From Channa argus (Eukaryota), in contig NC_090210.1 in assembly GCF_033026475.1 (NCBI RefSeq), positions 20,383,376-20,447,375 of the forward strand: 64,000 nucleotides of DNA, in the 5' to 3' direction. Position numbers and translations under genes: made by a program. This document shows, one piece after another, positions 1 to 64,000 of the stretch. How positions within the stretch are numbered: position 1 is the stretch's first letter; each line of letters opens with the position of its first letter. The notes beneath the pieces were generated by a model. That model saw nothing but the letters and a program-made list of their open reading frames with translations. It ran no database searches and was not told the origin of the DNA.

Positions 1-1904
1 CAAACAAATCTAGACAAGACTTCTCACCTTCCAGGGGATTTTCTTCTAGCCTTTTTTATAACACTGAATCATGGTGGATTGAATTTCTTTTTATGCTTAT
101 CAACAGCAAAACATTTTTTATATGCCATAATTTAAACAGACCTCTAAAAAGTAATCTGGATTCTTTAAAAGTATGAGCAAAAATAACTGATTGCAAGCAT
201 TAATGAGCCTTTAAAAAAAGATACCCAATCATCACGTTTAATAACACAAACATATATTGTATAACACAAACAATGACGATCTTATATTAAGTTGATCAGT
301 TAATAAATTAATTTAGATCACTTAAAATTCTTATTTCCTCCTTTTTGTAGTAAGGTTTAAAATTCTAATTCTCAGGTTTATTTTCATAACCCTAAACACC
401 AGAGAGGCAAACTTTGCCTATAACAGCTGCCAAAGGGCAAGTACACAGACAGACAACCATTCACACTCACATTCTGAACATGATTTTTTTTTTATTAATT
501 TCTAATAATCCTAATGTTTTTTTTATTTAGTTGATGATTATTTTGTTTTCTGTAAAAAGACATATGTTGGGGGTCCCATGGTATAACTTCCTGTGAAATT
601 CATCAAAAAACAAAAACCAATTAAAATCTTGGCTATACATATTGTACTTAAATAAGCTACTTGCTTTAAGCTACTTGGTTTCCATCTGCAGTCTGTGCTA
701 AGATAAAATAAATATTTCTTTATTATAACCTAGGTAACCTAGCTAAAACTAATACAATGTAATACAGCTGTCCTGCAATAAATCCACGAAGATTATAATG
801 CTAAAACTGTTTTAGAAGGATGTACCTGATGAATTGTACTTCAGAGGTTTATATTAATTTTTCCAACTGGCTTGTCAAAAACCGAATCTCTGTCTTGGTG
901 TTTTGCTCCACATGTGGAACAAAGAAGAATAAGAATAAAAACACTGTAGATGGAAAAAACCTCCAGGTCATCTAAAGAGTTTTTTCAGTTCAAATGATGT
1001 AATCTGGTTGGTCATATTACAGAGGTTATTATAGAAGCTGTGGTGTCGCTCAACATGCTCCTCCATAAATCCTCCAGAGTACAACCTTAGGTAGAATGTC
1101 CCAGGGAGAAGTAAATATATCGTATAGAGAGGCTGGCAACCTTTCCAAGGTGTAGAGAAAAGAGATAATTTATTAACATTCATACATGTTTTCCCCAGGT
1201 TGAACCATAAGTTAAAAACACGTGAAGTTGCAGTTTAACTTATACCTGGGAGAAAAACAGAAGTCTGATCCGCTGAAAATGTAGAATACATGAGTGTATA
1301 ACCTCCATAGCACCACTGTTCATTTTTTCACATCCATTCAGAAGCAGGATGTGTGGGAAATTAAATAAAAACTTGAGCTTTTGTTACACTGAAAAGCAGA
1401 TTTGTCTGTAGCCTGTGACTCAGCTGTCGGTTCAGACTCTGTGGGAGCTGCAGCTGTGAGACCTCCTGTTAATAAAAATGCATCACATCTGATCTCATTC
1501 AACACATGTCAAAATGGAGCGAAAGCCAGGGCGAAGCCTGAGTAACTGGGGACATTTTCTGACCACTCCCTAAAACAGTGAAGGATATCCTTTTTCATGT
1601 TAGAGTGCTTAGCTAATCCAAATACCAGTTCTGCTGCCCCACTTTTGTGTTTAAAAAAGGAGCAAAAAGGGTGTGGTGCTGTTGTGTGACCTAACAGGGA
1701 AGTCTAGCTGAGAGCAACAAGTGCATGAAGACCGTATTGTCTAGCGTTTATCATTGATAGATATCATTTACCTGCCACTTTGCTTTAGAAAAACAAAAAC
1801 AGCCCTAGGTGTTCATTTATGGTATTGATTCATATGGTTGAGACTATCCTAATAAAAGGTTCTAAGTCAGCTTATGAACTGGCCTTGCTGTTTAGTTATC
1901 ATTA

Positions 1905-2280
1905 CTTCAACTGCATATACACTATATTTCAAAAGTATTCGCTCACCCATCCAAATAAATGAATTCAGGTGCACAAAGACATGGATGAGTGAGTTTGGTG
2001 TGGAAGAACTTGACTGGCCTCCACAGAGTCCTGACCTCAACCCGACAAAACACCTTTGGGATGAATTAGAGCGAAGACTGCGAGCACTGTGTATTATGTA
2101 TTTCATAAACACACTCCTAAACCTTGTGGAAAGCCTTCCCAGAAGAGTTGAAGCTGTTATAGCTGCAGAGGGTGGGCCGACGTCATATTAAACCTTATGG
2201 ATTAAGAATGGGATGTCACTAAAGTTCATATGGGTCTAAAGGCAGGTGAGCGAATACTTTTGGCAATATAGTGTATGTAA
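1905..2280 (+). mobile_element. Internally deleted Tc1-like DNA transposon (MITE-like derivative) keeping both terminal inverted repeats and a transposase C-terminal fragment
   Basis: Near-perfect inverted repeats at 1917-1946 (tacactatatttcaaaagtattcgctcacc) and 2248-2278 (ggtgagcgaatacttttggcaatatagtgta). ORF 1874-2191 encodes WPPQSPDLNPTKHLWDELERRLRA, the conserved C-terminal block of Tc1 DD34E transposases. Confidence 0.7.
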
Positions 2281-2339
2281 CCATTATTTGTCTATGCATT
2301 ACTTCTCTATACTTTAGATCTTTGTTTATTGTATGTATT

Positions 2340-2530
2340 TTGAAAATATACATACAATGTTCCCTTTGTTCCCTTTCAGGGGTCCCTGTCCCTGTCCTCT
2401 GGATCCTCTTCTCTCACACCAACTAACTTCATGTCCTCTCTCACTACATCCATAAATCTCCTCTTTGATCTTCCTCTAGACCTCCTTCCTGGCAGCTCCA
2501 ACCTCAGCATCCATTTACCGATACAATCAC
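2340..2530. repeat. Interspersed repeat fragment of a type widespread in teleost genomes
   Basis: Sequence gtccctgtccctgtcctctggatcctcttctctcacaccaactaacttcatgtcctctctcactacatcc is recognisable as a common fish repeat. Family not resolved. Confidence 0.3.
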
Positions 2531-3329
2531 AAATACTCATTCTCATCATGAGTTATTGAAAAGTTAAGAACTTTGAAAATGTCTTATTGAAAATGAGTTT
2601 TGAATAAATATGTAATTTGTAATTTTCATGCATGCATGAATATATTGATGCATTGCCCAATTTTTGGATGAACAGAGATAAATCTGAAAAATATATACAT
2701 GTGTTGGCGACAGGGGGCAGTAAAGCCGAATACAGTATATTCCGGTTATTGCATGAAGTGCACATGTGTCTCAGTGTAACATATCATACAATTGGAGTAT
2801 AAGGGTACACAGGAAACATTTCTTGTTAGTTACTAGTTGTTTCAATTCTTCACACATTGTAGTATATATTTAATCCAATACAAAGGCCATGTTCATCACT
2901 GTAGATGAACCCAAAAAACAGGAACTCATAAAACACAAAAACACAATCATGCAGCAAGGTCAAGAGTGGTGGAAGTAACAAAATACCAATATGAAGAAGA
3001 AAACTAAATTATGAATAACAAGGATACGCAAGTCTGGGGATTTCATGATATTTACAGGTTGGAGAGTTATTCCTAACTTGGTGCTACTCACATGTAGCCA
3101 AAACCAAATGTTTATACCGTTACTGTGAGTTCATAGTGCAGTTCATGACCCTTGGTAGGCTGCTGTTGTTGCAGCCAGATATTCCTTATCTATGCAGCAA
3201 GGTTGCATGCAGGATATACCAAAGCCATTCAAGCCTACCTGAAAATCATGTCGTATCACCCATCTAATCCCAACATCTTGATGTTTTAGGAGGTTTAGTT
3301 TTACTTCCTTTTTGCCAGTTTTCTCTTCC

Positions 3330-3520
3330 ATGAGCGTTTACATATTGGAAAACTCTTCTGCAAGCCCTCACGGCAACATCCACTCGGTCAATATGAGTCA
3401 TGATCTAAACATCATAAAGTCAGTCTGGGGTTACATGTGGGAAACTGAATAAATACACCGATAACTGTGGCAAGCTGTCTCACACACTTGGAACAACCAA
3501 CACTACTCACAAAAAGATAC
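3330..3520 (+). mobile_element. Tc1/mariner transposase C-terminal fragment
   Basis: Translation contains SHDLNIIKSVWGYMWE, resembling the SPDLNPIENxW block of Tc1/mariner transposases. No intact ORF. Confidence 0.35.
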
Positions 3521-3899
3521 ATATTTGACTTTTCAGAATGCACGTAAAATGCACTATAACTTAATTTGTCCTTTTGAAGGAACGCGTCCAACTGTTCAAT
3601 GTTTCAGTACTTATTGCACGACACACTTTTCTCTAACGCGATTAACCACAAAAGCCACAAGTCTGCTCCATGAATCGACCACCAAATGTCCTGGTTCAAT
3701 GACCATTTGTATTTAAACAGTCCTCTTCATCATGCTGTTCACATTTTGACATCATGAGACCAAGGCAACAACTACCAATTGTTTAGCAGTACCTGGCCAT
3801 TGCGAACAGGATGTTTTCAGAGGGAAGGTACCACTGAGCTTAGCGTGTCAACAGAGTATTATCAGCCGGTTAAAATAGCTACACGAAGGGAATAGAAGT

Positions 3900-5460
3900 G
3901 GATCTCCTTTGGCCACATCCCATGCTGAGGACCACTCCATTGAGAACAGTGCCCTGTGGAACCGAATAACGAATGCCACTCAGCTCCAGGCCCGTTTAAA
4001 GGAGGTAGGAGGCACCCAAGTTTCACGTCAGACCATTCGAAACCACGAGTAGAAATGATGGCCGCCAAGCCAAAGCTCTTCAGAGACATCAAGGACAAAA
4101 CTATGCACAGCCACTGTGGAGGTGGTGGTGTTACACACTGGGCAGGTGTGTCTAGTCAATACAGAACTGCTCTACATCTTGTGAATGGTACTCAGGGTTC
4201 ATACATCCATTAAAAGGTCAAATTCAAGCACTTGCTTTTCAAGCACTTTCAAAGCTAATTTTCAAGCTTTTCCAGCAATATGCAGCTATAGTAAATTAAA
4301 TATTTGCACAAATAGATAAATATGAAATGATATGAATTGATGAAAATGATCATCAATTTTTAAAATAATTCAAATAATATTTAATACATTTGTTACCAAA
4401 AAATGTAAAAAGTAACATTATTCTTTGTATTTTGTATTCTTCAAATTAAAGCACAACTTGATTTGACAAACAAAACAGCATTAACAACACAAACTAGTGG
4501 CACATAAAGAAAAAAGGTGCACTATACGACCGCTTCAACAAGAAATATAACATCTCATTTCTTATTTTTCATGTTGAAAGTGTCAGAAAGTTGATAATTC
4601 TACTATGTGTTTATTATTGAGATCCTAGCTGCTGGTGGAGTTATAATGGAGTGAATTACGACCTGGTTCTAATGTTTTGGCCATGCTATTTAGAATGAAA
4701 GAGAAACCAACTTAAGGCTTGAGAAAGTCTGCTGATTGAAAACCATGTGAAAAGGCTTTTTTTCCCGCATACTCATGTAGCCATAAGTTGGCTGGTTATG
4801 CAGTGGGATAACATTTGCGTAACTTTACCGTTTGGAAGTTACTAACGTTACTGTAACTGGGTACGTTCCCTGCATATTTCATTTTCAAGCATTTTATCTG
4901 AAATTCAAGCACATTTCAGACTTTGAAAACACAAAATTAAAATTCAAGCATTTTCAAGGATTTCAAGCACCCATACGAACCCTGGGTACTGTGACAAGCC
5001 GACACTACCTGAATTACATCAATAATGCAGTTATTGTGCCCCTGCACGAGCTACACAGGCCTAGCTTCACCTTAATGGGTGACAATGCCTCAGCTCATCA
5101 GGGTCACATCATCAGGGAATGGCTGCTGGAGGATGGGATACCTCAAATGGAGTGGCATGCACTTTCTCCTGACCTGAATCCCCTAAAAAAAACCTATGGG
5201 ATCAGCTGAGTCATAACCCTGCACTCTGGAACCTCAATGACCTGAGGGCAGCCCTTAAAGAAGAGTGGAATGCCATGTCTCAACAGACAATAAGTTGACT
5301 TGGGAACCGCATGAGACAGCATGTTGTAAAGCTGTAATTGATGCTCAAGGACACATGACAAGTTATTGAGACATTGACATTTTTTTGTTGTGGTTTGCCC
5401 CAAATTAGAATTCATAGCAGAGCTGTGGTATTGGATGGCATTAGATTGTACAGGTGTACC
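3900..5460 (+). mobile_element. Tc1-like transposon remnant; the transposase ORF is interrupted by a roughly 0.8 kb insertion (4214-4990)
   Basis: 3956-4213 encodes ...DKTMHSHCGGGGVTHWAGVSSQYRTALHLVNG, similar to the Tc1 TVKHGGGSIMLWGCF...LHKVNG block. 4990-5400 encodes ...LMGDNASAHQGHIIREWLLEDGIPQMEWHALSPDLNPLK...NLNDLRAALKEEWNAMSQQT, the Tc1 C-terminus. The intervening segment carries direct attcaagca repeats and 22-bp imperfectly inverted ends at 4187-4208 and 4968-4993. Confidence 0.6.
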
Positions 5461-5699
5461 TGCTGTTGTGGCTGGTGTAAACAGTGTTAGGTAGCAAAGG
5501 CAAACATGCCAAACTTCCCATTGACTTCCCTATATTGAAATATCACTCTACTGTTAGCTGAAAAATGCCTCCAGATGATGTCATCTTTACTTATCGCTCA
5601 CACTATGGAGTTGGTAATCATGGTCAACATGCTTTTCCAGAGCTCCCCCAGATTACATCATCTGACCACCCAATGATGAATAACTGATGTTCTTGGAGG

Positions 5700-5995
5700 C
5701 GCTTTAAACCCTGCTTAGGACTGCAGTTACCGCTTAGCGGTCTCTTTGACGGTGGAGTTTGCATGTTCTCCCGTTTGTGCAGGTTTCCACCGGGTACTCT
5801 GGTTTCCTCCCACAATCCTAAGACGTGCATGTTAGGTTCATCGGCGCGTATAAATGTGAATGTTTGTCTTTCTGTGTTGGCCCCTGAGATTGACTGGAGA
5901 CCAGTCCAGGGTGGACCCCACCTCTCTTCGTAACATCAGCCGGGTAGGCTCCAGGCCCCCGTGACTTCGAAGAGGATAAGCGGTGGATAGATGGT
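5700..5995 (+). repeat. Teleost SINE/LINE-tail family repeat
   Basis: Contains the conserved block ggagtttgcatgttctcccgtttgtgcaggtttccaccgggtactctggtttcctcccacaatcctaagacgtgcatgttaggttcatcggcg...gactggagaccagtccagggtggacc...ggctccaggcccccgtgac. Related copies at 36200-36420 and 58330-58560. Confidence 0.7.
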
Positions 5996-6034
5996 CACTC
6001 GTTTCAATAAAGACGTTGGATCTTTCTACTGACC

Positions 6035-6060
6035 CCCCCCCCCCCCCCCCCCCCCCCGCA
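6035..6060. repeat. poly(C) homopolymer of about 25 nt
   Basis: Direct reading of the sequence. Confidence 0.95.
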
Positions 6061-7164
6061 CTAAAGACATGAACCTTTGGTAAACGTTTCCCATATAATT
6101 TAGCTAAAAGAAACGACTATAAAAAATGACCAGGAATATTGTCGACATCAAGGGAATGAAACTTATCAAAAGATAATTGTTAAAAAGACTTTATGTTTAA
6201 GTTAGCGCAGCTACAAGTGCGAGTATCCCGCGGCGCATTACCGGGGCTCACTGTATCCTTTCCCCAAAAAAACAACTATTATACACATTAGCTCCTTGTT
6301 GTGCATAAAAGCAACATAACATAGTATAAATGGATACCAAAGTAATTTGTGCTTTGTACTGTTATTGGTACTAGGTTTTCTTTTAACGTTTCAGTGAATG
6401 AGATCCAACCGCTACAAAAAACTTCCAGAAGCTACAAAAAAAAAGAAAAAACACAGTTACCGTAAAATCGGTATTTTGTCATCATTAGATGGTTTGTAAG
6501 CAAGTTGAAGCATGACCATACATACTAAATATGTAAAATAAATATGAATTAAATGTGGACCAAAACGGACATCCACCTTAGCCCTAATTTGGACCAAATC
6601 TGTCGGACTATACATAGCCCGGTTTTTAACGTCTATTTTTGATCTAAAACGCGGCCACAACGGGAAAATCCGATTCAGCCAAAAACATGCTGGGAACGAC
6701 TTACCGTCTCATCCTTCGTTTGAAAGACATTACTCGACGCAATTTTCGATTAATCTGTCCTTTATTTCCAGTTGTCCCTGCCGTGTTTACAGCCCGTGAC
6801 CTTTTAACCATGAAGGGTACGTTTGTTTTAAATATAGCGTCGCACTAGTGGGTGTTGAATTGATGGTCATGTTAGCAGAACATGTGCCCTTGAAGCGGGG
6901 ATAAAATGTTCAAAAACCCACCCCTCCTCCCCCCAACGTGCTGGTGGTCTCAGGTCTCATGTTTGTGCTTCCTGCGCTGCATTTGCGAGCTGCAGCTACC
7001 GCAGTGACCTAACTAAAAACTAAAAGACTTCTCCAATCTGACTTTACATTTTAAACCCTTTAAAGGCTCTAATCAAAAAACATTGAATTTAATAGTTTTA
7101 AAGACTTTTTAAGGACTCGGACCAGACTGATTACAATATTTGATTTACAATATTTGATCCCAGG

Positions 7165-7321
7165 ATGAACAGAGAATTAAGAAAAGCAGAAAATCTGAGA
7201 AGACATGGAGACAGAGGACAGTGGGCCAGTAAAACTGAATATATTCTGGTGGTTGCAGGAAACGTGGTCGGCCTGGGCAATGTGTGGAGATTTCCTTACC
7301 TCTGCTACAAGAATGGAGGAG
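7165..7321 (+). CDS. SLC6-A exon 1 ([23 protein letters not shown]...YKNGGG)
   Basis: ATG at 7165 preceded by cccag. Donor gtgaat at 7322. Confidence 0.8.
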
Positions 7322-10300
7322 GTGAATATTACAAAGATCAGCTGCACTTTTTTTGATGACAGATAAGTGAAAGTCATTTCCATCTGAATACATGTCTCTG
7401 TCTTCACTGTAGGTGCATTTCTGGTGCCATATGGTCTGTTGGCCCTGGTGTGTGGGATACCTCTGTTCCTAATGGAGACTTCCAGTGGTCAGTACACCCA
7501 GGAAGGATTCATCACCTGCTGGAGGAAATTGTGCCCACTGGCAGAAGGTGAGTTCGACTAAAATGTAAAACCAACAAATGAAAAGGCCTAAATTACACTG
7601 TGTATATTTACCAACCTTAAAACATAACTGACTTTCTGTTTGAACATTTTTAAAGATGAACATTTGAACATGAACATTTTTTTGAAGATTTTTAATAAAA
7701 ATGTTGTTCCAGGAATTGGGTATGGATTTTTCATGATGAAACTTTATGACTTCAGCTACATTTTAATTCAAGTCTGGGCTCTGTTCTACCTGGTGTTCTC
7801 CTTCAAAGCCCAGCTCCCCTGGGCCAGCTGTGACAACACCTGGAATACAGGTAAATTTAGACTCTAGAAATAATTTTAAATTAAAGTACTTTTAAGTAAA
7901 AGTAGTTAGAATATATAGATTTTTGTTGATGCATGTAAATACAGCATATGAGTAATAAAAGGCTAGTTATAATATGCGTGTGTACATTGTACGAATGACA
8001 GTAGTTCCACAGTAACTATTACACAATCATTCTGATTTTTTCCCAAACCCAGCTTCTTGTCTTGATCTCCAGATCCTAAATTCAACAAATGTGACAGCAA
8101 CTGCGATCAACACCACCTCTGCTGCAACTGAATTCTGGGAGTGAGTCTCATTGTGAAAATAACGTTATTTACTGTTTGTTCTACATCACTGAAGATTACT
8201 CACATTTTTGTAATATGTTATGCTGGAAATAAACTTGGAAAGAGCAATGGTTTTTTTAAATAATAATAAAAACATTTAAGTTCCATAGTTACTGAGCATG
8301 TCACATTTAGTGGATTTTTGAGGCTTTTTAAAATGTACATATTAAATATCTCCTCACCTCAGGCGACGAATGTTAGGCATGTCTGGAGGTATTGAGGAGC
8401 TGGGCAGTGTCAGATGGGAGCTGGCTTTGTGTCTTCTGGTCAGCTGGGTGTTCTGCTACTTCAGTATTTGGAAAGGTGTCAGGTCTTCTGGAAAGGTCAG
8501 TGGAAATGTTTTATGAGTTTAAAAATGCATCGCCCACTGTAAAGATTAATTAAAGTTACATATGCAGGTAAAAATGTCTACTTCTATCTAGGTAGCATAT
8601 TTCACAGCCACGTTCCCTTATGTGATGCTCCTGATACTGCTCATCAGGGGCTTGACTCTACCTGGAGCTTGGGAAGGAATCTACTTTTATCTGTATCCAG
8701 ACATAAACCACCTGGCTAACCTGGAGGTAACAAGTTTTATAGTAATATCCTAGAATTTAATGGATATGGATCAAACAAAAGTCAATTTAAAACAAACTGC
8801 TTCCATAGAAGACGATAAAAGAAGACGTTTTGGCAATTTGTGTGTCAACGAAAAGGCAGGAGGGAAAGACAAAAACCAATAATCTTAGAGATGCAACAAT
8901 CAACGATCAGATGATTCTTTTTGTTATTACAGAGAAAAAAAACATCCAACTAAATCAGGAAAACTGCCATCCACAGAGCCACACAGCTACAAAATTGAGA
9001 GCTTCTGTGTTTCTTACATTACAGGTCTGGATTGAGGCTGGATCTCAGATATTCTTCTCCTACAGTCTCACTATAGGCACCCTGAATGTTCTGGGGAGCT
9101 ACAATGACTACAACAACAACTGTTACAGGTACGTTCAGATTGCTCCAGTTTATATCACATGAACATTGGTTGTACTCTTATGTCCCTTTTCTATCTGGTC
9201 TGTCCTACCTTGACCTCTAGAGACTGCTTTTGGCTCTGTCTGCTGAACAGTGGGACCAGTTTTGTTGCTGGATTTGTAGTTTTCTCTGTACTTGGATTCA
9301 TGGCTCAGAAACAAGGTGTTAGTGTTGACAATGTGGCTGAATCAGGTATAAGTCTTCTGACATTGTGAACATTCAAACCCAAACATATATATCTACTACA
9401 TGTACATATATAGTAAATATACTATATATATACTGTATAGCATGTCACTACCAATTCTGGTGTGTAATTCTAATACACAGGTCCAGGTCTGGCCTTCATT
9501 GCTTACCCTCAGGCAACAGCTATGATGCCTTTGCCCCAGTTCTGGTCTGTCTGCTTCTTCCTGATGCTCATTCTGTTGAGTGTTGACACACATGTAAGAT
9601 TATTGGACTAATAACTGATCCATCGTACCTGAACATAGACACAGAAATCACACTAGTTGCTCGTTTCGTTCTTTCTCCAGTTTGTGACAGTAGAGAGTGT
9701 TATCACGTCTGTGAGTGACTTGTTTCCAAAGATGTTTCGTGCCCCAGTGAAGCATGAAATCTTTGTCCTCGTCATATGTTCATCTTTCTTCCTCATACAT
9801 CTCATTCTGGTAACAGAGGTAAAGAAAAGTTTGAATGAAAAATATTTCTTTTACAGTTAAAACCAAAGAAATGTTAAACTCTTTACTTTTCAAGTGCTGG
9901 CTAATATTCAGTTGTCTCTGTCCACTCTAGGGGGGAATTTATGTATTCCAACTTATAGACTATTATGGTTGCACCAGAGCCTGCCAGGACTTCATGACGG
10001 TGTGTCAATGTCTGGCTATAGGCTGGATTTTTGGTGGGTAAAATTTATTTAACAATAAACTAAATGATGCTTTTTTGGTGATGTCGTTTGACTATTCATA
10101 TATATATATAATATATATAATATGTATGTACGTACTTATATAATTTATATATAATTTACTGTTTTACTCTGCTTAACTGATCACTGCCTGTTCCTGTTAG
10201 ATTTACATTTGAATTCAATTTTCATAATAGGTAAATTAACTACGTAAACAATCTGATATTTTATCAGGTGCTGACCGGTTTTCTACCATCATTGAGGACA

Positions 10301-11264
10301 TGACAAGTCAGAAACCATCCATTTTCTTCAAACTGTGCTGGAAATACGTCATTCCTCTTCTGACCTCGGTGAGACAAAATTGAACGTCTCTTTCTTTGAA
10401 CTTTGGCATTTTATTCTGGAGTGAACTCAGGTTAGTTGTCCTTTGCTAATGCAGTGGAACTGAATTTGGTGGATTTGCATGTATCTTTCAGTTTTAGTTG
10501 GAAAAATGTCAGTAATTTCCAATAGAATTTCAAACAAATTTCATGCTCTGTAGTTATGCAATGAATTTCATTTAATAATTTACAGTTTCAGAATATAACT
10601 ATGACAGTTGAATTGTTTAAACAGATGACAGCAGATGATTTATGTACAGTGAACTTTGCTTTGTCGTTTTTACAGATTTCCTTTATCTTATACCTGGTTG
10701 ACTACCAGCATCTTAAGATCAACAACTGGTACATTTACCCTGACTGGGCGTACGCATTAGGATGGACAATGACACTTTCCTCTGTTCTCATGGTGCCACT
10801 GTGGGCAGTTGGACAGATGTGTTTGACACCAGGAACTTTCAAACAGGTCAGTGTTTAAGTAGATATTTTCCACAAAGACATAAATCACTGGAAAGCTCTG
10901 CTGGGCTTTGAGGGTTCATTTGAGAAAGGCTACACATTGATCAGACTGTAGTGGACAAAAATCCCATGAAAGCTGCTCCATAACAAAAATAGAAAAATGT
11001 GCATAGGACTACGGTGTTTCCTTATTACTTTGATTTTATGTTTACTGAACTAGAACATCCTGCAATTTCAGCAGTGGCTGAACAACATGACCTCTGTGAG
11101 AGTCACAGTTTACACATGTATTGTGGGAATTTACTCACCTTCTTCTTTTCCAGCGTTTGACAATCCTTTGTCGTCCGGTTGACAATCCAGCCTGTGAGAC
11201 GGAGAATTCAAAACAGCGAGAGGAGGGGACCACGTTGGAACTGGGGACATGCACAGAGTCCTAA
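7165..11264 (+). CDS. SLC6 family Na+/Cl- dependent transporter (GABA/taurine/creatine/betaine subfamily), copy A. Intact 14-exon gene of 583 codons
   Basis: Exon 1 has [36 protein letters not shown] (TM1 signature). EL2 has CDNTWNTASC (compare the GAT1 disulfide pair CDNPWNTDRC). Every exon aligns to TauT/GAT1/CT1 in order, for example [45 protein letters not shown] and [13 protein letters not shown]. All boundaries are GT-AG, the exon lengths sum to 1752 nt in frame, and the stop TAA is at 11262-11264. Confidence 0.85.
7413..7547 (+). CDS. SLC6-A exon 2 ([44 protein letters not shown])
   Basis: Acceptor cactgtag, donor gtgagt. Phase consistent with exon 1. Confidence 0.8.
7713..7850 (+). 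CDS. SLC6-A exon 3 ([45 protein letters not shown])
   Basis: Acceptor ttccag, donor gtaaat. Confidence 0.8.
8053..8140 (+). CDS. SLC6-A exon 4 ([32 protein letters not shown]2 with three N-glycosylation sequons)
   Basis: Acceptor aacccag at 8051-8052. The downstream acceptor at 8072 gives an in-frame stop, so the upstream AG is used. Donor gtgagt at 8141. Confidence 0.7.
8363..8495 (+). CDS. SLC6-A exon 5 ([44 protein letters not shown])
   Basis: Acceptor cacctcag, donor gtcagt. Matches TauT [44 protein letters not shown]. Confidence 0.8.
8592..8726 (+). CDS. SLC6-A exon 6 ([45 protein letters not shown])
   Basis: Acceptor tatctag, donor gtaaca. Confidence 0.8.
9025..9128 (+). CDS. SLC6-A exon 7 ([34 protein letters not shown])
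   Basis: Acceptor cattacag, donor gtacgt. Confidence 0.8.
9221..9345 (+). CDS. SLC6-A exon 8 ([42 protein letters not shown])
   Basis: Acceptor cctctag, donor gtataa. Confidence 0.8.
9481..9593 (+). CDS. SLC6-A exon 9 ([38 protein letters not shown])
   Basis: Acceptor tacacag, donor gtaaga. Confidence 0.8.
9681..9818 (+). CDS. SLC6-A exon 10 ([46 protein letters not shown])
   Basis: Acceptor ttctccag, donor gtaaag. Confidence 0.8.
9931..10033 (+). CDS. SLC6-A exon 11 ([34 protein letters not shown])
   Basis: Acceptor cactctag, donor gtgggt. The alternative donor is out of frame. Confidence 0.7.
10268..10368 (+). CDS. SLC6-A exon 12 ([34 protein letters not shown])
   Basis: Acceptor ttatcag, donor gtgaga. 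Confidence 0.75.
10676..10846 (+). CDS. SLC6-A exon 13 ([57 protein letters not shown])
   Basis: Acceptor ttttacag, donor gtcagt. Coordinates consistent with ORF track 10601-10858. Confidence 0.8.
11154..11264 (+). CDS. SLC6-A exon 14 ([36 protein letters not shown] plus stop)
   Basis: Acceptor cttttccag, TAA at 11262-11264. Confidence 0.75.
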   Translation, partial: RLTILCRPVDNPACETENSKQREEGTTLELGTCTES

Positions 11265-11579
11265 TAGTTGGACATTTCAGTTGATACATAAACTTTTGCT
11301 AATTAATAGAAGTATAAGCAGAAATACAAACTTAACTTAAAAACACTTCTATGATAAAACACCTATGATTTTTTTCAAATAAATCAAACTTTCAGTTGAT
11401 TATTTTAAGCTGTTACATTTTGAAAATGTAGTAAGGACACCCTCCTATTCAGATTTGACTTTTACATTTTGCAGGTTGGTTTGAGCCCAATTATTTATAA
11501 CGTTTCAGATGGGATACACTGGCATTTACACACTTGAAGCGCTCAGTTCTCAGGTTTTCATGTGACTTTTCTTCTCATC

Positions 11580-11760
11580 TTCTTTGCTACCTGCTGATAG
11601 TTTTAATGCGTCAGGATACTTTGGAGCATGTTTGGTGGCTTGAACATCATCTTTTCAGGTTCAGAATACGTCTCACTCTCACAGCCTCTCTCTGGCACTG
11701 TGGAAAAAAGATAATCCAGAGTCATTACATAATGCTAAATAACTAAACTAGAAATCATGC
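11580..11760 (-). pseudogene. Relic of the pold3 last coding exon (decayed duplicate)
   Basis: About 80% nucleotide identity to 36880-37010, the true pold3 last exon. Further relics at 12225-12305 (penultimate exon, resembling 37400-37470) and 12370-12485 (resembling 37540-37660). Same relative order and spacing as the real gene. Confidence 0.7.
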
Positions 11761-12224
11761 TGCAGGTTATTGAGATTTATATTATTGCGATATTTTGCTG
11801 TTTCTACAGGCATTTTTAGCATTTCCTGGTTCTTAGGGTGTATCCGGTGAAACAAACCTGTTATTTTGGACTTGACCAGAACAAATATGGCCATAGATTT
11901 GTAATGTAATAAGGTGCATCAAAAGCTCTTTAGAGAATTTTCCCTCATATACAAGTGGAAACAAAATTAGAAGCAAAAACTAAACAAATAATCATAATCA
12001 TATTCGACAGACTAATCAATATTTTTGTTATCAGTGTCATATGAAATTGTACAGTATAAATGAAAAACTAAGTATTTGCAGTGTGTTGGGGTTTTCATGA
12101 ATAAATTATATGAATATATTCATGAATAAATTATATGAACTATAAATATAACAAATGTGATTCAGTGTTAAGATGAGTTTTCAGTTAATTTTTTTCTTGC
12201 CTCGTTGTCTATAAAGGTACGTGA

Positions 12225-12485
12225 TTTGATGACTCGTCTCCTCTTCCTTGTTTTCATTTCAGAGCGACCATCATGTGGAAGGAAACCACATACACTATGA
12301 ACAAATTACATATTTCAGTGGTAAACAAAAACAACATTTAGGAATGAATGGATTGGACATTACACTTTCCAGTTTATGAATCAACACTACTATTGAGCAC
12401 TTACACATGGATGTAAAGACTCACCCTCCTTTTAAAGAATCTGGAGAAATAGTGACATGAATAGGCGACGAAGTTTTCAACTAAG
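12225..12485 (-). pseudogene. Relics of the pold3 penultimate and antepenultimate exons
   Basis: gaccatcatgtggaaggaaaccacatacactatgaacaaattacata matches gaccctgctgtggaaggaagccacatacagtatgaacaaattacata at 37420-37470. caacactactattgagcacttacacatgg matches 37548-37576. Confidence 0.6.
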
Positions 12486-12779
12486 AAAACATTGTTGGAT
12501 ATAAAAAATAAGTGACGCAAGATCTTCACCATTGTTACTATTACTTATAAATAAGGCTATATGATGCATTTTGTCGACACCCCAGGTCAGCATGGACTTA
12601 TTTGAATTTTAAGTTGCTATATTTATTATATTTATTTGTGTTGTTTTTTTCACTGCAGTTCTATTCCAGAACTGAACTGCAGTGGAAGGTGTAGACTAAA
12701 AATGCCTTGACATATTGATTTGTTATACCAGAAGCATCAGTGGTTTAATGATTAACACCTTGTAGTCTAGTACTTCCAA

Positions 12780-12960
12780 GAATCTCCAAACCTTCACAGA
12801 ATTTAGGTTAATTATAGTGACTAGCTGTGTAACCTCATATGGAGCATGACACTCCTCTCTTACCACGATGCTGCTGTGGGCAGCTGGACAGTTGTCTTTG
12901 ACATTAGGAAAGTAAGGTGTAATCAAAGTTAGAACAAAGTGTAATGTGGATTCTGTTATC
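12780..12960 (+). pseudogene. Degenerate relic of SLC6 exon 13 (penultimate exon)
   Basis: ccacgatgctgctgtgggcagctggacagttgtctttgacattaggaaag matches ccactgtgggcagttggacagatgtgtttgacaccaggaactttcaaacag. Confidence 0.55.
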
Positions 12961-13559
12961 ACAGCTTGGCAAAGAGATACCAGTTAATGCAGCAAGAAAG
13001 ATTGACATTGACACTGTTACAACTTTGAATAGTGGGGAGCGTTGGGTGAAGGGTGAGGAGGTGGGGAAGAGTGTAAGGGGCAGTGTTACTTGATGTCTTT
13101 CCCTGACAGCAGTGAAGTTCCTACTCTACAGTTACAATATTTGATCCTAAGATGAACAGAGAATTAAGAAAAGCAGAAAATCTGAGAAGACATGGAGACA
13201 GAGGACAGTGGGCCAGTAAAACCAAATATATTCTGGTTGTTGCAGGAAATGTGGCCTGAAAAAACGCCAAGCACATCAGACTTTTTATGCATCAAGAGAC
13301 TCGTATGAGAGGCTTTAGTGGAATGAACAAATAGCAATTTGGCAAGGTCATTTATTAACAACTAATCTATTGATGTGTCTTCGTTGACACATGTGAGACA
13401 CAATAACACTGACCTATCTATGTCACCATGTACTTTATCTTTGGACTCGTTAAAGTGCAACTGATATACTAAACCAAATAACATTTAGAATAAGTAACCT
13501 TAACGGTATTTAGAATTAATGCAACAAAACCCAATTTTCCATAACAAATTGTTGTTTAT

Positions 13560-13750
13560 TTATTTGGGTTGAAGGAACTTGTACTGACTCCAGGAGGGGT
13601 TATACCTCATTTATCCCCATCCCCAGCTGTGGAGTGCTGGTCCAAGCCCGGTAGAAATTGGGGAGGGTTGTGTCAGGAAGGGCATCCAGCGTAAAAACTG
13701 TGCTAAACAAACATGCTGACAAATGATCCACTGTGGCGACACTGAACTCA
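13560..13750. repeat. Teleost interspersed repeat (a second family). An inverted copy lies at 39590-39725
   Basis: ctccccagctgtggagtgctggtccaagcccgg...gggcatccagcgtaaaaactgtgctaaacaaacatgctgac...ccactgtggcgac... Reverse-complement match inside a pold3 intron. Confidence 0.6.
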
Positions 13751-13985
13751 TGGGATAAGCCGAAAGGACACCAAAAAATTATAAAAATGAGCTAGTAAAT
13801 TATCTCAAAACTAAAAACTCAAAGGTGTGTTTTCCAATACCTACTCATGTAGGGTCAGTTTTTAAAAACATGTACTAACTTCTTTCATTATAAACACACT
13901 CCATTGAGACATAACCCGGCTCTATATTCTACCTTATGTACTTCTATCCATTGACTCTGGCTTTTCTCCTGCAAACACTGTTGAT

Positions 13986-14004
13986 CTGGACCGTGTACAC
14001 ACAC

Positions 14005-14036
<32 letters not shown>
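13986..14036. repeat. (CA)n microsatellite
   Basis: Direct reading of the sequence. Confidence 0.95.
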
Positions 14037-14040
<4 letters not shown>

Positions 14041-15237
14041 CATTGACAACTATCTGGGATTGAACTGAAACTGCATTCATGTTCGCAATTCTGGATGATG
14101 CTATTATTGCTTGTTTTTGCCAAATTTCCCCTTTTTTAGGCTTTTTAAAATTTACATATACAGTATTTCTTAAACATCTCCTCACCTCAGGCGACAAGTG
14201 ACAAGGCGACCTCAGGCTTGACTCTACCTGAAGCTTGGAAAGGAATCTACTTTTATCTATCTTTTATCTGTATATTTACTGTTTGTTCTAGATCACTGAA
14301 GATTCCTCACATTTTTGTAATATGTTATGCTGGGAATAAACTTGGAAAGAGCAATGGTTTTTTTAAATAATAATAAAAACATTTAGGTTCCATAGTTACT
14401 GAGCATGTAACATTTAGTGGATTTTTGAGGCCTTTTAAAATGTACATATTAAATATCTCCTCACCTCAGGCTCATCAGGGGCTTGACTCTACCTGTAGCT
14501 TGGGAAGGAATCTACTTTTATCTGTATCCAGACATAAAACACCTGGCTAACCTGGAGGTAAAAAGTTTTATGGTAATATCCTAGAATATAAGGAATTTGG
14601 ATCAAACAAAAGTCAATTTAAAACAAACTGCTTCCATAGGACATATATAAAAGAAGACGTTTTGGCAATTTGTGTGTCAAGCCAAAAACCAGGAGGGAAA
14701 GACAAAAACCAATAATCTTAGAGATGCAACAATCAACGATCAGATGATTCTTTTTGTTATCACAGAGAAAAAAAAACATCCACCTAAATCAGCAAAACTG
14801 CCATCCACAGAGCCACACAGCTACAGAAATTGAGAGCTTCTGTGTTTCTTACATTACAGGTCTGGATTGAGGCTGGATCTCAGATATTCTTCTCCTACAG
14901 TCTCACTATAGGCACCCTGAATGTTCTGGGGAGCTACAATGACTACAACAACAACTGTTACAGGTACGTTCAGATCGCTCCAGTTTATATCACATGAACA
15001 TTGGTTGTACTCTTATGTCCCTTTTCTATCTGGTCTGTCCTACCTTGACCTCTAGAGACTGCTTTTGGCTCTGTCTGCTGAACAGTGCGACCAGTTTTTT
15101 TGCTTGATTTGTAGTTTTCTCTGTACTTGGATTCATGGCTCAGAAACAAGGTGTTAGTGTTGACAATGTGGCTGAATCAGGTATAAGTCTTCTGACATTG
15201 TGAACATTCAAACCCAAACATATATATCTAGTACATG

Positions 15238-15268
<31 letters not shown>

Positions 15269-15692
15269 TGTATAGCATGTCACTACCAATTCTGGTGTGT
15301 AATTCTAATACACAGGTCCAGTCCTGGTCTGTCTGCTTCTTCCTGATGCTCATTCTGTTGAGTGTTGACACACATGTAGGATTATTGGACTAAAAACTGA
15401 TCCATCGTAGCTGAACATAGACACAGAAATCACACTAGTTGCTCGTTTCGTTTTTTCCCCAGTTTGTTACAGTAGAGAGTGTTATCACATCTGTGAGTGA
15501 CTTGTTCCCCCAGATGTTTCGTGCCCCAGTGAAGCATAAAATCTTTGTCCTCGTCATATGTTCATCTTTGTTCCTCATACATCTCATTCTGGTCACAGAG
15601 GTAAAGAAAGGTTTAAATTAAAAATATTTCTTTTACAGTTAAAACCAAAGAAATGTTAAACTCTTTACTTTTGAAGTGCTGGCTAATATTCA

Positions 15693-18082
15693 TAGGAGCA
15701 AGGTTCAAGTTGTTCTACCATGGGTCAGATAGGAAAAGAAATGGAGTAGGAGTTATCCTGAAAGGAGTTTTTGAGGAATGTTCTAGAGGTGAACAGAATA
15801 TCAGACAGGTTGATCTGATACTGGAAAGTCTGAAGCTGGAAACTGAAGGTGTTATGTTTAATGTTGTGAGTGGTTATGCCCCACAGGTAGGACGTGAGTG
15901 AGAAGAGAAGGAGAAATTCATGAGTGAGTTAGATGAAGTGATTCAGAACATTCCCAGAGGTGAGAGAGTGGTGATTGGGGCAGATTTCAATAGACATGTA
16001 GGTGAAGTGAACAGAGGTGATGAGAATTTGATGGGCAGGTTTGGTCTTCAGGACAGGAACGCAGAAGGACAAATGGTGGTAGACTTTGCAAAGAGGATGG
16101 AAATGACTGTAGTAAACACTTTCTTCCAGAAGAGGCAGGAACATAGGGTGACGTATAAGAGCGGAAGTAGAAGCACTCAGTTGGACAACATCTTGTGTAG
16201 ACGTTGTAATCTGAAAGAGACCAGTGACTGTAAAGTATTGGTAGGGGAGAGTGTAGCCAGACAACACAGGATGGTGGTGTGTAAAATGATGCTGGTGGTG
16301 AGGAAGATAAGGAGGACTAAGGCAGAGCAGAGGACGAAGTGGTGGAAGTTGAAAAAGGAAGAATGTTGTGTAGTTTTCAGGGAGGAACTGAGACAGACTC
16401 TGGGTGGTCAGGAAGTGCTCCCAGATGACTGGACCACTACAGCTAATGTGATCAGGGAGACAGGTAGGAGGGTACTCTGGGTGTCATCTAGAAAGAGGAA
16501 AGTGGACAAGGAGATTTGGTGGTGGAACGAGGAAGTTCAGGAGTGTATTCAGAGAAAGAGGTTAGCTAAGAAGAAGTGGGACACTGAGAAGACTGAAGTA
16601 GACAGAAGTACAGGGAGATATAGCGTAAGGTGAAGGTAGAGGTGGCAAATTCCAAACAAAGGGCATATGAGGACTTGTATGTTAGGTTGGACACTAAGGA
16701 GGGAGAGGTGGATTTGTACAGGTTGGCCAGACAAAGAGATAGAGATGGGAAGGATGTGCAGCAGGTTAGTGTGATTAAAGATAAGGATGGAAATGTATTG
16801 ACAGGTGCCAGGAGTTTGATGGGAAGATGGAAGGATTGATGAATGAGGAAAATGAAAGGGAGAGTGAGAGTGAAGTGAGGAGGAGGTTGAAGAGGATGAA
16901 GAGTGGAAAGGCAGTTGGTCCTGATAACATACCTGTGGAGGTATGGAAGTGTCTAGGAGAGGTGGCAGTAGAGTTTCTCACTAGTTTGTTTAACAAGATC
17001 TTGGAGAGTGAGAGGATGCCCGAGGACTGGAGGAGAAGTGTACTGGTGCCCATTTTTAAGAAACAGGGAGATGTGCAGAGCTGTGGCAGCTACAGAGGAA
17101 TAAAGCTGATGAGCCACACAATGAAGTTGTGGGAAAGAGTAGTGGAAGCTCGGCTAAGGGCAGAGGTGAACATTTGTGAGCAGCAATATGGTTTCATGCC
17201 TAGAAAGAGTACAACAGATACAGTATTTGATTTGAAGATGCTGATGGAGAAGCACAGAGAAGGTCACAGAGAGTTGCATTGTGTCTACGTAGATTTAGAG
17301 AAAGCGTATGACAGGGTGCCGAGAGAGGAGCTGTGGTTTTGTATGAGGACGTCTGGAGTGGCAGAGAAGTATGTTAGAGTGGTGCAGGACATGTATGAGA
17401 GCTGTAAGACCGTGGTGAGGTGCTGTAGGTGTGACAGAGGAGTTCAAGGTGGAGGTGGGTCTGCATCAAGGATCTGCTCTGAGCCCCTTCTTGTTTGCTC
17501 TGGTGATGGACAGGCTGACAGATGAGGTTAGACAGGAATATCTGTGGACTATGATGTTTGCAGATGACATTGTGATTTGTAGTGAGAGCAGGGAGCAGGT
17601 GGAGGAAAATCTAACAGTGAGAATGAAAGGAAAGATGTTCAAGACGGTGGTGAGACCAGAGATGTTGTTCGGCTTAGAGACAGTGGCACTGAAGAAAAGA
17701 CAGGAGGCAGAGCTGGAGGTAGCAGAGCTTAAGATTTTGAGGTTCTCTTTGGGAGTGACGAGGATGGACAGGATCAGGAATGAGGACATCAGAGGGACAG
17801 CTCATGTTAGATGTGTTGGAGATAAAGTCAGAGAGGCCAGAATGAGGTGGTTTGGACATGTTCAGAGAGACTGTGAATATATCGGTAGAAGGATGCTGAG
17901 GTTGGAGCTGCCAGGCAGGAGGTATAGAGGAAGATCAAAGAGGAGATTAATGGATGTAGTGAGAGAGGACATGAAGTTAGTTGGTGTGTTTGAAGCGGAT
18001 GCAGAGGACAGGGTTAGATGGAGGCACATGATTTGCTCTGGAGACCCCTGAAAGGGAACAGGCCAAGGAAAAGAAGAAGATT
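15693..18082 (+). mobile_element. 5'-truncated non-LTR retrotransposon (apurinic-endonuclease plus reverse-transcriptase LINE, RTE-like or related), frameshifted
   Basis: ORFs 15920-16633, 16827-17525 and 17431-18051. Endonuclease-like VIGADFNRHVGE. RT motifs KSGKAVGPDNIPVEVWK, YGFMPRKSTTD, HCVYVDLEKAYDRV, QGSALSPFLF and FADDIVIC. C-terminal MRWFGHVQR...PGRRYRGRSKRRLMDV. The junctions fall exactly where homology to copy A is lost (15692) and regained (18083). Confidence 0.75.
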
Positions 18083-20134
18083 ACAGTTGAATTGTTTAAA
18101 CAGATGACAGCAGATGATTTATGTACAGTGAACTTTGCTTTGTCATTTTTACAGATTTCCTTTATCTTATACCTGGTTGACTACCAGCATCTTAAGATCA
18201 ACAACTGGTACATTTACCCTGACTGGGCGTACGCATTAGGATGGACAATGACACTTTCCTCTGTTCTCATGGTGCCACTGTGGGCAGTTGGACAGATGTG
18301 TTTGACACCAGGAACTTTCAAACAGGTCAGTGTTTAAGTAGATATTTTCCACAAAGACATAAATCAGTGGAAAGCTCTGCTGGGCTTTGAGGGTTCATTT
18401 GAGAAAGGCTACACATTGATCAGACTGTAGTGGACAAAAATCCCATGAAAGCTGCTCCATAACAAAAATAGAAAAATGTGCATAGGACTACGGTGTTTCC
18501 TTATTACTTTGATTTTATGTTTACTGAACTAGAACATCCTGCAATTTCAGCAGTGGCTGAACAACATGACCTCTGTGAGAGTCACAGTTTACACATGTAT
18601 TGTGGGAATTTACTCACCTTCTTCTTTTCCAGCGTTTGACAATCCTTTGTCGTCCGGTTGACAATCCAGCCTGTGAGACGGAGAATTCAAAACAGCGAGA
18701 GGAGGGGACCACGTTGGAACTGGGGACATGCACAGAGTCCTAATAGTTGGACATTTCAGTTGATACATAAACTTTTGCTAATTAATAGAAGTATAAGCAG
18801 AAATTCAAACTTAACTTAAAAACATTTTTAGCATTTCTTGGTTCTTAGGGTGTATCCAGTTAAACAAACCTGTTATTTTGGTGTTGAATAGAACAATTAT
18901 GGCCATAGATTTGTTGTGTAATAAAGTGTATCAAAAGTTCTTTAAATAACTTTTATTTTAACTCAAATACAAGTTATTATTATTATTATTATAAAATTAG
19001 AAGCACATTTAAATACAACACACGTGCAAGTATCAGACACATAATTGACAAATCAGAAGTAATTCTCAATTAAATGACTGTTTTGATCACTGGGTTGAAG
19101 ATTTTAATAAACTGTGTATGTTCACTGTTTTGAAGTTCTCCAGATTAAAAAAAAATCTAAATATATTTGAGGTTTGAATACAACATGTCTCCTTTAGCAT
19201 GTTTTTTAAAAATAACAAACACAGATAATCATCAAATATGTGACAGATTAAGCAAGGTCCTTTTTAGCAGTTTCACATAAACATAAACCTCTTTAAATTT
19301 GTGGGGTTTTTTTTGTGTGTGTGAATAAATTCTACGTAGTATAAATCCAGCAAATGTGATTCATTCATTCATACATAACCCAAAACCTTTCCGCGTTTGA
19401 TAAGATCTCATCAGTTTAATGCATTAAAGTTTTTAAACTAAGTTGTAAGCGTTTATTGGTTGGAGAAAATAAAATTGTTTCTTTACATTTCAAACCACAT
19501 TCCCTCAATTCTGTGCATTTGGAATATGGTTTCATTTAAATTAGCTATAGAATTATTCGTTTTTCATGATAAAATCACCAAAGTACTTGAGTTGAGTTTC
19601 AACGCAGACGTAGCTCAGAAACGCTTGTTCTCAGTGCAGCAACACTACTGACTAGTTTAAGACACTTACCCGTTCGTCCTCTACACAAACTGAAGCAAGT
19701 TTCAGGTTCAGGGAGCAGAAGAGGTCTTCTGGTTGTAACAGCCTGTTAAAGGCTCAGTCACCAGTTAGCTTGGTAAGGGTCTAGATTGTTTTCAAGAGAT
19801 TAACGTCACTGTATTAATATAATTTAAAGAGGTAACATTGCTGTTGATGTATCCTAAATACATCAATCCCTGTTTGCCTTTCAAAGCTGCAACTAAATAG
19901 CCCACAGGTGGGGAAGAATAAATGGCAAAAGTCCTCTAGTTAAATATTCACGGATGTCGTCATTCTCTTGGACAGAGTAAAAAACTTGTGGACAAACACG
20001 CTGGGGAGGCAGTAAATGTACTATGGAGTCCCGCCCAGGTTTATTGTATGTGTGGGAAACACTGCATACTCCTGCTTACATAGCGGCATAAAGAGAATTT
20101 GAAACATGACATCCGGAGCTCTATAGGCCTGTTG

Positions 20135-20300
20135 TTATCGTTTGAACATTCTCCATTTTGAACAAAGAAAACAAAGGTGGACATACAAAAATAAGTGACT
20201 CACCACCTTCATCACTGCTGTCCCTGGGTGAGATTTCTTAGCTCTTCTTCTTTCCTCCTCTTTGCTGTCAGAATCCTCTATTCGTTTTGCTTCAAAGATA
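20135..20300 (-). pseudogene. Relic of the pold3 acidic/basic exon (true exon at 38646-38749), frameshifted
   Basis: Minus-strand ...EDSDSKEEERRRAKK... matches pold3 ...EDSDSEEEKMEKKKRRRIKK.... The flanking intron sequence also matches (gtgactcacc). A 2-bp insertion breaks the frame. Confidence 0.65.
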
Positions 20301-20439
20301 GAAAGGCCATAGGTTGCCAAATCTAAAAAGTTACTTGTTATTTGTTTAGCAAAATTTGATTTTGCGTATTGTAGCAAAAAAAAGTCTCAGAAGTAAGTTG
20401 CAGTGCAAGGATTTAGTACAACATATAGTTTAGTAATTC

Positions 20440-20560
20440 CCTGTATATCCTGTCCCTCAGATTTCTTTTATCTTGCACCTTGTTACATCAAGTCTGGGCT
20501 CTCTTCTACCTGGAATGCAGGTAGAATTGTAAACTAATGAGAACTAAAAGCAGTTATACA
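20440..20560 (+). pseudogene. Chimeric SLC6 relic (exon 13 start fused to the exon 3 end and intron 3)
   Basis: cagatttcttttatcttgcaccttgttac matches the exon 13 start. caagtctgggctctcttctacctgg...aatgcaggtagaattgtaaactaatgagaactaaaagcag matches 26930-27060. Confidence 0.5.
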
Positions 20561-20800
20561 ACCCCAATTTCAAAGAAGTTGGGACAATGGGAAAATATAA
20601 ATAACTACAAAATGCAATTATTTGCAAATTTCATCATCCCATATTTTACTCACAATAGAACATAAACAACATATCAAATGTTGAAACTGAGACATTTTAT
20701 CATTACAAATGTCAGTGATTCCACTAATCCATCATAACCATGACAGTCTTACTGTCTTACTTCCCAAACCCAGCTACTTGTCTTGTCTCTAACTTCAACA
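20555..20800. mobile_element. Tc1/mariner-family terminal inverted repeat fragment (same family as 30020-30830 and 45620-45670)
   Basis: acaaccccaatttcaaagaagttgggac...atgttgaaactgagacatttt matches, in inverse orientation, 30760-30830. Confidence 0.55.
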
Positions 20801-21019
20801 TATATCATAAAAGATGGATTACAGCACTCGACAGGACTCGAGTCTGTCTCAGGCAAAACACAGAGAGGCAAACACTGACCGACAACCAGAGTCACCAATG
20901 ACCTGACCAATTACCAGTGCTGCCTTGTCCTTGGTCTTTTGGCTTTCGGTCTTAATTAAAAAGCTGTTCTGTTGAGTTGACACAAGGTGGACAGTGAAGA
21001 ATATCCCATTTCTTTGCCT

Positions 21020-22500
21020 TCAGAAACTCTTGTTTAGCTTGGGCTTGATGTTCTGGGTCATTACCCATCTCCAATATGAAGCAGTTATCAGTTCTGCAGC
21101 ATTTGGCGGAATATGAACTGAGTGCACTGCCGTACACACTTCAGAATTTCTCCTGCTACATTTATTGGCCATCAGGTCATCACAGTAAATACCATTCACC
21201 TGGTTCTTTGGCAGCCATACTTGCCCATGCCATAACACTGCCTCTGCCATGTCTGACAGATGATGTGGTATGATTCAAATTATGAGCGGTTTCTTTTTCT
21301 TCTCTATAGTTTTCTCTTCTTATCATTCTGGTAAAAGCTAATTTTGGTTTTATCAGTTCAAAGAATCATGAATCCAAAACTCATCAGGCTTTTGTAGGTG
21401 TTTTCGGAAAAAGTCTAATCTGGCCCTTCTGTCCTTGAGCTTTACCAGTGGTCAGCACCTTGTTGTGAAGCCTCTGTATTTGCATTCATAAAGCCATCTT
21501 TTGATTAAAGACTTGACTTGACTTCACAATGACACAACAACCTCCTCAAGAGTCTTCTTGACTTGGCTAGATGTTGTGAAAGAAATGATGAAATGCACCA
21601 AACTGTTGATAGAATTCCGCAGTCATCCATCCTGTGGTCTCCCAGGCCTTTTACTGTGGTTGCCAGTGAATTCCTTCTTTTGCTGACACAACAAACTGTT
21701 GTGTTGGCCCCTTGCTGTTGCTGATCCTTTGGAGCATGTTTGGTGGCTTGAACATCATCTTTTCAGGTTCAGAATACGTCTCACTCTCATAGCCTCTCCC
21801 TGTCACTGGGGAAAAAAGATAAAAAGATAGAGTCATTACATAATGCTAAATTGGCCCCTCTTTTTTCCCTTCTCTTATGTGGGTTTATTTGGTTTTTTAG
21901 CGTAGCCTCCTTTACTTGCATAAACACTTTCACCTTACATTTCCATTTAGTCATTTAGTAGACTCTTTTATCCAAAGCGACCTCAAGCTGACAGTTCCAG
22001 CAACAATTGTAAAATGGAAAGGTACACTTAGAACCACCTCCAGGCTTTTTATTGTTAGAACCCTTTCAAAACATCTAGCCAAGTCAGGAAGACTCTTGAG
22101 GAGGTTGGTGTGTCATTGTGAAAGTCTTTAATCAAAAGATGGATTTATGAATGTAAATAAAGAGGCTTCACAACAAGGTGCTAAGCACTGGTAAAGCTCA
22201 AGAACAGAAAGTCCCGAAAACACCTACAAAAGCCTGACTAGTTCGGGGTCAAGAAAAAAAAAAATACGGAGAAGAAAAGAAACAGCTCACAATTCAAATC
22301 ATACTATATTATCTGTCACACATAGTAGAGGTAGAGTTATGACATGGGCAAGTATGGCTGCCACACAGAGTACAGCCCAATACACCTCAGAATTCATCCT
22401 GCTACGTTTATCACCAGTCAGGTCGTCAATAAACACCAGTGACCTGGTTCCACTGGCAGCCATACATGACATACATGACTTCACTCACATGTAGCGTGTT
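21020..22500. repeat. Large inverted repeat: two Tc1-like transposase fragments head to head (arms roughly 21020-21600 and 22040-22500) with a spacer of about 450 bp that contains a pold3 last-exon relic (21700-21850)
   Basis: 21404-21585 is the reverse complement of 22040-22215. 21230-21300 is the reverse complement of 22290-22360. Arm translations resemble Tc1 transposase (...LYECKYRGFTTRCKPL...). The relic encodes VTGRGYESETYSEPE, compare pold3 VTEKGYESESYSENED. Confidence 0.7.
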
Positions 22501-22519
22501 TCATTTCAAAATCAATGTG

Positions 22520-25500
22520 ATGGTGTACAGAGGCCAAATGCCATAAATCTTATCATCGTTCCAAAACGAAAGAATAATTGTACGATAAAGGAATTTGTAG
22601 AAACACACTTAATAACTCCACTATAGGTGCTATACATCAGCAATCAGGTGTGTTTAAAATAAAACTAGTTAGGACATGTTTTTCTGAAACTTGGGAGCTC
22701 TATATGCTGTTTCAACCCCCGAGTCAAGTCTTCTCAACGCCTCCTCCTTCCTTGCATCCTGCATCTGTGAGAAAACCCCTGGGAAAGGAGTTTAAATGCT
22801 AAATGAGTTTAAAACGTTTATAGGGTGAATTACAACCAATCGTTGAGGATGCATCGAACTTTGAAAGGGGTCTAGGCAAATCTGTTAACCTTCACATATT
22901 TCTTTCGTCTTGTGCCTGGTTGATTACTACACAAAATCACATATGTTACACATCTGTGATTATGTGTAACATAATACAGAGCACAACGCTCTCCTCTCTT
23001 ACCACAGTGCAACTGTTGCCAGCTGGACGGATACGTTCATTAGGAAACTTCAGAGTACATTGGAATCAAAATTAAAAAAGCAGAACACCAAAGCAGAGAG
23101 ATACCAACTAATGCAGGAATAACAACGGACATTGACATTTTTACAACTTTGACCATGGTCCTATATCTTCTCCCATATGTAAAAACGCTAAGGTTTAGCT
23201 GATTCATTAGGACAGTGGTTCCCAAACTGTGGGGGTGTCCCTGGAGTTACAGCAAGGGGGGGCAACAACACCTGAATGTAAACACTGTATAGTAGCCCTG
23301 CCACACTGCTAGCATAGATACGTTTGTGAAAAGAAAGCCAAGGAAACGCAAGGCTGGTGGAAATTTAAAGGCTGCAGGTACCAAGACAAAGATATGAAAA
23401 TAGGATGAGGCATATGTTGATCTCAGTTTTACCAGCACGACTGTTGGTAATAAGAAGAGGCCACAGTTTGTCGTGTGTCTCAAAATTTAGGATTCTGATA
23501 GTATGAAGCCAAACAAGTTAAGACGCCACTTGGAGACTTAGAAATACTGTATTTCTATCCACAAAAAGGGGCCCAGCAGAAAAAGTTTGGGAACCACTGC
23601 ACTGCAGACTTTCTGTCACCTTAATTCCATGTCTCCTCATAATCTAAATCACAACCCATTCTGGTATTGTAAAACAAACATTTTTATTTTCTATCATTTT
23701 AAATTCAATATCTAGATTGAGGACAAAGGTTGGGAGTGGTGGGTTGAGGGAGGAGTGAGGGTGAGCGAGAGGAATCACAGTCAACTGATTTTAATAAGCC
23801 CCTTTGAGCCCCACACAGTGAATAAGAACCCTTTCACAACATCTAGCCAAGTCAAGCAGACTCTTGAGGAGGTTGGTTTGTCATTGTGAAAGTCTTTAAT
23901 CAAAAGATGGCTTTATGAATGCAAATACAGAGGCTTCACAACAAGGTGCTAAGCACTGGTAAAGCTCAAGAACAGAAAGTCCAGATGAGACTTTGCCCGA
24001 AAACACCTACAAAGTTCTGGGTCAATGATTCTTTGGTTTGATAAAACAAAAATTAACGTGTACCAGAATCATGAGAAGAAAAAAAAAATACGGAGAAGAA
24101 AAGAAACAGCTCATAATTCAAATCATACTATATTATCTGTCAAACATATAGAGGCAGTTTTATGGCATGGGCGAGTACATTAGACTTCCAGGCCTTTTAC
24201 TGTGGTTGCTCGTTAATTCCTTCTTTTGCTGACACAACAAACTGTTGCGTTGGCCTCTCCCATTTATTTTGCCATCCCTTATGTGGGTTTATTTTGTTTT
24301 TTTAGCCTAGATTCCTTTATTTCATAAACACCTCGTTGACCTCAAGCTGACAGCTCCAGCAAACAACTGTTAAATGCTAAGGTAAACAAGGCAAAAGCAG
24401 AAGAACCCGAGTTATTCCTGCATTTCCTGTGATTGGCTTATGCCTTTTTAAACTTTGGGCAGTTTTTGAAGCAGAAACCCCAGAAAACCTGAAGATCTGT
24501 TCCCTAATTACTTCATGACTAATCAGAAATTAAAAGACCATGAAGTTCCGAGTGTACCTTTGTGTTTGGCATTCGTTCACTGGTATTGTCAACATGAGGT
24601 CGAAACAGGTGTCTATGAAAAACTAAATAAACCCACATGAGAAATAGCAAAAACATTGGGAGTGGTAGCTGATGGCAGAATTGTGTCCACAAGGAAAAAG
24701 AGCCCTTTCACAACATCTAGCCAAGTCAAGCAGACTCTTGAGGAGGTTGGTTTGTCATTGTGAAAGTCTTTAATCAAAAGATGGCTTTATGAATGCAAAT
24801 ACAGAGGCTTCACAACAAGGTGCTAACCACTGGTAAAGCTCAAGAACAGAAAGGCCAGATTAGACTTTACCCGAAAACACCTACAAAAGCCTGATGAGTT
24901 TGGGGTCAATGATTCTTTGGGTTTGATAAAACAAAAATTAACTAAAATCATGACTAACCAGATGATAACCAGAATCATGAGAAGAAAGAATTAAAGAGAA
25001 GAAAAGAAACAGCTCATAATTCAAATCATGCCACATTATCTGTCACACATAGTAGAGGTAGAGTTATGGCCAGAGGCCAAATGCCATAAATCTTATCATC
25101 GTTCCAAAACGAAAGAATAATTGTACGATAAAGGAATTTGTAGAAACACACTTAATAACTCCACTATAGGTGCTATACATCAGCAATCAGGTGTGTTTAA
25201 AATAAAACTAGTTAGGACATGTTTTTCTGAAACTTGGGAGCTCTATATGCTGTTTCAACCCCCGTGTCAAGTCTTCTCAACGCCTCCTCCTTCCTTACAT
25301 CCAGCATCTGAGAGAAAACCCCTGGGAAAGGAGTTTAAATGCTAAATGAGTTTAAAACTTACATAGTGTGAATGCAGCGGTGTAAAGCATAACTTTATTA
25401 TTAGTTATGTATAAGTTATACTTTAGACTTAGTTTGTATTTACAACCAATCGTTGAGGATGCATCGAACTTTGAAAGGGGTCTAGGCAAACCTGTTAACC

Positions 25501-26350
25501 TTCACATAGTTCTTTCGTCTTGTGCCTGGTTGACTATTACACACAATCACATATGTTACACATCTGTGATTATGTGTAACATAATACAGAGCACAACACT
25601 CTCCTCTCTTACCACAGTGCAACTGTTGGCAGCTGGATGGATACGTTCATTAGGAAACTTCAGAGTACAGTGGAATCAAAATTAAAAAAGCAGAACACCA
25701 AAGCAGAGAGATACCAACTAATGCAGGAATAACAACGGACATTGACATTTTTACAACTTTGACCATGGTCCTATATCTTCTCCCATATGTAAAAACGCTA
25801 AGGTTTAGCTGATTCATTAGAACAGTGGTTCCCACACAATCAAATATCTTACACATTTGTGATTATGTGTAATAATACAGAGCACAACACTCTCCTCTCT
25901 TACCACAGTGCAACTGTTGGTAGCTGGATGGATACGTTTATTAGGAAACTGCAAAGCAGAGAGATACTAACTAATGTAGGAATAACTACGGGCATTGACA
26001 TTTTTACAATAAGCCAAACAAGTTAAGACGCCACTTGGGAGACTTAGAAATATTTCTACCCACAAAAAGGGGCCCAGCACGAAAAGTTTGGGAACCACTC
26101 CACTGCAGACTCTCTGTCACCTCAATTCCATGTCTCCTCATAATCTAAGTCACAACCCATTCTGGTATTGTATCTGGTATTAAATTCAATATCTAAGTTG
26201 AGGGTAAATGTTGGGAGTGGTGGGTTGAGGGAGGAGCGAGGGTGAGAGAGAGGAGGTAAGACAGAGTTTGGTCAGAGTGTTATGGGCAGTGTTACTTGAT
26301 GTCTTTCCCTTACAGCAGTGAAGTCTTTACACTATAGTAGGATTTTGTGA
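22520..26350. repeat. Local segmental duplication (22520-23780 is similar to 25070-26280) carrying degenerate SLC6 exon 13 relics and the SLC6 upstream region
   Basis: 22560-22800 matches 25100-25345. 23150-23240 matches 25750-25830. 23520-23770 matches 26020-26270. Exon 13 relics lie at 22870-23050, 25480-25670 and 25860-25960. 26270-26350 matches 13060-13160, the 5' flank of exon 1. Confidence 0.65.
23820..25030 (+). mobile_element. Further Tc1-like transposase fragment copies (23820-24130 and 24700-25030)
   Basis: Repeats of the 22040-22260 block. Translation ...LWFDKTKINVYQNHEKKK matches Tc1 LWSDETKIELFGHNHKRYVWRK. Confidence 0.6.
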
Positions 26351-26357
26351 TCCCAAG

Positions 26358-29300
26358 ATGAACAAAGAATTACGAAAAAGAGAAAATGTGAGAAGACATG
26401 GAGACAGAGGACAGTGGGCCAGTAAAACTGAATATATTCTGGTGGTTGCAGGAAACGTGGTCGGCCTGGGCAATGTGTGGAGATTTCCTTACCTCTGCTA
26501 CAAGAATGGAGGAGGTGAATATTACAAAGATCAGCTGCACTTTTTTTGATGACAGATAAGTGAAAGTCATTTCCATCTGAATACATGTCTCTGTCTTCAC
26601 TGTAGGTGCATTTCTGGTGCCATATGGTCTGTTGGCCCTGGTGTGTGGGATACCTCTGTTCCTAATGGAGACTTCCAGTGGTCAGTACACCCAGGAAGGA
26701 TTCATCACCTGCTGGAGGAAATTGTGCCCACTGGCAGAAGGTGAGTTCGACTAAAATGTAAAACCAACAAATGAAAAGGCCTAAATTACACTGTGTATAT
26801 TTACCAACCTTAAAACATAACTGACTTTCTGTTTGAACATTTAAACAAAGATTTTTAAAAAATTGTTGTTCTAGGAATTGGGTATGGATTTTTCATGATG
26901 AAACTTTATGACTTCAGCTACATTTTAATTCAAGCCTGGGCTCTGTTCTACCTGGTGTTCTCCTTCAAAGCCCAGCTCCCCTGGGCCAGCTGTGACAACA
27001 CCTGGAATACAGGTAAATTTAGACTCTAGAACCAATAGTAAACTAATGAGAACTAAAAGTAGTTGTAATATGTTGTTAAATGTTAATGTACAGCTTACAG
27101 TTAAATGTGAAAAAATACAACATATCACTACTGAAAAAAATAACTGTCCTTTAACAAGTGAAATTAGTTTAAAAAAAGAAATTAGTTTTAGCAGACAACT
27201 GTCGACTCTCAAGTATTAGTGTGTGTATTGTATGAATGCCAGCGATTCAACATTAACTATTACTAACTATTATTTGTTCCCAAACCCAGCTTCATGTCTT
27301 GATCTACAGATTTTAAATTCAACAAATGTGACAGCGAATCAGACCAACACCACCTCTGCTGCAACTGAATTCTGGGAGTGAGTCTCATTAATGATGGAAT
27401 GTTAATTACTTTATAACCACTTCACTTTTTATGCATTGAAGATGATTCTGCACTCGTACAGTTTGCTCTCTGGAGATGATTTAGAAATCGGTAATAATAC
27501 CGTAAACGCAAACTGTTACTTTGTTATGATGTTACTGCAAATTGTTTATAGCGCAGAGTTACACATGGGCCAGTATATTACACACAATCAACATTAAGGA
27601 AACACAAATAAACAGATACCACATGAACTAAAACATTAACTCATTAAAAACAATACGTGCAAGCTTCCCTACACTTGCCAGATCCAGGAAATCCGCCCAC
27701 AGCAATTCATGCATTGGCTTGTTCACATATGTGTTTCATAATGGATACACACGGACTGACCCCATGGATGTATGTTTTTTCTTGAGTCTGCATGCCCTGC
27801 TCTGTGGTGCATGTGCACACACACATTAAAAAGTCAAACGCATGAAAAACTGTGACAGTAGCCGTGCAGAAATCCACTGCTATAGAAGAAATCCAAATTT
27901 TTACAAATGTCCAGAAGCCATGAATTGACACATAAGTACTGAAAATAACTGTGTTTACCCGCGGGAGCTGGCGAAGTGTTATTGTAAAAGGCAACTAACT
28001 TTAGATTTTAAACTGCTCAAATTCATGTTTATCTACCTAAACTTAACTTGAGTTACATCAGAAAGGCTTTAATCATCCCATAGAGTATATTGTGATTGAA
28101 TTACACGTGCTACTTACCTGTTTCAGACAGGAAAAAGTGGAGACAGGAGACGGTACTAATGTCTGTCTAATCAGGCTGTTTCTCTGTCTAAGAAGCAACT
28201 GGTGCTCACTTTGGTAAATACTCGTCCACCTTGGTTGCGTAATTTGGAAATTCTTGTCTGTCTGATGGAAGCTTGTACATATAGTTTTAAATCACTCACA
28301 ACTGGCTGGGATTGAACTGAAAACTGCAATGAGCTTTACTTTTTAATAATAATAGCATTTCAAGTCCACAATGACTGAGCATGTCACATGTAGTGGAAAA
28401 AATGTTTACTCTTGTTTTATGCATGTAGCCAAGCGTCTTTGAGTTAACATAAAGTGTTTAATCTGTCAATTCCGGAAGCTGTTGCTATTGGTTTTGTCAA
28501 ATTGTGCCTCTTTTCAGGCTTTTTAAAATGTACATATTAAATATCTCCTCACCTCAGGCGACGGATGTTAGGCATGTCTGGAGGTATTGAGGAGCTGGGC
28601 AGTGTCAGATGGGAGCTGGCTTTGTGTCTTCTGGTCAGCTGGGTGTTCTGCTACTTCAGTATTTGGAAAGGTGTCAGGTCTTCTGGAAAGGTCAGTGGAA
28701 ATGTTTTAAGAGTTTAAAAATGCCTCGCCCACTGTAAACGTTAATTAAAGTTACATATGCAGGTAAAAATGTCTACTTCTATCTAGGTAGCATATTTCAC
28801 AGCCACGTTCCCCTATGTGATGCTCCTGATACTGCTCATCAGGGGCTTGTCTCTACCTGGAGCTTGGAATGGAATCTACTTTTATCTGTATCCAGACATA
28901 AAACACCTGGCTAACCTGGAGGTAACAAGTTTTATGGTAATATCCTAGAATTTAATGAGTGTAGGTGAAAAACCTCCAATAGAACAATCAGAGAATAACG
29001 CAGGCCAGAAAGACGTATTCACAAACATTTATATAAAATTTATTGAAAATACATTGGTTGATCAATTGATTGATTACAAAACTTCACTCTGGACCAATTG
29101 AATATCAAATTAATATTGCCCTCCCTAGAGCCACACAGCTACAGCAACTTTTGAGCTTTTATTTTTTGAACATTGCAGGTCTGGATAGAAGCTGCATCTC
29201 AAATATCCTTCTCCTACAGTCTCACAATAGGCACCCTGACTGTTCTGGGGAGCTACAATGACTACAACAACAACTGTTACAAGTACGTTCAGATTGCTCC

Positions 29301-32300
29301 AGTTGATATAACATGAACATTTGTAAATTCTATGTTGTTATTTTGGCAAATTCTTAAATGTGACGAATAGACTCTTGTCTGTCTTACCTTGACCTCTAGA
29401 GACTGCTTTTGGCTCTGTCTGCTGAACAGTGCGACCAGTTTTGTTGCTGGATTTGTAGTTTTCTCTGTACTTGGATTCATGGCTCAGAAACAAGGTGTTA
29501 GTGTTGACAATGTGACTGAATCAGGTATAAGTCTTCTGACATTGTGAACATTCAAACCCAAACATATATATCTACTACATGTACATATATAGTAAATATA
29601 CTATATATATACTGTATACCATGTCACTACCAACTCTGGTGTGTAATTCTAATACACAGGTCCAGGTCTGGCCTTCATTGCTTACCCTCAGGCAACAGCT
29701 ATGATGCCTTTGCCCCAGTTCTGGTCTGTCTGCTTCTTCCTGATGCTCATTCTGTTGAGTGTTGACACACATGTAAGATTATTGGACTAATAACTGATCC
29801 ATCATAGCTGAACATAGACACAGAAATCACACTAGTTGCTCGTTTCGTTGTTTCCCCAGTTTGTAACAGTGGAGACTGTAATCACGTCTGTGAGTGACTT
29901 GTTTCCAAAGATGTTCCGTGCACCAGTGAAGCATGAGATCTTTGTCCTCGTCATATGTTCATCTTTCTTCGTCATACATCTCATTCTGGTCACAGAGGTA
30001 AAGAAAATATACACCCCAATTAAAAAAAAGTTGAAAAAAAAAATTGTAAAACTTTTGTTTTTACAATTTATTTATTTATTTACAATAGAACATAAACAAA
30101 ATATCATTTCATGCAAAATATTAGCCCATTTTGAATTTGATGGCAGCCACACAACTCAAAAAAGTTAACAAAAGGCAGGAAAAGTAATTGCTGCAAATAA
30201 CAAAACAAATGGAGGAGCATTTGACATCGATTTAGATTGATTGTCAACAGGTCAGTAACATGACTGGTTATAAAAGGAACATTTCAGAGAGGCAGAATCT
30301 GGAATGTAAAGATGGGCCAAGGTTCACCAATCTGAGACAAACTGTGTCTAAAAATTGTGGAACGAGTTAAAAAATGTTTGACATAAAATTGCGAAGACTT
30401 TGAAGATCCCAACATCTACAGTATTTAATGTCATCAAGATCATCAAGGTGTTGAACTGGTCTGCCTGTTGTCCATCACTAAAAAGAAAACTCAACAAAGG
30501 CTCAGGACTGTTGAGCAGCTTCTTGAATCTTGCATCAGGCAAGAATGAGACAACATTTGTCTCCTAAACTCCAGTAACTGGTCTCCTCACTTTCCAGACA
30601 TTTACAGACAGTTGTTAAAAGAAGAGGGGATGCTGCGTAATGATAAACTGATAAAATCATTCCAACTTTTTTGAGAAGTGTGGCTGTCATCAAATTCAAA
30701 ATGAGCTAATACTTTCCATGAGATGTTTAAATGTCTCAGTTTCAACATCTGATATCATTGCATTCCGTTTTTATTTACACTGTACACATCGTCCCAACTT
30801 TTTTTTGAATTGGGGTTGTAGAACAATTTTTACAGTTTAAACCAAATAAATGTTAAACTTTTTATTTTTCAAAATGCTAGACATTTTTCATATGTTGTCT
30901 CTCTTTACTTTAGGGGGGGATTTATGTATTCCAGCTTATAGATTATTACGGTTGTACCAGAGCCTGCAAGGATTTTATGACGATTTGTCAATGCCTGGCT
31001 ATAGGCTGGATTTTTGGTGAGTAAATTTCACGTAACAATGGACTAAATTATGTTTTGGATAATGTGATTTGACTTTTCATATGACATTTTTACAGATAAA
31101 GAGCAAGTGCATCCTGTTCTCTCAGTTTGGGGTTGTGTGGTGAACCAGAAATATACAATTGGGTGTCATCTGCATAAACTGACATTTTGATCACTGATAA
31201 TCAGATAGCAATGATTAATTTAAATAGGATGAAAATGGTAACTGTTGCAGTATTGGATGGCATAATGTTGGGTCACTTAACAATTCCTGTACCACACAAT
31301 GAAAACACTGTGCAGTCAAAGTGCAATGAAGGGTGAATGCCGTATTATAGGTACTGTCCTGGAAAGTTAATATGCGTGTAGATTAGAATGCAAGGAGCTT
31401 CCTCCAGTCCACCCGTTTCTGTGGATTTCTACAAGGCCTAAGGTTAGCTCCCTTTTTAAAGCAAGAAAATCAGTACAACAACAAGATTTGACGTGTCAGC
31501 ATTGGAACAGTTTGCATTATAAATATATGTTCAAGCTGCTCCCCAATAGGTCAACACTTCTAGACAAACAACACCCTTCTTTTATTTCAAAATGGCAAGT
31601 TTCACTGAAAAGTAAACATTTTGGAACTATGAATCTTAAATTCTATCAGGTGCTGACCGTTTTTCTACCATCATCGAGGACATGACAAGTAAGAGACCCC
31701 CAGTTTTTTTCAAACTGTGCTGGAAATACATCATTCCTCTTCTGACCATGGTGAGCAAAAATATGTTTATGTAAATCATGTTTGGCTTATCCCATTTTCT
31801 TTTATTTGGCATTTTATTCTGGGGTAAACTCAAATTTCTCATCCACTGTCTATGCAGTACAGTTGACCTTGGCTGATTTGCATCCATCTTCTAGCCTTAG
31901 TTGGTAAACTGTCATTGTAAATTCCAGTAGAATTTTAAATAAATGTCATGCTTTTTATTTTTACAGATTTCTTTTACCTTGTACCTGGTTCATTACAAGC
32001 ATTTTAGGATTAACAACTGGTACATTTATCCTGACTGGGCGTACACATTAGGATGGATGATGACACTTTCCTCTGTGCTCATGGTGCCACTATGGGCAGT
32101 TAGACAGATGTGTTTGACACCAGGAACTTTCAAACAGGTCAGTATTCAAGTAGAGATTTTACTGCAAAGTCAAAAATCAAGAGACAGGTCTGCTGGGTTT
32201 TGAGGGTTTATTTGATAGAGGGCCACACATTGAATAGGATGGAACAGAGAAAATTTGGTTGAAAGTTGGTAAATAATTAAAATTAAATTTTAAAAAAGAG

Positions 32301-35300
32301 GGTTAAATGCTGGTGTTTAGCCCACAAATTGTATTTCTATTTATATGTAGGCAGTGGCAGCTGGTCCAGAAGTAAGTAACCATAAATAAAAAAATACAAT
32401 CTGTTTACAGCCCCAGTTCCACTCTATGAAATCACTACATATGAAACCGATTTCATAGATTAGCTAAATATAGCTGTCTTCTGTACACATTGTATTCATG
32501 TTAAAGCAGTTTCCGTGCATCCTCAACGTCCAAAACATCTGAAGCATGGTGCTGCAGATGTTGAAGGATCTTAGTCTCCTTAGAAAATACAGCCTGCTCT
32601 GTGTTTTCCTGTATATTGATGGTGCATTAACTGACCAGTCCAGCTTATTGTTCAGGTGTACACCCAGGTATTTGTACTCTGAAACTACGTCCATCTTTAC
32701 CGATGCTGAGCTGGAGATGATTGTGCTCACACCAGTTAACAAAACTGTCCACCTCTGATGGATACTCCGTAATATCTCCACCCTCGTTACATCCAACAAC
32801 TGACAGAGTCATCAGAAAACATCTGAAGGTGGCAGGACTCTGAGTTGTACCTGATGACAGAGGTATACAGGGTGAAGAGAAAGGGAGATAGGACTGTCTA
32901 TTAGGGAGAACCTGTGCTGCAATGTCTCAGACACACAGCTCTGAGATGGACAGACTGGGGTGGGGCTGTGAGGTAATCCAATATCCAGCCAATCATGGGG
33001 GTGACCACGAGCATGCTCATTAATTTCTCCCCTAGAAGGACAGGCTGGATTGTGTTAAAAGCACTGGAGAACTCAAAGAACATAATCCTCACAGACCCCC
33101 CCCCCAGGCTTGTCCTGCTTGGTGTAGATGCAGTGTAGCAGGTAGATGCGAGCATCCTCCACCCCCAGCTGATGCTCAAAAGTAAACTGGACGGGGTCCA
33201 GAAATGGTTTCACCAGGGGCCTGAGGAAGTCCAGGACCAGTCTCTCCAACACTTTCATGATGTGGGAGGTTAGAGCCACATCACTGGGGACACTGGGGCG
33301 GGCTACTTTTGGTACTAGCAGCAGGCATGTTGTTTTCCATCCCACAGGCGTCCTCTCCAGCTGCAGGCTCAGATGTGCTTATGGATGCCACATAGCTGTG
33401 GGGCACAGGCTTTCAGTAGCCTGGGCCTGACTCCATGAGGACCTGTAGACTATGTGGGGCAAAGCCTGCTTAGCTCTCTCCTCACCTGCTCAGCTCTCTC
33501 CTCATCTGCTCTGCTGAGATAGTCATTGCTGCAGAGACAGGAGTGGTGTCCAAGTCAGGCAGGGGTGAGATGTGGGCAGCTGTCGTGAAGCTCCTTGGGG
33601 GGGGTGGATATAAAATCATCAAATCTATTGCTTTAGCTCTATTTACACTCCCCTCTGCCCATTGCCTGCTGGTCTTATATCAAGTGATGCTTTTTATGCC
33701 ACTCCAAACTGCTCTGGTATCCTTCTGTTAGAGCTTCCTCATGTAAGCCTCCTTCCCCTCTTTGATATTTACCAGCGGGCACTCTGGACTTCCCTCTGTG
33801 CTTCCCTGTCACCTGACCTGAAGGTTGCCTTCTTCTCATTCAGGATTAATTCAATGTCTTTCGTGGCCCTAGCAGCGGACAGTTTTTGTTGGTATACAGA
33901 TGCCAACACAAAAGTTGATGTAATCTGTAATGCAGCCTGTCAATCCATCAATGTCCTCACCATGTATCTCACAGACTGTTTTCCAATCCGTGGCTTCAAA
34001 ACATCCCTGCAGTGGCCCTCTCAGACCACCGTTTACTGTTTTGGTGGAGGGAGGCTGCCTTTGAACCTTACATACAGGCAGGAGGTGGGTCAGCTTGTGG
34101 TCAGACCTGGCCCGGGGCAGAAGGGAAGAAGAGCTGTAGGCCTTTTTAACATTTGAGTACATCAGGTCCAGTTTCTTCTCCCCCCTTGGTGTGACTATCC
34201 ACATACTCTGAGAGGGTGGGGAGGGTCTTGGAGAAGTCACGGGAGATCATAAAGAGGGCATCTGGATGTCGGGTCAGGAGTCTGGCTGCGATCGAGTTTA
34301 TGTTGTCACATGTGCCATCAATATCGACGTGTCGGGCAAACTGTCCTACAGCGATGTCTCCGTGAAACACATTCAACTAAAGTCTGGAAAGATACTATCC
34401 TTCCTCACCAGTGCAGTCAACTCGTCCACCTTGTTCTCCAGAGACCTCACGTTGCGCATAATCAGAGATGGAAGATGCGGGCGGCTTAAATCTTCTCTGA
34501 ATCTTCTTTTCCACTGCTCCTTTTTACCAGCTCTGTGATCTCTCGCTGTTTTCCCTTATTTCGTACGGTATGTTTAAAGTCCGAACGAAAACTCCCTCTA
34601 CAAATGATCAGAGAGGATAAGCTTTACACAGCGAAGTGACACTTTACTATACTAAAATACAACAGTAAATATGAAAAGGGAAAAATAAATTACAAGAAAA
34701 GGAGGGCAACTGCAACAGGCGGTGTCTCGGCTCACACCTGCGCATATGTTTTAGCTAACTCCATTTGTCAAAAGAAGAGCTGGAGCAACTCAGGTGGAGC
34801 TTGTCCTTCATCACAAGCATACTGCTGTATCCCAGCTTCTTTATCCTCATTTTTCTTCTGGTAAACCATTTGGACTTTGTTTTTGGTGGCTTCTTCTTCT
34901 CCTGCAGCAACATTCGCGAGCTGCTGAGCTGCAGCAATATTCGGACTAATGTAGTTACCATGGGTGGGACATAGAGAGACAGAGCATACAACTGTCCAAC
35001 CACAGGAACATTAAACCCATGTTTATTGGCTTTGGTTCAATAATCTCTGCACCCTGTGGAAAATCCTGAAGCTGTCAATCAGAGCGTAGCTTCAGGTCAC
35101 GATTGTTAAGCGTCCACAGGGTCACATACGCACCTTGTACAAAGTAGACAGAATCATTCAGATTTAGCTAGTTTTTTAAAAATCATTTTAAATAAATGCT
35201 ATCATGTGCAAAGTAAGATTAAACTGTGTTAAATGTATTTTTTTTCATATAGAATTTATTTTTCACAAATTTAAAGGACTTCAGTCATTTTTCTAAAATA

Positions 35301-35799
35301 ATTATATTGTCTATAATTACCATACAGATTCTAAAGCCAATGTTGAACATTCTTTATTCACCTTATTTGGTATATGAGCAAATACAGGCTGCAGGCTGAC
35401 AACCAACCATAGCATCGGTATGGTGATTGGCGATTTTCTAAGTTAATTGTATTGTTTACAAAGTTATCCTACTGTTAATTAAAGGGGGTGGTACCCCAGT
35501 GCCCCCCAGTAACCACCCGCCACTGGGGTTAAGGACTTAACTGCCGCAGCCCTGCTTATTGCAAAATAATATGAACTGCTAGGCTTAAAAAAAAACCTTT
35601 ATACAAGTCATAGTATTTTATTTTTTATATTTAATGTGTATTAGACACTCTGAATGAAGTCTAACAGACATTGCTTAGGCTATGTGTGAGACAAATTACA
35701 GTATTATGGAAGTTTATATACCTGGTTTCTTTTCAGCGTTTGAAAATCCTTTGCCATCCAATTGATCCAGCCTTGCAGATGGAGATCAGAAATCATTGA
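26358..35799 (+). CDS. SLC6 family transporter copy C, 14 intact exons and about 567 codons, with a shortened C-terminal tail
   Basis: Exons: 26358-26514, 26606-26740, 26875-27012, 27290-27377, 28558-28690, 28787-28921, 29179-29282, 29400-29524, 29660-29772, 29860-29997, 30914-31016, 31650-31750, 31967-32137 and 35737-35799. All splice sites are GT-AG with consistent phases. About 95% amino-acid identity to copy A, with exon 2 identical. TGA at 35797-35799 where copy A has CGA. Confidence 0.8.
30020..30830. mobile_element. Non-autonomous Tc1/mariner element with long (over 150 bp) terminal inverted repeats, inserted in intron 10 of SLC6-C
   Basis: Left end ...ttcatgcaaaatattagcccattttgaatttgatggcagccacacaactcaaaaaagttaac. 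Right end reverse complement ctcatggaaagtattagctcattttgaatttgatgacagccacacttctcaaaaaagttgg. The internal segment encodes [21 protein letters not shown], a Tc1/mariner transposase HTH region. The corresponding copy A intron is only 112 bp. Confidence 0.7.
32460..34400 (-). mobile_element. L2/CR1-clade LINE fragment (endonuclease C-terminus plus reverse transcriptase), degenerate, in intron 13 of SLC6-C
   Basis: Minus-strand ORFs encode ...[20 protein letters not shown]...[33 protein letters not shown]..., [43 protein letters not shown] and [14 protein letters not shown]...[22 protein letters not shown]. These are characteristic of fish L2-type LINEs. Confidence 0.7.
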
Positions 35800-36199
35800 G
35801 AGGAGGGGGCCACAGTGGAACTGAGGACATCTGCAGAGGCCCAGGAGCTGTAAATTTCAGCTGATATACAAAGTTCTAATAATTAGTAACAATTAGAGGG
35901 GTGCCTATATTTCACACATTTCTATTACACAGCACCTGAAAGAAACTACAAATAGATACATCACACCTTGTGCAGATTATTTGAAGGCGTTTACATTGTG
36001 GTGGGGATACTCTCCTCTTCAACATGACCTTTACATTTTATAGATTGGGTTAAGCCTACACAATGAATTATTTCGGATTAAATACACGGACATTGACATA
36101 CTTAAAAGTATTCACTGTAGATATTCTACCTTTTTGGGTTTTCAAAACTAGAATCAAAGCCTATAACTACGTTTAGGTGTAGTAAATAACATGGTACAA

Positions 36200-36420
36200 T
36201 ACCAGACTGCTCAGGTTCTTCAGTTTTCTGTCACAGTTCAAAGACATGTTAGGTTAACTGGTGACTCTAAATTGCCCATTGGTGTAAATGTGAGTGTAAA
36301 TGGTTGTCCCTATGTGCATGTCTCTCTGTGGCCCTGAGATGGACTGGCAACCCCCATCCAGGGTGGACTCAGGAGACTGCTGGGATAGGCTCCAGGCCCC
36401 CCCGTGATCCTGAACAGGAT
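36200..36420 (+). repeat. SINE/LINE-tail repeat (same family as 5700-5995), in the SLC6-C/pold3 3' intergenic region
   Basis: ttcaaagacatgttaggttaactggtgactctaaattgcccattggtgtaaatgtgagtgtaaatgg...gactggcaacccccatccagggtggac...ggctccaggccccc. Confidence 0.65.
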
Positions 36421-36765
36421 AATAGAGCACTGCAAATTAAAGTAATTCAAACATTAAAGCATCCCTACTTCTGAGAATGGAATAACTTAACAGTCAACTT
36501 TACCACAATAAGAATATCATATTTTTTAATATCAAACTTTTATTATTATTTTTTTTTTCTTCCATTTTGTGTCAAGGCATTTCACTTTTTAACTTTTCAA
36601 GCTTTATTTAGTTGGTGTTAAACTGAAATGGTATAAGACATTTGTCATGCTGAATTGGACACATCCAAGTTACATAACGTGTGTCAGATGAGAGTCACTT
36701 ATTTCAGAAAGTCTGCTCACTGCTTGGTCCTGAGAGCCGATTGAAGACTTGGACGTCGTCTTCTG

Positions 36766-36971
36766 TTATTTCTTATGGAAAAATCCCATAATTGAAGCTT
36801 GTTTAGTTCCTTTATTTGTGTTTGCTGAAGTTTTCTTGTGACTTTTCTTCTCATCTTCTTTGCTACTTGCTGATATATTTGATGGGACAGGATCCTTTGG
36901 AGCTTGTTTAGTGGCTTGAAGATCATCTTCATTTTCAGAGTACGATTCACTCTCATAGCCTTTCTCTGTCA
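36766..36971 (-). CDS. pold3: pold3 last coding exon including the PIP box and stop
   Basis: Acceptor ccaaag at 36973-36972. Stop TAA (minus strand) ending at 36766. QASIMGFF fits the PCNA-interaction consensus Qxx[ILM]xx[FY][FY]. Confidence 0.85.
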
Positions 36972-39900
36972 CTTTGGAATAAAGGTAATCCAGAGTTAAT
37001 ACATACTCCTAAACATTGTTTTGATAATTCCAAATGCATTTTTCACATTTATACTGTGTCGCCATGTTTCTGGTGAAACAAACCTCTTATGTTGGACATG
37101 GCCTGTACAAATATGGCCATAGATCTGTAGTGTGTTCAATTGAATTCAAAGGTTTAATGTACTTTTATTTTAACCTGAATACAAAATTTGAAGAACCTTT
37201 AAAATATAAAATGTAATGTTTAGCAGTAGCACATAATATTTGAATAAACAAATAAAAAGTTCAAAGTTGGCATGTTGTAGTATAATATCCCACAGATGTG
37301 ATTTAATCATTAGAGTTTATACTCATCTATGTGTTTTTCGTACCCATGCATCCTTCGTCATCTACAAAGATACGAGATTTGAGGACTTTTCTCGTCTTCC
37401 TTGTCTCCGTTTTAGAGTGACCCTGCTGTGGAAGGAAGCCACATACAGTATGAACAAATTACATATTCCTGAGTTTAAATACATAAAGAGCAGTTCATCA
37501 AACACAATTAGAGGAATAAATTGATTTGACATCAACCAATGTTAAATCAACACTACTGTTGAGCACTTACATGTGGTTGTGAAACAGACTCCGTCTCCTT
37601 TTTGGGACTTGGTGATGGCTCTCTTGTTACCATCTGCTGTGGAGAATCTGGAATCACTGAAGAGGTGAACAAACATTTGTTTATTATAATTAACTCAAAC
37701 AGCTTTTTGTCCCCTCTTCATAAATTCTTACTGCAAGATTAATAAAACACATCTTAAACATAGCTTAGAACTCATCTGCACTGGGACTGAAAAACCTTCA
37801 TAATTAAGCACTGCAGAGCTCCAGGCACGATGGCAAGTGGATGACAGAGGTTTGGAGTGCATGAGGTAGAATATTTTGTTATATATACGCAAGGTAAAGT
37901 GAAACCATAATTACTTCACAATAGAAGAAGTTAGAACAATCTCAGAAAAACAAACAAAAAAAACCCATCATGACATCACTGTATGAAAAATTCCCCCATT
38001 TATCGTATATTCTCATAAAGGCTCCCAAGTGCTCTTCTCACACCCTGTTCCTGAGTTTTGTTGTCAGCTACTGAAATTGACATTGATTTGTCTTTGTTCA
38101 ATAAATTCTTTTAAGTCAACACATGTGATCTTAGGTTACCATGGGCAGTCTGATACAACCACAGGCTATGTGTGGGGGTCTTTAACTACTCCTGGCTCCT
38201 AGCCAGATGTGCTAGGTTTTATTCTAATTGCTAATTCCCCTTCAACTTGCGTTTATCCCATAGTCCCATGTGTGACAGATGCTTATGCTAACAGCAGAAC
38301 CCTCAGTCCCTCGTCCAAAATGTCAAAAGTGAATCAGATGAAAAAAGAAAAAGAACGAGAAAGTTGTAAATGTTTACAAATGATTATCTTTAAATTAGTG
38401 CATATCGAATGATCTTAGAAATGTTTTGCCAGATAGAGTTAAATGTAATGCTTACTAGGACTATTAACTTTCCAACCAAACTAACACCATCTACCCCTCC
38501 TTAGTGACGCGATGTCTGAAACTCTATTTGAAGAGTCAAGGCCTATTTGAATTGTTTTACCATTCATTGTTATGCTAGTTTGACAAAGAAAACAATGTTG
38601 GAACTTAAAAAAAGAAAAAAGAAAAAGAAAAAACAAGTGACTCACCATCTTCATCACTGCTGTCTGGGTCAGGTTTCTTAATTCTTCGCCTTTTTTTCTT
38701 CTCCATTTTTTCCTCTTCACTGTCAGAATCCTCTGTTCGTTTGTTTTTGCTTCACAAAGTAAAGGATTTTTTTACTTTAAATACATAACTTTCAAATCAT
38801 TCATACGGGTAAAACAATTCAATTCATTTTTGACATTTATAGCCCTGAGAACATTTAATCTAGAAAAACTGCGTTCCTATCCCCCCCCCCATCACAAATC
38901 ACTAATGCTAACAAATATTTGCCCTCCATTAAAACAATCCCAAGGGTTTCATTGGTGCATGGTGTGTTGTTTTATGTGCTAAACAGAAGCTGTGAAGTCC
39001 CATCTGGTTGGACAACTTTTGTGTTCTTATCTTACTAAATGCCAAAACCGGAGCAACAGTCTCATCTTTGGCTGCGGTAATCGCAAGGTAAACAACATGG
39101 TGTGTGGACACTGTATGTTTGCTTGCTTATACATGACGTGCCAACAAAGCGATAGGTTGGATGAGATTTTGTGGCAGAAAAATATAACCCAGATTCAAGT
39201 TTCTTCATGCACTACAGCGTATTGTTTTAGGTTAAAACCTTTCCCACTTAATGTATGAAAAGGGTCGTTTTGTCCTACAGAATGAAAAGTCTGTCTGAAC
39301 ACGGCCTATTCTTTGAATATTTGAAGTGATCCACAATCAAAGCTGATGCCTTTTTCCATGCAATAATATTTTAGGAAGCAAACACACCTCCTGGAGTCTT
39401 TCTTAGTTTCTTTTTGTGGCTCCACCTTAGCAGCCTCCTGTTTGTCTTCAGGGTGAGAACTCAGACACTCCTGCTCTGTAGTGGATGACTGAGCGGCTCC
39501 TACCGCTTTCACAGTTTTGTCTCCTTCACAGAAAAGTATTTGGTTAAAATGTTGGTGACAGAATATAGCTGGCAAGTGTGACTGCTAGTCGATCTGCCCT
39601 TTTTTCTTATCCCGTGAGCTCAGGGTCGCATAAGCGGCTCATTGTCAGTGATTTGGCAATGTCTTTATTTCTACCGGGCTTGGACCAGCACTGCACAGCT
39701 GGGGAGGGGAATGGGCAAGTGTGACTGCTAGTAACATCTGTATATAGACTGACATCAACATCAAACACATTAACTGTCTATATCCGTCAAGGGTGTTGAG
39801 CATCATCTGCAAAAATTACCATTGTTAGTTACATTTTCACATTTCCTTAAAATACCGTCAACTAGTGGTAATACATACAACTTTTTTTGGTAGTTTGTGA

Positions 39901-42446
39901 CCCTATATTTAGTATGTGTGTACATGCATCTTTGGCAGCAAAATTATGTAACATTTAAGGTTACAGAACCTGCTATATCTGAAACTGAGTTATCATATAT
40001 TACTGCTCCTATTATTACTCACTTGTTGCTTGACTCGCAAAGAAGTTCATCATCATATTGGCTTTTCCAGTTGGCTTACTTTTGGGGGCATCAGCCTAAA
40101 ATACAAAACACATTCATACTTAAAGAAAGTAATAACGATTATTTCTGTAATTGAGTACCTTTCCACCAAAAGAATAGCAATCCATACCACAGGTGCATTT
40201 TCTTTCTGGTCTGACTTAATCTCTTCCTTGTCCTGGTTCTTCGGAGGAGCCTTATTTGTGAACATTCCCATGATGCCTTTTGGAGGCTTGGTGGAAGGTT
40301 TTGATGAGCTGGCATCTCCATTCATGTCAGATTTTTTATTTTCAGTCTCTGTTGTGGGAGCCCGCTGTGTTTCTCTCACCTGCCGCAGCTCCACTGAGGA
40401 CATGGGCACTGCACTGGCACAGCGGATGGCACTGTATCTGCACAAACAACAAAAACACAAATTATTATTATTTTTTTTTTTAACTCAACACACATGTTGG
40501 ATTGCTTTATTTACCTCTAAGAGAGTTGATAAAAGAATGTATGGAGTACATGTTTCAAGTTTATTTTCAAGTTTCACACTTAAACTGTTGTATTGGAAAT
40601 ATTTCTATAAAAGGTTTATGCAATCTTTTTAGAATGCCTCTCATCAAAAAATAAAACTTTCCCTTTCCTCGTGTGAAAATAAGCCATTGAGTGTAGACAT
40701 TTAACCCTCCAACAATATAACATAACAACATACCTGCTGCAGTTCTTTAGATTGTCTTTCACTGCATCATAATCTACGCTGTAAAGGGGACAGCTGTCTT
40801 TCAGTAAAGCTTTCTGGACACTGTAGACATGAACACTAACTATCAAGCTCATCTTGGATTTGAAATCTGCAAAAGAAAAACCACCTGAGGTTAGACACTT
40901 CTGCTCTTCTACGACAATTATTAAAACAGAAAGAAAACAATCCCACTGCAGAACACATGAACACAGAGTTTAGTGATGTTGAGCTAGGAAAGATTTTTGC
41001 ACACCTTCCAACTGGTCCTCTCTGACAACCGACACTCTGTGACTCTAAGAGGAAACATAACACATAGCAAAATTCTCTCTGTAAAAAAACAAAAAAATAT
41101 GCAAATAACAAGTCTTGTTAATTTATGCTGTAACTCACTGCTTGGCCATTGTCTACAAACTTTCCCGATACAAGATAGGTGGCGTGGAGCTGTGCCGAAC
41201 TTTCCTTCCTCTTGTAATCCAAGTAGTGGTAGAGCATTCTAAAAAAAGCAACGTGTTTTTTTTAATTCAGAGAAAAATAGCAGCAGCATCATTGTCCACA
41301 TGAACGGATTTAAAGAAAGACATTTTAAATGTTTCCAGCCATGGTACTTTCAGACAATGCTTTAGTGTTGATATGTACAATATGTTTAGTGGGGAAAGCA
41401 ATGTTACATATCTCCAATACATATTCTCACATGCTACTCCACCATTTTAAATAATTTCATATAGTATTACCCAACAAGATGTCAGTACATAATATTAACA
41501 CATTACATGCAAGTATACATTGCTTTGCCTCATGCTGCTGGTGTATTGTAGGATATAACATTTTAATATGCTTTAGTACTAACAGTAATGCATAGGGATA
41601 AAAAAAAATATTGCATTACTGCAGAATATGGAAAATTAATCACTTGTGTCAACACTATAAAGTCCAAGAGGAATGAATTCAATGCACTATAGAATATGAC
41701 ATGTTCCATTTTCTGCATATCTTTATGAAAACAGTGTTGTGGGGAGAAGCAGCGAATACTCACTGTTTTGCTGTATTGACATGGACTCCCAGAGTTAGAC
41801 TCAGCCATTTGTAGGTCACCTATTTCATAAAAAGAGGTTAAAATACATTTTTAGATACGCATGTTACTTGCTACACGAACGATGGAACTAGGGGTAAGGC
41901 ACGACAGTGGGTTGCCATGTCCATGTGTAAACACTAACGTTATCCAACGAAAACCTGCAGAGCGATCCTAACGTTACAATTCATTATAGCTCCAGGTGCA
42001 CGAATAACAGAACGTCCACCTTTGTCATTGATGCAACATTTGAGAAACCTGTGCGTCTTTCCAAATCACAGCTAACAGTTATCGACGACGAACAGTAGTA
42101 AGAGATGCCACCAACTCTAATGGAGATTACCTGGAGTTTGGGTGCAACTAGCTAAATACTTCGTACGTCGAATTAGTCACCGGCGGAGATTAAGTCGCCC
42201 ACATGGCAAAGCTGTAACTTAAACTGTAACCATGCTGGGAATATGTGTCGCCCTGTTAGCAGACTGGTGTGTTTTTGAACGCCATTCAATGGTCGATTCG
42301 ATCGAAGCCAACTCAGTTTTAACCTCAATAAACGGCTATTTGCGCGCCGAAAAAGGCGTCGAAGTCACAAGTCTAAACGGTGCACTTACTATCTTATTGT
42401 GGTCATTGACAAATTCGTCGATATTATCCAAATAAAGCTCGTCCAT
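36766..42446 (-). CDS. pold3: DNA polymerase delta subunit 3 (p66/p68), multi-exon gene on the minus strand
   Basis: Exon-by-exon match to vertebrate POLD3. MDELYLDNIDEFVNDHNKI (42390-42446), VTYKWLSLTLGVHVNTAKQ (41764-41819), MLYHYLDYKRKESSAQLHATYLVSGKFVDNGQA (41139-41238), SHRVSVVREDQLE (41005-41044), DFKSKMSLIVSVHVYSVQKALLKDSCPLYSVDYDAVKDNLKNCS (40734-40866), RYSAIRCASAVP...PKGIMGMFTNKAPPKNQDKEE (40188-40446), ...EDSDSEEEKMEKKKRRRIKKPDPDSSDEDG (38646-38749), IPDSPQQMVTREPSPSPKKETE (37571-37656), QGHSKTETRKTRKVLKSRIFVDDEGCM (37344-37425) and VTEKGYESESYSENED...TKQASIMGFFHKK plus stop (36766-36971), the C-terminal PIP box. A probable additional exon lies at 39403-39540 (FCEGDKTVKAVGAAQ...KKDSRR). 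Confidence 0.9.
39590..39725. repeat. Interspersed repeat in a pold3 intron, an inverted copy of 13560-13750
   Basis: ccgggcttggaccagcactgcacagctggggag is the reverse complement of ctccccagctgtggagtgctggtccaagcccgg. Confidence 0.6.
42390..42446 (-). CDS. pold3: pold3 exon 1 (coding part)
   Basis: ATG at 42446-42444. Donor GTAAGT at 42389-42384. Confidence 0.85.
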
Positions 42447-42720
42447 GTTGTTTGATTATGGCTAACTATGGACGTCTTTCTTAAACCAACTTAACTGCGC
42501 GGGAATGCAGTTTATTTACTTCCTGTTAAATGTCACATGCCGGTATCTATTTCCGGTTGGCTGAGAGTCTGCGCACAGTTGCACACCGCCCTCTACAGGC
42601 CAACTCAGGCTAATGCCATTAGAACGGCGGTGATGGAGATACTGCGACTCTCTGTGAATGTGTAGTAATCCCATAAAAAAAAGATCAAAATAGCGAAGTG
42701 TTTCGAGATTTTACTTATCC
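42447..42720 (-). promoter_or_regulatory. pold3: pold3 5' UTR and promoter, a CpG-rich region with an E2F-like element
   Basis: High CpG density (tcgtacgtcg, ggtcgattcgatcgaagcc, gcgcgccgaaaaaggcgtcgaag, ctgcgcgggaatgc, tttccggttggc). The minus strand carries TTCCCGCGC at about 42496-42504, resembling the E2F TTTSSCGC site. It sits immediately upstream of the start codon. Confidence 0.45.
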
Positions 42721-44789
42721 TGTGATTCATCAAATGATCTGAATGAAAATCAAATAAAAATTATATTTACTGCCCATCCACGTACAAAGCCTAACCTCTA
42801 CTCATGAGAGGGAGACAATTCCCCTGTAAGATTATATGTTTGCAAATTGACAGGTGAAAAACAGTTTTTTTATTACTTCATATTGCTAGTAAATTTGCCA
42901 AGATGGCGTGATTTGCTGTGATCAATGAGCTCAATGTTGTGTCACATGAATACTTTGATCTGTGAATAATTAAGTATCTGTCACATTTGGAAGAGCTTTC
43001 ACTGGTATATTTCATTGTTTGCATCTACTTTAGTAAAAAATGCATCAGGAGATTGCACCGACTGAACATTTATCAGCAAATATACAGTTCGTCCCTGCTT
43101 TTACCACCACTGTATTCAAACCTTCCACAACGGAAATGATGCCGAGAGCAAGAAGAACTGAAAAATCCAGCAATGTTTGTTTCAGGCAATTTTATTTAAT
43201 AAAAAACATGATATTTATTCTACATTTTAATCAGGCACTAACCTTCAACATCTCCCAGACTTAAATTTACCCTCATTTATCAATTTTTTCAGTATTTGTT
43301 TTTCAGAAGACAGCTTCTTACAGTCTAATAAAGAACAAGCTAAATCAATCATATTTTTAGCAGGTGCTGCTTTCATTAGAATACTAGATTGCACAATAAA
43401 GATTGCAAGAGCAGAAGTAGAATATCTAACTTCTTTTCATACAAAATGTATGGAGTGGACTTGACAAATGTCATCAGTGGCACCAAGTGTCAACTCAAAA
43501 AAGTAACTCATCATTTGACTTAAACCGTTTAACCTTTTTGTCAAAATCACATAACTGCAGCAGCTATTCAACATGCTGATTTCATGATTTGCAAACTGTT
43601 GGTTTAGCCACAAGAATTAAAGTTTATAAAATGGCTCATGGATAATTATCCATGGCCAGGAAATGGAAATATACAGCTCCATTAGAGAAAGTTATAAATA
43701 GTGTAGGTGAGGCTCCTCCACAGGCTGCAGGGAAAAGATCAGCAGCCATTATTAGTGTACCACAGCACAGTCAATATAAAATCTGAATTTTAATGAGCTG
43801 TTGATGTATTAAATCTACTTGAAATATTAAACCTTCAATTACCTCATCGTCAGCTGTATGTTTTTCAAACAAATCACTGGTCAACACGAGGGCAGCTTCC
43901 TGGAAGGGCTCATACATCACTCGTTAGGATAAATTCATTTCGCTACAGTTTAGAAATATGAATTTGATGATTGCATACTGTACATGTTGATGGGGTATGA
44001 TGTGTTTACTAGTAAAAATGGTTTCATCTACTGTTACAGCAATAAAAAGACCAACAATCAATGCAGTCATAGATTTGTCAGCCATGTTCATTATGGCCAT
44101 CATAGTGTGCAAAGTACTGATGACAGTAATGATGACAGGTTTCGAGTTTTAATTCTAGAAAATAAAATTACCTTTTCATCCTACATCATACCGGAGAGGA
44201 CAATAACATAATCACACTAGCATCCTCAGACACAATTTGCCAGCGAGGTTAATTTAAAGGGTCAGTGCAAACAAATTACATATAGATAAAAATGATTGCA
44301 GTTGCAACACTATGAATAAATGTTTTAACAGAAATGTATCTGCTAAAGAAATGGCCCCTGTGAAGATCTTTGAATGTTTTTAAAGGGACACTTCAGAATT
44401 AGTCACTCATCGTATGCTGCTTGTGGACACAGTAGCACAGTGTCCCTAGGCGCCGTTAGATTAATTTATTTTAATAAAAAAAATAATCTGAGTTGGACAC
44501 AAACATGAGACAAAAAGCTGAAAAGATAAGACATATTTTTGCAAGCAGCTTACTGGAAGATGCTATCGAGTTGCCTTATGGGAAATAGGATCCCTTATTT
44601 TTAGAGCTTGATCCATATTAATAGCAAAAAGACCAAACCTCATTTCCAGAAAACATGTAACGCTGTGTCAGATGTAAATAAAGAGGACCAACTCATTTGC
44701 CATCTGTTTTTAAAATGACTGTTACAAAAACGATATGTATAAAATTTTAACCCAGAGAAATACATTTTTTAAAAGAAATATATACACAT

Positions 44790-45670
44790 TTTAAGGTTGA
44801 TGCCATCAGTAATTCTTTATAAAAAACAACTGATGACTAATAGACCATTTTAACTCATGACCACATTGGCAACAGGTCAGTAACATGACTGTGTATAAAA
44901 AGAGCATCACAAAGAAGTTCAGTAAAGATAGGGCGATGTTCAGCACTCTGGGAAAAAAAGGCCTTTCATTGTCTACAGTTCCTAATAATCTCTGCACATA
45001 AGGGACAAGACCAAAATTCAATATTGGATGGATGTGAACTTCAGGTCCTCACAGGCGTCACTACATTTAAAACATATGTTTCTGCATTAGAAATCACAGC
45101 ATTGGCTCAGGAAAACCTCTGAAAACCGTTGTCAGTGAACAGAGTTTTTTATTGCATCCACAAATGGAAGTTAAATCTCATGCAAAAAAACAAAACACCA
45201 TATATAAAGTAGACCCATAAACACTGCCACCTTTACTGAAAATGAACTGAGGAGAAATGGAAAACTGACCTGCCTGCAGTCCAGACCTGTTATCCATTGA
45301 GAATATTCAAAGCATTATGATGCAATAAATACAACAAAGGAGGCCCTGAATCTGCTGAGCAGCTGAAATCCAATATCAAGAAAGAATGAGAAAAGTTTTT
45401 GCTCTAACTAAATTAGATTAAAGCTAAATTGAACCGAGCTCCTCAGTTCCCAAAAAGGGATGGAGAGTTGATGCAACACAGAGGCCAACATGCCGCCATC
45501 ATGACTTTTTTAAATTGCTGGCAACAACAATTTTCTCAGTTTACACTCAATATGTTTTCATTGTAGTATTTACATTAAAATATTGCTTTTCAAATCATTG
45601 TCTTTTTATTTTCTTTTGCTTAAATACAGTGTTCCAACTTTTCTGGAAATGGGGTCTGTACAGTACTTGA
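44790..45670 (+). mobile_element. Tc1/mariner element remnant (transposase C-terminal region plus a terminal repeat)
   Basis: Translation ...SPDLLSIENIQSIMMQ.IQQRRP...ELKSNIKKE.EKF.LTKL...VPKKGWRVDATQ matches the mariner/Tc1 C-terminus (PDLNPIENIW...KKGGATKY). The terminal ttccaacttttctggaaatggggtctgta is related to the TIR family at 30800-30830. caacaggtcagtaacatgactg is shared with 30250-30275. Confidence 0.6.
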
Positions 45671-48600
45671 CCAGTTATTTTATAATGTGTTGTCTACAAG
45701 CAAACAAGTCAGAGCAAATTTACTTCAGGTTCCCCAGACTTGAGCTGTTTTATAGAAGTTCAATATTTTTAAAGTGAAAGAGAAATTAAACCGATACATC
45801 CAGGACTAAACCACTAGAAAATCCACACACGTATTATGTACAAAGTTACAAAAGAACCTCAAACCTGTGATACATAGTACAGAAGATAATTTATTCAAGC
45901 AGTATCTCATCTCTGTTGCAATAAGATGATCTTATACAATATTTAGAATGCAGCGGCTGTGAATCTTCAGTTCACTGCACAACAGAGGAACCGGACAGCC
46001 CACGAGACAACTTCTAATAGAAATGTCAAGCAGAGGGGCAGTGACGTGCAGCAGATGGGGGAAAAAAATATTCCCATAGTGGTGATGAAGTAGAATAACA
46101 ATCATCTCAAAGACTCAGAGTTTGTCTTTCTTTAGCTGGTCAGTGCCTGGTTCGTCTGGAGCCTCTGAGGCCCGGCAGAGTTGGAAAGTGCAGAGTAATC
46201 ACGGCGTTAAGAAATGCTTTGGTCAACTGAGACAAGTCATTGTATGTACAATGGATCATGTTATGGCAATTGTGCTAAAATACTTTACTGATAAACTTTT
46301 GCACTGTTCTCCTACACATGTTACGGTGGCAGCATAATTGTGGCTTAGATCATGTTCAGAGGGAACATTTTTTAATTGAGAAAAGTTTATGCTTATTAAG
46401 TGCAGGGTAAGTTGTGAAGGTGACTGCAGTTTGCATCTGCAGTCCCATCTGGGGGTCAGGGAAGAAAAGCTCTTTAGTTTTGGTTAAATGTAGAATACAT
46501 CAACATGTTTTTCCAGTCACAGTGGACTTTGGTTGCATATTGAATCAGACGACAGTCTTTCCCTAACCCTAAATAATTGCTGTGAGAGTCTAAAATTAAC
46601 CGTAAAATATGGAATAATGTGGGATTCACCCGCAAGATCAGAGATTTTAGTCTGTGAAGATGTACTGAGACATTTTTGCAACATGCCTACTATGTAAATT
46701 ACATTTCTTTACTATGCATTGTGTTAAAATGACTTTCAAGGTGTCAGACAATTGGATCCACAGCGTCAGACTTGAAATGCAATCACATTTCCCTTGAAAA
46801 TGAGTTTTGTTCAAATGTGATCGCTGGGAGTTGGTTGCTGAGGAGCACTGTCTGTGTTTGTTCAGGGAAATACTTGGTGCTGAATATTCAAGATGTGCTG
46901 AATATACTGTATCGTAGATTCTAATAAACCTGTGTGTGTGCTGTGTGGTGTGATGCAGTAATAAAGCTGAAATTTTTGAACAATACTGAGCAATGAGAGA
47001 ACATTTAAATTAAAGACTAAAGCATGTTTACCCTTGATCATTCTGTTTGGTAGTTTTTATGTGTTGTTAATTGATATCACATTTATAAAAGTTCCCTTTT
47101 CATGTGCATTAGCCTCAAATCGTTTTTGTTCTCTCTCATTTTTCCGCCCTTTTGATGAAAGTTTCTATTTAAATCAAGTTTCCTTATGTGTTTATCACCG
47201 GGAGTCCATTTTGAGAAACTGCTATAAAATATATATATAGTTTCATCCTAATGAAGTACACCACATTTAAACCACACGACTATACTACATTTTGAATAGC
47301 AGTAATTAGAAAGAACAATGTTAAACCTTCACTTCTTGGTTTAGATAATCAATTTAAGTTTTAGTTTTGTATTAAAAAGCTGGACCTAAACTTATTTTTT
47401 AGAGATTTGAGAGAATCTGGATCCAGTACTGGCATTTGATACTCAATTCAAGATTCAGTTAAGAGCTATCAGTCCCTACTGTAACCTTACTAATGTCCCA
47501 CTAAAAGGAGAACTTGAGCTCTCCAGCAGCCCCTGTGGTTATATCAAGTTCTTCTTCGGAAGGTGAGGCGCAAGAAAACCTTAAACCTGTAAGCGAGAGA
47601 TGCTGCGTTCATTTTGTCCTCGAGAGACTCACAGCTGCCTTTGGGGAAACTCAGTTACTGTGTTTGTTGTACCTTTATTGCTCATTTTGGAATGAAAATA
47701 ATGGAGCCTCTCATTTCCAAACAACTTCATGTAATATTAAACACACACGTCCGTGTTGTTGCAGTTTACAAGTTTTAAATTCTAGATGAAATTTTGAGGA
47801 ACCAAGCTATGTTCAGCTTCAAACAAAAATATGGAAGCAGTAAGGTACCTGTCACACCGGAGAGCCACCTGCAGGTGTCACACACGGATGTAGTTTTCAC
47901 ACCATGCAGACGCACGTCTCCATGTCTCCATCTACAGAAGAAGCTGTTAATCACTGCAGAGCTGTAAAACATTCAAACCTTCAAACACTGTTTCTGTGGA
48001 TTTTTTTTCACTGGTTGAGCATTTTGCATTTTATTATTGGTGCAACTGTTTTGAAGAGAAGTTCAAAATGTATTTAGTGTTGCATGTTTTAAAAAAAAAA
48101 ACAAGTTGTATAATGCCTTTTGTGGCTCCAGAGGGAGCTGCATGACATCGGATATGAGCCAGCGTTTCTCAAATATCAAACCTGACTGAGTTGCATTGTG
48201 GGGAATGTGAGGCACTTAGGATGGACGCTTTTATCTGGTCCTGCTGCATCTGTTTTGCAATTCAAACAGGCAACAATGAATTGGTGGAGCAACATTTTTT
48301 CTTTTAGTTTGAAGTTGGGTTTTCACCCCAGACACCAAAGCAAAAAAGTGACCACAAGTGTAAACGCATGTTTTCTTATCATCGTTATACTGAAGGTTGT
48401 CGTTGATTTGTTTGCTGTCTCGCCGAAGCAAAGAGGAAATGAAGTCTGATAACAATAACTTCTCACAGTTTTACTTACACAGATCTTTGCTGTGCTCTCC
48501 TGGGCTGGCAACACAATCCATCATTCACACATGCAGCCAAACACAGCGGGTGAAACTTTAGACTTTATTGTGTTTATGTCTCGACTTAATTGACCATAAT

Positions 48601-51600
48601 TAGGTGTTCGAGTCCCTGTGTGTTTTTATCTATTAATCTCAAATTAAAATCACGTTGAGACGAGAAATTCTCAGTGCAGCTGTGAACCGCGGAACGTTTT
48701 CCAAACCAGAATCACATTGAGGCAACGCAAAAAGTCCAGTTTTACTGTGCGGATGCTCTGAAAGATAACAGCATCTTAGAAATGAAAATCTGCCTGTCTG
48801 TGTTAAAACTTGATAATGTTTTTTTTTTTATCACTCATATCCTGACGTAACAAAGTGAATGTGAAGCAAAGTAGGTCTTTATTATTGTGCTGTGCAAATA
48901 GTTTCTATATTACAGAAACATTTGGACTTTTCAGTTGCTGTTTTCTGCCTTCTGATATCACATTTTTACTGCTCCGGTGCCTCAGATCCACAGAAAAATA
49001 TCTGCCCTTGGAGAAATGCATAGGGAATGTGTTAGATATCGCTCATGCTGCCTGCAGATGCATTTCAGAGGCCTTTGCTCTCCAACGGGCTTTAGGATTT
49101 GCTCAACGAAAAATTCTGATTGGTTTTTTTGATTTAGAAATGCCAAACGCCAGCAGCTCCGAGCAGAAGTTATCTGCTTAAATCTATAGCTGCCGACTTC
49201 CTTAACAGCAGTCACACCTCCCATCACAGCACTCAGGAAAGCAAATGTGTGAAACACCACGTTGAGATATGGCAGATCCATGCACACAGCAAACAAGTGA
49301 CATGCTGTGCAAACCCCCACAGATGCTTGCTTCAGAGGCTCTTTTGTTTTTTTTATGTCAGGAACCCCCAGGTTGATACGGCGGAGAACAAAGGGGAGTT
49401 ATTTTCCTCACAAAAACCAACTCAGAGGTTTGTTGTCATTAGATACATCATTAGATTTAAATGGCAATTGTCTTCACAGCATGTAAGAAGGTACAGTAAC
49501 AGTGTGAGCAGTGAATATTATTTTAAAAACATATTTTATGGTTGTCTGATTGTCTTAAGCAACCCACGGCCCAAAACAGCACAACACTCCCATAACCATG
49601 CGTCAGGCACCATCGGTCGGTCAAAGGATGCAGATCCTCTATACAAAACCAGGCAGCTTCCAGCCGCTGATGTCATGAGGAGTCACACGCAGAGGAGGTT
49701 AGGGTGGATTGATGGCAGTTTAAGTAGTTATTATTAACAAAAACTATGATTAGTCCGCACACCAAACCAAGCAGGTCTACTGTGAGTAGAACTGCTGTGA
49801 ACCTGTCTATCATTGTTAACCATGACAATGAGTTGGAGCAGGGCCCTTTTAGCTCATTCATGGTTTCAATGAGAGCTGATAAGTGGCCATTAAATGGGTT
49901 GGGTTCCTAATCCATACAATGCAGGCAGCTTTCACATGGACAATCTGTTTGGTAGAGAAGTTCAAATGTAAATGGGTGACAAGTTGTTGGACATTCAAAG
50001 ATAGATGCACGTTTTAACCACATTTTTAGAAGGTTAGTTCGATATAAACAGGAGGTGCTGCTAATTTTCCAGTTGGGAGCCATTAAAACCACTGCAGAAG
50101 AAGAGTCTATTTCTTTGGGTTGGTAATGATTTTATTTTTTTTTGGACTTTGTTGCACTTTGCTTTTATTAATGGACCTGCTCTTCTAGCTCAGCTTGTTG
50201 GAGCTGCTGCTTTCTCTTGACTCTCTTGAGCTGAGACAAGTCTTTGTAGAGGAGGAATTCTGTGCATCATCCAAAGAGAGTTCTTGTAAGGTCATATGCA
50301 CTAATTATATCTATGTAAGAAAATTATTAAAAGGTCAAAGCAAACATTGGAGATACTAAGCTGAACTAATGGTGGGAAATGGGACATTTTCAACACTTAA
50401 AAAGTTGAGTAAAATGTAGACTATAAATGAGTTTGCAGTGCCAGTAAGAGACAAGCACTGTCAAAAACAAACCCTTAGAGAAAAAGAATTGTGATTAAGA
50501 ACTGTGACGCTCAAATGGAGCATTGGCCAAGTTGGATTTAACATTAACAATCAAATGAAAAAGAAAGAAGTTTACGTGTTGACGAGAGCTCATGATGCAC
50601 ATGGATTAACTTTAAAAATGTAGATTTTTAAGATGGGTTATTGTTAACATTTAAGACAAAATGTTCCCATGGGGTCAACAATGAATAGGACAGCAGAAGC
50701 ACAGGTTGATCGTTCAGGTCAGCAACTGTGATCTTTCCCTGTCCAATCGGATCCAGTGACCTTGCAGCCATCCGCTTGCTTCTCCCCTCTGAATTATAAT
50801 CACGAAACTTGGGTATCACGGACGCTGCATACTCGGGTTTAATGTGATGAGAAGATTCTTCTGTTACCCAGAAAATGACATGGTAGCTGTTGCTTTTGCC
50901 ATTGTTCCTCCACATAGAGGCTTCTGTGGTGGCGCCTCAGGCCCAGTGACGGACTCCATCAGCGTGCACAATCATTAGCTGCATCCCCTGAGGAGCCTCT
51001 CCTCCCTCAGCATCCGCTCCACTTCACTCTCAGCCCTTTGTGGCTCCTGCTGATAAGGCCAAGCTAATATCTGCGCTGTCGCTGGCAGCATGGGAAATGA
51101 TAAACACAGACTGAGCTGCTGTCCGCTCCATCAGGACAACAGAAACTGGAACCCAGCCCCTGGGCTATTGTTACTCGACAATAGAGGATAGTGTATGTAC
51201 AGCTGAAATCGTGGCCAGGTGCTTGAAACAAAACACGACGGTGAGAGAGTGACAGATTGACTTAGTGGTTACAATAGTTGTGCCACAAACAAAAATGTCA
51301 GGGTTTCCACCCCTGTTAAAATCCGTGTCCAGACTGTCAAATGTCCTTGAGAAAGATAATGAAACGGCTGAGTCCCATTAAAAGTCACTCTGGATGGCAA
51401 GAGCTGAAAAACAAGTAGGAGCAGAACCAGTGGTGAAAAACACCGGCCCTGGCCACGTTTCACAATTTCTATAATTGCAACTAACCGATGTCATAATCTA
51501 TGGGATTTTAGTCTCTGTTGATCTTGTGACACCTCATCAACCATTTGCAGCAACAAACACACATTGCAGTGACAAAGAAACTGAAGAGGACAGTCAACAA

Positions 51601-54075
51601 TGTCTTCAAACACAGTGATATTGAACTCATGAAACAGTCCATGACCAGTATCCAGCACCAGCACTAGTATTCTGTATCACACCCGGGGTTTTTCTGGGAA
51701 TTCTCAGGAAAGGCTGAGAATACTGTAAAGTACATGCACGTAGATCGATTCATCCATTATTGATACAGCTTATCATAACAGGGCCTGTAGGCGGCCGGGG
51801 TTGATTCTCAGGGGTGGTATAATGTGGACACAGATTCACCCTCACGTTACCACCTACAGACAGTTTAAGCAGAGCATACTGGAGAGCATGCAAACAAACA
51901 AAGCAAGTACTTATCAGCCTATAGTTATTACTCAGTAGCCTGCCTTCTTCCTTCCAGACATGTGACAGACCAGTGCTATGCAGTGGCTGTAGTAAGTGTT
52001 ACCAAAGCAGGAGTGATTGTTGGTTTCGTATTTTAAATAAAGACGGCACAGGGACGATGTTGGCGTGGGTGTGAAATGACTTACAAGTACGAAACAGCTG
52101 TTCACCTCCCACTTTACACTTAGTGTAGATTTGTTTTGTTTACGTTAACCATTTTTCACTACATATAAAAACGCACCCCTTATGTTTTTGTGTCTGAACA
52201 TGAGTTTCCTTATTTCAACCTAATAAGATTGTAGGTCTGCGTTTGTTTTGCAAATGAACCTATTGAACCCACTAGAAGGTAGAAGGTGTCCTGCTGAACC
52301 ATTATTATGGGCTGATGGGAGCTGTTTCATGAATGGCTTTATTCTTTGCAGATGGGCTGGAAAAATGGGGCTGAAAATCATACAAATCTTAGGGGATAAT
52401 AAATTTAAAAAGAAAGAGCAAAAATCGCAATTTTCCTTCTTTTTCTAATTGCTTTAAGTTGAAGTTAATGCTGGAATTTCAGGGAGCTAAACATCATGAA
52501 ACAGACTAAGACTCATGGATTCATAAGAAAATACTTCGTTTGCATTCATAAATTCATCCCCCTGTTAGCTCTTTTTTTTTTAATCCTGCAACTGCTTAAG
52601 CTGTATTTATAAATAGGCTTGGGAAATACATTTTATTTTATCATTAATATACTGTATATTTTTCACCAACAGGGCTCTAGAAATAAACACTGAGGTAATT
52701 ATTGTGGAGTGTCCTTGTGGTTTAAAGTGAATCTCTAGGTCCCTTCACATCCGAATTGTTTATTAGCTCATTGTGACATTTGGGACTTTTATGTGAAAAT
52801 GGATCAAATAATATTTTTATGTAAAACTTAAAAGCTGTCAGGAGAGAGAAAGACCCAATTAAAGCTCATTAAATGAGCTGTGGTAATGGCAACTACATGA
52901 AGACACTTTCTACTATAATGACCTGCCACTATGGTGCACGGTGTGGTGAACGTGTCATTAAGCTGGTGGCGACTATGTAGCCACAATCCTTGCTACTATA
53001 TTTCCATATAAATGAAGCAACACTGAAATCTGTGAAAGCTACAATTCTATTTGATGCATATTTGGAACAAACTCTTTACTAATTGATAAACTAATTACCT
53101 TAATTATAGGAAACTCTTGTTCAGAACCACAGACAGAAGAAAGTTTGTACTTACACCATAGGTTCTCCATACGAAGCAGATGATGTAATTAGATTTTGGT
53201 TCCCATTGCTGCAGAAATTTGCACATTAATTAGTCAACACATGTTATAAAACTTCTGTTAGCATTCTGGATGACAAACTCCCAGAACGTCGAGTGCTCAT
53301 AGTTGGACACAAGCCAAGTTTTTGGTTGGCATCACATTTTGTTTCCCCTTTCATTTATAATCTGAACCTAACCTTTATTCTAACCTTAACCCGTATACCT
53401 GTATCTAATCCTGGGCCTCGGAATCAAATGAAAGTGAAATATTTGGAAGTTCGGAATCCCTAAAACACACCTGTTTAAATGTTCATATGTGTGGGAGGTG
53501 ATGGATTCCCACAGTGCTTTGTGTCGTGTTAAAGAGGCTCCTATCTTGCAGATTTCTGGCAGCTATTTTCCTCATGTCATTACTTCTCAGCCCCACCAAC
53601 CACCGAGGTTCAGTCTCAAGCTTCACTGAATCACACAAAGTCATTATTTATCTCATCTGTTCATGAATACTAAGAGTTTTCTTCTTCTAATGGATTTGGC
53701 CATCTGCCTGTCTGCTTGACTGTGGTATAATATTTCCTTAGTTACAATTTCAGACATCCTCGGAAAGACGAGAACGAAAGAAGGAAGACAATTGCAATGG
53801 CAGACCGTAAACACAGATGAACACACACTTCCAAGGGTGTGTGCGCGGGTTCCAGTCGCACAGGAACTCCCTCACCTGCTCGCTACTAGATCTGCATGGT
53901 AATCCTACTCGCTTTAATCATTAAAACACACACACACACTCGGAGCCTCGAAGGCTTCTCTTCCAGCTCCTGCTACCCGATCTGCGTTTTATGATTATAC
54001 TCCCCATAGTGAGCAGCATGTCAGCACTCTGCATGTCAACATGCAGCTCACTCATCCAGAAGCCTCATCAAATAA

Positions 54076-54101
54076 AAAAAAAAAAAAAAAAAGCAGACTC
54101 T
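54076..54101. repeat. poly(A) tract
   Basis: Direct reading of the sequence. Confidence 0.9.
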
Positions 54102-54154
54102 GACTCTTGGAGTTGCCTGCACACAGCAGACTAGCAGCAGAAAGCACATGGGAG

Positions 54155-54237
54155 ACCATGCGCAGCGTTACATCTGCTATGTGCTCTCTGTCCTGTCTCT
54201 TACTTTGCGTGGCCTTCACGTCATGCAGGGTGGAGGG
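54155..54237 (+). other. Candidate 5' coding exon with a signal-peptide-like sequence (MRSVTSAMCSLSCLLLCVAFTSCRVEG) followed by a GTAATG donor
   Basis: ATG in a purine-rich context, a hydrophobic core, then a consensus 5' splice site. No downstream exons were identified. Speculative. Confidence 0.2.
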
Positions 54238-55040
54238 TAATGATGGGGAAGATTCTCTCAGTTATGAATTCACATGTCCCTGTCATTTGTGTGCTTGAGT
54301 TGCAAATGTCAGTGATAATGATTGTAATTCACACGCTGGCTGAACGTTAAGGGTTCAGCCATAGTGCAAAAATCAGAGAACTAGCCCAACTGCTGCGTCA
54401 GGTCACGCCGGCTTCGTCTCGGCTGTAAAGTGGCGCTGCGAACCAAAGAGCATATAGCACTACACGCTCTGTGCGTGCATGAGAGGAAGAGAAAACAGAA
54501 ACTGTAAAGGAAGAGTTAGTTAACCATTTTTACATCAGTCTGACTCAACAAAGATGCCATACAACTACTTGTAATCAAGGAAGTCACAACAACAGTAAAA
54601 GCTGTACTGATCTGTTCTTGTGCACTGACTCTCTAAGGCAAACAGCCAATCAGAGTGGTCTGAGTTATGGACAGAATTCATAGGACATAACCGATGGCCT
54701 AGAAATACGGCTAATCTAAATTTGAATCTACAGGGTTGGGGTTTAGGGCTGGCTGGTTTGACAGGTCTGCGGTGCTTCAGGCTGTTTTCCTGAGGATTGA
54801 AGTGGCGGACATTTGATTTAAATGTAATGTGCCCATTTGAATATTCATTATGTGAATGGATTATTAAAGACTAAATTGACCTTGACTAAACTCAGCCTGA
54901 GTCTTTGAAATTCATGGTCTCAGTTCTGTTTAATAAATGGGAATTTAATGCTCAGCTTAGCTACACTCTCCCATCTTTGCTAACTGAACTTACTTAACCG
55001 TGAAATCCACTGACCTCTGATGCTTTAGCTGAATCTCCAG

Positions 55041-55049
55041 TTGTGTGTG

Positions 55050-55141
<92 letters not shown>
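55041..55141. repeat. Compound microsatellite (CT)n followed by (TA)n
   Basis: Direct reading: about 22 CT repeats followed by about 29 TA repeats. Confidence 0.95.
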
Positions 55142-55144
<3 letters not shown>

Positions 55145-58100
55145 CAGAAAGCTTTGCTTTGAGGAATGAGGAGCATTGGCTCAAAATGAAAAAGATCTCA
55201 AAGATCTCTGTGTCTCAGTGTTTTTATTTCCATCGTCTTATTGTTTTCCTCATTACCCACATTCCAAAGATTCTTTGAAGCCATATCATGCCTATTGACT
55301 TTAACAAGAAAATATGCTATTTCATATGGCTGCTCTATAAAACTCTGCTTTCCAACTATCCTGCCAATTTATTCTCACTGTGTGTTTCTATTCTCACTGT
55401 CAGGGATTGACTGATCAAGAAGAGGGATGTCTTACCTATTATGGCCCTGTCAGATGGCAGACATTAGAGCAGCAGGGGGAGGAGGAGGAGAAAGGCAGTG
55501 CAAAAGAACAAAAGGAGGCTTTTTTGTTGAGGCTCTGAGTTATTTTGATTCAGTCCCAAGTTTACAGAGTAAGTTATGGCCTACAGCCGTAAGGCTCTTT
55601 GATAATTCCCATTTTATAAATCTATAAACTCGCTGATTGTTTTATCAGTATAACCTCTGTAATCAAACCTGATCATGTATAGAGCAAGACCCCAGGATCA
55701 GGACTGGGCAGTGAAGCCATTTTTGTACTCGCAGTTACCAAAGGTGGCTTTGCAACTTCCATGTTAATAACGTGTCACACACTGGCCCAAAGAGGACTTT
55801 TCTCAGAGGGAATCATTGGAAAAGAAGCTGCTACAAAATGGTGAATGCAGTTTTCTGAGTGTCAAGAACCTTGTGTACTGACCATTTTTATTCTAGTCTA
55901 CTGACCAAGTCTAGGAAAGCCGTCATATTTTTTCAAATTGAGCCTTAGCTGTCAATTGCACACACACATGAACAGGGATGTGAGTGGAGGAGGTCACTAG
56001 TTTGCATGCTCTATGGGTCCAGGACAAGGAAACATGAAGATCATGAGGGAAATTTTAAATGCTGGAATCTGCAAGAGTAAAGTATTTTTAAAATGCTGAG
56101 CAACATTCATATTTCCATTCGATTACCGGCCTTTTAATACAACCATTGTAGAGACCCAAAGTCTGACCACTCTGTGCTGTAGTAGCTGATGACAAATTGC
56201 CTCCTATCAAAACCACATGTGCAGTATAACATAATTTCATGTACAAAGATAAGTGTGACTAAATTATTGAGAGGGTAGAGGGAGTCAAGTCCTTCATAAG
56301 ATTAAGTCAGAATGTTGTTGGCCTGTAGCACAGCATGTGAACCTGCACAAACCTGCAGCTTTTCACATTCGCCAATCTGATGTTTTTCCGCTCCCCTGGG
56401 GTCTTTGTAGCAGGGATACATAACTTAGTACAGTATCCTTATCATTGGATGACATCAGTGGGAGCATCTGCTGCACGGTGTTTTCTGTTGTTTGGGTTTA
56501 CACAGCTCATAAATGTCTGCCGGCAGAGGCGGTGACGCAGATTAACACTACCATTTCTCCCTAACCTGCAGTGGATTAGCATAAAAGGCCACGAAGCAGC
56601 TCAGGGGTGTGTTCTTACAGAAGTGCACACTATCCTAACAAAACACATCTTCCTAAACTTAGGGCTTCGAGGCTGAGTGGTTGTTTTTTTTTCTTTTAAA
56701 GACACTGAGAGCAGCTAAAACTCCATCTGAAATCATTAAATAAATCCTGTAGATCGTTGCGGCATCTGCTAACACAGCATGCTCCGTTGGATCAGTGAGC
56801 TTCCTGCTCCGCGGGGACGCCGTCGAACAAAAGCAGAAGGAGAGGCGCCTCGTGATTTTACATGCTCAGTGAAGTTTGTCCACCGTGTCGGTTTCGCCAT
56901 CTTGCCTGATTAATCCCAACAAGTTCCACCTCTCCGGTAATGTGCTGTCAACAAGTTCCAGTGAAAAACATCACATGCTTTGATTTCTGTCATTAGCGTA
57001 ATGGCTGCACCCCCTCCGTCTCTTTAAGCCTCTGGGGCTAAAGAGTTTTTTTCTCTTTCCTCCATCCTACATTCCACCTAGATCACAAACCTTGTGGTAT
57101 AGAAGACTGAAAACTCATATTTACAGCAATATACGAAATGCAGCTGTTGCCTGTGATGGTGGAGGCGTGTTGGCAGAGAACTGTGAGAGGTTTGTGGGGA
57201 AAGGTCTATGTTTTCTCCATGTTTCCATCACTAATCACTGTTTAGCCAGAACCTGACAGAAAGCCCCACAAATCAAAGCAGTGTGAATTAAAGTGGGGGA
57301 ATCCTTTCGCTCCGTGTAATGCAACTTAACAGGTTTAACTGTGGAGCGGAGAATAATGCAGGAATGCAGCGGGATTGAAAAGGGAAAATGAAAAGAAAAG
57401 CTGATACACTCACAGAGAGAGAAAGGCAGTCACTTTGACTTATGTAAATTTCCAGAAACTGCTTCCAGTTCCCATTGTAGATTGTGGCGTAATTGTGCTG
57501 CTGCTTGCTGCTGATAAACCTTTGGACGAATCCGGTCTCCGCTGGATTCAATCTGGAGGCCGTCAGACAGAACGCATTGGCTCAAACAGGTGGTGAGGAG
57601 GCTTTTTTTAGTTGCAGTACTTTTTCCTCTTTGTCCTGCACCAACAGGATGTCACCGTGGGAAGAGAGGACAGAATACGCAGACAGAGACACACATCAAC
57701 GTCGTCGGATGCACATGTTGCTCAGTGGACACGTTTATCTGAAGCACCCCACAGTACTGATAGTGCACAGGCTCTGAGTTTAGATGGTCCCGGTAGAAAT
57801 AAAACCACTCAGCATGAAGGAGATGCTCCACTCCTCAAGCACGATGCCCCGTCAAAAACTCTTCTGACACTTCCACCTAAAACTTTTAACCATACGGGGA
57901 TGAATGAAGGCAAAGAGAAAAATAATGCATTATTTGTTACTGAGTAGTTGTTATCAATAAAACTAAATTATACAGCATTTGGCTCAGTAGGGTTCAGTAG
58001 TTTCCAGAAACAAATCATTTTAAAGATCAATAACTACGAACTAATAAGGAATCATTATGTGAATGATGTGGGGGATGACATATCCCCCTGCTCTGTGGTT

Positions 58101-58329
58101 CCCCTTACATCTACAGAGAGTTTTACCATCCTATAGTTAATTGGTTTGTTTGTTTAACCCACATTTATCAACCAATCAGGGCACTATCACACCATCTAAT
58201 GGGCCATTATTAGGTCTTATCAACCTATTATTACCTCCCACCAGGGTTCACGTTGTTGTCAGGTGCTATTGCGTGCCCTGATATTGTTGTCGTGGTTACA
58301 ATAACAAGCAGAAAGACACTGGGATTAAC

Positions 58330-58560
58330 ATCAGATTAGCACGCTTATGGAGTGGTTAGCGTTTTCGCATCACAGATAGAAGGTCACCGGTTCGAATCCA
58401 ACGGCCTGTTGTGTCCTCTCTCTGTGGACTTTTGAGGATTTCTTCTAGGTACTCGAGTTTCTTTTCACAGTCCAAAGGCCTGCATGTTAGGTTCATTGGT
58501 GACTCTAAATTGGCCCCTAGATACGCTGCGGACCTCGACTGTCTCTTGGCCAATCAATAA
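58330..58560 (+). repeat. tRNA-related SINE-like repeat (same family as 5700-5995)
   Basis: ggttagcgttttcgcatcacagatagaaggtcaccggttcgaatcc (tRNA-like A/B boxes) followed by ...tttcttttcacagtccaaaggcctgcatgttaggttcattggtgactctaaattggcccc. Confidence 0.65.
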
Positions 58561-61398
58561 ATGGTAAAAGATGATGGATGGATACTAAAGTTAAAACCTT
58601 TACAGTCAATTTGAAGAGAGAATTGGACTTCCTGTCTTTGTCACCCAACCAGCTACCCTGACCTCCTGATTTATGGATGATAATGAATGCACTGAACCTA
58701 TTGGGAGGCAGGAAGTCGCCTACTGAAACATAATTATTGACTGATGACAACAGATAATAGCCCAATAAATCATGAGATGACAGTCAAATAAGCTTCAGCT
58801 TAACTGTTTGGGTTCTCACTGATCTTTCTACTGAACGCTGAACACTCTGTCCAGTAAGGATGCTTTTTGGGCTTTTTGGCTGAACTGAGCATTGATTTGC
58901 CACTTTTAACATGGATAAGCCAATTGCAAAATGCATTGCTACTTGAACTAAGGGCCCAACCTTTCCCATATCCAGGGCCCAAGGCAGAAAGACAAACTTG
59001 GTGACTGGCTGATGAACACTGGTGGTGCATCTTGCAGCTTAAAAGGCAGATACTGTATTTTGGTCAGTAGCTAGTGAAGACCAAAACAGAGGGGAAAGTG
59101 AGTAAAATCTGGATCATGATTCAATATGAATGATAGTGTTCCTCTACAGGATGGACAAGGAAATAGGCAAGAGTTTAAAAACACTTCTTCCACACCTCAA
59201 CTCTCAAAATCAAATGAATGCAAAACAGAACCAGCATGACTCCATATAATGACCTGGTATAACAGATCTTCTTTAGGGCCAGTGAATCCTTGAAAACTCT
59301 TTAATCAGCTCTGAAAACAAACAATTTCCTCAAGTGTCATCAAACTGACCAGCAATGTCTGGAATTGGACAAGAATAGGACAAAGTAATGCTTGCACAGT
59401 ACTTTCTTGTTCTTAGTTTCTCATGTAAAAATGTAATCTTTTTCCCAGTTGGGGTCACATATTAAATTAACATGCAGGAGCTTTCAGTTTTTATGTCTGA
59501 GACAAACTTCCAGAAAGCTTTTTTGCAGTTGCATTTTATCAAATGTAATATTTGGACCACTGTAACTGTGCTATGATTTCATTCTCCTGTTGGACTTCTC
59601 CAGTTTTATGTTCTATTTCATCTTGTAAACTCTTAAATGCTTCGAATTCCCTGGTGGAACAGTGCTTGTGGGTCTCTGAGTGCTCCCCGAATTTTTCTTA
59701 CATAGAGCCAACAGTAAATGTAATGTAGTTCTTCAAGACAGACTTTACTATTTCTTAATATGTACTGACCTTATGAGCCCAAACTTTGTTCACCCACTGC
59801 AAACAATGTTGTCGCAAATGTTAATTAATCATAATTTAATCCACAACACTAAACCAAAATTACAGTCTCTTCTTCAGCCCCTTATGCATTTAGTAATTTT
59901 TAAATCCAACCGGTTTTAATCAATGGGTTTAAAGCAAAATCCTCCTCACTAAATAGGTTTCTGTTCAGTTTATTCAGGCGTAGTGCCGAGGACAGAGCTG
60001 TTTGATGACTTGCTGGCCATAAGCCATTCAGAATGAAGATTTATAATTACTCCAGGACTTTCTTAAGGTCTCTCAGTGAACATTTATGGAGGTTTTATGT
60101 AAGAATGGATTCCCAAAGGTGGACAATCCTACAAAAAAATAAAGTCTTTAGGAATTATGTTTTGGTCACACATTTCACATGGAAAGGCAGTTTATGTATA
60201 TAAGACACTAGACAAGAAAATATAGCATGAGATCTGTGTTCAGTTAAAGGACGTTAAACTTTATTGTTCATCAGCTTCTAAGTGTTAGGGTCCACGTCAC
60301 AAATGCACAAATCACGTGTGAAACATTTTAGAAACACAACTAATACTTTATGGCATTAATGGTGGAGTCTGAGTGAAAGCTGGTTGGATCCAATCTGCCA
60401 CTCTTGCAGTGCAGAGGCTACAATATGAGCCCACTAGCTGTGTAATTGAAGATAATTAATAGCAACTCGTAAACCCTCTCCTCTTTCAAAGTACATTTAT
60501 TTTACCGTCTGCATCTCACTCCACTGCTGCAGCAGTTCTGGGCACTGCTTAGTTACAAAGGGTTTAGCTGGACACTTGTATTTGCTTTGTTGTGATAGTG
60601 TTGCCACCATGTCCGGATGTATTTGTTTGCCAACACATTTATGTCTCATTATATAGTACGGCTGTGGATTTGTGGAGGTTCAGAACACTAACTGGCAAAT
60701 ATGGATTCCACAACAAAAGAGGACACAAGAGTCGATTGGCTGACAGAAACTCTACCAGGAGGAGTACCGAAAAAAGTTATGGTCGTATTACACCTCATAG
60801 TCGTTTATATCTGTGCATGCACACCAATCAATTACCACAACTCACATTCATTGTGTGTCAGTCTGCAGCCTGGATTAGTTTGTCCGTGCCGTAAGCCTCT
60901 GTTGATGATCAGCTGGACACACTGCTCCACTGGATGCAAAGTTTAACATCAACATTTCAAAAGCATGTTGTGGAGAACTGTATACATGTGAAAGCAACAT
61001 AATACCAATGGAAATGCTCAAGTTAAGTGCATTTACTTCACAACTGCACTTGAACACTTTCCAGCTCTGGATGTAAAAGATACTTAATTGCCACAGTTTT
61101 TAACCACTCACTGCTGCAGACTGACCTGCCTCTCACCACTCATTCACCAGATAACGATGTCAATAACGGGATTGATCGGCTGCTAATGAAGCCACTGTTT
61201 TTCTCAAACACTAAATAATAAACCAGCAGCTTCACAGTTAAACAGAAAATCTCAAAGCAAATGTGCTGTGCCTGTGGATGCTTGTCTCCCCGAGGACTCT
61301 TTATCTGCTACGGCTGAATATTAATAAAAACAAAAATCCTTCATATGCATCAACATGGCTTTGTTTCACAGCACAACAAGTTCCAAGGTCATTTCATT

Positions 61399-61452
61399 GC
61401 AGGCACAACAACAACAACAACAACAACAGCAACACCGGCAACAACGAGAGGT
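61399..61452. repeat. (ACA)n/(CAA)n trinucleotide microsatellite
   Basis: Direct reading of the sequence. Confidence 0.9.
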
Positions 61453-64000
61453 GTTTCTGTCCAGTGGGAGTTGGCTTTGTTGTGTGACTGGAGCTTGTCG
61501 GGGTGGACGGGCGTCCTTGGCTTAAGCTCCAGCTTCAGTGTCTGGACAGACAGGGCGAACACTGAGCTCTGATTAAAGAGAAGCTGGATTTAAAGCCTCC
61601 TGAGTGTCACCTAGCATTCATATGAGCTCTATGAGTCTGGCTAATAAAAACATATCGCGAGCAGCAGCTCACTTTAATATATATTCAGTAATTATTTAAG
61701 TCCAAATCTGTTTGTCTGTCTTAAACCACAGCATAAGAAAAGCTCCGGAGAACTGTGGTATGTGTGTCCCAGACCTGCTGTCTGCCTGAAGGAAGCCAGA
61801 GGCATGTTACTGTTTCCTGCACGGGGAAATCGTTAACACGTAATTAGTTAACGTGTACAACTACTGGTGTTATACTTCATGTGATCTGCAAACACAAAGC
61901 TGCAGTTACAAATGTGAATAACACTCCACTTCAGTCAGAGACCCTTTTTCTGCATATATGGAAAGATTTGTTAGGCGGGACTCAGCTGTTTCAAGGAGCT
62001 CTCAAGGAACAACAAGGCTTCGGATGGGAGAGCTAATCTTCTCAACACATGCACGAACACCAGATCCCGAAAAGGTATAAATTACCAAACGATTTAACTG
62101 CAGTGTGGAAAGGCTGCAGCAGCAAACAAGTGTGGCTGTGAAAGTATCAACAGAATAACAGGCTATAAACAGGTCCTTGTACACATGCATGAATCGAATT
62201 ATACTAATAAGGCTGTGGCCAAGCAGCTGATAAATGGCCACGTCTCCCTGTCGAAATGAATGTAATGGCCCATATTTTTTCCCCATTTTTCAACTGTGCC
62301 CAGACCAACAATACAGTAAGTGGCCTCTATCCACGAGCAAGTCCAGACTGCAAACTGGGTTTTCCTATATGTCTGTGCTGTTCAAAATTGATTAAAAACA
62401 CTCCACTTTTTAAAAAGGCTTGGCAAAGAAATGTAGAAAAAAGTTGCACTAAGTTGCCATTACTTTGTACAATGGATGAAAGAGAGCAACGACACATGTG
62501 CAAGTTCACCAGTGGAATTATGGCAACAAATGCATTTTCACTGTTCTGCATATATCTGCACTCAAATCCAGTTTCTGGAATACGACAGGTTGCATGTTCA
62601 TAAAGTTGCAGGTTCTGCCAATTTAATAGCTGTAGAGCTAAATATCTGCCGACACGAAGCCTTGCTGTGATAATCCTATGCATGTTTTTTAATGAAAATG
62701 TTCATTTTATGTTTTTAGGTGTTTTATTTTTTTGGTGCTCTAAGACTACATTCAGGAATCAGGACTTTTAACACGAATGCAACAACGGTGAACTCTTTGA
62801 TGTTAGTCTGGTCTCTGTGACAGCAGGCTTATACCCGTTTGCTTTGACCGTCCGATGGATGTTTGGTGACACCAACCTTCCACCTGGCATGGAGATCCTA
62901 TCTGAACGAGCCAGCACGAGCAGAGACCATTTCACCCCGGAAAAGTTTAGAAAAAAATATAATTTCTATTTTCACTGATGTTTCATCTTATCTAATGTTC
63001 CCCGCTCAGGGATTTTTGGTGGGTCACTGTGGTCTGTTTCACTGTGATACAGCTGTGAGCCTCAGTCACCTGGTCCTGCTCTGTTTCCATAGAAACCATG
63101 TAGGGACCGGAGCATGGCCAGAAGAGATACAGGAGACCACGTTTTTATCTTTTGTGGTGGCAGATTAATCTTTCATTGTGTAGTGAAGAATGCCAACAGA
63201 GGAAACATCAACCTCATAAATTTTTTAACAGTTAACAAACTGTGATTGTTTTTTACCTGACTTTTTCATCGGTTCCTTCTCTTTGTTCTTCTTTTCTTTC
63301 TGGTCTGCAATGTGAAACCACAAAAAGCAACGTCACACTACTGTGGTTGTGTTTCTGTAGGTGTGTGTGTGCTTTAGACATGCCTCTATTTAAGTCTCAA
63401 GCCTTCAGGCAGAGTTTTCCATCTACCTTTAGATATTTCTTTAACTTCGTTGTCCTACTGAGGCTGCAAATCTCTTTCATCCTGCATCAACACGAGCACA
63501 AAGGTTGCAGATAAAACAGCTCACAGCAGTGTGCCCGAGGAAAGCAAAATTACTGTACACAACCTGCTAACTCTGTATCGGTATTCATAGTGTAAGCAAT
63601 CAAAACTAAGCATCAGGATCAGAGGTTTGTTCTTGCACTTACAAAGCCAGTGGTGCCCTGCTTCAAATGACTTTGAGTTTGTGAGGTACAAGCTCTAACA
63701 GATTATGAGAAAATGGGCCCCTGGGTAAAGACAGGGGGAGGGGCCCCTCCTTTTTCTTTCTGGTCATTTTGAGCCTGTTCGTAGTAACATAGTAACACAT
63801 TACATTTGTTCATTCATTTTGCACTTGTTTTTAAGTTATTTTATATTGCTTTGTGCTTGTTGTCCAGCTTTTTGAGTCACGCCAAGATTTCACAAAGCAA
63901 AAACCAAACAGAATGAAATCTAAGGAATCAAAATGCAGTTGAAATGTCTGTTTTTTGAAATGTCGTGTGCTTTGCACCTATGATCTTCCATTTGTAATGA

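Follow-up and report, generated by a model that had tools for sequence, protein, structure and literature searches.

The described systems closest to the genes reported here are the human transporters GAT3 (SLC6A11), BGT1 (SLC6A12) and TauT (SLC6A6). The roles used below for the residues of the Na1, Na2 and Cl- sites, the gate Arg and Y147 of GAT3 follow published work (PMC12019481; PMC13381564). A glutamate in TM1 (BGT1 E52, equivalent to GAT3 E66) is conserved in GAT2, GAT3 and BGT1 and forms a salt bridge with the amine of GABA or betaine (PMC13381564). In BGT1, E52 and Q299 hold the amino or ammonium group, and the double mutant abolishes transport (PMC13381564). GAT3 is linked to SLC6A1 and SLC6A6 (PMC3849432). 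In the literature that we searched, slc6a22 is named but no sequences are given, a 2026 survey of trout SLC6 genes covers 16 members and does not treat the clade described below, and no description of an SLC6 gene beside pold3 was found.

Here we analyze a 64-kb window (the whole stretch of DNA under study) of Channa argus, the northern snakehead, in which three SLC6 copies, A, B and C, lie beside pold3. We consider it very probable that these copies are a tandem array of an unnamed, fish-specific, pold3-linked SLC6 lineage with a history of gene conversion, and that A and C encode working symporters.

Arrangement of the SLC6 array beside pold3

The three copies lie head-to-tail on the plus strand, where an earlier note on this DNA had placed them. 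The array consists of two intact SLC6 genes and one wrecked copy, and represents ordinary gene-family turnover. The repeats stand well above chance within the 64-kb window (exon-level blastn E 1e-25 to 1e-89). The models of the two intact genes are as follows.

7165..11264, plus strand: copy A, intact 14-exon SLC6 gene, 583 aa (hand-assembled exons)
7165-7321, 7413-7547, 7713-7850, 8053-8140, 8363-8495, 8592-8726, 9025-9128, plus strand: copy A exons 1-7
9221-9345, 9481-9593, 9681-9818, 9931-10033, 10268-10368, 10676-10846, 11154-11264 (including stop), plus strand: copy A exons 8-14
26358..35799, plus strand: copy C, intact 14-exon SLC6 gene, 567 aa (rebuilt model)
26358-26514, 26606-26740, 26875-27012, 27290-27377, 28558-28690, 28787-28921, 29179-29282, plus strand: copy C exons 1-7
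29400-29524, 29660-29772, 29860-29997, 30914-31016, 31650-31750, 31967-32137, 35737-35799 (including stop), plus strand: copy C exons 8-14

Copy A has AG/GT splice sites at all exons and an open CDS of 1752 nt, and every splice site of copy C is intact. Both proteins match the Pfam SNF profile (PF00209) over positions 1-522 of 524, with 683.5 bits (E 2.7e-205) for A and 682.6 bits (E 5e-205) for C against a curated cut-off of 27, which places them in the SLC6/neurotransmitter:sodium symporter family. The match is full-length, so the alignment failure that the earlier note had allowed for is not seen. Its reading of a 14-exon gene from the GABA/taurine/creatine/betaine branch agrees with the rebuilt models, the profile match and the tree described below, and its two open-frame copies, A and C, do flank a pseudogene with lesions. 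Both genes are already among the RefSeq predictions, identical residue for residue to XP_067331655.1 (A) and XP_067331319.1 (C), and both carry the name "GABA transporter 3-like". Rfam and tRNA scans of the window gave no matches, and none of the ten longest ORFs at 45-64 kb had a credible Pfam match.

The only neighbor identified within the window is pold3, as is also the case in C. striata, Betta and Polymixia.

36766..42446, minus strand: pold3, DNA polymerase delta subunit 3 (PF09507, first exon, PIP-box)

The adjacency to pold3, proposed earlier, is confirmed by PF09507 (CDC27) matches at 36769-37008, 40056-40484 and 40619-40969, by the first exon MDELYLDNIDEF at 42336-42446 on the minus strand, and by the C-terminal PIP-box QASIMGFF. 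The annotated C. striata pold3 aligns collinearly with it. The gene lies tail-to-tail with copy C, the stop codons being about 1 kb apart.

The order is SNF-SNF-pold3 in C. striata, kinesin-SNF-SNF-pold3 in Betta splendens and pold3-SNF-SNF in Polymixia lowei. The frogfish Antennarius has at least 3 copies within 25 kb, and arrays reach up to ~14 protein clusters. The lineage-specific expansion suggested by the earlier note therefore applies to copy B only and not to the A/C pair, since two tandem copies are also present in C. striata, Betta and Polymixia.

Copy B is a pseudogene

The middle copy was delineated by exon blastn, tblastn and base-level alignments.

13152..18743, plus strand: copy B, pseudogene
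13152-13254 (exon 1, nt 1-103), 14215-14258 (exon 6 fragment), 14470-14557 (exon 6, nt 48-135), 14860-14963 (exon 7), plus strand: copy B pieces
15056-15180 (exon 8, contains TGA), 15318-15375 (exon 9, nt 56-113), 15463-15600 (exon 10), plus strand: copy B pieces
15692..18075, plus strand: non-LTR retrotransposon (LINE) fragment at the place of exons 11-12 of B (Pfam)
18155-18325 (exon 13), 18633-18743 (exon 14), plus strand: copy B pieces
18080..18830, plus strand: block of B with the end of intron 12, exon 13, intron 13, exon 14 and the start of the 3' flank (near-identity with A)

The wrecked state of this copy, as described earlier, is evident from lost exons, truncations, a nonsense codon and the LINE. 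Exons 2-5, 11 and 12 are absent by exon blastn, tblastn and alignment. Three exons are truncated, namely exon 1, exon 6 (the 3' two-thirds left) and exon 9 (the 3' half left), and in exon 8 a GGA codon has become TGA. The LINE gives RVT_1 matches (E 1.4e-15 and 6.5e-11) and a weak Exo_endo_phos_2 match, and it accounts for the GC-skew peak at 16-18 kb (0.52, purine-rich). The block at 18080..18830 is 99.5% identical to A 10601-11345 over 745 nt, against 91-97% for the rest of B. This block is a recent gene-conversion or re-copy tract from A.

Relics in the spacers and extent of the repeat unit

Remnants of SLC6 exon 13 and of pold3 are found between the copies.

11554..11739, minus strand: pold3 last-exon relic (85% identical to the real exon, 36830-37013)
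11811-11956, 12202-12433: pold3 last-intron pieces after this relic (similarity to pold3)
12826..13028, plus strand: exon-13 relic ~0.2 kb upstream of B exon 1 (78% to exon 13 over 74 nt)
21723..21851, minus strand: second pold3 last-exon relic, of the B unit, out of order in the spacer
22528..23224, plus strand: first copy of a local duplication in the B-C spacer (97% identical to 25071-25834)
~22890-23060, plus strand: exon-13 relic within the first duplication copy (relic alignment)
25071..25961, plus strand: second copy of the duplication and adjacent relic (repeat comparison, relic alignment)
~25500-25670, plus strand: exon-13 relic within the second duplication copy (relic alignment)
25872-25961, plus strand: short additional tandem exon-13 relic copy, 0.4 kb upstream of C exon 1

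All four exon-13 relics are degenerate: the best 74 nt match exon 13 at ~78% identity, and the relics are 67-69% identical among themselves. They have changes in common that are found in no functional exon 13, and two of them lie inside the 97%-identical duplication, which indicates that they are re-copies of one old relic travelling with the repeat unit. The relics are thus real, as the earlier note had stated, but its conclusion that more than three units once existed does not follow, because re-copying of a single old relic explains them. They are evidence for one older partial copy at most, and not for several lost units.

In the pold3 relic after A, 2 bp have been inserted and the PIP-box end is gone. 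The relic in the B unit is 91% identical to it and 80% identical to the real exon. Since such relics stand behind both A and B, the repeat unit evidently extended into pold3 and carried its last exon along. Neither pold3 nor exon-13 relics were found in the C. striata spacer, so an origin of the pold3 relic in the old unit would require its loss there.

Gene conversion between copies A and C

Copies A and C differ at ~93 of 1695 aligned CDS sites. The figure of about 95% identity given earlier holds at the nucleotide level (~94.5%), and the proteins are 93-94% identical. The dS between A and C rises from 0.049 in exons 1-9 to 0.31 in exons 10-14, compared with 0.33-0.54 between species. Within exons 1-9, identity inside a species (A-C, and S1-S2 of C. 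striata) is 96-100%, except for exon 4 (90%) and exon 7 (92%) of A-C, and identity between C. argus and C. striata is 86-98%, mostly 89-95%. Conversion stops at one sharp boundary at about exons 9-10, past which the gene diverges freely. Introns 1 and 5 of A and C are also 97-99% identical, which argues that the likeness comes from conversion and not from selection on the coding sequence. Our findings indicate that gene conversion keeps exons 1-9 of A and C alike. Beyond the boundary, exon 12 groups A with S1 and C with S2 in the orthologous pattern, exon 14 does so for A and S1, and by blastn the surroundings of exon 14 pair as orthologues between the two Channa species.

Alternatively, A and C might come from a recent duplication private to C. 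argus, with independent duplications in C. striata and Betta, in which case gene conversion is unnecessary. Whole-protein trees do pair Carg_A with Carg_C, Cstr_S1 with Cstr_S2 and, at 100%, the two Betta copies, although the bootstrap of the by-species grouping in Channa is only 43-53%. The undetected pold3 relic in the C. striata spacer would also suit a private event. However, a dS of 0.05 in exons 1-9 together with 0.31 in exons 10-14 is incompatible with one recent event. Moreover, A pairs with S1 in exon 12, exon 14 and the exon 14 flanks, and C with S2 in exon 12 and those flanks. We regard a private duplication as quite improbable.

The 99.5% identity of the exon 13-14 block of B to A over 745 nt is a repeat at which assemblers err, and the array might then reflect duplicated haplotigs or a mis-joined collapsed repeat, as the earlier note had cautioned. 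Such an artefact is largely refuted and is hardly credible: A and C have introns of different lengths (307 versus 3599 nt for intron 13, 222 versus 1180 nt for intron 4), the LINE at exons 11-12 is exclusive to B, the A-C dS of exons 10-14 is far over the allelic level, the window contains zero N runs, and two tandem copies by pold3 recur in the independently assembled genomes of C. striata, Betta and Polymixia.

With gene conversion as the preferred reading, we propose the following history. An old tandem duplication, older than the split of C. argus and C. striata, would have produced the upstream copy A and the pold3-proximal copy C. The duplicated unit would have run from slightly upstream of exon 1, through the gene, to ~2 kb into the 3' end of pold3. 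Later conversion, repeated within each species, would have homogenised exons 1-9 but left exons 10-14 to diverge. One further copying of the A-type unit, in the C. argus lineage, would have given rise to B, which would then have decayed by deletions, the nonsense mutation and the LINE insertion, with its 3' end recently overwritten from A.

Selection on the intact copies

Comparison with the C. striata counterparts gave an omega of 0.075 for copy A (against S1) and 0.11 for copy C (against S2), indicating that both intact copies are under purifying selection. Even in the non-converted exons 10-14, omega relative to the C. striata orthologues stays at 0.075-0.15.

On the other hand, copy C has several features of its own. 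A premature TGA trims ~17 C-terminal residues, and the homologous codons past the TGA are still readable in frame. On the C branch since the last conversion, exons 1-9 have 14 nonsynonymous and 5 synonymous changes; the resulting omega of ~0.8, from small counts, suggests that C may be under relaxed constraint. In addition, intron 13 of C is enlarged to 3.6 kb (3599 nt) by a transposable element.

32467..34555, minus strand: LINE-like fragment in intron 13 of C (ORF peptides read by eye)

Its ORFs resemble an endonuclease and a reverse transcriptase by eye, and its GC content is 46%. Two of the ORFs gave no match in a Pfam scan, so the LINE label is a peptide reading.

We considered whether C, or both copies, might be unexpressed and starting to decay, with reading frames kept open only by conversion repair. 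The premature TGA, the recent excess of nonsynonymous changes and the introns of C enlarged by transposable elements could be read in this way. So could the loss from A of upstream sequence that is common to B and C, of which A has only ~20 bp before the ATG. In contrast, the low omega, including that of the unconverted exons 10-14, points to constraint over most of the history. The substitutions in C fall mostly at sites that vary among 112 relatives (the site of F272S is F, C or L family-wide), the splice sites of C are all intact, and RefSeq predicts both genes as protein-coding. Incipient decay is therefore unlikely.

A fish-only SLC6 clade apart from the named transporters

In a tree built by neighbor-joining only, with several partial outgroup sequences, the pold3-linked genes form a clade with 100% bootstrap, and this clade and a cipc-linked sister clade (referred to as clade X) split from GAT1/2/3, BGT1, TauT and CT1, also with 100% bootstrap. 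The tree indicates that A and C belong to an unnamed, fish-only, pold3-linked SLC6 clade in Acanthomorpha (spiny-rayed fishes), in line with the earlier statement that no named SLC6 paralogue can be assigned. The clade is marked by a one-residue deletion in TM3 (112/112) and an [ST]VDTHF motif in TM8, with H376 in 109/112. The short N-terminus that had been noted for this gene is a trait of the whole family, with a median of 16 residues before the gate arginine in the 112 relatives versus 49 in human GAT3.

At 50% identity clustering, this SLC6 branch collapses, and ten of the representatives have generic cluster names. The best matches to copy C among these representatives were fused tandem models and fragments, of little use for the tree. 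Sturgeon P0054 and Bagarius P0017, candidate distant members with high bit scores, were rejected as fused GAT2-type models with repeated segments, and so provide no evidence for a pre-teleost clade.

The RefSeq names suggest a different identity, namely extra copies of GAT3 (or BGT1/GAT2) that move GABA or betaine. Human GAT3 is indeed the best solved-structure match (702.8 bits; copy A aligned to the cryo-EM sequence over residues 15-555, E 3e-210), followed by BGT1 (682.5 bits), and automatic names across species include 'GAT3-like', 'betaine transporter-like' and 'GAT2-like'. Yet the clade splits from GAT3, GAT2, BGT1 and TauT at 100% bootstrap, identity to the named members is only 54-59% versus 62-64% to the cipc-linked fish clade, and the synteny is with pold3 and not with SLC6A1/A6 or SLC6A12/13 (PMC3849432). 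The TM1 glutamate is replaced by Asn (N33), BGT1 Q299 by Ile (I279), and the TauT E406 position by Thr (T379). Orthology to GAT3 is contradicted by the 100% split, the missing E66 and the lack of SLC6A1 or SLC6A6 neighbors in the 64-kb window; orthology to BGT1 by the missing E52 and Q299 pair; and orthology to TauT by T379 and by the tree. That the genes are extra GAT3 (or BGT1/GAT2) copies moving GABA or betaine is improbable, and we retain the separate clade.

Predicted function and substrate pocket

By alignment to human GAT3, A and C have the equivalents of N72, Y92, Q305, S309, N341, S345 and D409, which belong to the Na1, Na2 and Cl- sites. Across 112 members these residues show no or almost no variation, and the same applies to the equivalents of the gate Arg (R75) and Y147. 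S410 corresponds to a conservative Thr in both copies, and the gate Asp is seen in 'FQLIDYY'. The most likely products of A and C are working symporters with 12 helices, coupled to Na+ and Cl-, and with alternating access like GAT3, BGT1 and TauT. We infer the 12-helix LeuT fold from 54-59% identity to solved structures. Their probable role is the uptake of a small organic solute through the plasma membrane.

The positions that bind the substrate amine differ. Asn at the E66 position occurs in 86/112 family members, and family members have T, I, A or S where TauT has E406. The loss of these acidic residues suggests that the substrate is probably recognised otherwise than GABA, betaine and taurine are. 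GAT1, however, also lacks this TM1 Glu (Tyr there), and GABA itself may still be transported.

The family-wide TM3 deletion adjoins the substrate site and puts an Asp (D110, 65/112 members) one turn from the substrate-binding Tyr. The equivalents of hGAT3 66, 143, 146, 314 and 414 vary between paralogues. We speculate, tentatively and with less than even confidence, that the pold3-linked genes are an uncharacterised SLC6 subfamily with a rebuilt pocket, a substrate other than GABA, betaine, taurine or creatine, and arrays that diversify the pocket. This proposal stems from the lack of an acidic amine partner in TM1 and TM8, the TM3 deletion, and S/T-V-D-T-H at the TM8 Na2/substrate turn. If it is true, the tandem arrays would diversify pocket residues and so widen the substrate range.

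Discussion

The practical value of these results is modest and lies mostly in annotation, as dozens of fish genomes carry GABA or betaine transporter-like labels for these genes. The genes are orthologous to none of GAT3, BGT1 and GAT2, and the residues that hold the substrate in those transporters are missing. With such misleading labels it is unsafe to transfer function by name, for instance when gene expression is studied in relation to osmoregulation or neurotransmission. Apart from annotation, the locus offers a small and clean case of concerted evolution. If a substrate of its own is proven, the lineage would add one more vertebrate SLC6 member, missing from mammals.

Among known systems, human GAT3 (9lk7/9cp4) has the same SNF architecture as A and C. 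A and C share with it the residues of the Cl- site (Y92, Q305, S309, S345), those of Na1/Na2, the gate Arg and the carboxylate-binding Tyr. The differences are the identity of 54.5%, the separate clade, Asn for E66, the chromosomal neighbors, and C316, G407, L408 and Q411, which are T, S, V and H here. Moreover, one TM3 residue is deleted in A and C, and their N-terminus is ~33 residues shorter.

Human BGT1 (9lnm etc.) is the second-best structural match, and many orthologues of A and C are automatically named 'betaine transporter-like'. Its carboxylate-binding framework (BGT1 G57, Y133 and Na1) is conserved here, whereas E52 and Q299 become N33 and I279. Human TauT (9kmj/9jcz), of the same family branch, is 54.3% identical. 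Like A and C, it has no Glu at the TM1 position (Gly there); unlike them, it binds the taurine amine via E406 in TM8, which aligns with T379.

The closest relatives are the teleost genes of clade X, automatically named 'GABA transporter 2-like' (62-64% identity; joint clade 100%). Clade X has in common with the pold3-linked clade the short N-terminus, Asn at the E66 position and tandem arrays; a 33-kb locus of Conger, for example, contains 3 SNF genes. In contrast to the pold3-linked clade, it is present in all sampled teleost groups, including eels and bonytongues, lies beside cipc, and has a normal TM3 length and a GLDTQF motif in TM8. Clade X may be the zebrafish slc6a22.1/.2 pair. We also notice two clade-X genes of Danio aesculapii on one chromosome, compatible with the slc6a22 tandem pair.

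The locus fits the general model of tandem families, birth-and-death evolution with gene conversion: its units lie head-to-tail, one member has decayed, conversion tracts extend over introns, and copy number varies between lineages. Nothing in the array is unusual against this model; what is particular to it is the 3' exon of the neighboring gene, which was carried along with the unit.

Gene models and extent of the repeated unit

Comparing the window with itself revealed three head-to-tail units on the plus strand, and the TM1 motif NVWRFPY was found twice in the window. By reading stop-to-stop frames and setting the exon borders by hand, we obtained models of the outer copies, A and C, that agree exactly with an earlier note on the sequence in their coordinates, number of exons and protein lengths; the finding is real and that description was a good one. 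The features of these genes and of the neighboring pold3 are listed below.

7165-11264, plus strand: copy A, 14 exons with AG/GT at all sites, 583 aa
26358-35799, plus strand: copy C, 14 exons, 567 aa
36766-42446, minus strand: pold3, tail-to-tail with C, three exons matching PF09507
11554-11739: copy of the pold3 last exon after A, 85% identical, with a 2-bp insertion and the C-terminal end destroyed
11811-11956, 12202-12433, 12474-12534: pieces of the pold3 last intron after A
18823-18974, 20156-20287: the same pold3-side material in the unit of the middle copy B, in rearranged order
21723-21851: pold3 exon relic of the B unit, 91% identical to the relic after A

Both genes are existing RefSeq predictions of Channa argus: the hand-assembled proteins are identical to XP_067331655.1 (A) and XP_067331319.1 (C), which lie on a 26.4-Mb sequence and share the name 'sodium- and chloride-dependent GABA transporter 3-like'. 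A and C match Pfam SNF end to end (E about 1e-205), and their alignment with human GAT3 covers residues 15-555. The locus is an ordinary tandem family of genes, one of them dead, and holds no surprise for a specialist.

The first exon of pold3 is MDELYLDNIDEF, and its last exon carries the PIP-box QASIMGFF. On the 3' side of A, a copy of the C 3' flank is followed by the copy of the pold3 last exon and then by the last-intron pieces. These copies behind A and B indicate that the duplicated unit began upstream of exon 1 and reached about 2 kb into pold3. The original position is the one occupied by C, next to the real pold3.

We notice that only about 1 kb (35799-36766) separates the stop codons of C (plus strand) and pold3 (minus strand). 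The two 3' UTRs may touch or overlap, and in that case transcript termination or regulation of both genes could be coupled. Just upstream of the pold3 first exon, the block 43654-43902 is 92% identical to C. striata and may represent the pold3 promoter or 5' UTR.

The broken copy B, exon 13 relics and transposons

Copy B is a pseudogene, as the earlier note had claimed. Its exon 1 match ends after nt 103, which removes the core of TM1; exons 2-5 are missing; exon 6 lacks its first 47 nt, with a stray fragment of it at 14215-14258; GGA has become TGA in exon 8; and exon 9 lacks its first 55 nt. A LINE fragment, which accounts for the GC-skew spike in the window, stands in place of exons 11-12. 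The block 18080-18830, which holds exons 13-14 with adjoining sequence, has 99.5% identity to A, against 91-97% for the remainder of B, and we read it as a likely tract of recent conversion or re-copying. A translatable 26-nt exon 3 fragment (20488-20513, plus strand, 96% identical) sits alone in the B-C spacer, a long way from the other B pieces; it is probably debris of the rearrangements that broke up B.

15692-18075: LINE fragment, 2.4 kb, RVT_1 matches with E 1e-15 and 6.5e-11
1856-2188, 4823-5206, plus strand: transposase fragments of Tc1/mariner type on the 5' side of A, with weak DDE_3 matches below the Pfam cut-off
21183-21365, minus strand; 22195-22491 and 23989-24180, plus strand: similar Tc1/mariner-type fragments in the B-C spacer
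32467-34555, minus strand: LINE-like fragment, antisense, inside C intron 13, called from reading peptides
55052-55142: perfect compound microsatellite in which (TC)18.5 runs straight into (TA)27.5

Four degenerate pieces resembling exon 13 lie between the copies, one of them 0.2-0.8 kb upstream of B exon 1 and the others upstream of C. All four are alignable to exon 13, two of them including the acceptor region. They have bases in common that neither functional exon 13 carries, with CTCTTACCAC where exon 13 has CTGTTCTCATGG and ATTAGGAA where it has ACCAGGAAC. Two relics sit within a local duplication (22528-23224 and 25071-25834, 97% identical), and a third is a short tandem re-copy (repeat family D15). 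Together, the relic-only bases, the duplication and the re-copy point to one old relic, part of the unit, as the ancestor of all four. The proposal that the relics imply more than three former units is not borne out by these data, and the relics suggest at most one older partial copy. Such a relic is missing from A because only about 20 bp on the 5' side of its ATG still resemble B and C; beyond these lies transposon debris. The Tc1/mariner-type fragments explain repeat families D4 and D16 as well as the absence of shared promoter sequence upstream of A.

Intron 13 measures 3.6 kb in C and 307 nt in A. The LINE-like fragment in it lifts the local GC to 46%, and a Pfam scan of two ORFs in it returned no match. 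From 45000 to 64000, the last 19 kb, the analysis identified no gene, and none of the ten longest ORFs had a credible Pfam match.

Gene conversion, age and constraint

The C. striata locus, compared with the window up to about 44.7 kb, contains two intact genes followed by pold3: S1 (592 aa), the counterpart of A, and S2 (584 aa), the counterpart of C. Within each species, identity over exons 1-9 is 96-100% (A-C, S1-S2), except for A-C exon 4 (90%) and exon 7 (92%), while all between-species pairs are 86-98% identical, mostly 89-95%. Exon 12, on the other hand, pairs A with S1 and C with S2; at exon 14, the identity of A-S1 (86.5%) exceeds that of A-C (82.5%), and the blastn matches around this exon are orthologue-specific. 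These per-exon identities show concerted evolution.

Synonymous divergence (dS) among A, C, S1 and S2
Pair; region; dS
A-C; exons 1-9; 0.049
S1-S2; exons 1-9; 0.019
A-C; exons 10-14; 0.31
S1-S2; exons 10-14; 0.41
Orthologous pairs A-S1 and C-S2; whole CDS; 0.36

Over all pairs and regions, between-species dS is 0.32-0.54. Independent recent duplications, offered instead of conversion, cannot produce two such different dS values inside one gene pair. The conversion tracts take in introns, with 7155-7649 and 8316-8762 being 98.8% and 97.3% identical to their C counterparts. The exon-wise identities, the dS values and the intron-spanning tracts indicate that the A/C duplication is at least as old as the split of the two Channa species. 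B is younger, being of the A type and having no counterpart in C. striata. An assembly artefact as the source of the copies is excluded: the units differ in structure, dS in exons 10-14 is high, and the arrangement is repeated in three other assemblies. The C. striata locus also has an extra partial exon 1 (nt 1-54, 94% identical) at 1305-1358, about 150 bp upstream of S1 exon 1, a small relic without a C. argus counterpart.

With omega of 0.075 (A-S1) and 0.11 (C-S2), A and C are constrained. In C, a TGA replaces a codon for Arg in S2, by which about 17 tail residues are lost; homologous codons are readable downstream. Polarizing the changes in exons 1-9 with C. striata as outgroup placed 14 nonsynonymous and 5 synonymous changes on the C branch, and three of each on the A branch. 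The positions of most C changes are also variable across the family. C is probably functional, possibly under relaxed constraint; early decay of C is possible, with a low probability.

Relatives and synteny

Homologues 72-93% identical occur in many acanthomorph fishes, often in several copies per chromosome. Antennarius striatus has about 14 protein clusters of this pold3-linked clade on one chromosome (three genes in the 25 kb examined), Brachionichthys has 7, and Thunnus, Scomber, Dicentrarchus and Mastacembelus have several. Comparing the surroundings of pold3 in other teleosts, as the earlier note had proposed, revealed tandem SNF pairs beside it in C. striata, in Betta (kinesin-SNF-SNF-pold3) and in the early-branching acanthomorph Polymixia (pold3-SNF-SNF). 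A sister group, X, of about 580 aa and automatically named 'GAT2-like', ranges from eels and bonytongues to percomorphs and adjoins cipc in Betta and Scleropages. Conger conger carries a separate X array, which together with the Antennarius array shows recurrent copy-number expansion in both lineages.

We built a neighbor-joining tree from 542 core columns with 300 bootstraps, using as outgroups human GAT3 and TauT (both taken from PDB alignments), BGT1, GAT2, CT1, GAT1 and fish slc6a13-like sequences. The pold3-linked clade and X each received 100% bootstrap, as did the split of these two plus one divergent Takifugu sequence from all others; the tree gave no resolved order among the named paralogues. 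A shares 62-64% identity with X, compared with 54-59% for GAT3, TauT, BGT1 and GAT2. The view that no named SLC6 paralogue can be assigned holds, and the RefSeq name reflects similarity, not orthology. A and C as orthologues of GAT3 or BGT1 would contradict the tree, the residues and the synteny.

With 93% bootstrap, the Takifugu flavidus sequence (P0127, 493 aa) is sister to the pold3-linked clade. Its residue at the E66 position is His, its TM8 reads GLDTT, and parts of exons 2 and 10 are missing from its gene model. The sequence may represent either a member that evolves fast or a third lineage.

A and C belong to an unnamed branch within the SLC6 GABA-transporter group, of which we found no description in the literature searched. 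The locus helps to correct annotation and illustrates gene conversion neatly.

Residues and predicted transport mechanism

We compared residues, with roles taken from PMC12019481 and PMC13381564, in the pold3-linked clade (112 members) and in X (109 members). In hGAT3 numbering, the Na1 (N72, S309, N341), Na2 (D409) and Cl- (Y92, Q305, S309, S345) sites, the gate Arg and the holders of the substrate carboxylate (G71, Y147) show no or almost no variation in either clade. From these residues, we infer an ordinary Na+/Cl--coupled alternating-access symporter. The short N-terminus, regarded as unusual in the earlier note, proves to be a trait of both clades, with a median of 16 (pold3-linked) and 14 (X) residues before the gate Arg versus 49 in human GAT3.

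The amine side of the pocket differs from the known transporters. BGT1 holds GABA or betaine by a salt bridge to a TM1 Glu that is also conserved in GAT2/3 (PMC13381564); at this position, the pold3-linked clade and X have Asn. In A and C, Ile replaces Q299 of BGT1, and Thr replaces E406 of TauT. Two features are found in the pold3-linked clade only: a one-residue TM3 deletion just before the substrate Tyr (112/112 members), which puts D110 three residues from this Tyr, and [ST]VDTHF instead of GLDSQF in TM8. These changes suggest that the substrate may be other than those of the named relatives.

Follow-up and report, generated by a model that had tools for sequence, protein, structure and literature searches.

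Introduction

Non-processed pseudogene fragments that derive from tandem segmental duplication are colinear with the exons and introns of a parent gene, lie next to it, lack its promoter and 5' exons, and carry frameshifts, deletions and neutral substitutions. Processed pseudogenes are likewise non-functional copies of the coding sequence of a parent gene. Tandem arrays of GAT-group SLC6 transporter genes evolve by tandem duplication (PMC3849432).

Here, we describe relics of the 3' part of pold3 that lie within an array of SLC6 genes in Channa argus, in a window of 64,000 nucleotides (contig NC_090210.1). These relics display every property listed above for non-processed pseudogene fragments and do not differ from them in any essential respect: they are what a DNA-level tandem duplication ordinarily leaves behind when it runs into a neighbouring gene. 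Local details are the re-duplication of a relic together with an SLC6 unit and the relocation of one 128-bp piece. Unlike processed pseudogenes, the relics keep introns 11, 10 and 9, have no poly(A) and adjoin their parent in the duplicated block. Compared with what is described for GAT-group arrays, namely tandem duplication and concerted evolution of the transporters, the subject here is a by-product in the neighbouring gene. A literature search on the locus returned nothing specific.

Results

The SLC6 array and the convergent pold3 gene

The C. argus Pold3 protein (P0001) matched the window with 100% identity by tblastn, and this match was used to set the exon limits of pold3. The gene occupies the minus strand and converges on three GAT3-like SLC6 copies of the plus strand. 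The exons from which the relics derive, all on the minus strand, are exon 12 (36769-36972; P0001 residues 372-439, 100% identity), exon 11 (37345-37422; residues 346-371, translation checked), exon 10 (37571-37657; residues 317-345, 100% identity) and exon 9, the acidic/basic exon (38647-38751; residues 282-316, 100% identity). Exon 12, the source of the exon 12 part of relic A and of relic D, is the last coding exon and ends in the PIP box QASIMGFF.

A PDB search placed the SLC6 copies of the window in the GAT3/BGT1/TauT-like group. SLC6-A (7165-11264, plus strand), a GAT3-like transporter characterised by tblastn with P0121 and P0122, the PDB search and a polyadenylation signal scan, has every coding segment and a stop codon at 11262-11264. 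SLC6-B (13152-18743, plus strand) is a pseudogene: gaps in its tblastn coverage showed that several exons are missing, and a match to RVT_1 in Pfam accompanies a LINE inserted at 15620-18050. SLC6-C (26358-35799, plus strand) is the annotated C. argus GAT3-like gene (P0122; tblastn identity 96-100% per exon) and is the copy convergent with pold3. SLC6 arrays adjoin pold3 in Channa, Anabas, Mastacembelus and Betta.

pold3-derived sequences are restricted to the SLC6 array

Comparison of the pold3 3' block (36769-38800) with the whole window returned four relic sites as its sole matches, each of them within the SLC6 array and on the strand of pold3. The best blastn matches were at 11549-12433 (E 1.6e-75) and 21723-21850 (E 2.4e-24), followed by 20157-20287 (E 9e-19) and 18818-18972 (E 7e-18). 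In full, the relic tracts cover 11549-12447 and 12472-12534 downstream of SLC6-A (relic A), 18823-19363 and 20125-20306 downstream of SLC6-B (relic B), and 21723-21850 (relic D). Exons 12, 11 and 9 of Pold3 were recovered among the relics by tblastn, and exons 1-8 were absent. An earlier note on this DNA had listed five stretches of pold3-derived sequence; all five contain such sequence, on the minus strand and far beyond chance, with boundaries that lie 20-60 bases from those originally given. The stretch 12370-12485, described there as an exon, does include half of exon 10 and is otherwise mostly intron 10. The intron 11 relic downstream of SLC6-B (18823-19363) and the exon 9 junction at 12472-12534 are additional to that list.

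Relic A begins 285 bp past the SLC6-A stop codon. Its exon 12 part (11549-11698, minus strand) is 85% identical to 36825-36972, is matched by tblastn in two frames and carries a +2 bp frameshift. It retains 148 of 204 coding bases, having lost the terminal 56, which include the PIP box, together with the 3' UTR. Intron 11 follows at 11699-12200 (minus strand), as established by the colinear alignment and by alignments of three and seven sequences. Exon 11 (12201-12278, minus strand; 58% amino acid identity by tblastn, E 6e-4; 79% nucleotide identity) has a 10-bp deletion that takes away its 3' end and the splice donor. The next tract (12279-12447, minus strand; aligned to 37423-37615) comprises intron 10 (12279-12403) and, at about 12404-12447, approximately the 3' half of exon 10. 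Deletion has removed most of exon 10, intron 9 and exon 9 from this copy, and the relic resumes at the intron 9/exon 9 junction (12472-12534, minus strand), which is 79% identical to 20156-20217 in relic B and aligns to 38577-38659 in pold3.

Relic B consists of two tracts, both on the minus strand. The first (18823-19363) is derived from intron 11; 18823-18954 is 88% identical to 11811-11941 in relic A, and 18818-18972 is 69% identical to 37032-37184 in pold3. The second (20125-20306) aligns to 38539-38765; it takes in intron 9 sequence, an exon 9 relic and, beyond it, 14 bp from the start of intron 8. Its exon 9 (20201-20296; tblastn E 0.03) shows 90.6% identity over aligned exon columns, carries five indels and retains the splice donor GTGAGT. 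Relics of exons 12, 11 and 10 were not found in the copy downstream of SLC6-B.

The relics are non-processed duplicates

Relic A (11549-12447) could be aligned with 36825-37615 over 927 columns that run through exon 12, intron 11, exon 11, intron 10 and exon 10. This colinearity through exons and introns indicates a non-processed duplicate, neither a repeat nor a retrocopy. A retrocopy was rejected since introns are kept and no poly(A) is found at the ends of relic A or relic D.

The similarity might alternatively reflect an interspersed repeat common to pold3 and the array, without being derived from exons. The two regions do share one true transposon-like piece, which lies in inverted orientation at 13613-13770 and 39595-39712. 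The relics, however, give on translation Pold3 peptide whose conservation extends from Channa to Anabas and Mastacembelus, are colinear over three exons and two introns, and occur within the window in one orientation only and inside the array only. Dispersed copies in two orientations were not found within the window, and the repeat explanation was rejected as having next to no probability. The earlier note had already considered it unlikely, and intron colinearity, the encoded Pold3 peptide and the restriction of the matches to the array agree with that judgement.

The 3' flank of SLC6-A (11092-11538) is homologous to that of SLC6-C (35680-36106). This flank homology, followed by colinear pold3 sequence, indicates that a tandem DNA duplication ran into the 3' part of pold3. 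The order of the relics is exon 12, exon 11, exon 10 and exon 9 after SLC6-A, and intron 11 and exon 9 after SLC6-B, on the expected strand. The strand and exon order that were earlier proposed to fit duplication into a convergent pold3 gene are found downstream of both SLC6-A and SLC6-B.

A probable single capture of pold3 sequence, followed by re-duplication

According to the model of the earlier note, each SLC6 duplication ran separately from the SLC6 5' flank into pold3, so that every relic would be an independent capture. The presence of relics after both SLC6-A and SLC6-B, with the expected strand and order, fits this model. Relics A and B are nevertheless nearer to each other than to pold3: they are 88% identical in the intron 11 core, against 69-75% for either of them and pold3, and they have in common derived states of intron 11, both substitutions and an indel, that are absent from pold3. 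Likewise, the +2 bp frameshift of relics A and D is missing from the pold3 genes of four species, and relic D has no unit context. The derived changes common to relics A, B and D indicate a single capture of pold3 sequence followed by re-duplication with SLC6, and make separate captures quite unlikely. Duplication into the 3' part of pold3 thus stands as proposed, and a fresh capture for each unit does not.

The duplication breakpoints, which the earlier note took to be recorded in the relics, survive as minimum bounds only, because of later deletions and transposon insertions. The duplication extended at least 14 bp into pold3 intron 8 (38765). We detected no significant homology past the exon 9 relic into intron 8 and no significant shared junction between 12535-12791 in copy A and 20307-21120 in copy B, so the true breakpoints are not recoverable.

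Over all aligned sites, relic A matches C. argus pold3 alone at 58 and C. striata pold3 alone at 62, and the two pold3 genes agree against relic A at 117. Among polarised exon sites, the relic has the Channa state by 8:1 at Channa-derived sites; at those derived in C. argus it is ancestral at 11 and C. argus-like at 4. Taken together, these sequence comparisons date the capture to around the divergence of C. argus from C. striata. No relic was found between the two SLC6 copies of C. striata by tblastn or word-7 blastn, nor in the arrays of Mastacembelus and Betta. As the dating places the capture at or before the split, the lack of a relic in C. striata calls for either a loss in that species or an origin just after the split.

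Homogenisation has brought the SLC6 copies themselves to 97-99% in parts. In its 5' flank and gene body, SLC6-A is of the type of the upstream C. striata copy, and it is chimeric: it resembles this copy up to ~11376 and the flank of SLC6-C from ~11400. Since a C. striata-type body is followed by an SLC6-C-like flank and a relic, the history has to include one or more additional recombination events.

Relic D, a probable secondary insertion

Relic D is an isolated 128-bp piece (21723-21850, minus strand) made of an exon 12 relic and the first bases of intron 11. It is 91.5% identical to 11615-11740 in relic A and 80% identical to 36891-37013 in pold3, and the +2 bp frameshift is common to relics D and A. 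Its flanks show no homology to pold3, to SLC6 or to the flanks of relic A. Reading of the sequence revealed a 9-bp direct repeat, TTGGCCCCT, with its left copy at 21704-21712 and its right copy, again TTGGCCCCT, at 21851-21859. The window has a single case of a 9-mer repeated at such a spacing, and the chance rate is about 1e-5 per position. Sequence matches to both flanks (21639-21712 with 24185-24258; 21855-21927 with 24259-24331) identified a paralogous empty site at 24185-24331, where the flanks of relic D join at a single TTGGCCTCT without an insert. Both features expected of an insertion are thus present: direct repeats at the two ends, and a paralogous site that is empty and has one copy of the repeat. 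The insertion as a whole measures 147 bp, and the window also has a duplication at 22057-26254.

Relic D could instead be an in-situ remnant of another duplication unit, with the fragment lost from 24185-24331 by precise deletion between the 9-bp repeats. Precise deletion between short direct repeats is a known event, relic D has the strand of the other relics, and a duplicated SLC6 5' flank (22528-23773) follows shortly downstream of it. Against this reading, which we consider unlikely, the flanks are homologous neither to those of relic A nor to those of pold3 exon 12, despite 91.5% identity to relic A in the core, and the homology stops exactly at the right 9-bp repeat and 10 bp inside the left one. 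The 9-bp flanking repeat, the empty paralogous site and the lack of unit homology indicate that relic D arose when a relic fragment was inserted secondarily, and that it is neither a unit boundary nor the start of another unit.

As in filler DNA, in templated insertions at repaired double-strand breaks and in Pack-MULE capture, relic D is a short copy of nearby sequence, and its target duplication and 10 extra bases at one junction are like those of filler DNA or transposon capture. Unlike in Pack-MULE-type capture, relic D lacks terminal inverted repeats, a poly(A) tail and any identifiable carrier element; terminal inverted repeats, poly(A) and a LINE or SINE tail were looked for in 21713-21850 and none was visible.

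A proposed history of the locus

We infer the following order of rearrangements, and the mechanism of the 128-bp insertion, from the comparisons above. A DNA-level tandem duplication would have copied a block that took in the SLC6 gene nearest to pold3, at least about 0.8 kb of sequence upstream of this gene, its 3' flank and the 3' part of the convergent pold3 up to intron 8. Through this event, which we place in the Channa lineage near the separation of C. argus and C. striata, two SLC6 genes would have come to flank a promoter-less copy of pold3 truncated to exons 12 to 9 and their introns. Re-duplication of this relic along with SLC6 may then have produced relics A and B. Gene conversion or unequal crossing-over would have homogenised and reshuffled the SLC6 bodies, and the relics, decaying neutrally over the same period, would have been shortened by deletions. 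Later, a 128-bp piece of an exon 12 relic was probably copied into the transposon-rich spacer, 1.4 kb past relic B, with a 9-bp target duplication.

The relics decay neutrally

Substitutions in the relics fall at codon positions 1, 2 and 3 in numbers of 25, 23 and 16, and relic-specific change is alike in exon-derived (39/268) and intron-derived columns (78/460). This even distribution across codon positions indicates neutral decay. Disabling lesions comprise frameshifts, truncations, the lost exon 11 splice donor and indels. The relics thus show exon homology, introns kept in order, lesions and no codon-position bias, and the stretches very probably represent non-processed pold3 pseudogene fragments without a function of their own, the lack of function being judged solely from sequence decay.

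The relics might have been kept for a function, either as antisense pold3 sequence in SLC6-A read-through transcripts or as a regulatory element. A perfect 30-nt match to pold3 exon 12 persists at 11561-11590, and the 285 bp that separate relic A from the SLC6-A stop codon are few. Their substitution pattern is neutral, however, with many indels; relics A and B have lost different parts, and C. striata is without a relic. Furthermore, SLC6-A has its first AATAAA past the stop codon at 11378, 170 bp ahead of relic A, and only read-through or alternative polyadenylation would bring relic A into the SLC6-A 3' UTR. Retention for function is accordingly very improbable. No match to known RNA families was found in Rfam for 11000-26300.

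We give similarly little credence to two further possibilities: that SLC6-A forms read-through or alternatively polyadenylated transcripts with ~150 nt antisense to pold3 exon 12, the perfect 30-nt match among them, or that relic D might be the first visible copy of a mobile fragment derived from an exon. If the former were true, antisense SLC6-A transcripts could pair with pold3 mRNA or give small RNAs, and expression of the transporter array would be tied to that of a replication/repair subunit. The relics give no indication of new biology.

Annotators should mask the relics as fragments of a pold3 pseudogene and keep them out of SLC6 and pold3 gene models. The relics also provide an unconverted time-stamp for the growth of the SLC6 array, having diverged like neutral DNA while the SLC6 copies were homogenised. 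In addition, intron 11 of relic A retains ~48 bp that are missing from the present C. argus pold3 intron, a fossil of an ancestral piece of intron 11 that has gone from the living gene.

Relics of the pold3 3' exons lie between the SLC6 copies

Minus-strand open frames at 36.7-41.3 kb, joined into one query, matched DNA polymerase delta subunit 3 proteins, the best-matching one being that of Channa argus. Exon-by-exon alignment of this protein (P0001, 439 aa) to the window at 100% identity placed twelve pold3 exons on the minus strand, including exon 12 (36769-36972; C-terminal end QASIMGFFHKK), exon 11 (37345-37422), exon 10 (37571-37657) and the acidic/basic exon 9 (38647-38751). The plus strand carries three GAT3/BGT1/TauT-like SLC6 transporter copies. 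SLC6-A (7165-11264) is missing no coding segment; SLC6-B (13152-18743) is a pseudogene without several exons (those for ~aa 35-233 and 423-478 are absent); SLC6-C (26358-35799), the annotated C. argus gene (protein P0122), is convergent with pold3, with about 970 bp separating its last exon from the stop codon of pold3. The strong GC skew at 16-18 kb is accounted for by a LINE inside SLC6-B (~15620-18050) that contains a reverse-transcriptase domain (RVT_1). The last intron of SLC6-C, 304 bp long in SLC6-A, holds a ~3.4 kb insertion (32233-35680; G+C 46%, above its surroundings), in which a 180-aa open frame (33614-34153) gave no match in a Pfam search.

We compared the window with itself and searched it with the pold3 3' block (36769-38800). 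Exactly four other matches were found in the window, all on the same strand and all between SLC6 copies: 11549-12433 (to 36825-37602, E = 1.6e-75), 18818-18972 (to 37032-37184, E = 7e-18), 20157-20287 (to 38598-38742, E = 9e-19) and 21723-21850 (to 36891-37013, E = 2e-24). In full alignment, the relic following SLC6-A (relic A) is colinear with 36825-37615 over 11549-12447, from exon 12 through intron 11, exon 11 and intron 10 into exon 10, and a further piece at 12472-12534 corresponds to the intron 9/exon 9 junction. The relic following SLC6-B (relic B) comprises intron 11 sequence (18823-19363) and an intron 9-exon 9-intron 8 segment (20125-20306); no exon 12, 11 or 10 relic is left downstream of SLC6-B. 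Both searches confirmed the observation of an earlier note, which had listed five pold3 relic ranges in the SLC6 array: all five contain pold3-derived sequence, with coordinates 20-60 bases off, and the pieces at 12472-12534 and 18823-19363 had been overlooked. Its interpretation, that the ranges mark the ends of duplication units, was partly supported.

The relics are decayed, non-processed duplicates

Because introns are kept and exon order and spacing preserved, the relics are non-processed duplicates rather than repeats or retrocopies. The left-hand neighbour of relic A points the same way: it is SLC6-A 3' flank (11092-11538) with homology to the 3' flank of SLC6-C (35680-36106), which places relic A in its native context. 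An element shared, in opposite orientations, by SLC6-B (13613-13770) and pold3 intron 7 (39595-39712), 93% identical over 46 bp, was rejected as a relic: C. striata pold3 has no counterpart of 39572-39761, which makes the element an interspersed repeat. It illustrates what a shared repeat, the counter-case named in the earlier note, would resemble.

Relic A lost the pold3 3' UTR, together with the final 56 coding bases, to a 718-bp deletion. The exon 12 relic is frameshifted by +2 bp and has no PIP-box end, the exon 11 relic lost its 3' end and splice donor to a 10-bp deletion, half of exon 10 is missing, and exon 9 in relic B carries five indels. Substitutions relative to pold3 are evenly spread over codon positions 1, 2 and 3 (25/23/16). 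When three sequences are aligned, C. striata pold3 among them, changes specific to the relic are about as frequent in columns derived from exons (39/268) as in those derived from introns (78/460). This pattern is neutral. Exon cores are more similar to pold3 (85%, 79% and 91% identity) than intron parts (about 65-70%) because the living gene alone is under constraint. No Rfam family matched across the relic region, and the sequences examined give no sign that the relics function. These pieces amount to an ordinary duplicated pseudogene in fragments and add one more case to a well-known class. In the living C. argus pold3 gene, intron 11 is without ~48 bp (at 37013-37014) that relic A still has, as do the pold3 genes of C. 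striata, Anabas and Mastacembelus; relic A retains the ancestral state of this intron.

A single capture near the C. argus/C. striata split

Relics A and B have derived substitutions and one indel in common in intron 11, where they are 88% identical to each other versus 69-75% to pold3. The +2 bp frameshift is common to relic A and the isolated copy at 21723-21850 (relic D), and is not found in pold3 of C. argus, C. striata, Anabas or Mastacembelus. These derived states argue for one pold3 capture, the relic later being copied along with SLC6. The earlier note had each duplication reaching into pold3; the pold3 origin of the relics stands, but separate captures do not fit the states they share.

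Dating used C. striata pold3 (locus L002). Over all aligned sites, relic A sides with C. argus pold3 alone at 58 and with C. striata pold3 alone at 62, and it differs from a state common to the two genes at 117 (42, 50 and 78, respectively, in introns only). At exon sites polarised with Anabas and Mastacembelus as outgroups, Channa-derived states are found in the relic 8:1. Where C. argus is derived, the relic carries the ancestral state at 11 sites and the C. argus state at 4; where C. striata is derived, it carries the ancestral state at 9 sites and the C. striata state at 2. These counts place the capture on the Channa lineage near the C. argus/C. striata split, either before or after it. 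For the SLC6 array the relics can serve as an unconverted clock, and they are a caveat for annotation.

No relic was found between the two SLC6 copies that precede pold3 in C. striata, nor in Betta (two SLC6 copies) or Mastacembelus (at least three). Anabas testudineus has at least four copies, and directly after the third a 95-bp stretch (locus L003, 14735-14829) matches the species' own pold3 exon 12/intron 11 junction (blastn E = 1.5e-7; 0/50 shuffled queries reached 1e-5). Since the Channa relic is later than Channa-specific substitutions, this piece, on thin evidence, may represent an independent event of the same kind.

Relic D bears the signature of an insertion

Identity between relic D and relic A (11615-11740) is 91.5%, but the flanks of relic D have no homology to those of relic A or of pold3 exon 12. 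The two flanks (21639-21712 and 21855-21927) instead align with a single uninterrupted paralogous segment, 24185-24331. Compared with this segment, the relic D locus is longer by 147 bp: 10 bases of unrelated sequence, the relic itself (128 bp) and one of the two copies of a direct repeat of 9 bp, TTGGCCCCT. The repeat lies at 21704-21712 and 21851-21859; the paralogous segment carries a single TTGGCCTCT. A 9-mer recurring at this spacing occurs once in the whole window. By this signature, relic D appears to be an insertion with a target-site duplication; the repeat and the empty paralogous segment speak against the proposal that the 21.7-kb exon 12 copy is a further duplication unit. Neither a poly(A) tail nor terminal inverted repeats were found. 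Its source belongs to the relic lineage, and may be the exon 12 relic now absent after SLC6-B, where the equivalent of 11352-11812 is deleted. Around relic D, at 21.1-26.3 kb, the sequence is made up of Tc1-like fragments and a tandem duplication of recent date (22057-23773 versus 24699-26254, 94-97% identity) of a Tc1-like fragment and the SLC6-C 5' flank. The first copy has no SLC6 body, and several Tc1-like pieces in both orientations lie between 21.1 and 25.1 kb.

Mixed SLC6 affinities and the bounds of the duplicated unit

Over exon 1, intron 1 and exon 2, SLC6-A and SLC6-C are 97-98.8% identical (7145-7869 versus 26338-27031), and in C. striata the two copies reach 99.3% identity in this 5' part (L002 1482-1900 versus 9981-10400), whereas orthologues between the species are only 85-87% identical. 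This contrast indicates that the SLC6 5' parts evolve in concert. Identity between SLC6-A and SLC6-C drops to 76-87% toward the 3' end. In the exon 13 region, SLC6-A and SLC6-B group with the upstream C. striata copy and SLC6-C with the proximal one. SLC6-A resembles the upstream C. striata copy in its 5' flank, body and ~110 bp past the stop, until about 11376; from about 11400 its flank is of SLC6-C type (matching 35960-36106), followed by the relic. SLC6-A thus looks chimeric, with a switch in 11376-11400. The SLC6-B 5' flank is also of SLC6-C type (12792-13254 matches 25566-26460). These mixed affinities imply at least one unequal crossover or conversion after capture.

The furthest surviving pold3 homology is at 38765, 14 bp into intron 8. 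This position and the 12792/25566 flank match are minimum bounds only for the duplicated unit; the earlier view that the relics record the duplication breakpoints was not borne out, as the junctions are unrecognisable. A 750-bp tract is 99.2-99.5% identical between SLC6-A (10601-11351) and SLC6-B (18080-18830), versus 88-97% elsewhere; in SLC6-B it begins straight after the LINE and stops exactly where the equivalent of 11352-11812 is missing, which suggests that conversion or repair took place there recently. Short pieces similar to SLC6 exon 13 (78% to 10762-10835) are found in the 5' flanking sequence of SLC6-B and SLC6-C (12817-12911, 22930-23049, 25540-25659 and 25833-25950), and are relics of an older partial SLC6 copy.

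Relic A and the SLC6-A 3' UTR

The SLC6-A stop codon (11262-11264) is followed by a first AATAAA at 11378, the point at which homology with the C. striata 3' flank stops. As this signal precedes the start of relic A (11549), the relic probably falls beyond the main 3' UTR. AATAAA recurs at 12100 and 12125, and read-through of SLC6-A transcripts into the relic may occur. A 30-nt perfect match to pold3 exon 12 persists at 11561-11590.
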